NCBI RefSeq assembly: GCF_006345805.1
Contig: NC_043015.1
Span: forward strand, 19,344,001-19,408,000
Reading direction: 5' to 3'
DNA from: Octopus sinensis
Taxonomy: Eukaryota
DNA: 64,000 bases
In this document: positions 1 through 64,000 of the stretch, piece after piece
How the letters are laid out: every line of letters begins with the position of its first letter
How positions within the stretch are numbered: position 1 is the stretch's first letter
Translations under genes and position numbers: made by a program
Notes under the pieces: generated by a model
The model's input: the letters and a program-made list of their open reading frames with translations, nothing else
What the model was told of the DNA's origin: nothing
Databases searched by the model: none

Positions 1-1577
1 AAAAATTATTTTTTAAATCTGTAGGTCAGTACTTTCCTACTTTGAAATGGTTGAAGTATTTTTACTTTTACTTGTTTCAGTCATTAAACTGCGGCCATAA
101 TCTATTTATTTTCATTACCTTTTCTTCCCCACCGACCACCCACAAACAAAAATCCTCACTTACGGTAATAAATAACTCGCGGATAGTTTACAGTTTGTAT
201 CTTTGTAGTGACAAAAACCACAAAGAAACTACAGTTTATTTCAATGACTTTTTGTATATATATATTTTTTTTTTTTCTTGAAAAAGTGAAATATACAACG
301 AAGTATGCTATCACTTTTGACAACTTGGGATTGTCACAAACGTATTTCACATTAAAGAGTTACCTAAAAGTTAAACTTGACCTTTTTTTTCCTTTTGGAA
401 AAAGAAAAAATTGAAAATAATTTGTTTTTACTGTCTATCGTTTATTTCAAACCTTTTTCTTTTCTTTTTATTTTTTGTTAGTTTTAAAAGTGAAAGATAA
501 AAAAAAACATCCTTTCTTTCAAATTGTGAGAATTATCAAAAACTTTACTTTATAAGTAACCAGAAATTTCAAATGTTATTTGAAGTCACAAAACAAATTT
601 ATCTCCCTTTCTACAGGTGTGGTAATTACGCAAACCTAGAAGTAAACAGATATCGTTCAATGAAAAAGATATATCAAAATGCTTATAAAGAAAACTTGTC
701 AATTATTTATGCTAGCCATCGGATTTTTTACTTTCTTACAAGGTGCGTTTGTTTTTATACAATTCTTTGATTAACCAACCTTTTTATTGTTTCAGAATAT
801 TCTTCTCGGAGTACAAAACTGACAAATTGTTTTAGAATTGAAGAGAACCTAGTTTTCAATTTGGTTAATAATTTGTGTATGACCAGTGCCGTTTTAAAGG
901 TGAAAAGGTTGCTCCAACACATACATATAAGTCTATATATTTGACGAGTCGCCTTCACAGGTGAGCGCTTTATAGGTGCGAAACCAATGATCACCCTCTG
1001 ACAGGCCATAACAACCAACATTCACACACAGCGAGAAGGAGGAATCCGTTAGAAAGGAAGTGCCAGGTGTGGGTTGTAAAATATTGAAACTTGTGGATAA
1101 ACAAATTTTTTTCAGAACCATTATTTTCGTTGAATGAAACTTTTAACTGCTGCGGTGTTTTATTTCTCTTTTCTTTTTCTGTTTGTTGTATTTCATAGAA
1201 AACCAAAACTTTTTACTGATGAGTTTTTGTGAATTTATTTACAATTTGCTTTGTATATGTTTTATTGATATGTGTAAAGTATACTAGCTACCGTATACTG
1301 GCGATGTAACATCAGAAATTAGGTTAAAATTGTTTCACTACCATTACTTCAATATCTGAGCGATTGGCTTGTACGCAACTTTAAAACTAGATTTTCAAAT
1401 AATAATATTCACTTGAGAAACAACTTGAAAAGGTACACGAATAGAAGAAAATTTGCAGTTCAATTATATTGTGTGAGTCGAACATAATTCGTGGCTCTTG
1501 TGTTCACAGGGTATGAGCTATTTGGGATCCGGACAAAAGCCTGGTAGTTAAAGTGTGAAAGTGGACAAAAGCCCCAC

Positions 1578-1660
1578 CTTTTACTTATTTCAGTCATTAG
1601 ACTGAGGCCATGCTGGGGCACCACCTTGAATAATGTTTAGTTGAACGCATCGATCTCAGA
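1578..1660 (-). mobile_element. SINE 3' fragment
   Basis: tttcagtcattagactgaggccatgctggggcaccacc is the reverse complement of the SINE 3' end seen at 38810-38860 and 19895-19940. Confidence 0.6.
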
Positions 1661-2109
1661 ATCTTTGGTTAATATAAAGATCTTCACCCGGGAACAAAAA
1701 AATAATAAACCAGTCTGCTGGGTGTTAACAAGTATGTAGAAAACGAATATTAAAAAAAAAATGCGCGCTGACAACCCTGATGGAGTGGGGAGAGGACTTT
1801 CGGAAAATTCACAAGATACGATCTTTCCGCCATAACTTCCGGTATATATATATATATATATATATATTGATTTTTTTTTACGGAATCTCACGTTTTGGGT
1901 TATGGAGGATATAATTCTGGAAAAAAAAGGTTAATCGCAGAAAAATCAGCATTTTGAAATTTAAATTTAAAGTCTTTTGTTTTCTTCTCTCAGCACTTAC
2001 AGATTGGATCTTTTCGGTTTGAACGGCAGTTTTTTTTTATAATTTCTATGTAACTAAAAAATTTTAAACTTCGTATACTGGTAGAATGTGTTTATAAAAC
2101 ATCTTTTTC

Positions 2110-3198
2110 GGCGAAGTTTCGCATGTCGTAGCTCAGATTTCCGTCGATTTCCGTAAAAAACTTTTATTTTTTTACATAAGTAATGAGAGCGAAAGAGACT
2201 AAGAGGAAGCAATTTTATGACGAGGGAAGTTTGTCTTTGAAGTTACCGTCTAGGGGAAGCATTGATGTACATGTGTGTGTGTGTGTGTGTTTGATGGGGT
2301 GTGGGAGACAGTATGTTGTGTAAGTGAAGTGCTTCTGTTAGTGTGTGCGAAGAGACAGAGAGAGTAATGTGTGAAAGAGAGAGATAACTGATTTTTTACT
2401 CGGTGTATGTGTATATGTATGTATGCATGTATGTGTGTGTGTGTGTTTATGTATCTATGTATGTGTGTGTGTGTGTTTATGTATCTATGTATGTGTGTGT
2501 GTGTGTTTATGTATCTATGTATGTGTGTGTGTGTAAGTATGTGTGTGTGTATGTATGTATGTATGGCCGATTCATCGTAATTTTTTACTCGGTGTATGTG
2601 TATATGTATGTCTGCATGTATGTGTGTGTGTATGTATGTATGTATGGCCGATTCATCGTAATTTTTTACTCGGTGTATGTGTATATGTATGTCTGCATGT
2701 ATGTGTGTGTGTGTATGTATCTGTGTATGTGTGTGTGTGTATGTATGTATGGTCGATTCAGTGTAATTTTTTACTCGGTGTATGTGTATATGTATGTCTG
2801 CATGTATGTGTGTGTGTGTGTATGTATCTATGTGTGTGTGTGTGTAAGTATATGTGTGTGTATGTATGTATGTATGTATGTATGTGGTGTGTGTACGTAT
2901 CTATGTATGTGTGTGTGTGTATGTATGTATGTTTGGCCGATTCATCGTAATTTTTTACTCGGTGTATGTGTATATGTATGTCTGTCTCTTCGCACACTAA
3001 CAGAAGCACTTCACTTACACAACATACTGTCTGTCTCCCACACCCCATCAAACACACACAGGCCGACTTCAAAGAGAAACCTTCTCGTCGTAAAATCGCT
3101 TCCTCTTAGTCTCTTTCGCTCTCATTACTTATGTAAAAAAATAAAAGTTTTTTACGGAAATCGACGGAAATCTGTGCTACTACAACCGAAACTATGCC
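2110..3198. mobile_element. Nested foldback MITE (GGC...GCC termini, 8-bp TSD)
   Basis: TSD TCTTTTTC at 2102-2109 and 3199-3206. Inverted arms about 2110-2360 and 2985-3198. Confidence 0.85.
2392..2985. repeat. Minisatellite: GGCCGATTCATCGTAATTTTTTACTCGGTGTATG units separated by (TG)/(TATG) microsatellite
   Basis: Units visible near 2392, 2565, 2645, 2750 and 2935. Confidence 0.9.
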
Positions 3199-4014
3199 TC
3201 TTTTTCTCTTGGCTTTATTGAGAAAATTTTATAGTTTGTAAGATATTTGGTCTTTAATTTCTTGCATTTCGGCAATTTCAACCAATCAATGACGTCTATT
3301 GAGGTGAAAACGATTTCTGCCGTAACATTTTATGGCGGCGTCATATGAAAATGTCCCTGTATTTTATGAGAAAAAAGATACCCTGTGGCCATAAACTGAG
3401 GGGTCACTCGTAAGCAGAGCTGGATAACAAAACCGTTCCCTCTTTAGTGTCCACCCATAATTATGACCCTAGTATCGATCTATTGCGTTTCAATGTTTTA
3501 GGGTTAGGGGTGGAAGGAAGGGTATCTTTTTTTTCTTCAGAAATGTAAATAAACCCAATCTGTTTCTTAAACGAGGGACATTTTCATATTTTACGGCAGA
3601 TAATGTTTTCACCTCAATAGACGTCATTGATTGGTTGAAATTACCAGAATTGAAGAAAATATCTTACAAACTACAGAATTTTCTCAAGAAAGACAAGAGA
3701 AAAAGATGTTTTATAAACACATTCTACCAGTATATGAAATTCTACCAGTATATGAAGTTTAAAAGTGTTTAGTTACATAGAAATTATTTTAAAAAACTGA
3801 CATTCAAATTGAAAAGATCCTACAGATTAATGAGAATAAGTTGAGCTTTTGAACTTTCTCCAGCCGTTGAAGGTCTAGCAGAATTATGGCTAGACATTCA
3901 AACATTTCCCTTTTGTTAGAATTCAGACATGTACCTTGAGTAGAAAAGAGTCTAGTGTTCTGTTATTCTATTATTGATGTTAAAGTTGATTTATTTTCAT
4001 TTTCAAATTGTGGT

Positions 4015-4600
4015 GTTATGAGCCAGGCTGCATTGGCTGATTACGAGACAAGTTAAGGTGTGTGGTCACGTTGGTTGAATGATCTTCAGATCAGGGGGAG
4101 GGCGTGTGGTGTTATGAGCCAGGCTGTGTTGGAGTGAAGGAGTATGCAGGTCCTGTCGGAGGTGGGGACTGTAGGTCCCACTGGAAGGGCTGCGGTGGAC
4201 ATCTGCGAGGCGTGAGCAGGCAGTTGACAGCATACGAGAGCAGACCTGATGGACTGTATTGCAGCCGACACACCACGTGGACGTTGAGTGACTGCTTCCA
4301 GGCAGACAAGTAAGACCTCCATAATTCTCCCTCAGTTTATTTGTTTGCCTTTTCCTCCTTCACATCACAAGCTATTCTGGCTCATAAAAAAAAAAAAGAC
4401 TATTGGTATGGTCCATATTTCGAACGAGATGGTAAGGCCATTTTGTGACGAGGGAGAAGTCATCACTTGGTTGAAAAAAATTAAGTTGGTGGCAAAACTC
4501 CACAATATGGACAACCATTGTACCTTGATGATTCGGCATTGGCGCTATACTTGGAAATGGGGGAGAAGGACCTGTTAAGCGCAGAAAAAATAGACATCCA
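4015..4600 (+). mobile_element. Truncated Gypsy LTR retrotransposon (LTR + gag start)
   Basis: LTR-like TGTTATGAGCCAG...CTGGCTCATAA. The gag start RPFCDEGEVITWLKKIKLVAKLH...YLDDSALALYLEM resembles the gag at 25655-26090 (-). Confidence 0.7.
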
Positions 4601-4604
4601 AACC

Positions 4605-4790
4605 ATGGGTCTTCTCGAAACTCTTTCTCCGCTAAATTCAGCTGCTCACTTTCGCACTGTTGATAAAGCTGGAGTGTCATCTCCTAATGTAACAACCATA
4701 TCAGCATGAATGTCCTTTTTCTGCAGGTACTTGATTACAGCACAATGCCAAATTTTGTGCATTTTCAAGAGAAGTTGCTAACAGTTACAT
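4605..4790 (-). mobile_element. Mariner transposase 5' fragment
   Basis: Minus strand reads MHKIWHCAVIKYLQKKDIHADMVVTLGDDTPALSTVRK*AAEF, a mariner N-terminal HTH. Confidence 0.7.
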
Positions 4791-4799
4791 TTGAAGTTT

Positions 4800-6335
4800 C
4801 TCTGAATATTCAGATGTCAGTTTACCCAGAAAGAAACAATGCAGTTATTAATAAGAAGACTTGAAATTACTGCAAGCAAGATTCCACAGCTCCCACATCT
4901 TTCCTTCATTGTCAGCCTGTGAACTTTTCAGCCCACACTCCGAACATTCTCTCACTTGATACAAGACAGAATAAGCTGCAAGTGAGAGAACTTTCAGTGC
5001 ATTTCACCATTTGAAGACTTGGCTCCATATCCCAACACACTGAATGTGCATAAAAATTTGTGCTATGAAAACACTTTACACATCTTGATGAAAAGTTTCA
5101 TTGCCAAAACAAGCAAGTAAAGAAAAATTCTGGAATGATTTGAAGCACTTTTCCAGATGTACAAGACAGAATAAGTTAGATTAGCATCAATACTTGTGGC
5201 ATGCTAGAATCAATAAGAGCATCAGAAGCTTTAAATTTTTAAACAATGCAATGATAAGGAGAAAGTTTCCTTTTCCATCCACAGGCCAAAGAGGAGTTTG
5301 ATTTATGATGACAGTGAGGGCAAGTCAAAAGAAGGCAGATTTGCATTTGTAGGCTCAAACATGTCATAGCTGACTACTGATAACTGCAAATCCTCTTGCT
5401 CAGAGCATATGCGCATTCCCTCTTGCTGAAAGCAGTGATTCAATTCATTTTCGATGACATCATTCATACCGAAAAATTGCTGATGCCAGGTGACAGAAAA
5501 AGAGAGAGCACCTTCAGTAGTTCTTCTATTTCTGAAACGCAGTGGTGTATTCTTGGAACAAAAAGTGTTCGAAATTTTCACAAAATTAGCTGAGGATATT
5601 TTGCCAAAATAATTTTCAAAACTTTCTCACTTTTCATTTCTTCAATTTCTCAATCAGCTTCAGGCAGTTACCAGCTGTTGTGCCTGGATGCTGTGAGCTG
5701 TATGCCACAAGTTCACATATTCCAAATACATTCCTGGCCACCTTAATACTAAATGTAGTGGAAGCTTTGCCAGATTGTTTTAGCTGTCTTTTGACAGTAG
5801 CCTTTGTTGTTGCTCATAGCATAAGCTTGAGTAAGAAATCCTTAATCTTCTTATTTTGCTCTCCACCTGTTTCAGTGATGTTTGACCAAAAGTGCTAACT
5901 GCTTTCATGTGGTGACTGGAACAGCTATGTACAGCAGTTTTTCCTGTAATTTTGCCCCAGTTTCATACACAAGTCAAGAAGGCGGTTTCCTTTGGTATTG
6001 TAATTCTGTTATACTGAACCCCCCCCCCCCCCCCCAGACAACATCAGCAGATAACAGCATCATGTTGAATGTCATAATGAAGCCACAGGGTTTCATTGAA
6101 CCAGACTGGCAATATGAGCTTTTCTTTGCATCCTTGGAAAAGTTGAATATCTTTCCAAGCACAAATTGTTTTTGTGTTGTGCAAAACTTCTATGGCATTT
6201 CTTGACATGCTGGAAGTGCTTTATCATTAATTTGTTCACTGGATTGCATCTCTGCATTCTCTTGACACGATGCAGTACTGAAGAAATCTTTAATCTTCCT
6301 CACTTTTGCTTCCGGTGGATTTGACATAGTACTCA
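4800..6335 (-). mobile_element. Degenerate hAT (ZMYM1/TTF-zinc-finger type) transposase remnant
   Basis: Minus-strand fragments ...CQSG/WFNETLWLHYDIQHDAVIC (TTF-like finger) and FFGMNDVIENELNHCFQQEGMRIC. Many stops and frameshifts. Confidence 0.6.
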
Positions 6336-6576
6336 GAGCTAATAATAAAGGTAAAAAGTCAAAAAGTACAAGCAGATCAACAATTTCATATTTAAAAAGT
6401 AGGCTTTCTCTTAATTATTTTTGATTAATTTATTAAAACTTACTTGTTCAACATCATTATCAGAATATTTTCATTTAACAACTTCAAAATTTATCACACT
6501 TAGAAAAAAACTAAAAGTTGTATGATCTACATTTGCACATTTTTCATTTAAATTAAATGAGTAACATACAGTATGT

Positions 6577-6770
6577 ATAAAGGGAAAGTTTACGAAAATA
6601 AACAAAAGACGAAGATAGGTGGTGTACAAAACAAACAGATGTATTAGTATAGCGCACGGAAATAGAAAAAGTCTTTTACGTTTCGAGCCTACGCTCTTCT
6701 ACAGAAAGGTACACAGAAAAAACAAGGAGAGAAAAAAAATGTGTGTAGTGGCTAATGATCTATCATAGTG
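6577..6770 (-). mobile_element. Short PLE-type non-coding repeat carrying a hammerhead-like motif (6673-6708); second copy at 40445-40640 (+)
   Basis: Minus strand CTTT-CTGTAGA-A-GAGC-GTAG-GCTC-GAAA-CG-TA-AAAG. The two copies align in opposite orientation. Confidence 0.65.
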
Positions 6771-8107
6771 TCTATATTATACAGTATGTATAATAATGTG
6801 AAGTATATTTTGTACATTAAAATGTTAAATTTTGGAGATGTTTCATGCGAGTACCAGAAGCAAAAGTGAAGGAAATTTCAGATTTTTTCAACATTGTGTC
6901 ATGTTTAATTTTGGAGGTATACTAAATGAGCTTATCTTTAGCAAAGCAGTAAAAATACAAATTGCAAGTATTTTAAAATGTGAGACACTACATGAAAAAT
7001 AACAAAAAAGAAAGAAAATAGTGGTGCTTGTGTTCCAAAGGTATGATGAGAGGGCTCAGGAAAAGAATAGAAAGATGGGATAGAAGTAAAGAAAAGAATT
7101 AAAAGTAAGATAAGGCAAACTGAAGGTTTGAAGTGGATACTAGGCAGGAGATGAAAAAAACCCATATAAAACATGGTCTTACCTAAGCATTGGTCAAGTA
7201 GAAAAAAGATGGGTGGTAAAGAAATTGGATGGTCTGTTGGTACCAAAAAGTGAAGAGAGAGAGACCAACAGAGAGAAGTAGAGGAGGTTGGGGAAGAGCA
7301 GGTAGGAAGAAAGAGGGTGTGCAGAAAGAAGAAGGGAATAAGAATAGACAGTAGATAGTTGACAAGAAAGAGATAGACAGAGGAAGAAATTAAAGGTAGT
7401 ATAGAGAGCAAGACAGAAGTAGATGGGGAAGGTTTTGCACACAAGAGGAGAAGAATAGAGAAAGGGATAGAAAAGAAAGAAAATTTTGCATCAAATACTG
7501 AACATTGTGTAGGGTGCCACTGAGTAGGAACAGGAAGTGCGTTGTTACATTGATAAATAACCATGAAATATTGCACAGGAGGTAGACATTATATAAATAT
7601 GTACATACACAGATAGATAGATAGACAGATTGATTAAACACTTGTACAGAAGGATGACTAAGAAGCAATTAGAAAAATCACATACGAGATATGGACAAAG
7701 ATGACAGAGGAACATACTGAAAAATCATGCATAAGACGTGCTATTGTCTAAAGTCATAATTTCCCGCCTTTAACAATAAGATTGTTCAATTTGGTGGTAT
7801 CAACAGCAAAAATATGATCATCACACCAGCTGAGACTAGGAAAATTGAAGTTTTCTGTTAAAAGTACATTGGCCTATGGGATGGCCTCACCTAGGGTTTG
7901 GCTTTTGAATGATAAAGCATCCCTGAAGTGATCTCTGTAGTTAATCACATCAGGAGGATGATAGGTAATGCCTGGCCAGTTATATGCATTATTAGTGTAC
8001 CACACATTGCGTTGGAACAGGAGAGGAGGATTTTTGTTGCCAGGTTTTCGTGGATGAAATGTGATACTCCTCCTTGTTTCTGTCAGTTCTGTGAAGTACA
8101 TTTATGG

Positions 8108-8535
8108 AATGAATTTTAGGGCTTATAAATCTAATATTTTCCCATCCTTCTTTAATACCAGTTCCCATATGCTATTCATATCTGCACTTGGTCTGCTTAG
8201 GAGGTTGATATGTCCTATCATATGTGCTGCTTCTTTTAGTTTTCGTATTTTCCAGTGGTGTTCTGTGTCTATTATTTTATCTTCATCTCACATTTTTCCA
8301 TACATGATCGGCTACACCCGATTTATCAATATCTCCTCATGTCAGCTTTGTGATGTTCATCTACCCTTAATAGACAGAGAACACCACTGGAAAATACGAA
8401 AACCAAAAGAAGCAGCACATATGTTATGACACAACAACCTCCTAAGCAGAGCTAGTGCAGATATGAGTAGCATATGGGAACCAGTATTAAGGAAGGATAG
8501 GAGAATATTAGATTTATAAGCCCTAAAATTCACTA
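8108..8535. mobile_element. PLE GIY-YIG C-terminal fragment present as an inverted duplication
   Basis: 8365-8535 (+) encodes IDREHHWKIRKPKEAAHML*HNNLLSRASADMSSIWEPVLRK. 8108-8275 is its reverse complement. Confidence 0.7.
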
Positions 8536-8548
8536 TATAATTGTCCAC

Positions 8549-8622
8549 GGGCATATGGCATAGTGGTTAAGAGCGCAGGCTACTAACCCCAAGATTCTGA
8601 GTTCAATTCCAGGCAGTGATCT
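8549..8622 (+). mobile_element. tRNA-derived (Pol III A/B box) segment, SINE-like, not a functional tRNA gene
   Basis: A box TGGCATAGTGG (8556-8566), anticodon-like arm GG-CTACTAA-CC, B box GAGTTCAATTCC (8599-8610). The acceptor stem is poor. Confidence 0.75.
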
Positions 8623-8704
8623 GAATAATAATAATAATAATGATAATAATAACAACATTGAAAAATACCTTAGGAATGAGAACCCAGGTTCAAAATTTCC
8701 CCAA

Positions 8705-8750
8705 GACACCTGATGAAAGCTGGAGGATATATCAGCTGAAACATTGTGTT
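8705..8750 (+). ncRNA. Minimal type I hammerhead ribozyme motif (PLE type)
   Basis: Stem I GACAC/GTGTT, core CTGATGA+A, stem II AGCTG/CAGCT, GAAA, then short CA-T-T (stem III hexamer AACATT, one change from the palindrome AACGTT). Confidence 0.75.
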
Positions 8751-8897
8751 AATAACAAACAAGATGAGGATAAATATCTGTCAAATGTAAATAAATATGC
8801 TCTATCCATAATTTTTATCTCCTAAACCTTTTAAACGAATTGTAAAATGCATCAAGTATATTTATTATTTATGAGAAGAATAAACTTCTTTTTGCAG

Positions 8898-9149
8898 CTA
8901 CCTTCATTGTTATGCCGTCAGAGTGTACAAGAGAAGAAATGACTATTCAAGTTGTAAAGATGAAAGATATTTATGAAGAGACAATTGTGTCTCATTTAAA
9001 AAAAAATGGAAGAGTACATTATTCCCAGTGTGACAGTGTACTTACTATAATAGGGATTGATAGTTACCAGTTTGATCTTAGAATTGAATCACTTGACCTG
9101 CGACAACCTGATGATGGGATCTGCACTGATTCCTTGAAAATTTTCAATG
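8898..9149 (+). CDS. Exon A: N-terminal half of CUB domain ([13 protein letters not shown]...[11 protein letters not shown]...[10 protein letters not shown]...[11 protein letters not shown])
   Basis: Acceptor ttctttttgcag| at 8897 and donor G|gtaagt at 9150. Three Cys and the CUB-typical C-x-D-x-L-x-I-x-N-G motif. Confidence 0.88.
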
Positions 9150-12100
9150 GTAAGTTATGATTTTTTTTCCCTCTATTCCTTTCTGAATTTGCATTTCCTG
9201 AAAAGTTTATATTTTCACAACAATATTGTAGAAAAATCATAATAGCTATTTAAAATAAACTTATGATGTTATGTTCAATTTAATGATATTCTGAATATCT
9301 TTCATTTCTTTGCTGTGTAATATATGTATGGGTGTGTGTATATGCATATTTATAGGTGCATATATATATGCATATATTTATATATATATGTGAGTGGCCA
9401 TGGGAAGGCTTCAGTATTTTGACAGAGAAATGTAACGTTTGATGTGTGTGTGTGTTTTAGTGAGGGAAAGAGAGAGAGAGAAAGGAAGAAACAGAGAAAG
9501 AAAGCGAGAGAAAGAGACAGAATCTCTGAAGTAGTATGGCAGAGAATATAGAGGTGGAGAGAGAATAGAGACATAGAAAGAAAATCATAGGGAGATGGTG
9601 TCCGGTTTTAGTTTCACTTTGTGGGACAAACAGACAGAACCTTTTTTTATATATATAGATAGAAGATAGATATAAGCATATAAGGTTAATACTGTGTATA
9701 TGTATATATGGACATATGACAACTTTCATGTTCTTCTTACCCCTCACTTTACTAGTCCTTAATCTGGATGGTGTATGTCAGTGATGAAATTGTACTTCAT
9801 TGAATTGAATACAGGATGTACCAGGGTTCTACACTACCTAGCAAACGTTTGCCCAGATCTTCTTTTCAAACATGGACAAAAGCTCCACAAGAACTATCTT
9901 CCCTTTGTCCCTCCCAAGTACACAATTTTAGGGCTGCAAACATCAACATTGGCTCAATGAAGGGGAAATTTGATGAGATTATCAAAATGATGGAGCATCA
10001 CCAAGTCGATGTGTGTGCAAGAAGTGAAATGGAAAGGAGCCTCTGCTAGTTTCTTCATGGATAAGAAACAGAGGTTCAAATTCTTCTGGATAAGCAGGAA
10101 AGATGGAATGGGTGGTGTGGGCATACTCATAACAGAAAAGTGGGTAGATAAGATAATTGAGGTAGTCAGAGTATGTGATAGGGTTATTAAGTTGTGACTT
10201 ATAAATAGATTAACAATTACATTTATCTCTGCCTATGCTTCACAGGTTGGGCTGCCTCAATGACAAATGACAGAGACTTCGTTATTGTTGCTGACGACTT
10301 TAGTGGATTCCATGGTGTGCATGGTTGTTATGGTTTTGGCCCCATGAATGAGGAGGGAACAAGGCTTCTTGAGTTCTGTGATGCAAATGATCTCATGATC
10401 TGCAACAAAAACTTCAGAAAACCAGCCAGCCACCTAATCACTTATCAGTCTGGTGGGAATATAAGCCAGGTTGATTACTTCTTTACCAGGCAATGAGATA
10501 GGCTGATGAACACAAATGCAAAGTCTTTCCCAGGTGAAGAGTGTATGCCCCAACATAGGCTACGTGTTTGTGACTTCAGAATTAGCACTAGAGAGATTCT
10601 GAGAAATAAACCACACTGGAAAAGAAGATTAAAGAAGATCAAAACCCTGCAAACAAAGTAAAATTTAGAGACATTCTACTGGAAGCCTATGATGATAGAG
10701 AGGAAGGGACATGTAGCTTAGAGGAAAACTAGAAGTTCCTGTGGAACAATTTACTGGGTACCACTGACTAAATCTGTGGTTGGTGGAATAAGGAGGTGGA
10801 CAATGCTATAAGAACAAAGAGACTGGTCTGAAAGGACTGGAAAAACAGTGGAAGCAGCACATTACATCAGAGAGCCAGTAAAAAGGCTAGGCAACAGGTC
10901 TACATAGCAGAAGGTAAGGAGTTTATCAATGTTCTACAGCATGAGGATCGGTGGGGTGATGTGTTCAGGATTGCAAAGCAGTGTATCAGAGAGGATAGAG
11001 ATGTGGTAGGTGAAAAATGTGTACAAATGGTTAATGGTACGCTTGTGCTTAGAGAAGAAAGATGCATGGAGATAGCATTATGAATGATTATTAAATGTGG
11101 AGAATGAATGGGAGAAGGAGAATTTTTCAAATATCAAACCAGTTGGGGCACCAGCAATTAGAATTGATAGCAGTAAAACAGATAAGGCAATTAAGGTAAT
11201 GAAGACTGGGAAAGCCCCTGGACCTTCGGGTATCACTGCTGAGATGATTAAAATATCAGGTAGTGTAGGATACAGCTTAGTCACTCATTGTTAATCAAGT
11301 TAGATAGAAACAACTACAGAAGTATCAAACTACTGGATCAGGTCATGAAAATTACAGAGAGAGTTATATCTCAACTGATTAGGGATAGATTTAAACTAGA
11401 TGAGATGCAGTTTGGTTTTGTTCCAGGGAGAAGTACCATAGATGCCATCTTCCTAGTGAAAAGTATTTGGCCAAAAGTAAACCATTGTACTTAGCTTTCA
11501 TCAACAAGAGAAAGCTTTCAACAGGGTTCCCCGCTCTCTTATTTGGTGGTCATTGAGACCGCAACCTGTTCACTGACAAAATTCCATGCTAGCACGGAAT
11601 TTTGTCTGTGAACAGGTCATGGTCTCAAAGCGACGAAAATATTTTGATAAATTAAATTAAAATATTGAAGTGGATCTAATGGTTTTTGCGTGTTTCTTAA
11701 ATGGCTTATAAACACCTTCCACGCTGCAATTGTTTATATATATATATATATATGCATATGTATATAGATATATATATATCATATATATAAGGCACTTTGG
11801 CTTGCTCATAACAAAGCTGGTCTCACCCGAGAAGAAATTAATGTTGTGTTGGCAGCCAAAAGATCTATTATTAAATTTGATGATAAGTTGTGGGTCCGTA
11901 AAGACACACCAGATAGTTTCAATATACCAATGGGAAGTTCTGATTCAGCACACATAGCTGATTTGGTCTGTATATATATTCTTTTTGAAATGGCTGAATA
12001 GTTCCCTAACATTTATGGAGGTCTATATCGTGATGATTGTTTACTTTACCTCCAAAATGTTTCCAACCAAAGGGTACAAAAAGTTAAGAATAGTTTAGTT

Positions 12101-13831
12101 AATTTTTTCAGTAGAATGGGCTTAAAAATCGTTTTTGATGACGATATGACGAAGGCCAACTTTTTAGATATTATGCTTAATTTACACAGCGACTCTTACT
12201 TCCCATATCGTAAACCGTTGACCAATCTTAAGTACATTAGCAAATTTAGTAATCATCCTAGAGCAATTACTAAGAATCTAGTTAAGAATATTTCATTTAG
12301 ATTATCTAAATTATCTGCTAATGTTGATATTTTCAATAATAATGCTGAATTCTATAACTCTGCCTTAATCAAAGCAGGTTATACAGAGAAATTGATAACA
12401 TAACTTGCTGAGACTGGTACTATTCCGTTTATTTCTATCCCTAAATGTTGAGTAATGGATAGAAATTCTTTTAGATAACTCTAACGATGTGCTTCCAATG
12501 TAAAATCGTACTTTATTACGAGTACTCATTATACACTGGTATATAGAATTTTTAATCTTAGAGTTACTTGACAAACTTAATTCTATTGGAATTGACTTCA
12601 GATACAATAACCTTGTTATTAATATTTCTAGAGGGTTGAATGGTATTAGCTAAATTAATGTTAGTATTAGTAAATGTATTAATATTTAACAGTTTGTTAT
12701 TATGAGAAGAGATAATTTGCGAGAGATTATTTACTTTTAGATCGATAATAGGGGATTAAATAAGGGTTATAAATTCACATAAGGTTAGGATAGGTTTTTC
12801 AAACACAAAAAATCTCTTGCAAATTATCTCTTCTCATAATAACAAACTGTTAAATATTAATACATTTACTAATACTAACTTTAATTTAGCTAATACCATT
12901 CAACCCTCTAGAAATATTAATAACAAGGTTATTGTATCTGAAGTCGATTCCAATAGAATTAAGTTTATGTCAAGTAACTCTAAGATTAAAAATTCTATAT
13001 ACCAGTGTATAATCAGTACTCGTAATAACGTACGATTTTACATTGGAAGCACATCGTTAGAGTTATCTAAAAGAATTTCTATCCATTACTCAACATTTAG
13101 GGATAGAAATAAATGGAAAAATACCGGTCTCAACAAACTGATTTGGTATTTAAAAGACCACAATAAACAATTTCATTTAGAATGGTTGATTCTCTCAATT
13201 TCGATACCATATGACAAAGGCAAGAAATTCTGTCTTCTCTGCAATTCTGAGCTATTTTCCATTATTTTTTCTAAAAATACTCTAGTAAACACGGTTATAG
13301 AGCGAGCATACAGATGTAAGCATTGGCAAAAACATACATTTAGTGCATATAAGTAGTCTCTATCATTATATATAATTTAAACTTTAATTTCCTTTATATT
13401 TAACATTCACTATTAATATCCCTGCTCTTTCTGTTAGCTACTTATGACGTTATATCATATAACGTTTTTTTAAACAATATTAATAGCGTTCTGTCTATCG
13501 CTGTACAAATCCATCATTTTTTGCTAAAATGTCTTATTGACGAGTTTCGTTTTTTTCACTTTCCTGATAAGATTGCATTGTTTATACCATTTATTCTTTT
13601 GAATAGTATCAGTGGAATTTTTGAAACATGTGTCGAAAGTAAAAATATTTGATTACACCTGCGTTAACTCCATTTTTTTATTCATATTATTCAAAATATT
13701 CAACGTAAACACGAAGTTTCTACCTTTATAAACAAGGAGTTACAACACCTTTACTTGTGAGATTTTTGCTGCCCTGATAACTATTTATTTATTTTTTCCG
13801 TGTTAATTGTTAACAAGGTAAAAATACACTC

Positions 13832-13873
<42 letters not shown>

Positions 13874-16800
13874 TATATATATATGCATATATCATCATCA
13901 TCATCGTTTAGCGTCCGCTTTCCATGCTAGCATGGGTTGGACGGTTCAACTGGGGTCTGGGGTCTGTAGAGTGGTTTATGACATCTTCTTCATTGCCAAA
14001 CCTTACTTCCACTGTGCCATACTTTCTTCCATGTGTATGTGGTCAATTTTTTAACTTTTTCAAAGCACTCCTCTATTTCTTCTGTTGGGGCGAAATCTAT
14101 CTTGTTTGAGGATGTAGACAACGTCCTGTATACTACCATCCTCTTTACTATGCTGTTCATGAGTTCCTCTGCTTTAGACTGACTCCCTCTCTTTTTACCA
14201 GTTTGTTTCCTTCCCTCCACTTTCTTGTGTCAATTTCTATTTTCCTGTACTTCCAGGGTGTTAGCATTTATTCCTTGGGTCGTTGCCTCTGCATAACTTT
14301 GTCTATTCTCCATCTTTCTTCCTTTCTCCACTTCTCCCGTAGACGGGGAATATACAGATGCAAACAAAACAGTGACTAAAATTCAACAATTTAACAATTT
14401 AAACAATTCAACGAATTTTGGTTCACCTACAGCAAACATACAATATCAGTGTGTAATGATTTGAACTCACGTCGAAGAAATCACCCATGAGTGACAACAC
14501 CCAACACCCATGAGTGACAATCACTGGTCAGTGATGTGAAGTGGTTCCCAATGCAAATATATATATATATCTCCAACCTGATGGACCCAAGTTTCTGGGT
14601 ATTGACTCGCCATCAGCGTGTGACAATCACTGATAGGGCACAGAATGTGTGTCAATTGCCAGCTAGAGGAGGTGTCTTCCTGAGTCTACAAGCTACAGTA
14701 GCATCCACCCTTAAAGGTTAACCACATTTAAGTGGCAAATATACTTCACGATGTCTTGCAGCTACTGTTTATACCTCGCTCAGAGATTTGTTATCGCTTG
14801 TTTACACTTTTGCGAGACCAGTGACTTTTTGTCACTGGGAAAAGGATATATATATATTTGCATTGGGAACCACTTCACATCGACGACCAGTGATTGCCAC
14901 TCTTCTGTGTTTGGCTGCTACTGCTTAGTGAGTTTATTTGGTTAATGTATTTTTGTTGTTAAAATTGTTATGTTTGTGCTCTTGTTGGAATCGAACTGTT
15001 GACCTCATTGTAATAGAAATTTTCGCCCTACGAGGCAGAAAATTAAGTGCTGCATAACTTGTTGGACTGTTTTTTGTGTTTTTTTTTCTTTTTTATCCAT
15101 CGCAGAGTAAAAAATTATTTTTTGTCATTGTGATAAAATAACTACTATTTTTCTGATATTCAGAAGCCATTTGCAAAAATGGATTTGAATTTGTTTTCGA
15201 GTGTCGACTTTCTGTTCTCAAAGGAGGATTTCCCAGCCATGAAAGAAAGTAACCAAGTTTGTAACCAGGAAAGAAAGGAAAAGTTTTTCTGCTGCTGTCG
15301 GTGGCAATTTCTGTGAATTGGAGTTATCTAAGGAACATTTATTTATGTTTCAAAACCTGATAAAGAAAAGTGGCAATGAAACCAAACTTCTGCCACCACA
15401 GGACATGATACAAAACTTAACTGCCAAAACGGTAGTATACAAAACGTACAACCATAAAGAAAAAAAGAATAATGTCAGTGAAAAACGAGGTTGTAGAGAA
15501 GTGTCTTGCCCCCATGTGGGGAAAAATTACCTATGTCAGTCGAGGACCAAGAAACACCACTATTGAGGTGCAATTCGAAAACGCTGAAATAGCAAAAGAA
15601 ATATCAACTCAAACTCTAAAAAATGAGGAGATAATGTTACTTCCGACCTACCTAGGCTGGAGAACTGCAAAAATAACAATTGAGAAGATACCAGCTGGTT
15701 ATGATGTAAACTGGATGGCAGCAGCCGTAATTTACGACACAGAGGAAGAAATATCAATACTGCAAATGAAAAAGCAAGAGGCTCTAAACTGGAAAGGCCA
15801 AACACTCGAGATGTTGGTTCAGACTTCGAACAAAATATAGGGGAAGGATTTTTATAAGGGAAGGACTAAGCGCTAGAGTATCTGTCGAGGAATGTAGACC
15901 CAGATGCTTCAAATGTGGAGAAAAAGTTAAAAAACAACAACAGCAGCCTCCACCCTGATTTCTCTCCATATAGCTATTTGCCCTGGTCTACACCTTTCCC
16001 TGATAGCGCCTCACATCAATGGCTAGCCTCTTCCAATCTTCCTCTACTTGAATCTTTCCTGGTTCGTGTGTGCTCAGGGTGAGATCAATCGATTGGCACC
16101 AGTTGCAATTCCCCACTATCCTCCAAATGCTCTCCCCGGTGACACTGGGGTCAGCCATCCTGTCAACTCTCACATGGTGCATGTTGTGCAGCTCCTTAGT
16201 TCTGTATCTTCCAGTCAACAAACCACTGCTACCCCACTCAGAATATTCTCTGCTGTTTCCATCAAATGCTTTTTCACTCTGGTTAGAATATCCACCTCAT
16301 TCTTTTCTGAGGGCATAAAACCACATGCAACTACTGGTCAAACTCGGCAGCTTGCTCCCTCAGGATTCCCAGGCGATACTTAATCACCATTTTTATGGCC
16401 CCTTTTGTGCAAATCCTCTTCCAGTTGGTGATTACTGATTCCACCCACCCTTGCACTGTGGCAGAATCAATCCATACCTCAACAGTTTTCAGTCCCTATC
16501 TCAATGCTAGTTTGACACTTTTCAACACAGTATCCAGGCAACATTCGGTGGTGCACTTTCAATTGGTCATGAAGGGAACTAGTAGCACAGTAGTTCCTCT
16601 CTGCTTGTTGCTCGGCTTTCAGTTATTCACTATGTGTCCAGGGTGGCTGCATCAGTAACACCAGTGTTGGCTTTGGTTCCATGCATTCCCTGACCATGTG
16701 TGAACTTCAACATTTGAAGCATGGTCCTTTGACCATTCACCTTGCCAGACTCTTGCTGTCATTTTTTACTACCTGTGCCTTTCATCCCACTTGTATCCAC

Positions 16801-19800
16801 TGTCACTGTTGCCACTACATCATGTGTGTCACTTTGCAACAACACCCGCAATTTGTCGATCATCTCTCCTACTGACATTGTTTCAATGTCTGGGATCTGC
16901 TGCAGACGTAGAGAGATATGATCGGGGAAGCTGGTCGCAAAAGACAGCTTCACCATCCAATAAACCCTGCTATGCCACCGACCTCCTAATCTTACTCACA
17001 TAGTCGTCTTCACTATCCCAAGCTTGCTGTAGGTTTTAAAAGCCCCTCCATGCATGCATCTTTCAGCTGCTCTTCAGTTTTTTTCTGCTTTCTATTGGTC
17101 TGCTTCTTCCCTCTCCAAGTACAGATTCAGCACACTGCCTTCTAAGTACAATAGCATAAGGCTAGCCACATCTTCTATTCCCTGCACCTTCACCATGAGT
17201 CTCACTTTCTTTATCTAGGCCACTGCATCACCTTCCCCAGTGAACGGTCTCAACACATCACTACCAATTCTGATTTTTGTGGCTATTGCAAAAAAAAAAA
17301 AATGAAGAAGAATAAGAGCAACATAAAAAATTTAAAAATCTAGTTCACCGACATAACCTCATAGTTGGTAACATTTTGCCAGAATAGCTTATGGTTTAAA
17401 GGTACAAAAATAGAGTTGCTCTTACTTTAACTTGCAATCAGCTACTGCCAGCAGATCATTCAGTTATTATTACATATTGACATGACCGATCTCTTCACAC
17501 CACATCTGGCCTCTGTCACTGACAGCATAAAGAAGAGGGTGACTTTCCTTGTCGCTCACCAGTGTGACGTCATCTTATCCCTTCCAGTCTTCCTGCACCA
17601 TCTCTCCCCCTCCCTTCTGGTCAGTTACATTTCCATCACAATTATGTATATATGTTTACACTAGGTATTTTATTCATGAGCTGTAACTCTCTTCCAGTTT
17701 GTATATTTATATTTGTCACAGGTTGTATATTTATATTTGTCCACAAGTTTCATTTGTAAATTTGTCTGCTTTATACTCTTTATGAACTGAGCAACCGGTA
17801 TTTGTCATATAAGCATACAGACATACACAGTTTTTGAGATGAGTGTGAGATTAGCAATTCTGTCAAAATATTACTACAATATTACTAAATGATTTAATGA
17901 GAATCAAATTAACATATTTACTACAAATTTTTGCTTAATACTTTTTGTTTTATGAAAAAGGTCCACGAGTTGACAATGCTAACATCCTTACTCCAATGGA
18001 AGGACTTTGTGGCAGTTCATTGCCTTTAGAAACATCATTTAAAACCAGTCGTAACTATTTGACTGTTCGTTTCAAAATTGAAAGTTCAAGTAATGAGAAA
18101 CGCGAAGGATTTTCTATCAAAATTTGGCAGCATGAATGGAAAAGTCCTGTCAACTCTCAACGTGGAGGATTTAATCCTGGTGGTAGGTTCAAATATTTTC
18201 TTTTATTTTCTGTTTATTTAATATTGTCATTCAAAGATAGCCTATTCTGTAGAGAATCAGGTTTGTATTTGTGGTGCTAAAAAATCAATTACGGCAGTAA
18301 AAACAGATATGATCATAGAAATTCTAGCATATATATTGAAGTGCTGGCCAATGGTAAGTGCAAAGGAATAGTAGATGTATCTTAAAATTGAGAGTGCCAA
18401 GTATTGTAAAGTTAATGCAAATGGTAATGTACAATAGAGTTGCTGTGATCATAGTGAGATTAATAAATAATAAAACTCTTGCATATATAATTTTTTGAAG
18501 CACTTTGCTGAGAATGTTATCTACAATATATTACTGTTCTGTCTGAGAAATGTTTTTCATATATTCAACACTATGCAAAATCAGAGGTATGAAAACAGTG
18601 AGAAGTACAGATCTTGTAGAAGGCTCTGAAAGCATCAGTGAGGAATGTTCACATTGTTTCCTCACTTAGATAATATAGAATGAGGTTATCTTTTTATCAT
18701 ACACTTAGCTGTCTTTACATCAAAGCTAGTATTGAAAGTAAAAATATTTCAATATACAGAAGCATGAATGGTTTCTTTTGTTTTTACACCATTTGGTGAT
18801 AAATACAGAGGGACATCTGCTTTCTATTTCAAAATTGGAGGTGTCAAGTATTGCATTGTAAATGTAAATAATGAGTATACAAAAGGGGTGGTATGATCAA
18901 AATGAGGCTAATATAGACTCAGAACTCTGGGAGCATTAGAGTTCTTTGCTATATTCTACTGATTACTGTTCTCTCCAGAAAGACTTTTTTTTTCTGTTAC
19001 ATACTTAACATTGTAGAAACCAAATTCAGGCACTCTTGTGGAATACAGACTACTGACACTGTAGACTAGCATCCTAGTGACAACTACAGGCTTATCCTCT
19101 AGATTTGTATATGCTAATATTTATCAATAAAATTGTTATTCTTAGTTAAATATATAGAGTCACTTATGTCAATCTGAGTTTCAGTTAGCTTACAGACATC
19201 ACACATTGTTCATAATCTGCACAGCAGTATAACACATGCTACATTTAAACCTTATAAACCCAAATAATTTATTAATATTTGTGAAAGCAGTAGCAAGTGC
19301 TGTAGAATACATGTTAGCTCATACCAAGGCAAATACATAGCATGGTTTTAATAACACTACAGCTTATTTCCTGACACTTATAAATGTGTAAATATTTCAA
19401 ATTCTCCTTTACCCTTCATTAACATCTTTTGTGTCTACACAAGTAATGCTTAAAGGTCCATTGAAGAGTCAGAAATTTAGAGAAGTACTAAGTGAAACAT
19501 TTGACAAGATGGTAGAAGAGATAGCAACATTTAGCATAGATGACATTTGGAAGTTCTTTCAGTCAACTTGCTGAAAAAACTGCGAGAAAGGAGCCAACAG
19601 AGAACTATAACAGGTAACTGAGACAGGAAGTTAGGTGACCATCATGTTGTGCAGGAAGGTAAAGGAGACGCCTTAGGGAGAAGTAATAGCATAGGCAACA
19701 AATTACTGGAAGTCAAGAAAATTGTTTCACAATGGCAGCAACAGAGAGTAAGAAGTTTGTCAACATTCTACAGTGGCAGGATCAGCTGGTGTTGGTGTGT

Positions 19801-22110
19801 TTAAAACATCTCCATAGCTTAGCAGTTCAATAAAAGAGACAGAGAATAAAAACCAGGCTTAAAAAATACTGGGGTCACTTTGTTCATGCTAAAATTTTTC
19901 AAGGTGGTGGCCACAGTCTAATGGCTGAAACAGGTAAAAAATAATGTCCGGAAAGTTCGTGCCGATTTTTAAAGGAAAGAAAATGGTCAATAAATACTTG
20001 CCATTACATTTTTAATCAACCAAATATGAACCATTTTGTTGCACAATGATTCTCCATCTTTCCTTTAACTTGAAAATATCCTCTTCCCAGAATTGAGATG
20101 GTTTCATGGCAAAGAATTCATCATGGTATTTTTTTACGTCATCCAAGGAATTGAAATTTTTACCATTAAGACTATTCTGCAGAGACCTGAATAAGTGGAA
20201 ATCCGAAGGAGGAATATCTGGTGAATATGGAGGGTGGGGTAACACATCCCAGCTGAGCTGCAGCAATTTTTGTCTGGTTCCCAAAGAAATGTGCGATCTT
20301 GCATTATCATGTTGGATAACAACACTCCTCCTGTTGGCCAATTCTGGACATTTCTCTTGAACTGCTGCTTTTAACTCGTCCAGTTGTGTGCAGTATTTCT
20401 CAGAATTAATTGTCTGGTTACTTGGGAGAAGCTCATAGTACAGAATTCCTTTCCAATCCCACCAGACACAAAGCAAGACTTTTTTTAGGGTGAAGACCTG
20501 CTTTTGGAGTGGCTAAGGGTGCCTCATGTCGCTTACTCCAGGATCGCTTTCACTGAACATTTCGGTAGATAATCCATTTCTCGTCACCTCTCACAATTTG
20601 CTTTAAAAAAGGCACGTTTTCATTCCATTTATAAAGCGAATCACAGATGGAAATGCAATCCAAAAGGTTCTTCTCACTCAACTCATGTGGTACCCAAACA
20701 TTGTTGCAATTTGTGTACCTAAGCTTTACCAGTTGCTCATTATTAAAAAGTTAAAAAATAATAATTCGAACTGATTAGATCAACCAGTGAAGTCATTCTT
20801 TTCTCAAATATACCTAACTGTACCAAGGATCTCACATATTTTCCAATATATATATATATATATATATATAAGGTTCATTTTGTTAGGGACGTAGCAGAGT
20901 ACAGTGTAGAGCTCATTCACCCTTAGAATTACCAAATAGCTGGTAGTATTATGATATACTTCCAAGTCTAGATTTTGGCATTCGTCATAAAATTGAATAA
21001 GTTAGAGTCAATAGGAAGGAATTCGGTTGGGCAGTTATTTTTTAATCATGACAAATGTTTCCGCACAACATAGTTCTTCATACATACAGGTATTTGATTA
21101 TGCTACTGTTTACCTGTATAATGGGATCCATTTGTATTTCTTCAGATGATATTCAATTGCTGTCTCTGTAAAAAAACTTCCAACTTTAATGCTAGCATAT
21201 TCATCTGCTTTGTTTGAATTTAGTAGATGCTGGCAGTTTCATTCTGCTTGCTGTTAATTTTTGATCTGTTCCTTATGTTGGGCTGTACATGTGAAATTTT
21301 ATTATCTGAAATATTCATTTTTAGTTGGAATGGAGATGTCCTTTAGTGAGAAGTCTAGATTTAGTTTTTCCATCCTTTGACCCTTTGTAGTACTCTGATT
21401 CAAAAAAAAGCGACTTCTAGTTTTTGTCAGTGTTATTTAAGGTGTATTCCATTAGGAACATAGCAGAGTACAGTATAGAGCTTGTTCACCCTTAGAATTA
21501 CCAGATAGCTGGTAGTATTATGATATACTTCCAAATCTAGATTTTGGCATTCGTCGTGTGAAAATAAAATTGAATAATTTAGGGACAACAGGAAAGAATC
21601 CAGTTTGACAGTTATTTTTTAATCATGACAAATATTTCCACACAACATAGTTCTTCATATGTCCAAGTATTTGATTATATAACTGTTTATCTGTATAATG
21701 AGATCCATTTGTATTTCTTCAGGTGATATTCAATTGCTGTCTCTGTTAGTAAAAAACCTCTGACTTTGATGCTAGCACATCCATCTGCCTTGTTTGAATT
21801 TAGTAGATGCTGGCAGTTTCATTCTGGTTGCTGTTAATGTGCTTCAACGTGCCTGCCATGAGTAGTAAATTCAAACAAAGTAGATGGATGTGCTAGCATC
21901 GAAGTCAGAGGCTTTTTACTAACAGAGACAGCAATTGAATATCATCTGAAGAAATACAACTAGATCCCATTATACAGGTAAACAGTAGCATAATCAAATA
22001 CCTGTATGTATGAAGAACTATGTTGTGTGGAAACATTTGTCATGATTAAAAAAATAACTGTCAAACTGGATTCCTTCCTGTTGACCCTAAATTATTCAAT
22101 TTTATATATT

Positions 22111-22193
<83 letters not shown>

Positions 22194-25100
22194 AATGGCA
22201 ATTTGTTTGGTTGTCTGTTAGTGTCAAGTTGCCATCTACACCCATTAACGAATCTTCATGAAACTTTTTATACATGTTAAACCTACATCCAGTTTGCTAC
22301 TAGGCTCATTGTAGTTTAGTAAAAATTTATAATTGGATGGCTAGGGCCCCTAGAAGGGGTCCAGATGTAACCGACCTATTTTCCTTTAACGGCCAAAAGG
22401 AAATAACCCATTCATTTTTCTTTGTTTTTCTCCCTCCATTTATTAGAGAAGCAATAATATTAGAGTGACCGATTGCCAATGGTTACATTGTATAAATACA
22501 TGTGCATTCTACATTATGTGGACTTTGTTACAAGAAGTTGTCATTGTGGTGTATACGAGAGATTCGAAATAAGAACACCTACGTTCTCTTCACTTGACGG
22601 AGATCGCTCAGTGGTAATGGACCCTTCAACGCAGCCTGACCCGAACACTAGAAATAGCAGCTGCTTCTCCCCTACCTTAACAACGTGCTCACACGTCTGA
22701 CTCCTTCGGCTACCTCAATCGAAAAGGCCCAATCCTGCCCTGCCTGCGCGCACGTCACTCCTGCTCCTTCCTCTTCCAGTCAGCCCCAAGTTCTGGTCAG
22801 CTCCCCAGCTGCTGACATCATCCCACACGCCACCCTGATCTTAAAGATCACAATCTCTCTACTCCACGTCGTAGTCCACCATCCAACTGGGAGAGCGCCT
22901 TGCGCGTTGAGATCTTCTCAGGCTAGGCACCTCGTTCTCCCCCTCCCCATAATCGTCGTCCAATGAAGCGACAATCCTGCGTAGGTTCAAGACATGTCGT
23001 GGCATTCCATCCATGGAGACATTGTTTCTGGAATTGACCGCCGTCACCGTTCCTCTGCTCCATTGAGATGTACAGTGCGCCTTCGGTGGCTTAACCCAGA
23101 CTTCCTCCCCTATTTTCACGCAAGCAGGTCCCTTCTCTTCCTCGTGGCCCTCCGGTGCTTTACTCGGGTGCCTCCATTCATATTTAAATACAGCTCTCTG
23201 CGGCACAGATTCTTCAGCTTGTCCAGATCGGGGAGACAAGTTGTACCAAAAAACTGCTTCCAGCGGCGAAATGTGTCCTCTTTCTGCTATGGCCTTGACT
23301 GTTCGATGGTGCCTCTCTATGATCCCGTTACCGCTCGGCCTATACGCTGCTCTGAACAAGCGACGCACTTTCCACCGGTCGAGGATATCCCTCAATGCTT
23401 CCGAATGAAATGCCGCCCCGTTGTCCATTAGCAGTTCTTCCATGGGACCTCTCTCTAAAAATATCCCATTCAAAATCTGCGCAACCTCATCAGCATTACT
23501 CGTTCTCAACTCCCTCCAAATGGCCAGCCAGCCCGCAGTCGACCATGGAGAGATACATTCCCTGACGGTAGTGCGTCATATCCACAGCTAGCCTTTTCCA
23601 GTTGTGCTCCACCGAAAGATTTCCTTGCTCATGCCCGCATGACACCTGTCGCATCTCTCGACCACTTTCCGGATGCTTCTCCTAGTGACATCAGCATCAA
23701 TTTTCTTCACCAGAGTGATGCATAGCATGCTGTCTCTTCAGTTCAGAGTCATCCAACCGACATGCCACAGCTATCCCTTTCCGAGCCTCCTCCGGTTCCT
23801 CCAACCACGCCCTTTTCACCCTGGTCAGTGCGTCCACCCTGTTTTTCTCCGAAGGCACGAAAACCACGTTCAGCTTCAGTCCGAACTCTCCTTTCACAGG
23901 TGATCACCGATCTTACCCAGCCAAGCACAGTGAAGCCCCCATTTCAGGGCCAAGTTCACCCCGTTTAGCACCGCATCTAATTCGGCAACATTGATGTGGT
24001 TGAAGTCATCTGCTTTCCGAAACGCCTTCGATCGCCAACGCAACCCCTATTGCTATACTGCTAGCATCACACCAGACGGTCCCGCATTCCGTCTTGGGCA
24101 CATACCAGTTCCCCTGAGCGAGTCTTCCGCTTTCGTCCTCTCTAGGATTTCCTGCATCATCACCACCGTCCCTTCTCCCACCTTCTCGCCCCAACTCTCC
24201 TCCTCTGCTCATCTCTTGGTGTAACTGCACGCTGTGCACAGCCATCTAGCGATCAGGTAGTGACCGACCAACATCCCACACACCGAGAACAGCTCTCTCC
24301 TGCTGACAATGGAACTCAGCTCTGGGATTTCATTCCCTCTCCAGAACACCAACTCACCCAATCTATCTCTTTGCAGCTTCAGCCCCAGTGCAGCTCCCCC
24401 TTCCATCGACTCCGGTGGCTTCACAATAAGTCCGAACTTCTCCAGATGTCTAACTACCTCGTTGGCTGGCACTACAGTTTCGTCCACCAAAATGTTATCT
24501 ATGTAGGAACTGGTGGCCTTTCTAATCTTGCCGTCTTTCCCTAGGACGGACTTAAGCACTGCCGCCATGATCTTCGGAACGGAATTCAGTCTGCAACCCA
24601 GCCTGGTTAAACAGTACGTCCAGCCTTTGTACCGCACCAGCTGATATCGCCACAGTTTGTCGCTTACACGGAGCTGCAAGTATGCCGATTTCAAGTCGAC
24701 AATCGCCGCTGCCTTGATCGACTGTCTCCACGCACGTAACGTCTCGCCACAAACTTCCGTCGCCTCACCTCCCGTGTGACATGATGTTGGTTTAGCTCCC
24801 TGAAGTCCAGCACCGGTCTGACTTTTCCCTTTGTAGGCTGCACCACCACCATCAGGGGTAGCACTCTGCCCACTACCTCCTCCTCCCAAGGGACAAGGAC
24901 CCCTTCCTCAATCCACCTCTCCACCTTGTCTTCAAACTCGACCCTGGCATGACCTTTCAGGGTATGCTGGTAGCAGCTCACGTTGTTTTTCAGCATCGGG
25001 GGCTTGTCCTTCCATTGCCACTCTATCATCCACCGCTGACCATCGAACGCCGCCTGAAAATCTTTGTCTTCGATGGTGTAAGCGGCGCAATCCCTCGCAG

Positions 25101-27681
25101 AGCTCTGCTCTCTCTGGCGAATGTGACCTCATCTCCCACAATACTGACGCCACTGAGGCGGTTAATGGCGTCCATCCCCATCACCACATCAACCCCATCT
25201 ATCACGCATTCAGCTGTTGCCTTTGCAACGGATTTCGCTGCCGTCGACTCCCCGGACGCTACTTGCCCCTATCCATTTCTTCGCCACTCTTGAAGTCACA
25301 AGGGTGGTCGTGCAACCCGTATCCATGAATGCCTTGAAGTCTTCCCCTCGGCCCCGATATCAATTAAGGGCTGCATCTCCAAAATCGCCTCTACTTGCGG
25401 GGAAAGTTCGAGAGGCAGCAACTTCCCCATGGTCGTTTCCCTGGTCGCAATCGCAGGCGATGTGCTCTGTCTGCCTGCATCGATAGCAAACGGGCCCGGT
25501 TGTGTACACTCCCTCGCCCTGTGTGACCCCTGACATCTAAAACACTGACCTGAGACTGGCCACTGTCGTTACACGGTAGGCTTCTTCACGTCTTTCTCCG
25601 GCCGTCTTTATGCACCTCCGTTACTGCCATCACTATCGCCTTCCGCCCAGTGTGTCACGACAACACTCGGGTTTGAGTCACCAGTTCGCTCAGCACCATC
25701 TTTTTACTCCCGGGCAATTGTTGTAGGCGAATCTCTACGTCGTCGGAAAACCCATTTACGAATGCCAGTCGCACTGCTCTCTCCAGCCCTTCTCCTGTAA
25801 AACCAGCCAGCGTGGCTAACCTTCGCACTTCTGCCACGTATTTGTTCACCTGTCCTCCCGTCCATCTAATCGTACCCAGCTTAACAAAAGCTGTATACTC
25901 ACACTCGGTGTAAGCATCTCTCAGGTGTTGCTCGATCTTCTCCTCGCTCAGACGTTCTTCCTCGTCCATCTGCTTTCCTTCCAAATACAGCACCATAAGA
26001 CTTGCCACATCGCTTATGCCTTGCAGTCTTGCCACCAGCCTGATTTTACGAATCCAGGCCACTACATTGCCCTCACCATTAAAGAATCTGATAATGTCGC
26101 TGGCGATCCTGATTTTCGCTTATATGGAGCGCCGAAATATGGACACCTACCTTCTCTTCGTTCAACGGAGACCACTCAGTGGTAATGGACCCTTCAACAC
26201 AGCTCGATCCGAACACTAGAAATAGCAGCTGCTTCTCCTCTACCTTAACAACGTGCTCACGCGTCTGACTCCTTTGACTACCTCGATCGAAAAGTCCCAA
26301 TCCTTTCCTGCTTGCGCCCGCGTCACTCCTGCCCCTTCCTCTTCTGGTCAGCCCCAAGTTCCGGTCAGCTCCCCAGCTGCTGACGTCATCCCACAGTCAG
26401 ACAAGATCAGTGATACTATCAATCTAACCTCTGTCCTAATTCAATATATAAATTTAATGACATTTCATAGACCTTCCTTAGATCTTTCATTTAAAACAAA
26501 GTTGAATTAAATCTCACCATGAGTTATGGATATGTCAATGCCACAATTTATTTGCAAACTTTACCATTAACATACTGTTTCCATGGCAACTGTGCAAAAA
26601 ATTTTGAAAATATTACATTTTATTTGATATAAATCAAGTTGAGTATGTTTATTTCTTAGCATTTGAACTGGTAGGGGATCTTTTCGGTTTGAGCGGCAGT
26701 TTTTTCTAGCGGTGTCATATGAAATTGTCACCCATAATTATGACCCTAGTATCAATCTATTGCATTTCAATCTGTTTTAGGGTTAGGGTTAGGGGTGGGG
26801 GGAAGGGTATCTTTTTTTCTTCAGAAATGTAAATAAACCCAATCTGTTTCTTAAACAAGGGACATATTCATTCAGCACAGAATGTTTTCACCTCAATAGA
26901 CGTCATTGATTAGTTGAAATTGCAGAAATTGAAGAAAAAAACAACAGATATCTTACAAACTATAGAATTTTCTCAAAACCACAAGAAAAAGATGTTTTAT
27001 AAACACATTCTACCAGTATACGAAGTTTAAAAGTGTTTAGTTACATGGAAATTATTTTAAAAAACTGCCGTTCAAACCGAAAAGATCCCTGGTAGGTTTA
27101 TTTTCGCACTTTACCCAGAACAACCCTTAAACAAGTAAATAGTATTTTCCTCAACAATAGATCCACTTATTTCATTTAGTGACTTATTCACTAATATACC
27201 ATGAATGACGATGCCTTTCATGTCACTTCAGCCAATTGACAAGCGCTGCATTAAGAACTTTTCAGAGTTACTTATTTTGAATTGTTATTCTCTCATATTC
27301 AATTTGCCTGTTATTGCGCAACATGCTTAACAATTTTGGTATAAATACCTTATTAGTATTTCCTCCTAAATTCTATACATTCTGGGAGTGCATCAAAGCT
27401 CTTATCAGGGCTACTTTATTTGAATTCTTAATATCAGGTAACTAATTTGCATGTTATTACATAACTGACTTCAGGGTTTTGGTATCCATAACTTACTGGA
27501 ATTTCCTAAAAACAAGATCCTATGTGAGACAGTTCAGTATTCTCTGTAAATGCACAAAAACTCTTTTAAGGCTACATATTTTGTATTGTTGCTACTGGAT
27601 TAGTGAAATATTTATGAGAACGGACCAAGAGATAAACCCCACTTTTCTGGGAATTACCAATAACGTGTGTATATATATATA

Positions 27682-27732
<51 letters not shown>

Positions 27733-29369
27733 AAACATACACACATCACAGCTAAGCTAAAAAAATTTCTTGTTTTAATTGCTTCATGCATTCATTCATG
27801 TAACCCATAATACTAACATGTACTATTCCCTAAAACCTTAGTTCTCTCTCCCTGTTTCATAATGTTTACATCATCGTTCTCTAGTAAACCAGCCATGTGT
27901 ATTTTCTCTCATTTTAGTTGCTTCGTTCATTCATCTAACCCATAATACTAACATGTGCTATTCCCTAAAACATTAGTTTTCTTTCCCTGTCCCTAAAACA
28001 TTAGTTTTCTCTCCCTGTTTCCATCATTGTTCTCTAGTAAAAATGGCCATTGCTTATATATATATAAAATACTAGCAGAGATACCCGGCGTTGCCCATGT
28101 TACATGCAATTGAAGAATTAGACTTTTCTGTTATATTTTCTGTAATGAACTGGAATATCTATGTTTTGAATTTCATCTAAATTGCAGATGAGGGTTATTT
28201 CCCTCTTTACACACCCTAAAAAAATTGTAATCATGCCACATGCATCCCATACTACTGATTTTTATGTGCATATTCCAAAATCCAGTCTTATTGAACCTGA
28301 AAAATGAAGGTCATGGAGCACTAAAATGTGAGAGTTAAGGATCCTGTTGGGGATGGGTGTCTTAATGTCAAGCAGAGAAGTTGGATTGTTGAGAATCTTT
28401 TTAACTTGGGTCTTATATCTATTGTTTGAATTTTTTGAAATAGGAAACATATGTTCACTAGGTTTGTAAAAGAGAGCAAAGCTACAGGAAACCAAAAGAC
28501 GAATGATCACAATAAGCAGTCAGCTACCCTACCCTAGTCGTTACCACTCCCAATGTAGGATTCCTCACCAAGCAGGTGACAGGCACAGCCGTAAGATGCA
28601 TTATGAATCTATAGCAATTGGAAGGGCATGACCCAACTCAAATAAACATTAACAACTGTGTGACATGAGGGCTAAGGAGAAATGAAAGTGTCACCTCTGG
28701 AGTTTGCAAATGACCACTATACTGATACATAACTGGACAGAATAAATTTACAATCTATAAATGTCTTTGAAATCAATCAATATTACCATCTGGGGACTAT
28801 GTGTGACCCAATGATAATAAAAAGACTGAAAGGAAGTCTGCAATCAAATAACTTTACTCAACACTTTGCAACTGAATCAGTGGAGGCAAAGATGCCTCTC
28901 ACTTACTTGACAATTTATGCACCACGCTAGCATGGAAAGCGGACGCTAAATGATGATGATGATTGCAGAAATCACAATGTAAGTGTATGTCAAAGCAAAG
29001 TGTTACACTGTTGTACCATTGAATTACAAATAATGCTCATCTTTTATGCTCAGGTAACCCTACAGCTTCCAAGAGTACAACTGTATTCGTCTTTGCTTAG
29101 ATAAAATCACAAAATTGTGGGTGTTATGTCCCTATGGAGGGGTCTTTCTATCTTGTAAGATGAAATATTATAAATATTACTTCATTTGTGTCTACTATGT
29201 ATGGTTAAAATTTCATCAACAGCAAAAATATATGAATTGTCATGGGGGTTATGGCCCTTATGCATAGAATATAATTTCATAAAGATCCATTCAGTACTTT
29301 TGACCTAGTTTTGGATCATATAAGAAATGACTAAAATTTGGGAGTTAAGGCCCCCATTAGGGTGTTTTG

Positions 29370-29409
<40 letters not shown>

Positions 29410-30234
29410 AATTGATAGATACAACTGAGTGGGCAAACAAAAATATGAGACACTGCTTTTTTTTATGTTGATAAGCCTGGTACTTATTCTATTAGTTTTT
29501 CTTGTGAAACCAGTAAGTTATGGGGATGTAAATAAATGAACAGCAGTTGTGAAGCAGTGATGAGGGCGAAACACAGAGACAAAGACACACACATACACTT
29601 ACATATATACATACATATATATACGATTGATTTGTTTCAGTTCCTGTCTACAAAATCCATATATAAATTGATAGATACAACTGAGTGGGCAAACAATAAT
29701 ATGAGACACTGCCTAGTGCTTTTTTTTATTTTGATAAGCCTGGTACTTATTCTATCAGTTTCTTCTTGTGAAACCAGTAAGTTATGGGGATGTAAATAAA
29801 CAAACACCAGTTGTGAAGCAGTGATGAGGGAGAAACACAAAGACACACACATAGACTTACATATATACATACATATATATACGATTGATTTGTTTCAGTT
29901 TCTGTCTACAAAATCCACTGACAAGGCTTTGGTTGGTCTGAGGTTATAGCAGAAGACACATGCCAAGTTACCACACAGTGGGACTGAACTCAGGACCATG
30001 TGTTTTGGAACTAAGTTTATTACCACACAGCCACAGCTGCACCTATGTATGTGTGGGTGTGTGTTTGTATGAGTGTATATATGTATGCATGTATATATGT
30101 GTATATATATGTATACATATTACCTGTACATCTATATATACATCTACACATGTATACATATACATCTATATCTATAGAAATGCATCTATATATATACATG
30201 TATACATATACAGCTATACATATACATCTATATC

Positions 30235-30267
<33 letters not shown>

Positions 30268-30282
30268 AGCTATATGTATACA

Positions 30283-30322
<40 letters not shown>

Positions 30323-33300
30323 AATTTAATTTTAAAATAATAAGGGTGAAAAATTAAATATTAATTTGATTAATATGAATTTAAAACCAGTGGTGTAGCA
30401 TATAAGACCATAGCGGATCTTTATCTAGCATGTCCAGCTACAGTTCATCCCTGTTGTATGATAGTTTCTCTTTAATAGTTTCAGTATTAAAGTGAAAGCA
30501 TGTCACATGACAATAGAGAGATGTTTTTGTTTCACTTTTGACATGTAATACTGAAATAGTGGAGAAGATATGATATTGCTGTGGGATTGTACTAGGCAAA
30601 AAGTTTTAAAAATTTTTGCCCATGACACTTCATGGACCCTAAGTAAGGAATGTGTAAAATTTAAATGAAATTGGTTGTGTAGTTCTCAAGTTTTAGGGAT
30701 TCACACAGACAGACATACATTCTTAGTTTTATATATATAGATTATTAAAATTAATAATATCTACGAAAATTTATGTCAACACATTATCAAAGTAATTCAA
30801 ATTGGTGAAATCCTAACTGAACATCTGCAAAAATTTTAACTGTTAAAAAACACTAACAAAAAAAAATGCTAAACTAAATTTAACTTCATTCAACCAAGAG
30901 CAACATCATTGAATAACTAATTTACTTTATGAAAATAAAATATAAAAAATACCATACTAATTCCATATTGTTTTTGACAATTTGAAATCTACATAGAAAA
31001 AAAACTAAAATACGAGTATATTTATCTACAAATGACATCACAGGACATCTAAAGAACAAAAACTGTTGACAAGAATTCTACATTATACTTAATAGATAAC
31101 TCAAGAATAAAAACTACAGATAATAATTCTTAATAGAGACTTAGATATTTTACATCACAATAATTAATTACCTATTTATTTAATATAATAAACCCTTCTA
31201 TAGGAATTAGCCTTATATAATAACTGAAAAATTATTATATTCAGCAACATGTACAAGCACTGATGACCTCTCTGGATAATCAAAAAATAAAAATTGAAGA
31301 CAACTAAATACTAATTCATTATATTAAATTTTTGTTATAGGAATTAACCTTATTATATATTAATTGAAAAATTATTATAATTAACATTGTATACAATTAT
31401 TGATGACTAAGCTGGATAACTAAAGAATAAAATTGACAGATAATTAAATACCTATTTATTATTATATCATACCCTTTTATAGGAATTAAGATAAGTATAT
31501 AATAATTGAAAAATTATTATAATTAATAATATATACAATTCTTGATGATCTCAATGGATAATTAAAGAATAAAAATTATAGATAAGAATTTTACATTATG
31601 CTTAATTGAAGCTTCAATACTTTACATCGCTATAATTAATTACTCATTATATTAAACATTTTATTAGGAATTAACCTTATTCTATAATAGTTAATTTTTA
31701 AATTATAATTAATAATTGAAATATTTAAATGTCTTTCTAAATTTATGGCAATATCTTAAAGTTAAGTGTCCATTGAAATTCAATTAAATTAATTTAGAAG
31801 TGATTATAAAATACAATTCTTCAACACGAAGATCACAAGTAGAATTACCAATATTATACGACAGTGCATAACTAATAATGAACCACTTTAAATTGTACTT
31901 AATCCTATCCTTTAAATTCCAAATGCTTTTGCTAAGATTAGTAGAATTACATTTTCTTCTATATTTGAAGGAATTAGAATGATAAAATCTAGATTTCCAA
32001 CTAGTAGCAGAAGAACCAATATAACAATACTTATGATGTCTAGTTATTACTTCACACTCATATACTATATCCTTCTTTAAACACTGATTTTCTGAAGGGT
32101 ATGAAGTTTTGTTTACACAATTACACATGGATTTGTTCACTTGTAAATTGCCCTCATAGTTATAAGAATTTCTACTAACACCCATCTGTAAAATAGGTGT
32201 TAAGGTTGGATTATAATTATTATTATTATTAGAATTAATATTAATACAAGTTAGGAAAATAAGTGCAAAACAATGTGGATAAAATAGTTCTCAAATACCA
32301 AGGGTAGAGTAATATGCTTTATTATAAAAGCTACAAAATATTCGCAAAAATGCTCTGTGGAAATTTTGCATTTTTTATAATAAATTGTATATATATATAT
32401 ATATATATCTATATATATAAAGCTGTAGTTGTGTGAGTGTCTGTCCCCTTCGATTTAGATTCCTAACTACTCCCACATTTTGCGGTGCAGTTTAACCAAA
32501 TTTGGGTATCTTATAGTCGTGATTCATATCGAGCCCGTCTGAGTATTAGCGCGCGTCTACGATGAGTCTACGATTTTAAAAATAATTTAACATCATTTTT
32601 TATTCCATTTTAATGCATAATTTTTCGTGTTGGCGTCCATGGTCACACCTGCACCTGTTTGCTTCTCCCCCTTCTTCCCTCCCTCGTGAAGCTGTGGGGA
32701 AGGGAGTGTAAGGAAAAAACGTCGTAAAGCGTTGTCAAGGAGACCAGCGTTCTTTTAGAACAACGACTTCATGGCTTAAAGAGACCAAAACAGAAATGGC
32801 TAAGAAAGCCCGAATTGGCATCTATAAGGGAAGTAACTTTCTAAAAATGCTTATATAGTTATTTCCCTTACAAACCCGAGCAACGCCGGGCGATACTGCT
32901 AGTATATATATAAAACTTTAGTTGTGTGAGTGTCTGTCCCCTTCGATTTAGATTCCTAACTACTCCCACATTTTGCGGTGGAGTTTAACCAAATTCGGGT
33001 ATCTTATAGTTGTGATTCATATCGAGCCTGTCTGGGTATTAGCGCGCGTCTACGATGAGTCTACGATTTTAAAAATAATTTAACATCATTTTTTATTCCA
33101 TTTTAATGCATAATTTTTCATGTGTCGATGGCGGCGGAGTTGGCGTCCATGGTCATACCTGCACCTGTTTGCTTCTCCCCCTTCTTCCCTCCCTCGTGAA
33201 GCTGTGGGGAAGGGAGTGTAATGAAATCAACGTCGTAAAGCGTTGTCAAGGAGACCAGCGTTCTTTTAGAACAACGACTTCATGGCTTGAAAACACCAAA

Positions 33301-33413
33301 ACAGAAATGACTAAGAAAGCCCGAATTGGCATCTATAAGGGAAGTAACTCTCAAAAAATGCTTATATAGTTATTTCCCTTACAAACCCGAGCAACGCCGG
33401 GCGATACTGCTAG

Positions 33414-33444
<31 letters not shown>

Positions 33445-36400
33445 CCTCAAATAGATCTGCACATGTTTCTACTGCACTGGTATTATAGTAAGGTTGCAAT
33501 TGCAGCAGTTACCAATCAATGCAGTAGAAACATATATATATATATATATAGGGATCAAAACAGTTTTATTTAAATTCATTGGTACTCTTGAGTTTCATGT
33601 ATGGTGCTAGTCAGCCATTTCACACTTGAAACTCAAGAGTACCAACAAATTTGAATCAAACTATTTTGATGCATACATGTAACTCCCAATAAATTAGTTG
33701 AATGCCCTTCTTTTGTCTGTCCACTCACTCATGTATATATATATATAATTATTATAATTATTAATTATTTCAGAGAGGATTGTCTGTGGAGTCATATTTT
33801 GTAGTGATAAGAAATAACGGCCTTTTGGCTGCTATTTCTAAATTTTTCGGTATGTGGTCAAGCAACTTGTTGCTAAACCCTTAATTATTGTTATATATAT
33901 ATATGTAGAAGATATGAGAATATTTGTTAATCACCACAATTGTTTTGACCCATTTAGCATCAATCCCTTATGGGTAGGATACTAACAACTGGCTTAGGAG
34001 TATCTGTCAGTGTAGATGTGTCTCTAGGTGATTCAAGACTAATTTCATTAAAATTATGATTGTTCCGCAAGTCATCTTTTTGGTTTGTGTATAGAAAAGC
34101 AGCAAATTAAGGGATATAGAAGATCAATAATATTTAACAGATGCAAAAAGAAACAAATACCCAATTCAGCAAAAAATGTATTAAATATAACCATTAAAAG
34201 ATATGGATGTATAAACACCCTTAGGTGTACACCATATGATTTATTATCTAATCTGTATGTGTATATATATATGTATATATGGAATGTCAATGTATCATAT
34301 ATCTGAATAAGAAACACACTCTAAAGTAGAGAGCAGTGAAGTATTAAAATAATAAACTTAATGTCTGGTCATAGAGTGACCAATGGTTTCCCATCCACAA
34401 CCTGTAGCTTCATGAATTACTCATCAGACTCTAGTCCAAAGACAAATTTAACTCTTCACCTCTCAGAGATGGAAAATTGTTACAGTCAATGGTCATCAGA
34501 GAATAAAAACGACATACAAGGAGAGCTTCCATCTTCACTCTATGGTGCAGTACCAAAGAAGTGGCCTCATGGTTTCATGCTAACTGGGAGAGGGGAAGAG
34601 CAAGGTTCACACAATTTTTAACCGGTGATATTGAAAGGGTTGCTGATCAAGGCACTTCAGTTTCTGCAGGTATAATGCTCTAGCCATCTGTAGGGGAGCC
34701 AATAGGCACACACTTGATAGGCTTAGAAAGGACCCGATTAGTGTACTAGGCTCTATGTGACTCAAAATTACTATGGAGATGAATCTCACCACCATGGACT
34801 TCCTAAACCCACTGGATGCTAGTGCCTTGTAGTAGAGAGCATCATCATCAAAGATATCTTGACTAGAGGATAGATTCGAAATCCTCTTGCTCACACCCTT
34901 CACAAAGTTCTTGAACATGAGAGGTGGGTGGCAGGAGTCTATGGGTGTTAGCTAATAACTTTTCATGTTAGATGCATATCTAAAGGAGGCCCTTAGGTTG
35001 TTCCTGTTGCATCTAACATGAAAAGTTATTAGCTAACACCCATAAAACGTGGAAAGATACAGGTTGCTCTTGTAGGTGTACAATGACTGTCCAGTGGGAG
35101 GCCAATGCGAAGCCGAGGGAGTCATCTATGAAGCTGTGGTGACACCCAGGCCTAGCAACCATAGTAATAGCAGCAGTGGATCATCTAACAACGTCGGCAG
35201 CCACAGCAGCAGAAACACCGGCACTGACACCAACAGCCCCAATACCAGTGAAGCTACCAGTCTCACACCCAACTTTACAATCAATGGCACCCACACCACT
35301 ACCAGCAGCAATAACACCTAGCCTATGGCTAGGGATGACTACCACAACGATAACTACAGCTGCATTGCCAGACCTGCACATCAGTGATAACAGCACTGAC
35401 AGCAGCTCCAACAACAATATCCCCAGGCCCAGAGCCAACCAGAGATGCATCAGTAATTTGAACATAGCTAACACCCAAACCTAGAAATACATTGGATCAG
35501 CTGGTCTAGTATTCATGCAATGCTTGTACAACCACAGGTCCTCCTTCAGGATGCCAGAAAGACAATTTGTCACACCCCTGTCCAGCCATGTGTGGCACCT
35601 CAAAAATCATGGAACCCTATATGATATTGAGTGGAAGATCTTAGAACAGCCAAGCCCCTACATCAAACAGGAGCAGATGCTGCAAGCTCTGCATAGCTGA
35701 GTGAGCTAGGATACTTAAAGACTCCCTGAGACCTAGGTCACTGAACACTCACCAAGAAATCTTCACCCTATACATCCATTTCAAGCATTACCTGCTGCAA
35801 ACATGGGATACCACATTCACTGACTAAACCTGGAGGAGTCCTTACAATCCATTAGCAAACCAAGGGATAGATTGCTTATTCTCCTCTCCAAATAGCTGGT
35901 CAAGGGGAGATAACCTGTCCTCACTATCACCGGACTTTTTATACTCTGATGACCTTTTGACCATTGACTGTAACAACTTTCCAACTCCAAGTAGTGAAGA
36001 GTTAAATTTGTCTTCAGAGTAGAGTCTGATAAGACATCCACAAAGCTACAGCTTTCATCATCATCATCATCGTTTAACATCCGTTTTCCACGCTATGGCT
36101 ATGAAACCATTGGTCACTCTATGACCAGACATTACCTTTATTACTTTTATATATTTGTATATATATGTAATATCATGAGTAGGTTGCAGAACAAACAAAT
36201 ATAAGGTCATCCACGTAACATTTCATATCTCGAACATTTAATCACATAATGCTTTTTCTTTCATGTTACGTGGATGACCTTATATTTGTTTGTTCTGCAA
36301 CCATAGTTTAATAATATATTTGTCTCATTTAATTGAGCACTTCTATAGCAGTCCTATTAAACATTTTGTTCCTGATAAGAAACAATCACTTTATTATTAA

Positions 36401-39400
36401 TATTATCATGAGTAGGTGCATGAAGCAGTGATAGAGAGTAAACAAACTTAAAGCCAATTCAAATATGTCTGAGAAATATTTGAACCTGTAAAGGCTTTTC
36501 ACTGCAGTTTGTTGTGTTGAAAACATTTGCACATGAGACAAAGCAGTGTTAGAACACCATAGTCTGCTCAGAACACTCAATTGGACTGGTGAATGCATTT
36601 CAAGCTCATTAGTTCTCTTCAACTTAAACTTAAGTTTGTTTACTCCCCATCACTGCTTTCCACATCTACTCATTATATTTGTTGCCTTGAAATTGCACTA
36701 TATTTTCAGGAATTTCATTTTTATTTATTTGTGGAAGGCATGAATATAAAATGCTTATATTTCTTGTAAACCATTTTATAAGAAATCATTGTAAATTTAA
36801 TGCATTTTAAATTTCAGGATGGAATGATGGTGTTACATCTTTATTTCAATGGACATGGGATCTCCAAGTCAGTGTTCCAGGAAGTTCTTTATCAAGACCA
36901 GGTCAAGACCTAGAGAAAAGTTATGAAGGCATTGAGTGTGTTGAGTGTGCTAGCTGTTCTCTTGAAGATTTTGATTGGGACCGAGATGTCTTCACTATGG
37001 CTGCCGGTTGCTACATTTGTGCCAAACAATGGGATATATGTAAGTTTTATGGCCTTAACATGTTTTATTTGAAGAGAACCATCAGCTTTCTCTTCCTTTA
37101 AGGCTTACCTGTAGCTGTATGACAGCTGCCAAATATTGCTGTTATCTACATGCTATGAACTAATTTATTTCTACAATATAAAAGTTTAAAAGCCAAAAGT
37201 AATCTTTTGATAATAACGCAGAAGATTGCATTGATAAAAATATTAAATGCTAAACAGGCATGGCTGTGGTAAGAAGCTTGCTTCCTAACCACACAATTCC
37301 GGGTTCAGTTCCACTGCATGGCAACTTGAGCAAGTGTCTTCTACTATAGCCTTGGGCTGACCAAAACCTTGTGAGTAGATTTGTTAGACAGAAATTGAAA
37401 GAAGCCCTTCGTGTATATATATATATATTAAAATTAAAATGAGGGTGAAAAATTGGATATTAATTTCATAACATCAATTTTAACACCAGTGGTCTAGCAT
37501 ATAAAAAAACTGAGATTCAGTAAATAGTATTACATACATAAATATAAGAGGGAATTTTACCACTATGTGGAAACCCTTATGCTAGAAGAAGATCTGCTAT
37601 GGTCTTAACCACTAAGAATTGTTCTCTAGAAAATTTTAGCAAACACCAGAAACGTAAGTGAGCAAGACAAATGAAAAATAACAAAAATATAGATTAATCA
37701 CAAACAATTGTTTCACTATCAACAAATTACGTAATTTTACTTACATAATTTATCTGTAGATCTTCAGTATGATCGTCTACACGAATATAATTCGTAGAAC
37801 TACACGGCAGACATCAACATGAGGTCAAAAATGCATGCAGTTCTACCCATTACATTTGTGGTTACTTTTCAAAAGTTTTCATTTAGGCGTGCTAAATTAC
37901 CAGAAATTATACTGCATAAAATAATTCACTGCAGTAGCCTTTGCTGGTTTGAGAATGTATTAATTTAAAATTAAAATAAGGGTGAAAAATTGGATATTAA
38001 TTTGATATCATCAATTTGAACACCGGTGGTCTAGCATATAAAAAAACTGAGATTCAGTAAATAGTATTACATAAAAAATATAATTTGTCGAACTGCATGC
38101 CAAATATTAACATGAGGTCAGAGAGACGAACAGTTCAGCCGATTATATTCACAGTTACATTCAAATGCCCTCGTTCTGGCGAGCTAAATTCCCGGAAATA
38201 AATACTGCATAAGTAATTTACTGCAGTAGTTTACGCCGGTTTGAGAACATATTAATTTATATGGCGTGTAGTTCGACAAATTATATTTTTCATGACGTAC
38301 TCCACTGATGATCCGAGGATATTTATGTAAGTAATATTACATAATTTATTAACGGTGAAACAATTTTATGGGGTTAATCTTTATTTTCGTTATTTTTCAT
38401 TTGTCCTGCTCGCTTACATTCTTGGTGTGTTGAATTATTTCTTGAGAACAATTCTTAGTGGTTGAGTCCCTTTGCGGATCTATATCTAGCGTAAGAGCAT
38501 CCATATAGTGGATTCTCTCATAGTTGTGTATTAATAATATTTACTGAATCTCAGTCTTTTATACGCTAGGCCACTGGTGTTTAAATTGATGTTATTAAAT
38601 TAATATCCAATTTTTTCACCCTCATTTTGACTTTAATTATATATATATATAAATATGTTTGTGTATCTGTGTTTGTCCCCCCACCATCGCTTGACAACTG
38701 ATGTTGGTGTGTTTACATCCCCATAACTTAGTGGTTCAGTAAAAGAGACCGATAGAATAAGTACTAGGCTTACAAAGAATAAGCCTGGGGTCAATTCGTT
38801 CAACTAAAGGTGGTACTCTGGCATGGCCACAGTCAAATGACTGAAGCAAGTAAAAGAGAATAGCATATCTTAATAATTTCTTTCCTTACAAATGCATGAA
38901 GGACCATTTCAGAGTAAAATCTGGAAACTGCTAATAGGCTACACCAACAACACTTAGTTCATAAGAGATTTGAGAATGAGGAAGAGAAAATAAATAGGAT
39001 TAGACAAGTCAAGTCTTAACTTCACTTGATTAATAAAGTCGAGACGATTTTCAAATGATTGTCTCATAAATTAAATTTTACATTTATAATTCTTCTTCCA
39101 TATTTGATTTGCATGTATAGTTAGATGTACTGATACTTATATATATATAATATATATATGTGAAAATATTGCTGTATACATGGCCATCTATATGGTTGCA
39201 CATGTAAATAAGAATGCACAAGTATGTTTCTATTTACATGTATGGACAGATATATGTATTTGTGTATATAGAAACTGATACGTGTAAAAACGTACAAGGG
39301 ATATGCCCATATGTGTGTATGAATGTAAGCATGTATACTCATATATAAATCTGTATGAATATGTGTGAGTAGATAGATGTGTGTGTGTGTATGTAATCAA

Positions 39401-42400
39401 TCAGTTGTCCATAAGTCAGGAAAAAAGCATACTCTAAAAGAGAATTTGAATGGTCATATATTGTTGAGTAGTATATTCTTGGTTAAAGTTTATAACCAGT
39501 AAGAAAGTTACCATTGGTTTTGTCTGTTATTGCATTTGACCTTGAATTTACTTCTCATAATAGAAAATTCATTTGATATGTGGTATCCCCCTTTTTTGGG
39601 ACTAAAGAACAGAAAACATATCTATGACTTTAATCATACAATAGGAGGCAAGTCTTCTTCCCCTCCCAGAAAGTTTTTTTTTCCATTTCACTTTTTTTAT
39701 CACCACTAAACCAAACCAAGACTGTATAATTACCTCCAGCATTAAAAGGTTATGTGTTCCAGCCAGAATGTCTGAAGACTCATCAGTATTGCCAAGTGCA
39801 ATAGCAGATGCAAGACCAATGGTAATTCTCTGATCATTTATTTATATGCCATAATCAAGAATATACTATTCAACAATATAAAAATATAACTGCTCAAATT
39901 CTCTTTTAGAATGTGTTTTTTCTGACTTATGGACAACACTTCTCTTGTTACAGAGTGTATCACATGGTTTGTGCTTTATAGCTGCCTCTCTGATTGTGCA
40001 CCTATATATTGTCATGAAAGGACTTGTTTTATATGCTCTTTATGGATATGGAAATATATGATCTTGGTTATTCTACCAAAACCATACCTGTGTCATCAAA
40101 CAAGCTGGACATAAGGATGCACTGAGGGAAGTTCATTGACCTTATAAGATGCATGAAATGCAAAGCCTACTCCTATGACCAAACAACATCACCCTCAGAT
40201 TCCATTTTTTATAACATCAAATCTGGAAGGTTTCTTCCCAGAATCAAAGAACTGAAAGCCTCCAAAGCAGATTTACTGGCATCATCTTCAAACTGAAATA
40301 CCAGAAGTTCTCTAACCTGCTTCAGTGCAAGCTCACTTCAAATATACATTTCCTTAAAGATTCAGACTGGGCTTTGCTTTTCTCAGATAAAACCAAAATC
40401 CTAAGTAAAAACCAGCACATATGATGAGGCTCTTTGGGGATAGCATCACACAAAACTTTAGATGATAGATCGCTAGCCACTAAACCTTTTTCTATTTTCT
40501 TTCCTTGTTTATTTCTTTGTTCCTTTCTGTCAAAGAGTGTAAGCTCAAAACGTAAAAGACTTTCTCACTTCCCAAGCATTAAACTAATACATCTGTTTGT
40601 TGTTTACACACCCATCTTCGTCTTTTGTAAATTATCACTATAGATGAGCTTCCCTCATATGATGGCATAAATAATGTACCAAAATATTTAGCTAATTGTT
40701 AGATATAGCTGATAGAGTAAAAGCCTTAGCTGAGAGGAATGCTTTTATTATCACCAAAGATCATAAGTCAAACTTCACCTCCAACCCCAAGTTCCACCTG
40801 ATTGACCCGTCTAAATCAGAATTGAGGAAGATAAGCAATGATATAAGGAAGATATCCTGTCTTATGACAATAACAATGAAGTAATTTAATGGATTAAAGC
40901 AAGCCAAAGTAGAAATAGAGCAAGGTTCAATTCAATATAGTGGTTGTTTATTCATCTGCATCAAAGACATTATTTTCACTAATAAGTTTACCAGTGTTAG
41001 TAATAGGGATATAGAGGTAATAATTCATGCCAGAAAAACCCTGCTGTTCAACAAAGGTTCAGCCTGCCTCAAACAAACTAACCAAGAAGATTTTTTCGAT
41101 GTGGTGATGGAAGCATTTGACAGTGCAGATATCTGTGACCTCATAAGATTATTTGTGACACCTTAAAGTGTCAAATATAAATAAACAGGTTGTCCCATCA
41201 ACCAACTTTGGTCTATATAGGGATGATGTTTAAGCCATCTCTATAGGCAGAAATGGGCACACCTTGAACAAGCTTAGGAAAGACTTGATTCACAACCTTA
41301 ACTCCATTGAACTTAAGGTTACCATTGAAACCAAAGTTACCTTAGATATAACACTCAATTTGAGCACTGATTCATATAATCTATACTGCAAACCTAATGA
41401 AAGGTTGTCATATATCAACACAGCCTCCTGGTACTCACCTATATATAGTCTTTAAAAACCTCAAAGTGTGTCATTAAGATTATTTCCAACTTATTCTTGA
41501 ATAAAGATGTTTTTGATGTAATAGCCCCCTATAACAATGAGGCTCTTGCAACCAGTAGGTTTAAGAACTGAACTACTTATATGACTGGCCCTAATATCCA
41601 CAAGAGAAAAATGCCACTGTAAAGTCTTCTGGTTTGCCATACCCTTCACACTCAACATAAAATCTATGTGTAAAGTGCCTTCCTTAGATTGTTAGATAAG
41701 CATTTCACATTGTCCCATAGGTATAGGAGATTATTCAGTAGACATAACTTAAGGGCTGCATTCAGATGTGCACCTAGTGTCAAAAAGATATTAGAATACA
41801 CTTCAAAGTGTTGTACAGAGGCATGATGTTCATGTAGGTTTAGCAGCCAGTGTTCAGTGAAAGGTTGGTGTAACACCAAGGGTGTGGTGTATGAAGCAGA
41901 GGTAGTACTATCAAACAATAGCAGCAAAGGAGGAATGCATACTCAGAAATATGTTGAGGCAATAGAGGCCCCCTTTAAAGCTAGGCTAAATAATCACAAG
42001 CCCTCTTTTAGGATCCAAGAGAGGTGCAACATTATAATATTAACCGCTTATATATAGTGATTAAAAGAGGAAGGAACACCATATAAAATCAACAAGAAGC
42101 TGCTGGCACAACCTGAGCTATATCTGAACAGAAGCAACTAAGCTTTACTTATATGAGAGAAGAATAATCTTTAAAAATTCATACAGTCCAGGTACCTTTT
42201 TGAACTCAAAAAGTGAAATTTTTAGTCATTGCCCTTACAATAGAAAATTTATTTTGAAAGCATGTCCGCCTTTTTAAAACCGAAGAACCAAAAATATGTA
42301 CACCAGCACAGCTGACCCCATTCAGCCATAGCTGGAATCATACAATAGGAAGCAATTATTCCCTTCTCAGATAGGTTTTTTTTTTGTTTCATTTCATTTC

Positions 42401-45400
42401 ACAAATGAGCTGACCAAGATTGTATATTTACAGTTAACATTAAAGAGACAATGTGTTCTTAGTCATCGGTATTGCTAAGTGCAGCATTCAATGCAAAATA
42501 CATAGCAACTTTGTGACTGACCAGTTGTATGCCATAACCAAGAATATACAACTCTACAACGAAGAAGGACAAATCATAAATCCCTTCAGGTAGATGACCC
42601 TGCTCAATCTGTAGAAAAGGCATAGGTAGAAACTCATAAGATGTACCCTGTATAAGCTGTGGACACATAAGAGGTGCAGCAATATCAACAGAAGGTTAAC
42701 TGGGAAGATAGTTTTTGTGTGTGGCAGATGCACAAGGGCAATAAGCACTGAAAATGTACAGAAAACAGATTCCATCACATACCAGGGGAAAAAAACTAGA
42801 AGTAGTTGATAGCTTGTGTTACCTAGGTGACCAGGTGAGTAGTGGAAGTGGATACTCTGGGAGCATAGCTGCTAGAATAAGAATAGGCTTGGGCAAAGTT
42901 CAGAGAGATCCTACCTCTGCTGGTAACAAAGGACCTCTCGCTGAATGTGAAAGGTAGACTGTTTGATGTCTGTGTGTGAACAGCCATGCTACACGGCAGT
43001 GAAACATGGGGTGTGACTGCTGAGGATATGCAGAGACTTGAAAGAAATGAAGCTAGTATACTCCGCTGGATGTGTAATGTCAGTGTGCATGCACAACAAA
43101 GTGTAAGCATCCTGAGAGAAAAGTTGGACATAAGAAGCATCAGATGGTGTGTGCAAGAGAGACGACTGCGCTGGCAGGTCATGTGATGCATATGGATGAG
43201 GATGTGTCACACCCTAAAGGTGGAGGAAACTTGTGGAAGAGGTAAACCCTGGAAGACATAGGATGAGGTGGTGAAGCACAACCTTCGAACGTTGAGTCTC
43301 ACAGAAGCAATAACAAACAATTGAGACGACCTATGGAGATATGCCATGTTTGAGAAGACCCGAAAAGCCAGGTGAGATCATAATCATGACTGATTACAAT
43401 CATAACTGGCCCATTTAAAAGCACCTTCCAATCGTCAGGCAATATGCTGTGATTGTGAAGACCTGTTGAACCAAGTGAAATCAATGCCATGGCTGATGCC
43501 AGTGCCGCCTGACTAGTACACATGCTTGTGACATATAAAAAGCACCATTTGAGCATGGCCAATGCTAGTGCTGCCTGACTGGCACCCAAGCCTGTGGCAC
43601 ATAAAAGGCACCATTCAAGCATGGCCAATCCAGTGCTGTCTTACTAGCACCCACGCCGGTGGCATGTAAGAAGCACCATTTGAGCCAATATCAGTGCCAC
43701 CTGACTGGCACCCTTGCTGGTGGCACGTAAAAAGCACCCACCAAACTCACAGAGTGGTATTAGGAAGGGCTTTCAGCTGTAGAAACCTTGCCAAATCAGA
43801 CTGGTGCAGCTTACCAGTTCTCAGTCAAACCATCCAACTCGTGCCAGCATGAAAAGTGGATGTTAAACAACAATAATGATGATGATGATGATAACATACA
43901 CACACAAAATTAAGGTTGTTCACAACGGAGTCATACCCAACAACTAGTGTAGCTGTAGTCAACTGTTACAAAGGTAAAGGTGATGCCTTTGACAGAAATA
44001 ATTACAGAGGTATAAAATTGCTAGACCATGTCATGAAAGTTATAGAGAGGATCATAGCTCAATAAATCAGGAAGAGAGTTAGCCTAGATGAGATGCAGTT
44101 CAGTTTCATGCCGGGGAGAAGCACTACTGACACTGTCTTCCTGGCAAGGCAACTGCAGAAGAAGCATTTAGTACTTGGCTTTTTTTTAAATGGAGAAAGC
44201 CTTTAACAGAGACTCTCACTCCCTCATCTGAAGGTCAATGCACAAGCTAGGGATAGATGAGTGGTTGGTGTCAACTGTACAAGCCACGTACTTAGATGAT
44301 GTCAGTAAAATAAAGGTTAGCAATGAAGTTAGTGTACAAAGAGTCACTACCTGAACTAGAGAGGAAATTTCAGGTGTGGGAGCAAGGTCTGGAGCCAAAG
44401 GGCCTTAGAATTAATTTAGCAAAGACCAAATTCCTAGTAAGTAGGGAAACAGATAAATCACTAATCTTTTCAGAGAGATGGCCCTCCACAATATGTACAA
44501 AAAGGTGTTGGTAGAAACTCCATATGGTGTACCCAGTGCAAGCTATGGACACATAAGAGGTGCAGCAATGTCACAAGATAATTAACAGAGAAAGTAGTCT
44601 TTGTGTGTGTGGCAGATGTGCAGGTACAATAAGTACTAAGAGTTTATAGATAACAGACTTCAACAAATTTCCAAGGGGCTCCTTAGTGTAGTAGATAGCT
44701 TCTTTTATCTAGGCATCCAAGTTAGCAGTGGAGGAGGAAGTTCTGAAAGTGTAATTGCTAGAATAATAATGGAGTGGGCAAAGTTCAGAGAGCTATTACT
44801 TTTGTTAGTAACAAAGGACTTCTCCCTCAGAGAAAAAGATTGTATGATACCCATATATGTACAGCTATGCTGCATGGCAGTGAAACATAGGCTATGACTA
44901 CAGAGGACATGTGAAGGCTTGAAAGGAATGAAGCCAGCATGCTCCACCGGATAGGTAATGTTGGTGTGCATGTAAGACAGCAAATGATTTAAGAGAAAAA
45001 TTGGATATATATATATATATATGTGTGTGTGTGTTTGTGTTTGTCCCCTACCACTGCTTGACAACTGGTGTTGGTGTGTTTACATCCCCATAACTTAGTG
45101 GTTTGGCAAAGTACCAGGCTTAAAAGAAAAAAGTACTTGGATCAATTCATTTAACTGAAATTCTTCAAGGCAGTGCTCCAGCATGGCTGTGTATACATAT
45201 ATATGTGTTCACACATGAATTAGCATCTATTGGTGTTGAAAATATATAACTGATAAGGGCACAATAATGCCATTAATAAAAAGGACAACATGCTGTAGTG
45301 ATAAATGCATAGGTATTGATGATGCATGCAGGATAATTAATGGTATTAGCTAGTAGTGAGGTAATAGTAAGTAATCTGAGAAAACTTGGAAATGAGTATT

Positions 45401-48400
45401 TATATTCCATCTCTCAAGGTTGTGAGGGATGAAATGCATGAAGTTATGTTGTTGTTTTAGACCCTTGTTACTCATACCAGTATAGGAAAATATATGTTAA
45501 AGTTATGAGGACGATGGTCAGAACGGTTCAGAGCTATTTATATCATTCTGTTCATTCTATCATAAGTAGACATATATTAAATGTAATAGACTTCAATTTA
45601 TTTTATAAAAATACACTATATTAAAGAAAATCAATTGTACACTAATTTTTAGAGGGTGGGCAGGTGTGAAATATTTCAATTTTTTGTGTAGAGAAAGTAT
45701 TGTGTTAATTCCTATCATAGTCATCTAGCCTCTAATAATATTCTGGAGGTGGAAAATAGTTGGCAGATTTATTGTATTAGACCAAGAAGTATAAAAAAAC
45801 ACATATGATCTCAGCATAAAGGAATATATGTAAAAGCTGTAAGATATTTTGTCTAATGGTCCATTAATTCTGCCATTAACCACTTTTGAATACTTAGAAT
45901 TTTGATATTTTTAGCTAATTATTACTGCAATAAATTCAGCATTTTCCATTTCTCTTTGTATAGCTTATAATACAGCCCAGAGGACATGCTATTCTCAAAG
46001 ATCCTATCTCAGTCTAATCCGCAGAATTAAAGGTAAGCATTTATTCAAAAATTATTTTTTTATTTTATTGCATATTTCATTTAACACTGAAATTTTACTT
46101 TTATTATACTACTAAATATTAACAATCATGTCTATTATTTCCACTGCTTTTACAGATAAAATTCAATACAAAGAAAATATCTGTTAATTGATATTCACTG
46201 AACCTCTCCTGTTTTTTGTTTTTAACAACCTGTTTTGGATTTCTTTTTCAAATAGAAAAATGCATGTCTTCCTTAATTGCTATTTGTATTGCTTTGAAGA
46301 GTTATTTAATGAAGATAAAGCAAGAATGGAACCAAATAGTATTTGGTTGAAAACACTATGTATATATATTTTTGTTAGATTAGAATATGTATATGTGTGT
46401 GTGGATCAAAACAGGTTGATTCAAATTCGTTGGTACCCCGAGAGTTCTAAGTGTGATGATAATTTTCAGCCATTTTGAATTTGAATGAAAGAAGTTGATT
46501 GTTATTACCATAAGGTGGGCTGTGATTGGTCAAGGAAGGTCACGTAGTGTCATGGTTTGATGTTGGTGAACAGGAAATCAGTCAGGTTGTTGGAGGGGAG
46601 GTAGGAAGGGGCAGCATATGCAAGTATATAGTTGTATATGTGGGTGTGTAGATACACTCATATGGTTTTGCATGCATGTCTGCATTGATGCAAGTGTGCA
46701 CAGCTGTATATGGATGCATATTCTCACACACACAACTATATATGTATATGAACAGACTTGCACACATGCATATTAGTGAGCGCATAACAAGCATTTGGAG
46801 TTGGTAAGTGTTGAGAATTGGTAAGCATTGAGGATTGGTAACTGGTGGTCCTGCTCATGGGGTTGGTTGGTGATGGTGACCTTGGTGCAGAGTAGCAGCT
46901 GGTACTAAGGTGATATATCCAGGTTGTCAGCAGTCAGAGGCTTGAAATTTGCCAGAAGGGCATACCGCTGGTGACAGCAATAAGATAACTTTCTTTTATT
47001 AGCCACACAGGCAATAAGATAAATCATATTTCTTATTGATGGATACTGCAGGTTGTTGGAGGATATGCAGTTTTATGTGGAGGCAGAGTTGGCAGTTTGG
47101 GGGCACTGGGAGAATATGGTGGTGCTCTGTCAACAATAGTTCACTTGATGCTGGGTGTTTCATCTCAGAGGTCACAGAGTCTCCAGAGAAAATGAAACAG
47201 GGAAGTAGAGTTCTCTGTGTCCCATACAGGAAGCCTAATGAGGAAACACTATACATCCACGAGCTCAATTAAAAACCTGGTTCCAGGCATTAGAAACGAC
47301 TGTCTAATCTCTCAACCAATAGAGATATCTTTAACAAGGCTGACCCCCACTACAACAATGCTTTGGCTAGGGGTGGGGTTACTGAGAAGCTCACTTATGG
47401 GGACAACACCCTCTCCTCACCCCAAAAAGATTAGGAAAAGGAAAATGATATGGTATAACATCCCTTTCAACCCAGATATTTCCACCAACATAGCTAAGGG
47501 CTTCCTATCATTAATTAAGAAACTCTTCCCCAGAGACCAATAGTATTACAAACTCTTCAACCCCATAATATCAAGGTGAGCTACTCCTGATTAGACAACG
47601 TATCCAACATCGCATGCATCAACAGACATAAAAATGCAATCGCACCACCCCAACCCCAACCTGCTGAAACCCCACCATGTGCCATCTAGAATGATCCTGC
47701 CTCTCAGGGGCTGTAATATGCAGAGCCACCCTTACACCATCTGATGGCATTACCAGGCACTATACAGGTATGACAGCCAATAACTTCAAGGGAAGATACT
47801 CCCAGCATATGCACTCATTCAGATCCAGGGATAGAGAGAACTCTACCTCCCTGTCTCATTTTTTCTAGAGACACTGTGACCTCCGAGATGAAACACCCAG
47901 CATCAAGGGTATTAATTGAACAGATCAACCCCAGGACTTTTTTTAAGCCGTGTACTTATTCTATCATTTCTTTTGCCGAACTGCTAAGTTATGGGGACAT
48001 AAACACATCAGTACTAGTTGAGTTGTCAAGCAGTGATGGGGGACAAACATAGACACAAGACACACACATAGATATACAAACACACACACATACATATATA
48101 TAGTTCAAAACAGTTTAATTCTGATTCCGTACTACTTAAAGATTCAAAGCCCCTAATGGAAGAGGGTAGGGCTTTCCTCAGGCAAGTGGAAATCAGAATA
48201 AATGGAGAGGGGTAGGAAGTCCAAGATGGCTGGTGGCAGATTGGCTGCGATTGGTCAAGAGATGTCACATGATGTCAATATTAATAAGCAAACAACAGCA
48301 GATACTTGAGAAAAATGGGAATTTGGCCATGGTTGGACAAGAAATTGATGGCGTCTGGGTGTAGGGTCAAAGGGGTGTAGTGATGCTACTGTGTAAGGTT

Positions 48401-51400
48401 CAGCGTGCATGCGCAGAATGGGACTACTTCCGGGTGGCCACCGGAAGTCTTCCCCATGCGCATGTGCAGGAAACTGACCCCTAAGGCACAGTCCACTCAC
48501 TCACTCTCTCTGGCCCCAACAGCACTCGTGAACAGACGTGCATTAGAAGTCTCTGAGAACTATGCATCGACTTAGCAGTGGACACATCGAACCACTTCGA
48601 CCAGCCTACAAGAAGCAGTACAACAGATACGGCTGTCGGTCCCCCTCAGAAATAGGCACACCAGATCAACACCATCACAAGTAATAAAACAACATTTGCT
48701 GTCTTTCTCAGATAACCTGACTTCGTCTGTTATATTTAACTAAATTGAATGTGACGGAATCGGATCGGACACCCCTTCAGTGATACCGATTCCAGATCCT
48801 GTTATAATTGGTGACCCCGAGTAAAAAAAAAAAAAAAGAAAGAACAGAAGACGCAGCGAACAGGTTTTGCCAGTTAGCACGCTGAAAACTCAGTTTTCAC
48901 TTTCATTTTTTCGTACAAACAAAAGTTTATCCATCGCACTCAGTACACTGAAAAAAAAAAAACACACACACACATCATTTTTTCTTTTCTGTAGCCTTTG
49001 TTTTTCCTTTGTGTGCACACACACACACCTATTCTTTACTACCCACGAGGTGCACACACACACACACACACACACGAGTACACAAAACACGTTTTTTTTT
49101 TATTTGCTTTGTCGGTTTCACGTGTTCTCCACTTCTCGTTCTTCCTTCTGCCCCCTTTCTGACAGGCGTTTTTTCGGACAAACATGGCTGCATCAGGTTT
49201 GCCTTTATTCACAGGGGATGCAGGTCTGTGGTTTGCCCAGGTGGAGTCGCATTTTGACGCACATGCCGTTCCTCCACAGCAGCAGTTGCATCTGCTATAT
49301 TCAAGTTTGCATCCCCGACTCGCCACATCGGTCAGGGATCTCATAATAAGTCCCCACCCGGACGCCACATACGTGTCCGTAAGAGCCGAAATCCTCCACC
49401 GCAACATGCGGTCGGAGGAGAGTAATTTTAAGGAGCTGATGGCTGAGGAACAGTTGGGATACAGGACTCCATCCCAGTTCCTGTGCCACCTAAGGGAGCT
49501 GAGCGGGAACGCAGCAGACGCGCCGCTCTTACGGAGGATTTTCTTCTCCAGGTTGCCTGCCCACATGCAGACAATGTTGGCCACGGCACTGGAGTCTGTG
49601 TCAGTAGACCAGATTGCCACGATGGCAGACAAAATATTGGAATTTCCGAAACCATCTCCATCGCGAGGCCTGTGCGCATGTACAGAGCCCCCTCCGACAG
49701 TTTCTCCGATGCATAATTCATTAGCCGAGCGGCTCGCTGCGCTCACACGGCGAATTGATGATCTGTGCCATGCGATCGGGCGTCGACCACACAGTTGTAG
49801 TCGCAGTGGCTCTGCTGAAAAGGCAGAACGGTGTACCCAGCCGTGCACTTTTCAGCTCTCGGGAAACTAAATCCGGAGGAGGTGAGCACGTCACCTTCTT
49901 CCGTCTCGTTTCCCAAAAATCGTGCGTTCTTTGTAAAAGATCTGGTGTCGAAGAAATTCTTCATGGTGGACACCGGCTCTTGTTGCAGCATCTGGCCCCT
50001 TTGTCTGATTGCAGACAAGCCCAAGCACTCTTCAATTGTCTTGCATGCCATTGACTCGTCTCCTATAACCACCTTCGGTCAGATTTCGCTGCGCCTCGAC
50101 ATCAACCTTCGTCGAGATTTTCAATGGGTTTTCGTCATCGCTGACATCCTGCATCCTATTCTCGGCGCTGATTTCTTGGATAGGTTTAATCTATTGGTGG
50201 ATGTCAGGCGTCGGAGGCTTCTTGACAGCACGACGTCACTCTCATCGCTCACTGGGAGTTCCACCGATGCGGTCCTTAGCCCGACATTCTTTGTTGCCAC
50301 CTCTGGAGACGCTTTTCACTCTCTTTTGGCTTCGTTTCCGGAGCTAGTGGACATTGCCTTTCAACCAGAAAAGCCTACCCACTTGACCCTCCATTTTATC
50401 ACCACCACTGGGCCGCCTGTATTTTCGCGCCCACGGCGCCTTGCGCCTGACCAACTAAAAGCGGCTAGGGCCGAGTTTGAGCACATGCTTCAACTTGGCC
50501 TTATACGCCCCTCCACCAGCCCATGGGCGTCTCCCCTTCATTTAGCGTGAAAGGACGAGTCTGATTTTCGCCCGGTAGGAGACTATCGACGCCTCAATGC
50601 CGTAACAATAGCCGACAAGTATCCAATCAGAATTCTACAGGACTTTACGGCAAATCTCCATGGTTGCACCATTTTTTCGAAGGTCGACCTTATACACGCG
50701 TACCATCAAATACCGGTCAACCCAGCTGATGTTCCAAAAACTGCAATCACTACCCCTTTTGGGTGTTTTGAGTTTTTGTATTGAGTTTCGGTTTGCGGAA
50801 TGCTACCAGCACTTTCCAGCGTTTCATTGATGAGGTTGTCCGCGGTCTTGATTTTGTGTTTGCCTATGTCGATGATATACTCATTGCGAGCGACACACAT
50901 GAAAATCATCTCCAGCACCTTTCTCGGCTTTTTCAGCATCTTCGCGCTTATAGTATACGTATAAATCCCGACAAGTGTGTTTTCGGACGCTCTTCTCTAG
51001 ATTTTCTTGATTTTTTTGATTGATTCGAGTGGAATCAGCCCTCTGTCATCAAAGGTCGATGCCATTCAACACATCGCACCTCCCACTTTCTTGCGCCAGC
51101 TCAGGCATTATCTAGGGATGATCAATTTCTACTGACGTTTTATTCCCGGTTGTGCAGATAAGCTACTTCCTCTCACCAGGCTATTAAAGGACACTCCTAG
51201 AAAGGACGGTCAAGTTACCCTCTGTTGAGGCACTGACAGCCTTTGAGTTCATTAAGGAGCTGGCTTCTGTTTCTTTGCTTGCACATCCGGTTCCTGGTGC
51301 TTCTCTCTCTTTGACTGTAGACGCATCGGACACTACGATTGGCACTATGTTACAACACACAGTGGATAATCATATTCGACCTCTGGCTTTCTTTTCCCGC

Positions 51401-53766
51401 CAACTGCAACCAGCTGAACGACGATACAGCACCTTTGATCGTGAGCTCCTAGCGATCTATCTATCTGTTCGTCATTTCCAGCATCAACTTGAAGGGCGAG
51501 ATTTTGTGATCTATACGGATCACAAGCCCCTTACGTTTGCCCTGTGTTCAAAAACGGACAAACTCTTGCCTCGTGCTTTCCGGCACCTGGATTTTATCTC
51601 TCAATTCACTAGTAACATTCGACACATACCTGGAAAGGAGAACGTTCCTGCTGACGCTCTCTCTCGCCTTCCAGTCTGCGCCCTTTCGTCTCCTGCTGCT
51701 ATCGACTTAACTGCCATCTCGCAGGAGCAGCCACCTTTGGCGTCGTTAGATTTAACTTCTCCCAAGTTCTCTTGTTGCCAGTTTTCCTACCTTCCGTTTC
51801 CGTCAGCCGAAGGCACCATTCTTTGTGATACTTCCACTGGTTCTCCCAGGCCACTCGTGCCTGAGAATCATCAACGCTCAGTGTTTGAAGTACTGCACTC
51901 CTTATCACATCCTGGCATCGCTGCCACCCTTAAGCTCGGTTTTTCTGGCTGAATATGTGTCCCACTATTACTTCTTGGACACGCACCTGCTCCAAGTGTC
52001 AACAGTCCAAGATTCAACGGCACGTTCGTGCCCCGCTTGGACATTTTCCCCCTACGGAGGGCCGTTTTTGCCATGTCCACATCGATCTGGTTTTCTTATC
52101 TGTTAACTTGTGTCGATCGTTTCTCCCGCTGGCCAGAAGCCATTCCAATAGCAGACATTTCTGCTGAGACTGTTGCGCGAGCCTTCGTTTCGAACTGGAT
52201 TTCCCGTTTCGGAGTTCCGTCCAGATTGACTACTGATCATGGACGTCAGTTTGAAGCTTCGCTATTTCGCGAATTGTCGCGCATTTTAGGTGTGCATCAT
52301 ATTCGCACTACCAGCTATCATCCAGCGTCTAATGGATTAGTTGAACGGTTCCATAGACAGCTCAAGGCCGCTCTTCGTGCCTCCTCGGATCCACAGTCCT
52401 GGATTGAGTTTCTGCCCATTGTGCTTCTCGGTTGTCGCACTGCTGTCAAGGCAGACCTGGGGTTTTCTTCTGCAGAGCTACTGTATGGTACCACACTGGC
52501 ATTGCCTGGTACGATGTTGGTGCCAGACACTTCCCAGCCCCATGATCCGGCGACCTATGTCGCCAGACTGCGTTCCTATTTTTCGAATCTTCCACCCATG
52601 GTTCCCAGGAAACAATCTCCACCATTCCATCTCCCACCGGATATGGACACTTGGTCGCATGTTTTTGTTCGGGACGACTCTGTCAAGGGACCACTTGTTT
52701 CTCCCTTTAAAGGACCTTTCCTTGTGCTTTCTCGCACACCTAAGGTTTTCACCATTGAAATAAATGGTCATTCGGAGACCGTTTCCATGGACCGACTGAA
52801 GAAAGCATACTTTGAGATGTCTTCATCTTTTGATGACAACCTTGCCTCACCCACCTATGCACCTTTAACAACACCTTCACCTGCACAGACACCTTTGCCT
52901 TCACCGGCTCCCACAACACCACCTTCGCCGTCAACGGGTGCCCTGAGCACACCGTATATTACAAGATCGGGCAGAACAGTGCATTGGCCCAAGAAACTTT
53001 CAAAGACAATTTATATTTAACTTTCTTTCTTTCAAATTTCTTGTTTTTAGTATCATATTGTGTACCAAATCTTCTGGGGGATCGGCAAGCCATCTGTTTT
53101 TCTGCAGCACCACTACAAATTTTCTTGTTTTCGTACTTCCACACTCGAGGGGGAGCCATGTAGTGATGCTACTGTGTAAGGTTCAGCGCGCATGCACAGA
53201 ATGGGACTACTTCCGGGTGGCCACCGGAAGTCTTCCCCATGCACATGTGCGGGAAACTGACCCCCTAAGGCACAGTCCACTCACTCACTCTTTCTGGTCC
53301 CAACAGCGCTCGTGAACAGACGTGCATTAGAAGTTTCTGAGAACTACGCATCGACTTAGCAGCGGACACATCGAACCACTTCGACCAGCCTACAAGAAGC
53401 AGCACAACAGATACGGCTGTCGGTCCCCCTCAGAAATAGGCACACCAGATCAACACCATCACGAGTAATAAAACAACATTTGCTGTCTTTCCCAGATAAC
53501 CTGACTTCGTCTGTTATATTTAACTAAATTGAATGTGGTGGGATCGGATCGGACACCCCTTCAGTGATACCGATTCCAGATCCTGTTACAGGGGCATGTG
53601 GGTATATGTGCATATAAAAGGGATGTGGATTTGTGTGGCCTGGCATGGTTAGTGTGGTGCTTATGCATTCTGTATGCATGCAAACATGTATATGTACATG
53701 CACATTCACATTCATACACATGCATGCACCCACACACACATGAACACAGAGACATATTCACCCGCA

Positions 53767-53827
<61 letters not shown>

Positions 53828-56800
53828 GAATGTGTGTATCATTGGCCATGTAAGGGGGTGGGGCATGCATGTTTATGTACGGGGTGGTGTGCATGCACAT
53901 GGATGCTTCTGTGTGTCCATATGTGGTTACTATTGCATGTGTGCCTCATATATAGGGACTGCACATGCAACAGCAAGCACATGAACACACACAAGCATCC
54001 TTGGCCAACCACAGCCCATCTACCAGCAGCCATCTTAGACTTCTTGCACCTCCCTATTTGTTCAGATTTCCACCAGCATAAGGCCCTGATTAGAGGCTTT
54101 AAAAGTTTAAAAAGCATGGAATTGGAATCAAATTGTTTTGTTCAATACATGTAGCTCCCAATTAATGTGTTGAGTGCCCTTTCTTTGTCCACTTACATGT
54201 ATATATATTATCTATATATTTCTTTATCATGTAAACATAGTTCCGATAGCTTCGTCTTCCTTGTTTGTCTTAAGATCATGCATATCTGTTAATCGTTATA
54301 TTTTATTTCTATTTTATTCAAGGTTATCATTTCATTATTTCATTCTCTCTAAATTTATTTAACCATTGTTTACAAGTGCAGAAGACGATGCTCTAGTCTA
54401 AACTTGCTGTTTCGCCCTCGCACCCCCTCCACCTTTAACCGGAAGTTACTAACCTATGTCTTCCTTCTCTACCTCCCGCGAACACTTCTAAGGGCCAAAT
54501 GCTACCTACACCCCTATGTAGGGTTCATTTGATCATTTAGCGCATAAAAATGGTGTAGTGTATGTAGATTGTAGTCTAGTGTTTCTTTATGAATTCTGCC
54601 AAATGCAAGCTTTCTTTTCAGGTACATGACACTGCTGTCCCTCATCCCAGGGTCTCACAGGCCCACACCTCCCACACCCTCAGAGTTGGCACACTCAACG
54701 TTGGCACACTGAAAGGTAGGTCTGGTGAGATTGTTGAGATGCTTGAACGGAGACATGTAGATTTGTGCTGCATCCAAGAAGTAAGGTGGAGAGGAGGTTC
54801 CGCTAAGTTCCTTACAGGCAAAGAACACAGGTACAAGATTTTCTGGGCAGGGAGCACTGATGGGGTCAGGGGCGTGGGTATATTTCTTGCGGAGAAATGG
54901 GTTGATAAGGTAATCGAGATAGTCAGAGTATGTGACAGAGTACTTAAGATTAGATTAGTGCTTCACCATAGGTCAGCTACCATTATCTCGGCCTATGCCC
55001 CTCAACCGGGGCTACAAGAGGTGCAGAAAGACCGATTCTATGACACCCTATTGCAGACTACTTCGTTGACAAATGACAGAGACCTTCAATGGACATGTTG
55101 GTCAACATGTCGGGGGCTTCCATGGCATACATAGAGGCTATGGTTTTGGTTTTCGCAATGAGGAGGGAACCAGGCCGCTGGAGTTTTGCGATGGAAATGG
55201 TTTGCAATACCAACTTCAGGAAACCCGCCTCCCACCTAGTCACCTACCGTTCTGGCAAACACACTAGCCAAATTGACTACATCCTCACCAGAAAAAAGGA
55301 AAGAGGGCTGCTTATAAATGCCAAAACATTCCTAGGTGAAGAATGTACCCCTCAACATAGATTAGTAGTTAGCGACTTCGGGATCAGAGCTAAGTGGATG
55401 CCCAGAAGAAGACCAGCTTGAAGGAGAAGGGTCTGGAAGCTTAAAGATCCTGCAAATGGACAGAGATTTAGAGACGTATTACTCGAAGCCTTCGTTGAAA
55501 TAGAAGGGGATATAGCTTCACATAATGTGGAAGACAACTGGAGGTTTCTACAGAACAACCTGCTGAGAGCCACTGACCAGATCTGTGGATGGTGCAAAGT
55601 CCCATCTCGACCCAATGTGGTGGTGGAACAATGTGGTTGACAGGGCTATTAAACAAAAGAAACAGGCTTGGAGGGGCTGGAAGAATGGAGGTAGCAGGGA
55701 ATTGTATCAGACTGCCAGAAGAGAAGCTAGGAGACAGGTTTATTTAGCCAGAGGGGAAGCAGATAAGAAAAAATTTGCCAATGTTCTGCGCTGTGAGGAC
55801 CAAAGACTTGAAGTATTTCGTGTTGCAAGACAGTGTGTGAGAGAGAATCGTGATGTCATAGGAGAGAATGTGTCCGTATGGATGATGTTTCACTTGCACT
55901 AAATGAGGCTACAAAGAGAGAGGTTTGGAGACGCCACTATGAAAGGTTGCTCAATAAAGAGAATGAATGGGAGAAAGAGTGTCTGCCGAATGTTGACCCA
56001 ACAGAGGGACCAGCTATCTGAATTGACAGTACCTTGGTAGATAAAGCAATCAAGAGTATGAAGACAGGGAAAGCCCCCAGCCCATCAGGAATCACTGCAG
56101 AGTTGCTAAAAATATCTGGCAATGTCGGCTATAGCCTAGTCACCCATATAGTTAACCAAGTGATACACGTAGGAGTCATACCCAATGACCGGGCGTTGTC
56201 AGTGTTTATTGAGCGAAAACACCTAAAGCTCTACGAGGCTCCGGCAGGGGATGGTGGTGATCCCTGCTGTACTCTTTCACCACAACTTTCTCTCACTCTT
56301 ACTTCCTGTTTCTGTTGTACCTGTATTTCAAAGGGCCGGCCTTGTCACTCTCTGTGTCACGCTGAATATCCCCGAAAACTGCGTTAAGGGTACACGTGTC
56401 TGTGTAGTGCTCAGCCACTTACACGTTAATTTCACGAGCAAGCTGTTCCGTTAATTCGGATCAACCGGAACCCTCGTCGTCGTAACCGACGGAGTGCTTC
56501 CATCCATACCCAATGACTGGTGTAGCAGCACCATAGTTAACTGCTACAAAAGTAAAGGTGACGCCTTAGATACAAATAATTACAGAAGTATCAAGCTGCT
56601 GGGTCAAGTAATAAAGGTCACGGAGAGGGTCATAGCCCAATCAATTAGAGAGAGAGTCAGTTTAGATGAGATGCAGTTTGGGTTCGTGCCAGGGAAAAGT
56701 ACCACTGATGCTATATTCCTGGTAAGACAGCTTCAGGAGAAATACCTAGCCAAAGATAAACCTCTGTACCTAGCTTTCGTTGACATGGAGAAAGCCTTTG

Positions 56801-59800
56801 ACAGAGTCACCCAATCCCTTATCTGGTGGTCAATGAGGAAACTAGGGATAGATGAATGGCTAGTGAGAGCTGTGCGAGCCATGTACAGGGACGCTGTAAG
56901 TCAGGTGAGGGTTGGCAACAAGTACAGTGAAGAATTCCGGGTAGAGGTAGGGGTCCACCAAGGTTCAGTCCTCAGCCCCCTCCTATTTATCATAGTTCTC
57001 CAGGCAATAACAGATGTACCCAGTGTAAGCTATGGACACATAAGAGGTGCAGCAATGTCAAAGGAAGGCTAACTAGGAAGATAGTTTTTGTATGTGGCAG
57101 ATGCTCAGGAGCAATAAACACTGAAAATGTGCAGAGAACAACTTCCGTCACTTTCCAGGGAGAAAAACTAGAAGTAGTTGATAGCTTCCGTTACCTAGGT
57201 GACCAAGTCAGTAGCGGGAGCAGGTGTGCTGAATGTGTAACTGCTAGAGTAAGAATAGCCTGGGCAAAGTTCAGAGAGCTCTTACCTCTGCTGGTGAGAA
57301 AAGGCCTCTCGCTCAGAGTAAAAGGTAGATTGTATGACGCATGTGTACGAACAGCCATGCTACATGGCAGTGAAACATGGGCTGTGACTGTTGAGGACAT
57401 GTGTAAGCTCACAAGGAATGAAGCCAGTATGATCCGATGGATGTGTAATGTCAGTGTGCATACTCGGCAGAGTGTAAGTACCTCGAGAGAAAAGTTGGAC
57501 CTAAGAAGCATCAATTGTAGGGTGCTAGAGAGACGTTTGCGCTGGTATGGTCATGTGGCGAGAATGGATGAAGATAGGTGTGTGAAAAAGTGCCATACCC
57601 TAGCGGTTGAGGGAACCTGTGGAAGAGGTAGATCCAGGAAGACCTGGGACGAGGTGGTGAAGCACGACCTTCAAACTTTAGGTCTCACCGAGGAGATGAC
57701 TAGAGACTGAGACCTTTGGAAATATGCTGTGCGTGAGAAGACCCGGCAGGACAAGTGAGACCATAACCCGTGGCCTTTACATGGGATGTAGCCAGTCCAT
57801 TTATGCATACCTTTCCTCCTTGGGACACAAAACTCTACTTGTGAAGACCTGTTGAGGCAAGCGAAATCGAAATCAATCAAAAATTCAATGGAAATTGTAG
57901 TTGTGATACCATTGCCAGTGGCACGTAAAAAGATCCATCCGAACATGGCTGTTGCCAGTGCCGCCTCGACTGGCTTCCGTGCCGGTGGCACGTAAAAAGC
58001 ACCAACCAATCATGGCCGTTTCCAGCCTTGCCTGTAACTTAAAAAGCACCCACTACACTCATGGAGTGGTTGGCGTTAGGAAGGGCATCCAGCTGTAGAA
58101 ACACTGCCAGATCAGACTGGAGCCTGGTGCAGCCTCCTAGCTTCCCAGACCCCAGTTGAACCGTCCAACCCATGCTAGCATGGAAAACGGATGTTAAACG
58201 ATGATGATGATATATATATATAATTTTTTTTTGTAATGAGATATAAAAAACCAAGGCTGTGTAGATTTTAGAACATTTACACAGCCTTGGTGTTTTATCT
58301 CATTACGGGAAAAAAAAATTTTTATATACACACGCTGTTATATGACCTATGTTGAACCCCTTATTTGCATAATCACTGAACCTGGAACTTAACGATGGTC
58401 TATCTATAGCACTTATTCAGCTTACCTGACACCTTTGGGTCTCAATGACACCATTACCTCTCATAACCCCTATATATATATATATATATATATATGACAG
58501 GCTTCTTTCAGTTTTGATCTACCAAAGCTACTCACAATGCTTTGGTTGGCCCAAGGCTATAGTAGAAAATGTCATGCAGTGGGATTGAACCCACAATCAT
58601 GTGATTGGGAAGCAAGCTTCTTACCACACAGCTACACCTGCACCTATAAATATATGAATCATCTAATCTAATCTATGTTGAATTAGCTTCTTTTCAACTG
58701 TAAAGAAATTATTAACATTGGTAGCGTTTTTTATCTGGAAATCTTTTTCACACTTCCTGTGGCCCCTTTAGCAACTCTCCATCCCACATATCTCCTCCTG
58801 TTCGTTTTTTCCCCCTTTTTTTAAATATCATAAAAACATTTAGAATGAGGCAATGTTTCATTCACCAATATTTAACATTATGCAGTTGACATTGCATGAA
58901 CTGTATACTACAGGTTTTGTCAGCAACTGATTACAATGTTGTTTTTTTTCTAAATTTTTAATCTTTTGTACTTTCTGTCTATACCAAGTTTTATTCATTC
59001 CATTTTCTGATTTACATTAGTTGTTTCTACAATTATGCATATCCTTTTATTCAATAGCTGAGGACCCTACTGAACTGATTGTTCTTTAAACATTAGGCAG
59101 AGCCATGTTGAGAAAACTTTAAAATGAGGTTTAAATCTATGAGCTCTGGCTTCTTAGATTCATTGGTTAGTTGGTCAGTTGAACAATTGAGGAAGACATT
59201 GGATTTATTGTCCACTCATAACTTCTCTCTCTAATTTTGTTTTATTCTCTCATCTGCATGGTGAGCTTGTGCATGAGTATTCTGCTTGTGTAGCAGCAGA
59301 AGTCATGAAGTTTCCAACTGTCATTTGTAGCTTGTTTCCAGGTTCACATACTTATGGTTTGGTGTTCAATAGTTGATTTTTTTTTTTATATTCAAGTGTT
59401 TTTGTAGTTTATGATTAGTTTTGCATTTTGTGTTATCTTTTTATGAGAGTCTTGATGTGCTCATCTTTTCTATTGTTGTGCATTTGATTTATATAGTATA
59501 ATTTATATATGATTTGTGTGTGTATAATGTTTATAATGTCTGGTGTATTGTATTAATACTTACATTCTGCTTTTCTGTATGAATGCTTAATTCATAAAAA
59601 CCAACTTATTCTCTCTGTTGAATTACTCTCAAAGCAAGGAAGCATTATAACTTGTCAGAGTTTGTTCCAGTATATGTTCCAGTTATAACTTGTCAGAGTT
59701 TGTTCCAGTATACATTCTTTACTTGTTTTCATATTTCTATTTTCTCCTTTAATTAGGTGTTCTCAATAATGCTGTTATTGTCTTTATAGTTGATATTTGA

Positions 59801-61956
59801 TGAAGTTTGATACTATTGTTTACATATGTGGTACCTAGAGTGATATAAATTTATCTGATATTCTGACATCTTTTCCATAGATATTTCCTATGCTTTTTGA
59901 TGACAGGAAACAGTTGAAGCCCTTTTGAGCATAAGACTTTTGCAATATCTAGTTCTAATTCAGGAATTATAGGACAATATTTGGCACAGTGCAGTAGGGT
60001 CCACTTGGGACAGTTGCATAACTTTTCTATGTCACACATGGTCAGTATCCTTCCAAGCTCTTTTAAGTATTATTGCCTGGTGTTATTTTCTGTTTCTCTC
60101 TTTTACACTACAATAAATAGAGTCTTAAAGTATCAGTCATTCCCTGTAGTTTGGTTAGTACATAGAATTAATCTTTGTTGTATAAGATTATTGAATAATT
60201 TTCAATTAAATGATGGACTTGGTATGAAACTGCTCTTTTGTTCTAAATGCTATCAGGATCCACCTAGTTAGTTATCTACACAATTCTGCTGGTTTTAAAG
60301 TAATAAGAAAATGATAATTTCCAAGTTTGGCAAAAATTCTGACTGAGGTTTCAATCTCTACTGGACCCAGTGTATCTAGTCTGCAATGTGTCAGAGGGTT
60401 AATAGCAAAGCACTTGAAACTTTTCAACATTTAATTACATGCTTTTTTTGTTCAACTCTCCTATTTATGTCATTCTGGTATCATGGGACTCTTAAATGTC
60501 TTTGAAATTTATTGTATCAGTAACATAGCTATTTAAGATAGATGTACTGTTATCTGAATTTGCAAGATATTTTACAATTGTAATGGATCCAAAACACTTC
60601 TTTAGGACATGTTACACTGGATTGCTGTTATTTTGAAAAGTAATCATAGATCACGACAACTTCATTTCTGTCTTTTAGAATATTGTGTACAACTGCTCTC
60701 ATAATTTTACATTTCAGCTGGAGTCATTTAGTTTCTAGTATATTATCTTATAATCAATTTTGATGAAGCCTTTGCGAAGTCCAGAGATACCACATCTACA
60801 TTTGACTAGTTAAGTAGCTGTTTTAATATTCAGTGCAATGATACTACAGCTATGTATGGCAGTTTCTAACTGAACAGAAATTGAGTTGAGTGCCACTTTA
60901 CAAATCATTAAATTATTCTCTTATTATGAATTTGTAATTCTTAGCATTTACTCTTTCTTCTTCCATTAAAGAAAACACACACACAGACACTTTTTTTTTT
61001 CTTTGGGAGCTTTTTATTCACAGGAAACTTGGGCCACTTTCTTTTGCAAAGTTCTGATATTAATAAAGTCAACTGGTTCTGTCATTTACATGTTATTTGC
61101 AGTATAAAGGAAAAAACTTCATCATTCAGTACTTTGCTTGCCTTCCTACAAGATGTACTAAGTGACCTATTTCTGTCAGACAATGGCCTTTGTATCCTTT
61201 CATTTTGTGGAAAATTTTATTTCATTTTAAATTTCCATGTGATTTTTTAAAATGTTTTTCTTTTCCTTATAGAGAGATATATATTTAATTTATTTGAGAT
61301 ATTTTGTTCTTCAGCAATCTTTAGAGATATTTTTATGAACTCTGCTCTCGTTTCATAGGTAAAGAATTATACCTATGTTATTAAGTTGTAAAGAACTTCT
61401 AATATTCAATAATAGTGGTATGTGGAATAACAAGTTTAGGTTTCTATGTTTATTTGTAGTGGCTAAGCATGTTTTTGTGAATAGTTTTGGAGTCACACCA
61501 ACTGTTGTATTATTTGTTGTGCTTTCTTTTCTTTTTCTACCAGTTTACCTTTGGGGAAGCAATTTATTTGCTTAATCCTTTTCAGTTGGGTGTATTTACT
61601 TTTTGAAACATGTTTAGCAGCAGTTCATTTCCCTTTTTTCATGTTTGTAAGTGCCTTTTAAATTATACTTTTAACACTTTTGCTGTGAATGGGTACATGT
61701 GAAAAAAATACACACACACATGCATACATAGTATCTGTTTTTAAGTTCATTTATTCTTTTACTTTTAGACCCATCAATTAATCTGGATGACCCTGTAACA
61801 CCAGGAAAACTTCTAGGATGCCATCTTTACAGCAACCCATATGGAGTTAAAATCAACTATTGCTTTTGTGAGGAAAATCGTTGTAATAGTTCCAGAAGAA
61901 ATTTACCATTTAATTTATTATTGTTGACATATATTTTACTTGTACTTCATCTGTGA
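8898..61956 (+). CDS. Multi-exon host gene (5 coding exons found, 5' signal-peptide exon not found): CUB domain + linker + Ly6/uPAR (quiver-like) domain + GPI signal, about 317 aa
   Basis: Exons of 252, 222, 222, 69 and 188 nt all have pyrimidine-tract AG acceptors, and the first four have GT donors. All junctions are phase 1 and the joined frame has no stop until TGA at 61954-61956. Confidence 0.8.
9760..11545 (+). mobile_element. Degenerate RTE-clade LINE (APE endonuclease to start of RT)
   Basis: [59 protein letters not shown] and [15 protein letters not shown], with many frameshifts. Confidence 0.9.
11554..11735 (+). mobile_element. PLE pLTR-like segment starting with a 73-nt hairpin and containing a G3:C8 hammerhead variant (11600-11651)
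   Basis: Inverted repeat 11554-11585 / 11596-11626. Core GTGAACA, stem II GTC(AT)/(GC)GAC, GAAA, palindrome AATATT. Confidence 0.65.
11789..13830 (+). mobile_element. 5'-truncated Penelope-like retroelement (RT with YRDD, C-terminal GIY-YIG) with an internal inversion
   Basis: [41 protein letters not shown]; then SIYQCII...FYIGST...FCLLC. 12411-12770 is an inverted copy of about 12810-13135. Confidence 0.9.
13558..13640 (+). ncRNA. Degenerate type I hammerhead motif at the PLE 3' end
   Basis: Perfect stem I ACTTTC/GAAAGT, core CTGATAA (G8 changed to A), long imperfect stem II, then GAAA-CATGTG-TC. Confidence 0.6.
13891..13965 (-). mobile_element. RTE LINE/SINE 3' tail fragment
   Basis: (CAT)n-cgtttagcgtccgctttccatgctagcatggg is the reverse complement of the RTE tail at 58160-58211. 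Confidence 0.85.
14390..14970. repeat. Palindromic (foldback) non-coding element
   Basis: caatcactggtc...gatgtgaagtggttcccaatgcaaatatatatat (14517-14570) is inverted at 14845-14898. Confidence 0.65.
15180..15930 (+). mobile_element. LINE ORF1-like (nucleic-acid-binding/zinc-knuckle) remnant
   Basis: Frameshifted ORFs 15318-15566 and 15472-15840, followed by [10 protein letters not shown] (first half of a CCHC knuckle). Confidence 0.55.
15960..17640 (-). mobile_element. Heavily deleted Gypsy LTR retrotransposon (LTR, gag, integrase start)
   Basis: Minus-strand gag [38 protein letters not shown]; integrase CNWCQSID...EDWKRLAID; LTR-like segment about 17290-17640. Confidence 0.75.
17961..18182 (+). 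CDS. Exon B: C-terminal half of CUB domain (GPRVD...GLCGSSLP...[30 protein letters not shown]...)
   Basis: Acceptor aaaaag| at 17960 and donor G|gtaggt at 18183. LCG, S-x-N-x-L-T-V-R-F and GF-x-I CUB motifs, in frame with exon A. Confidence 0.88.
19450..19745 (+). mobile_element. Old RTE LINE remnant
   Basis: gtaaaggagacgccttagggagaagtaatagc...aaattactgga resembles the KGDALDxxNYRxIKLL-coding segment of the RTE copies. Confidence 0.45.
19830..19941 (+). mobile_element. SINE 3' part
   Basis: Matches the SINE 3' half at 38730-38860. Confidence 0.65.
19942..20745 (-). mobile_element. Mariner (DD34D) transposase remnant, 3' half with terminal repeat
   Basis: ORF 20012-20476 has [24 protein letters not shown] and [16 protein letters not shown]. 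Confidence 0.95.
20872..22100 (-). mobile_element. PLE terminal structure: two tandem pLTR-like copies around an ORF start plus one inverted copy, embedded in (TA)n
   Basis: 20872-21240 and 21450-21830 are direct repeats and 21860-22100 is inverted. The spacer encodes (-) [21 protein letters not shown], resembling a PLE ORF start. Confidence 0.65.
22517..26395 (-). mobile_element. Degenerate Gypsy LTR retrotransposon (gag-PR-RT-IN) with two LTRs
   Basis: LTRs at 22517-22827 (TGTGG...CCACA) and about 26146-26395. gag [13 protein letters not shown]; [30 protein letters not shown]; integrase [24 protein letters not shown]. Confidence 0.92.
26675..27088. mobile_element. 414-bp MITE, same family as 2006-3820
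   Basis: TIR GGATCTTTTCGGTTTGAGCGGCAG / CTGCCGTTCAAACCGAAAAGATCC. 8-bp TSD CTGGTAGG at 26667-26674 and 27089-27096. Confidence 0.93.
27785..28045. repeat. Local tandem duplication (about 135-bp unit) with an internal 24-bp duplication
   Basis: cattcattcat-taacccataatactaacatgt-ctattccctaaaac occurs twice. Confidence 0.8.
28072..30741 (-). mobile_element. Non-autonomous Helitron (ends seen; interior contains other insertions)
   Basis: Minus-strand 5' end A^TCTATATATATAAAAC at 30741. 3' hairpin (GGGCAACGCCGGG) then CTAG^T at 28072. Pairing the two ends into one element is inferred. Confidence 0.6.
29410..30045 (-). mobile_element. tRNA-derived SINE with an internal tandem duplication of about 270 bp
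   Basis: 29410-29660 and 29665-29918 are direct repeats. The tRNA-like head is at about 29960-30040 (-). Confidence 0.8.
31080..31700. repeat. AT-rich degenerate tandem repeat (period about 140-185 bp)
   Basis: taggaattaaccttat-ata recurs near 31201, 31338, 31480 and 31665. Confidence 0.7.
31760..32190 (-). mobile_element. PLE GIY-YIG endonuclease fragment
   Basis: CNC...[14 protein letters not shown]...[15 protein letters not shown]...LSKSIWNLK. Confidence 0.85.
32408..33413 (+). mobile_element. Two head-to-tail non-autonomous Helitron copies (32408-32902 and 32903-33413)
   Basis: 5' TCTATATATATAAAG. Each copy ends with the hairpin CCCGAGCAACGCCGGG followed by CTAG^T. Confidence 0.85.
33463..33670. 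repeat. Two small hairpin elements (33463-33533 and 33554-33670)
   Basis: 14-bp and 19-bp perfect inverted cores. The second resembles 46400-46480. Confidence 0.7.
34358..36137 (+). mobile_element. PLE fragment (GIY-YIG) flanked by inverted pLTRs, each with a hammerhead motif
   Basis: 34358-34560 is the reverse complement of about 35895-36137. [18 protein letters not shown]...KYIGSAG...YNHRSSF...LSSHVWHLK. Central hairpin at 34940-35044. Confidence 0.85.
34373..34432 (-). ncRNA. Type I hammerhead motif with intact core
   Basis: AGAGT-CTGATGA-[stem II]-GAAA-CCATTGG-TC-ACTCT: perfect stem I and a GUC triplet, but the stem II left arm is eroded. Confidence 0.7.
36182..36302. repeat. Perfect 40-bp inverted repeat with a 41-nt spacer
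   Basis: ggttgcagaacaaacaaatataaggtcatccacgtaacat (36182-36221) and its exact reverse complement (36263-36302). Confidence 0.9.
36818..37039 (+). CDS. Exon C: linker + start of Ly6/uPAR domain ([14 protein letters not shown]...[38 protein letters not shown])
   Basis: Acceptor atttcag| at 36817 and donor T|gtaagt at 37040. Open 74-codon frame with CxxCxxC and CxxC. Confidence 0.85.
37255..38860 (+). mobile_element. tRNA-derived SINE split at its (TA)n tract by the 37429-38636 insertion
   Basis: Head at 37255-37428 (tggctgtggtaag...gggttcagttccac). The 3' half resumes at about 38655. Confidence 0.85.
37429..38636. mobile_element. Non-coding foldback of PLE pLTR-like units with hammerhead motifs at 37699-37771 (-) and 38300-38373 (+)
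   Basis: Arms about 37430-37790 and 38250-38636 are inverted, and 37965-38210 is an internal direct repeat. Cores CTGAAGA and CTGATGA, GAAA, stem III palindrome ACAATTGT. Confidence 0.75.
40445..40640 (+). mobile_element. Second copy of the 6577-6770 repeat with a damaged hammerhead-like motif (40523-40558)
   Basis: CTTT-CTGTCAA-A-GAGT-GTAA-GCTC-AAAA-CGTA-AAAG. Confidence 0.65.
40690..42270 (+). mobile_element. Old degenerate PLE (RT + GIY-YIG)
   Basis: [12 protein letters not shown]...[47 protein letters not shown]...FKARLNNHK. Confidence 0.85.
42560..43892 (+). mobile_element. 5'-truncated RTE LINE (RT C-terminus, 3' UTR, (GAT)n tail)
   Basis: [28 protein letters not shown]; tail tgttaaac...(gat)n. 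Confidence 0.9.
43915..44990 (+). mobile_element. Internally deleted RTE LINE RT fragment
   Basis: [41 protein letters not shown]. The segment expected to encode YADD is missing. Confidence 0.85.
45020..45190 (+). mobile_element. SINE 3' half
   Basis: Matches 38655-38830. Confidence 0.75.
45964..46032 (+). CDS. Exon D: middle of Ly6/uPAR domain ([23 protein letters not shown])
   Basis: Acceptor tttctctttgtatag| and donor AAAG|gtaagc. 69 nt, phase 1-1. The R-T-C-Y motif supplies the sixth LU cysteine. Confidence 0.82.
46999..47915. mobile_element. Degenerate PLE fragment (thumb/linker/GIY-YIG) with an inverted segment
   Basis: [30 protein letters not shown] on +. About 47140-47218 is the reverse complement of about 47830-47915. 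Confidence 0.7.
48376..53590 (+). mobile_element. Near-complete but defective Gypsy LTR retrotransposon, CsRn1/Kabuki-like
   Basis: LTRs at 48376-48806 and 53159-53590, TSD GGGG, PBS TGGTGACCCCGA (tRNA-Trp type), PPT GAGGGGGAG. gag 49184-49870; protease VDTGS; RT YVDD; RNase H VDAS...DRELLA; integrase [15 protein letters not shown]. Stops and frameshifts in pol. Confidence 0.97.
49861..49901 (+). promoter_or_regulatory. Putative -1 ribosomal frameshift signal (gag-pol)
   Basis: Slippery heptamer G GGA AAC (49861-49867), a 7-nt spacer and an 11-bp stem with a 5-nt loop (49875-49901). pol is in the -1 frame. Confidence 0.75.
54470..58211 (+). mobile_element. Near-full-length defective RTE LINE (APE + RT), interrupted by a SINE and an internal deletion
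   Basis: ATG at 54589; [57 protein letters not shown]; (GAT)n tail. The YADD region is deleted near 57013. The 5' boundary is approximate. Confidence 0.95.
56190..56504 (+). mobile_element. 315-bp SINE (apparently 5'-truncated) inserted in the RTE
   Basis: 13-bp TSD CATACCCAATGAC at 56177-56189 and 56505-56517. Confidence 0.88.
58495..58650 (-). mobile_element. tRNA-derived SINE head
   Basis: Reverse complement of the head at 37255-37410. Confidence 0.8.
59800..60900 (-). mobile_element. Very old CR1-like LINE RT remnant
   Basis: Minus-strand [12 protein letters not shown] (cf. CR1 VDxxYLDFxKAFD) and [10 protein letters not shown]. Boundaries uncertain. Confidence 0.45.
61769..61956 (+). 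CDS. Exon E (last): [62 protein letters not shown]
   Basis: Acceptor attcttttacttttag|. C-x-C-x4-C-N LU terminus followed by NSS, a short spacer and a hydrophobic tail (GPI-signal pattern). ATTAAA at 62041-62046. Confidence 0.9.
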
Positions 61957-62066
61957 AAACATTTCAATATCAAACCCATTTGAAAAATAGACATTGTGTA
62001 TTGTATGTAATATATATATTTTTCTAGAAATTCATTCTACATTAAATGTAATCTACATTCTATATA

Positions 62067-64000
62067 GGGGAGACCGGGGTTAGTTGACTACATTTTTTAC
62101 ATTTTCACTGACAGAGCAATGTATTCTACTGCATCTTGTATTACACGCATAAATCAACCATAGCAGAAGACTTACAAAGCTAGAGATCTCATCTGCTTAT
62201 TGTCTGGATTTATATTTTGTGCATTTTCTAAGACCACTTAAATGTGTCAACTTGCCCTGATACTGGGGCAAGTTGACACATAATGGGGTATGTTGACACA
62301 TGAATGCATTTTCTTGGAACATACATGTTAGTGGACAGAAACACATGATATAAGCTTGTTGGTTTGATCAAGGGCCTTTATTACGGTTTCATTACAAATC
62401 ATCATCAGAGTCACAATTTGGGCATGTGAATATTGTCAGACCTAGTGTGCATGCCTCGTGAGCCCAACCTTTACAATCAGAGCATTGAAATCACACTTCA
62501 CTTCCTTTGCTGTTGGAAAAAGGCTTGCTGCACACTAAGCAATAGCACTCTTCCTCATCAGAGGCATCACTTTCTTGAAGTTGAACTTTTTTCTTAACAG
62601 TTGGACCTTTTCCCTTCATTGACCTGCCCTTACTGAGTCCCTTTCCTATCGTTCCTTTATCAATGTTTGCCTTCTTTTTACTTTTACTTTTTGTCTTTTC
62701 TTCTATGATTGCTCTTTTAACCGGCGAGTCAGTGAGGATTTCAGAACAACGTTTCTTTCTTCCTCTGGTTGATTCTTTCCTAGGGCCTGCTTTGGGCAGT
62801 GGATGGATTTGAAATGGTGAAAGAAAAGACCTGGCAGCTATGTTGCTTGAAGGCCCAGGTGTTGTAGGTGCTGAAGGCCCAGGTGCTGAAAGTGCAGGAT
62901 CCGGTCGGTCAGTGACATAGCTTGGTGTAAAGTTGCTGTCTCTGAAAATGTTGCGATTAAAAGGGCATATTCCTGTAGAAGAAAAGCCACTAAGAATGTT
63001 CGTTGGAGTTGCAGTTAGTGGCCATGCAGTTTTGACAATTCACAGAACGTCATAAATGGTCATGGTCTGGCCAGGATGGTTGATATGCCAGTCATCAATG
63101 GCAGTGTTTGTGTACTTCTTCAGAGGTCCATAGACCGCTTTGTCCAACGGCTGTAACCTATGTGTGCAGTGAGGTAGGAAAGAGAGCATAGTGATGCCAT
63201 TTTCTGATGCATAAGTTGAAACTAGTTGCTCGTGCCAAGCTTGTTGCCTGTGGACTTCTTATGGATAAATTCTTGTCGTTGAAAACCAGTCTTCGCCTGC
63301 TATTTCTGTCTCATGCCAGGTTGGAGGGATATTACATCCATGTGCCTTTGCCATCTGAAAAGCCAATTTCCGCACATCCTTTGGAGCAAGCCCATAGTAA
63401 ATTTCTGCGGCAGCCAAAACATAAGCCTCTAACTGATTCTCAAACTCGTCGGTGAGAACTTGCTGTGGCTTTTTGTATCCACTAAGACTGTGATCATTGT
63501 TGTTTGCTTCAGCGGCCTTAGTGCAGTAGCGAGACAGAGATTTTAAAGGGATGCCAAATGTCCTCGAAGCTTCCCGCAAGGAGATGACACGAGCTCGGAT
63601 CTGTTGAATAGCCTGTTGGATTACATCCTGTGGAAGGGTTGCCCTCTCGCTTTCGCGGTTATAGTGTCGCACCATGACAATTGTTGATCTAGTTCTGTAA
63701 AGAGAGAGAGAGATGAAGAAAAAAATGCAATTTAGCTCATTGCATAATCCAACTGTGGAAGCAAAACGAAGCTCTGAGTGTTTACCTACTTTTTAGTTTC
63801 AAGCATGCCTGGTCATGGCATAACTTTATGCTTATATATCAGTGGTACAGGTTACAAAGCTGAGGCAGTATACAAGCTGCTGACTAAGTAGGTAGCAGTA
63901 TGAAGTTAGAATAAGTTGGTATAAATAAAGATAGCTGATCTAAAACTATAGCAAACAATACATAAATTACTCAATGAATTGATCCACTGTACCAGACATG
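62067..64000 (-). mobile_element. Internally deleted pogo-type (Tc1/mariner superfamily) transposon with psq/CENP-B HTH and C-terminal PHD finger
   Basis: TA then terminal GGGGAGACCGGGGTTAGTTG with subterminal GGGGxAxGTTGACACA repeats. ORF 63259-63675 (SLREASRTFGIP...AGEDWF), then FLPHCTHRLQPLD and CYCLVC...CSDCKGWAHEAC. Most of the DDE domain is deleted and the other end was not seen. Confidence 0.88.

Follow-up and report, generated by a model that had tools for sequence, protein, structure and literature searches.

Described LU and CUB surface proteins and the octopus locus

Domains of the LU (Ly6/uPAR) type, coded by phase-1 symmetric exon sets, seldom occur together with other modules (PMC6600238). 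The vertebrate multidomain members uPAR, C4.4A and TEX101 consist of LU repeats only, with no CUB domain. The few known LU domains joined to unrelated sequence are those of GPIHBP1, SP-10 and the TGF-beta receptor ectodomains (PMC6600238). In these last proteins the LU domain is accompanied by a disordered stretch rich in acidic residues, by a region of repeats or by a kinase, and not by a second folded extracellular module. Reviews of the LU domain argue against its being a truly mobile module, on the ground that its fusion with other folded modules is extremely rare (PMC6600238). Quiver/Sleepless and the insect GPI-anchored Ly6 proteins (Pfam PF17064) carry an LU domain alone, in about 150 residues. 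Neto1/2, SOL-1/SOL-2 and LEV-10, on the CUB side, are transmembrane proteins with at least two CUB domains and LDLa, and have neither an LU domain nor a GPI anchor.

We analysed a 64,000-nucleotide stretch of the Octopus sinensis genome (contig NC_043015.1, positions 19,344,001 to 19,408,000; hereafter the window, in whose coordinates all positions are given), made of AT-rich metazoan DNA with a GC fraction of 0.23-0.54. The explanation that we favour as a whole, with a probability of about 0.7, is that this stretch holds one six-exon octopus gene for a conserved protein of the secretory pathway, composed of a CUB domain, a linker, an LU domain and a GPI anchor, that would act by binding. Like Quiver/Sleepless and the insect GPI-anchored Ly6 proteins, its product has one ten-cysteine LU domain whose C-terminal pattern is C-x-C-x4-C-N, and directly behind it come small residues and a tail of the GPI type. 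Unlike them, it adds a CUB domain and a 48-residue linker on the N-terminal side, the cysteine array of its family starts more tightly (CxxCxxC), the Pfam matches fall below threshold and no orthology was detected. With Neto1/2, SOL-1/SOL-2 and LEV-10 it would share an extracellular CUB domain on a membrane-tethered non-enzyme, and Neto2 is found among its structural matches; the nearest sequence relatives of the octopus CUB domain outside the family are multi-CUB proteins and proteins combining a single CUB domain with LDLa and a transmembrane segment. With uPAR, C4.4A, TEX101 and CD59/Lynx the predicted likeness extends to the GPI anchor, the three-finger fold and the phase-1-flanked LU exons (PMC6600238), and uPAR, CD59 and Lynx2 all appear in the Foldseek list of the LU model. 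GPIHBP1 resembles the predicted octopus protein in being GPI-anchored with its LU domain adjoining the membrane.

Gene structure and transcript evidence

The coding region extends over about 61 kb of the plus strand (679-61956) and is divided into six coding exons, whose scripted joining gave 1017 nt, corresponding to 338 codons followed by TGA. The five introns, of 8.2, 8.8, 18.6, 8.9 and 15.7 kb, are each in phase 1. Coding exon 1 (679-742, +) bears the ATG at 679 and codes for the signal peptide up to residue 21, together with base 1 of the Ala22 codon, ending at the donor G/GTGCGT at 742/743 (a slash marks exon borders here and below); it was reached through tblastn of the O. vulgaris model P0003, which aligned to 679-753. 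Coding exon 2 (exon A, 8898-9149, +) lies between ttttgcag/CT and ATG/gtaagt and codes for residues 22-106, which complete the signal peptide and form the first, N-terminal half of the CUB domain, with C31, C66 and C97. Coding exon 3 (exon B, 17961-18182, +) covers residues 106-180, comprising the C-terminal half of the CUB domain with C122 and the start of the linker, and ends on ...GGFNPG-G; it is 98.7% identical to the O. bimaculoides model P0001. Coding exon 4 (exon C, 36818-37039, +; residues 180-254) continues the linker and supplies LU cysteines 1-5 (CxxCxxC ... CxxC), and the short coding exon 5 (exon D, 45964-46032, +; 69 nt, 23 residues) supplies the sixth, C262, together with a predicted helix. 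Coding exon 6 (exon E, 61769-61956, +) completes the frame with the last four LU cysteines (C294; CFCEENRCN), a GPI-type signal of 22 residues at 61888-61953 and the TGA at 61954-61956.

The sequence-only reading that preceded this work had proposed exons A to E in a single shared phase. Its coordinates proved exact: read directly from the sequence, each of these exons has an AG acceptor after a polypyrimidine tract and a GT donor, and all introns are in phase 1. The same reading had described a 53-kb gene beginning at 8898; the five exons stand, but the start does not, the exon at 679-742 with the ATG and the signal peptide having been overlooked. A blind scan for exon D that relied on splice signals and reading phase produced too many false candidates, and this exon was placed by tblastn of homologues. 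Every exon is matched by independent proteins of other species, at tblastn E values from 1e-28 to 1e-53. Judged on sequence, the exon set together with the cysteine pattern is far beyond chance.

The gene had been called hidden, which it is not, for it is already annotated as LOC115222183. The 338-residue product is identical, residue for residue, to XP_029648188.1 of Octopus sinensis in RefSeq ("uncharacterized protein LOC115222183") and to CAI9736462.1 of Octopus vulgaris in GenBank ("Hypothetical predicted protein"), uncharacterised in both, and its orthologues bear the UniRef name "CUB domain-containing protein". In O. bimaculoides, LOC106878819 is 94-95% identical, exon 3 included. The large introns are filled with transposon remains. 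An ORF derived from a transposon was considered and rejected, as the exons fall outside the transposon remains found, and a pseudogene is contradicted by the conservation and by the intact frames.

The longest intron (18.6 kb, between 18182 and 36818) separates the exons of the CUB domain from those of the LU domain, and it is here that two neighbouring genes, one CUB and one Ly6, might have been mis-joined. The length of this gap and its richness in transposon remains would suit such a reading, as would the annotated O. vulgaris model P0003, of 264 residues, which handles exon 3 differently by skipping it. Yet even P0003 links CUB exon 2 with the LU exons. Furthermore, an orthologous ORF of 350 residues from another cephalopod runs unbroken through CUB domain, linker and LU domain on 11 Logan contigs of 1.3-1.5 kb from separate sequencing runs, and also on one contig of 4.6 kb. 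With introns this large, intron-free contigs of 1.3-1.5 kb can only be transcripts. The exon 3/4 junction (18182/36818) cuts a single Gly codon within the motif NPGG/WNDG, which is kept in 13 of 13 aligned species; no stop codon or anchor signal follows exon 3, and neither a start codon nor a signal peptide precedes exon 4. The identical architecture recurs in about 15 mollusc species. Taken against this evidence, two separate genes are extremely improbable, and the join of exon B to exon C that had been proposed across this gap holds as one gene, with orthologue transcript contigs carrying the whole ORF and NPGG/WNDG straddling the junction. In many other assemblies, fragments made of one exon match profile positions 107-182 and 182-255, and the ends of these fragments indicate that the exon borders are old and conserved.

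Domains, linker and predicted membrane anchor

Both domains were recognised only through orthologues and profiles, the window protein itself having no Pfam match to CUB, QVR or UPAR_LY6 at E<=10. For the CUB domain (8925-18136, +; residues 31-164, exons 2 and 3), Pfam searches with the octopus protein or its parts gave no CUB match at E<=10, returning noise such as Cas6_N and PH_met_RdRP. By contrast with the octopus sequence, 9 of the 13 orthologues match Pfam CUB (PF00431), with a best E of 2.9e-9. The family profile, searched against 1.84 billion representative proteins, retrieved many multi-CUB proteins, the lowest E being 2.5e-24 and a single CUB protein showing as many as 10 matched stretches; the full-length profile produced one weak match among PDB sequences, cubilin (E 0.007). 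The CUB cysteines of the window protein are C31, C66, C97 and C122; C97 and C122 are invariant in the family and C31 nearly so, while the second cysteine is present in all members at a shifted alignment position.

A whole-protein AF2 model was built on O. bimaculoides P0001, which is 95% identical to the window protein, with an alignment of 13 sequences, and its pLDDT was mostly 70-84 over the CUB part (P0001 residues 10-138). Compared with the PDB by Foldseek, the CUB model recovered the CUB beta-sandwich fold of TSG-6, PCPE-1, neuropilins and the CUB domains of C1r/C1s/MASP, with E values of 2e-7 to 1e-5 and target TM scores of 0.75-0.79 for single-domain entries (TSG-6 CUB_C, E 2.2e-7 and TM 0.75; C1r CUB2, neuropilin-1 a1 and MASP-1 CUB2, TM 0.78-0.79). 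The four-cysteine CUB domain that had been proposed is thus borne out by its four cysteines, the family profile, the Pfam matches of orthologues and the structural matches. The octopus domain, as judged from these comparisons, is divergent yet clearly homologous to CUB, and we hold the gene model and the CUB domain, taken jointly, to be nearly certain.

The linker that follows (18137-36915, +; residues 165-212) is coded by 18137-18182 and 36818-36915, and its core NPGG/WNDG..FQ..W..Q..PG is interrupted by the 18.6-kb intron 3. Across 13 mollusc proteins, 10 of its 48 columns are invariant, and the mean frequency of the top residue is 0.67 in the linker versus 0.54 in the CUB domain and 0.56 in the LU domain. 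By these alignment measures, the 48-residue linker is at least level with both domains in conservation. No Pfam family matches it, and the AF2 pLDDT is 27-44 over most of its length. It is the sole element of this protein without a known counterpart.

The LU domain (36937-61887, +; residues 220-316) is distributed over exons 4, 5 and 6, an exon set bounded by phase-1 introns as described for LU domains (PMC6600238). Its cysteines C220, C223, C226, C244, C247, C262, C294, C308, C310 and C315 form the arrangement CxxCxxC, CxxC, C, C, CxCx4CN, so that the spliced product contains exactly the ten cysteines, in exactly the pattern, that had been predicted. These ten, as well as the Asn that follows C315, do not vary among 15 sequences representing three mollusc classes. 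With regard to the domain assignment itself, the cysteine pattern agreed with the LU domain that had been claimed, but Pfam did not confirm it (the orthologues stay below the cut-off and the octopus protein gives nothing), and the match to the three-finger fold was weak. No Pfam QVR or UPAR_LY6 match was returned at E<=10 for the octopus LU segment. With the LU segment cut out, 11 of 15 members matched QVR (PF17064, "Quiver family u-PAR/Ly-6-like domain"), and the matches that were shown individually span essentially the entire 86-position profile; the best reached 20.5 bits (E 9.7e-4) against a gathering cut-off of 27.3 bits, so that every member falls short of the curated threshold. Two further three-finger families appeared weakly, Activin_recp in 4 of 15 members and UPAR_LY6 (PF00021) in 1 of 15 (E 1.9).

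Searches with the LU domain alone were less productive: the LU-only profile recovered no three-finger protein among PDB sequences, and hhalign of this profile against human CD59 aligned only the last ten residues, the CxCxxxxCN end, with a probability of 1%. In the whole-protein AF2 model, pLDDT was below 50 in the linker and in much of the LU part. A model of the LU domain alone gave a pLDDT of 75.8 and a pTM of 0.69, with beta-hairpins and one helix (model residues 54-63). The best Foldseek match of this model had an E of 0.097, with TM scores of 0.4-0.54, and about 30 of the best 50 matches are three-finger proteins, including TbRII, BMPR-IA, uPAR, CD59, Lynx2, Prod1 and snake three-finger toxins. 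Altogether, the C-terminal ten-cysteine domain is probably of the LU type, with a predicted three-finger fold. Its sequence appears closest to the invertebrate Quiver (QVR) subtype, through matches that lie below threshold.

Both ends of the protein were judged by sequence rules and conservation. The N-terminus carries a predicted signal peptide, MLIKKTCQLFMLAIGFFTFLQ, coded by exon 1 and the start of exon 2. After the LU domain come N316-S-S, the spacer RRNLPFN and a hydrophobic C-terminus of 13 residues, which is by rule the layout of a GPI signal. The NSS, spacer and hydrophobic tail that had been noted earlier are therefore present, and an equivalent layout is found in 15 of 16 homologues, which end 23-29 residues past the CN with two small residues, a polar spacer, a hydrophobic stretch of 12-17 residues and no charged tail. 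The exception is one Mytilus model with a charged extension of 25 residues after the hydrophobic stretch, which resembles a transmembrane anchor. On this layout, the protein is likely to be GPI-anchored.

Candidate roles, distribution and significance

According to the proposed mechanism, the protein would enter the ER, and a GPI anchor attached near N316/S317 would take the place of its C-terminal ~22 residues. In this arrangement the LU domain would lie close to the outer leaflet of the membrane, with the CUB domain distal to it, held out on the linker. Having neither an enzymatic nor a cytoplasmic part, the protein is expected to act by binding, either by assisting a transmembrane receptor or channel of the same cell, as its accessory subunit or co-receptor, or by capturing an extracellular ligand. 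We regard a binding or accessory-subunit role, in this general sense, as somewhat favoured.

Among specific roles, an auxiliary subunit of ion channels or ionotropic receptors, as the sequence-only reading had suggested, would combine an LU domain like those of Lynx1 and Sleepless, which act on nicotinic receptors and Shaker-type channels, with a CUB domain like those of Neto, SOL-1 and LEV-10. QVR/SSS is described as binding Shaker-type channels and nicotinic receptors (PMC4735452), and the best Pfam family for the LU domain is QVR (Quiver/Sleepless), below threshold. The structural matches also include Lynx2 (rank 45 in the LU list) and Neto2 (ranks 43 and 47 in the CUB list), and the predicted GPI anchor and lack of a catalytic part would suit a cis-acting modulator. 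However, insect Ly6 proteins that serve at junctions or elsewhere also belong to the QVR Pfam family, and a match to so broad a family would lack functional specificity. The CUB model is nearer to the CUB domains of TSG-6, PCPE-1, neuropilin and complement proteins than to that of Neto2, and no homologue has been studied according to the literature searched. Nothing here favours a channel role over other surface-receptor roles, and we consider it quite unlikely. Equally speculative is a narrower version, which we likewise rate as quite unlikely, of a mollusc-specific GPI-anchored auxiliary subunit uniting a CUB domain of the Neto/LEV-10 type with an LU domain of the Lynx/Sleepless type, in which the linker would be a third functional element. 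If this were true, the NPGGWNDG linker could, for example, fix how the two binding domains are placed relative to each other, or itself bind, and a single chain would unite modules that in other animals work apart in tuning ionotropic receptors and K+ channels.

The ranking of the structural matches can also be read as pointing to a co-receptor for growth factors or morphogens (TGF-beta/BMP, Wnt or similar), with an LU domain as in TGF-beta-family receptors or Lypd6 and a CUB domain as in neuropilin, PCPE-1 or Tolloid-type proteins. The ectodomains of the TGF-beta type II receptor and BMPR-IA are the top Foldseek matches of the LU model, PCPE-1 and neuropilins are among the top CUB matches, and the weak Activin_recp matches of 4 of the 15 members are of the same tendency. 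Against this, the LU matches are weak, with E values of 0.1-5, and are due to the common three-finger fold and not to a specific kinship, and Pfam prefers QVR, with 11 members and better E values, to Activin_recp with its 4. Such a co-receptor would be an improbable outcome.

Homologues of the octopus protein are 29-95% identical to it, from octopus to oysters and limpets, and the named full-length homologues with the CUB-LU architecture are exclusively from molluscs. These comprise cephalopods (three Octopus species, Argonauta and Acanthosepion/Sepia), bivalves (Pinctada, Crassostrea, Tegillarca, Mytilus, Mizuhopecten and Mercenaria) and gastropods (Gigantopelta, Haliotis, Patella and Plakobranchus). 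Beyond the family, the profile matches the CUB part only. When 42 mid-length CUB matches were read by eye for a CUB-LU combination outside molluscs, none had an LU domain, all being CUB-LDLa-transmembrane, multi-CUB or CUB-only proteins. Matches to the CUB part that bear a source name include Lingula (a brachiopod) and Convolutriloba (an acoel). In the large protein search, the LU-only profile returned single-exon fragments of the CUB-LU family alone, with no free-standing Ly6 relatives.

This distribution bears on another possible role, that of an epithelial junction, barrier or adhesion factor, comparable to Boudin, Crooked and Coiled, Ly6 proteins of Drosophila that bear a GPI anchor and are necessary for septate-junction assembly; here the CUB domain would offer a second binding surface. 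Septate junctions and the blood-brain barrier are described as depending on the Ly6 protein Coiled (PMC3058042). The QVR-type LU domain and the GPI layout would be in common with the Drosophila Ly6 proteins, and the presence of the family in all three large mollusc classes, regardless of the complexity of their nervous systems, would suit a general epithelial role. The Drosophila Ly6 proteins, however, have no CUB domain, and orthology to them was undetectable in profile searches. We see a junctional role as unlikely. The probability that lies beyond the channel, junction and morphogen roles belongs to an unspecified binding role.

The openly accessible literature yielded no description of a CUB domain combined with a Ly6/three-finger domain, no study of any homologue and no mention of any LOC identifier of the family. 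The sequence-only reading had stated that this architecture was not known from any characterised protein, and our searches concur, with no paper or database name found for the combination. CUB-LU is thus a mollusc-wide architecture of two familiar modules and a conserved linker, undescribed in the literature searched. Given that all introns are in phase 1, exon shuffling is its most likely origin, and two class 1-1 modules may have been brought together in this way in an early mollusc.

The significance of the finding is limited, as both modules occur widely in extracellular proteins, the gene was already annotated and no tie to a pathway has yet emerged. Nevertheless, a CUB-LU fusion that was made through introns of phase 1 and that cephalopods, bivalves and gastropods have all retained goes against the view of the LU domain as non-mobile, and conservation across three mollusc classes implies a function under selection. 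As a candidate surface co-receptor or accessory subunit specific to molluscs, the protein is well defined and tractable, with a linker that suits mutagenesis. Though not surprising in principle, the fusion provides a lead for the evolution of LU domains and for the surface biology of molluscs.

CUB domain, linker and CUB-only relatives

Aligning the mollusc homologues of the window protein (alignment A3) revealed that the acidic residues of the motifs LD[LIV]D and F.TD (window aa ~88-92 and ~143-147) are kept in the bivalve and gastropod members of the family. At these CUB columns, acidic in bivalves and gastropods, the cephalopod proteins carry instead R/Q/P and G/E. We take both stretches to be the calcium-ligand positions of calcium-binding CUB domains, and the aligned residues suggest that calcium binding may have been lost from the CUB domain of cephalopods.

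Among the nearest CUB relatives outside the CUB-LU family, the profile search recovered short proteins (P0146, P0113 and P0077) that contain one CUB domain and end in a hydrophobic C-terminal stretch, lacking both LDLa and LU domains. They may represent CUB-only GPI-anchored proteins, and could be similar to the ancestor of the CUB half of the family.

The inter-domain linker (aa 165-212; 18137-18182 and 36818-36915, + strand) contains the motif NPGG|WNDG..FQ..W..Q..PG. It is as conserved as the domains themselves, corresponds to no Pfam family and is interrupted by an 18.6-kb intron.

Transposon remains in the introns

Intron 5 harbours an LTR retrotransposon (48376-53561, + strand), delineated by direct repeats (48376-48777 and 53159-53561; 96% identity, spacing of 4784 nt). 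The interval between the repeats contains matches to a gag-like DUF7041 (49184-49870), followed by reverse transcriptase (50551-50781), RNase H (51188-51949) and integrase (51953-53017) domains. Since these four domains lie in different frames, the element is frameshifted. The same intron contains a non-LTR (LINE-type) element (54580-57710, + strand) that codes for an endonuclease domain at 54580-55131 and for a reverse transcriptase at 56455-57069; its coding sequence is split over several frames. Decayed copies of peptides closely resembling the 3' part of this LINE-type element were found in intron 4 (42400-44900).

Intron 3 holds a mariner-type transposase remnant (20012-20476, - strand; Transposase_1, E 1.8e-18), together with remnants of an LTR-type element distinct from that of intron 5 (22859-24889, - strand), comprising integrase and DUF7047 matches within a GC-rich stretch (0.46-0.54). 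In intron 2, a 179-aa ORF (12817-13356, + strand) displays a weak match to a GIY-YIG nuclease, under threshold (E 0.007), and may be the remnant of a Penelope-like element.

Transcript contig and exon 3

The Logan transcript contig L007 (SRR29271477, positions 1-4516) carries a 981-aa coatomer-beta ORF directly followed by the orthologous ORF of 344 aa, an arrangement that probably reflects a chimeric assembly rather than a true bicistronic RNA.

The 264-aa product annotated in O. vulgaris (P0003) lacks exon 3, an in-frame exon of 222 nt (17961-18182, + strand), and is otherwise identical to the other exons of the window. This product may be either a genuine isoform or an artefact of annotation; skipping of exon 3 would deprive the CUB domain of its C-terminal half.
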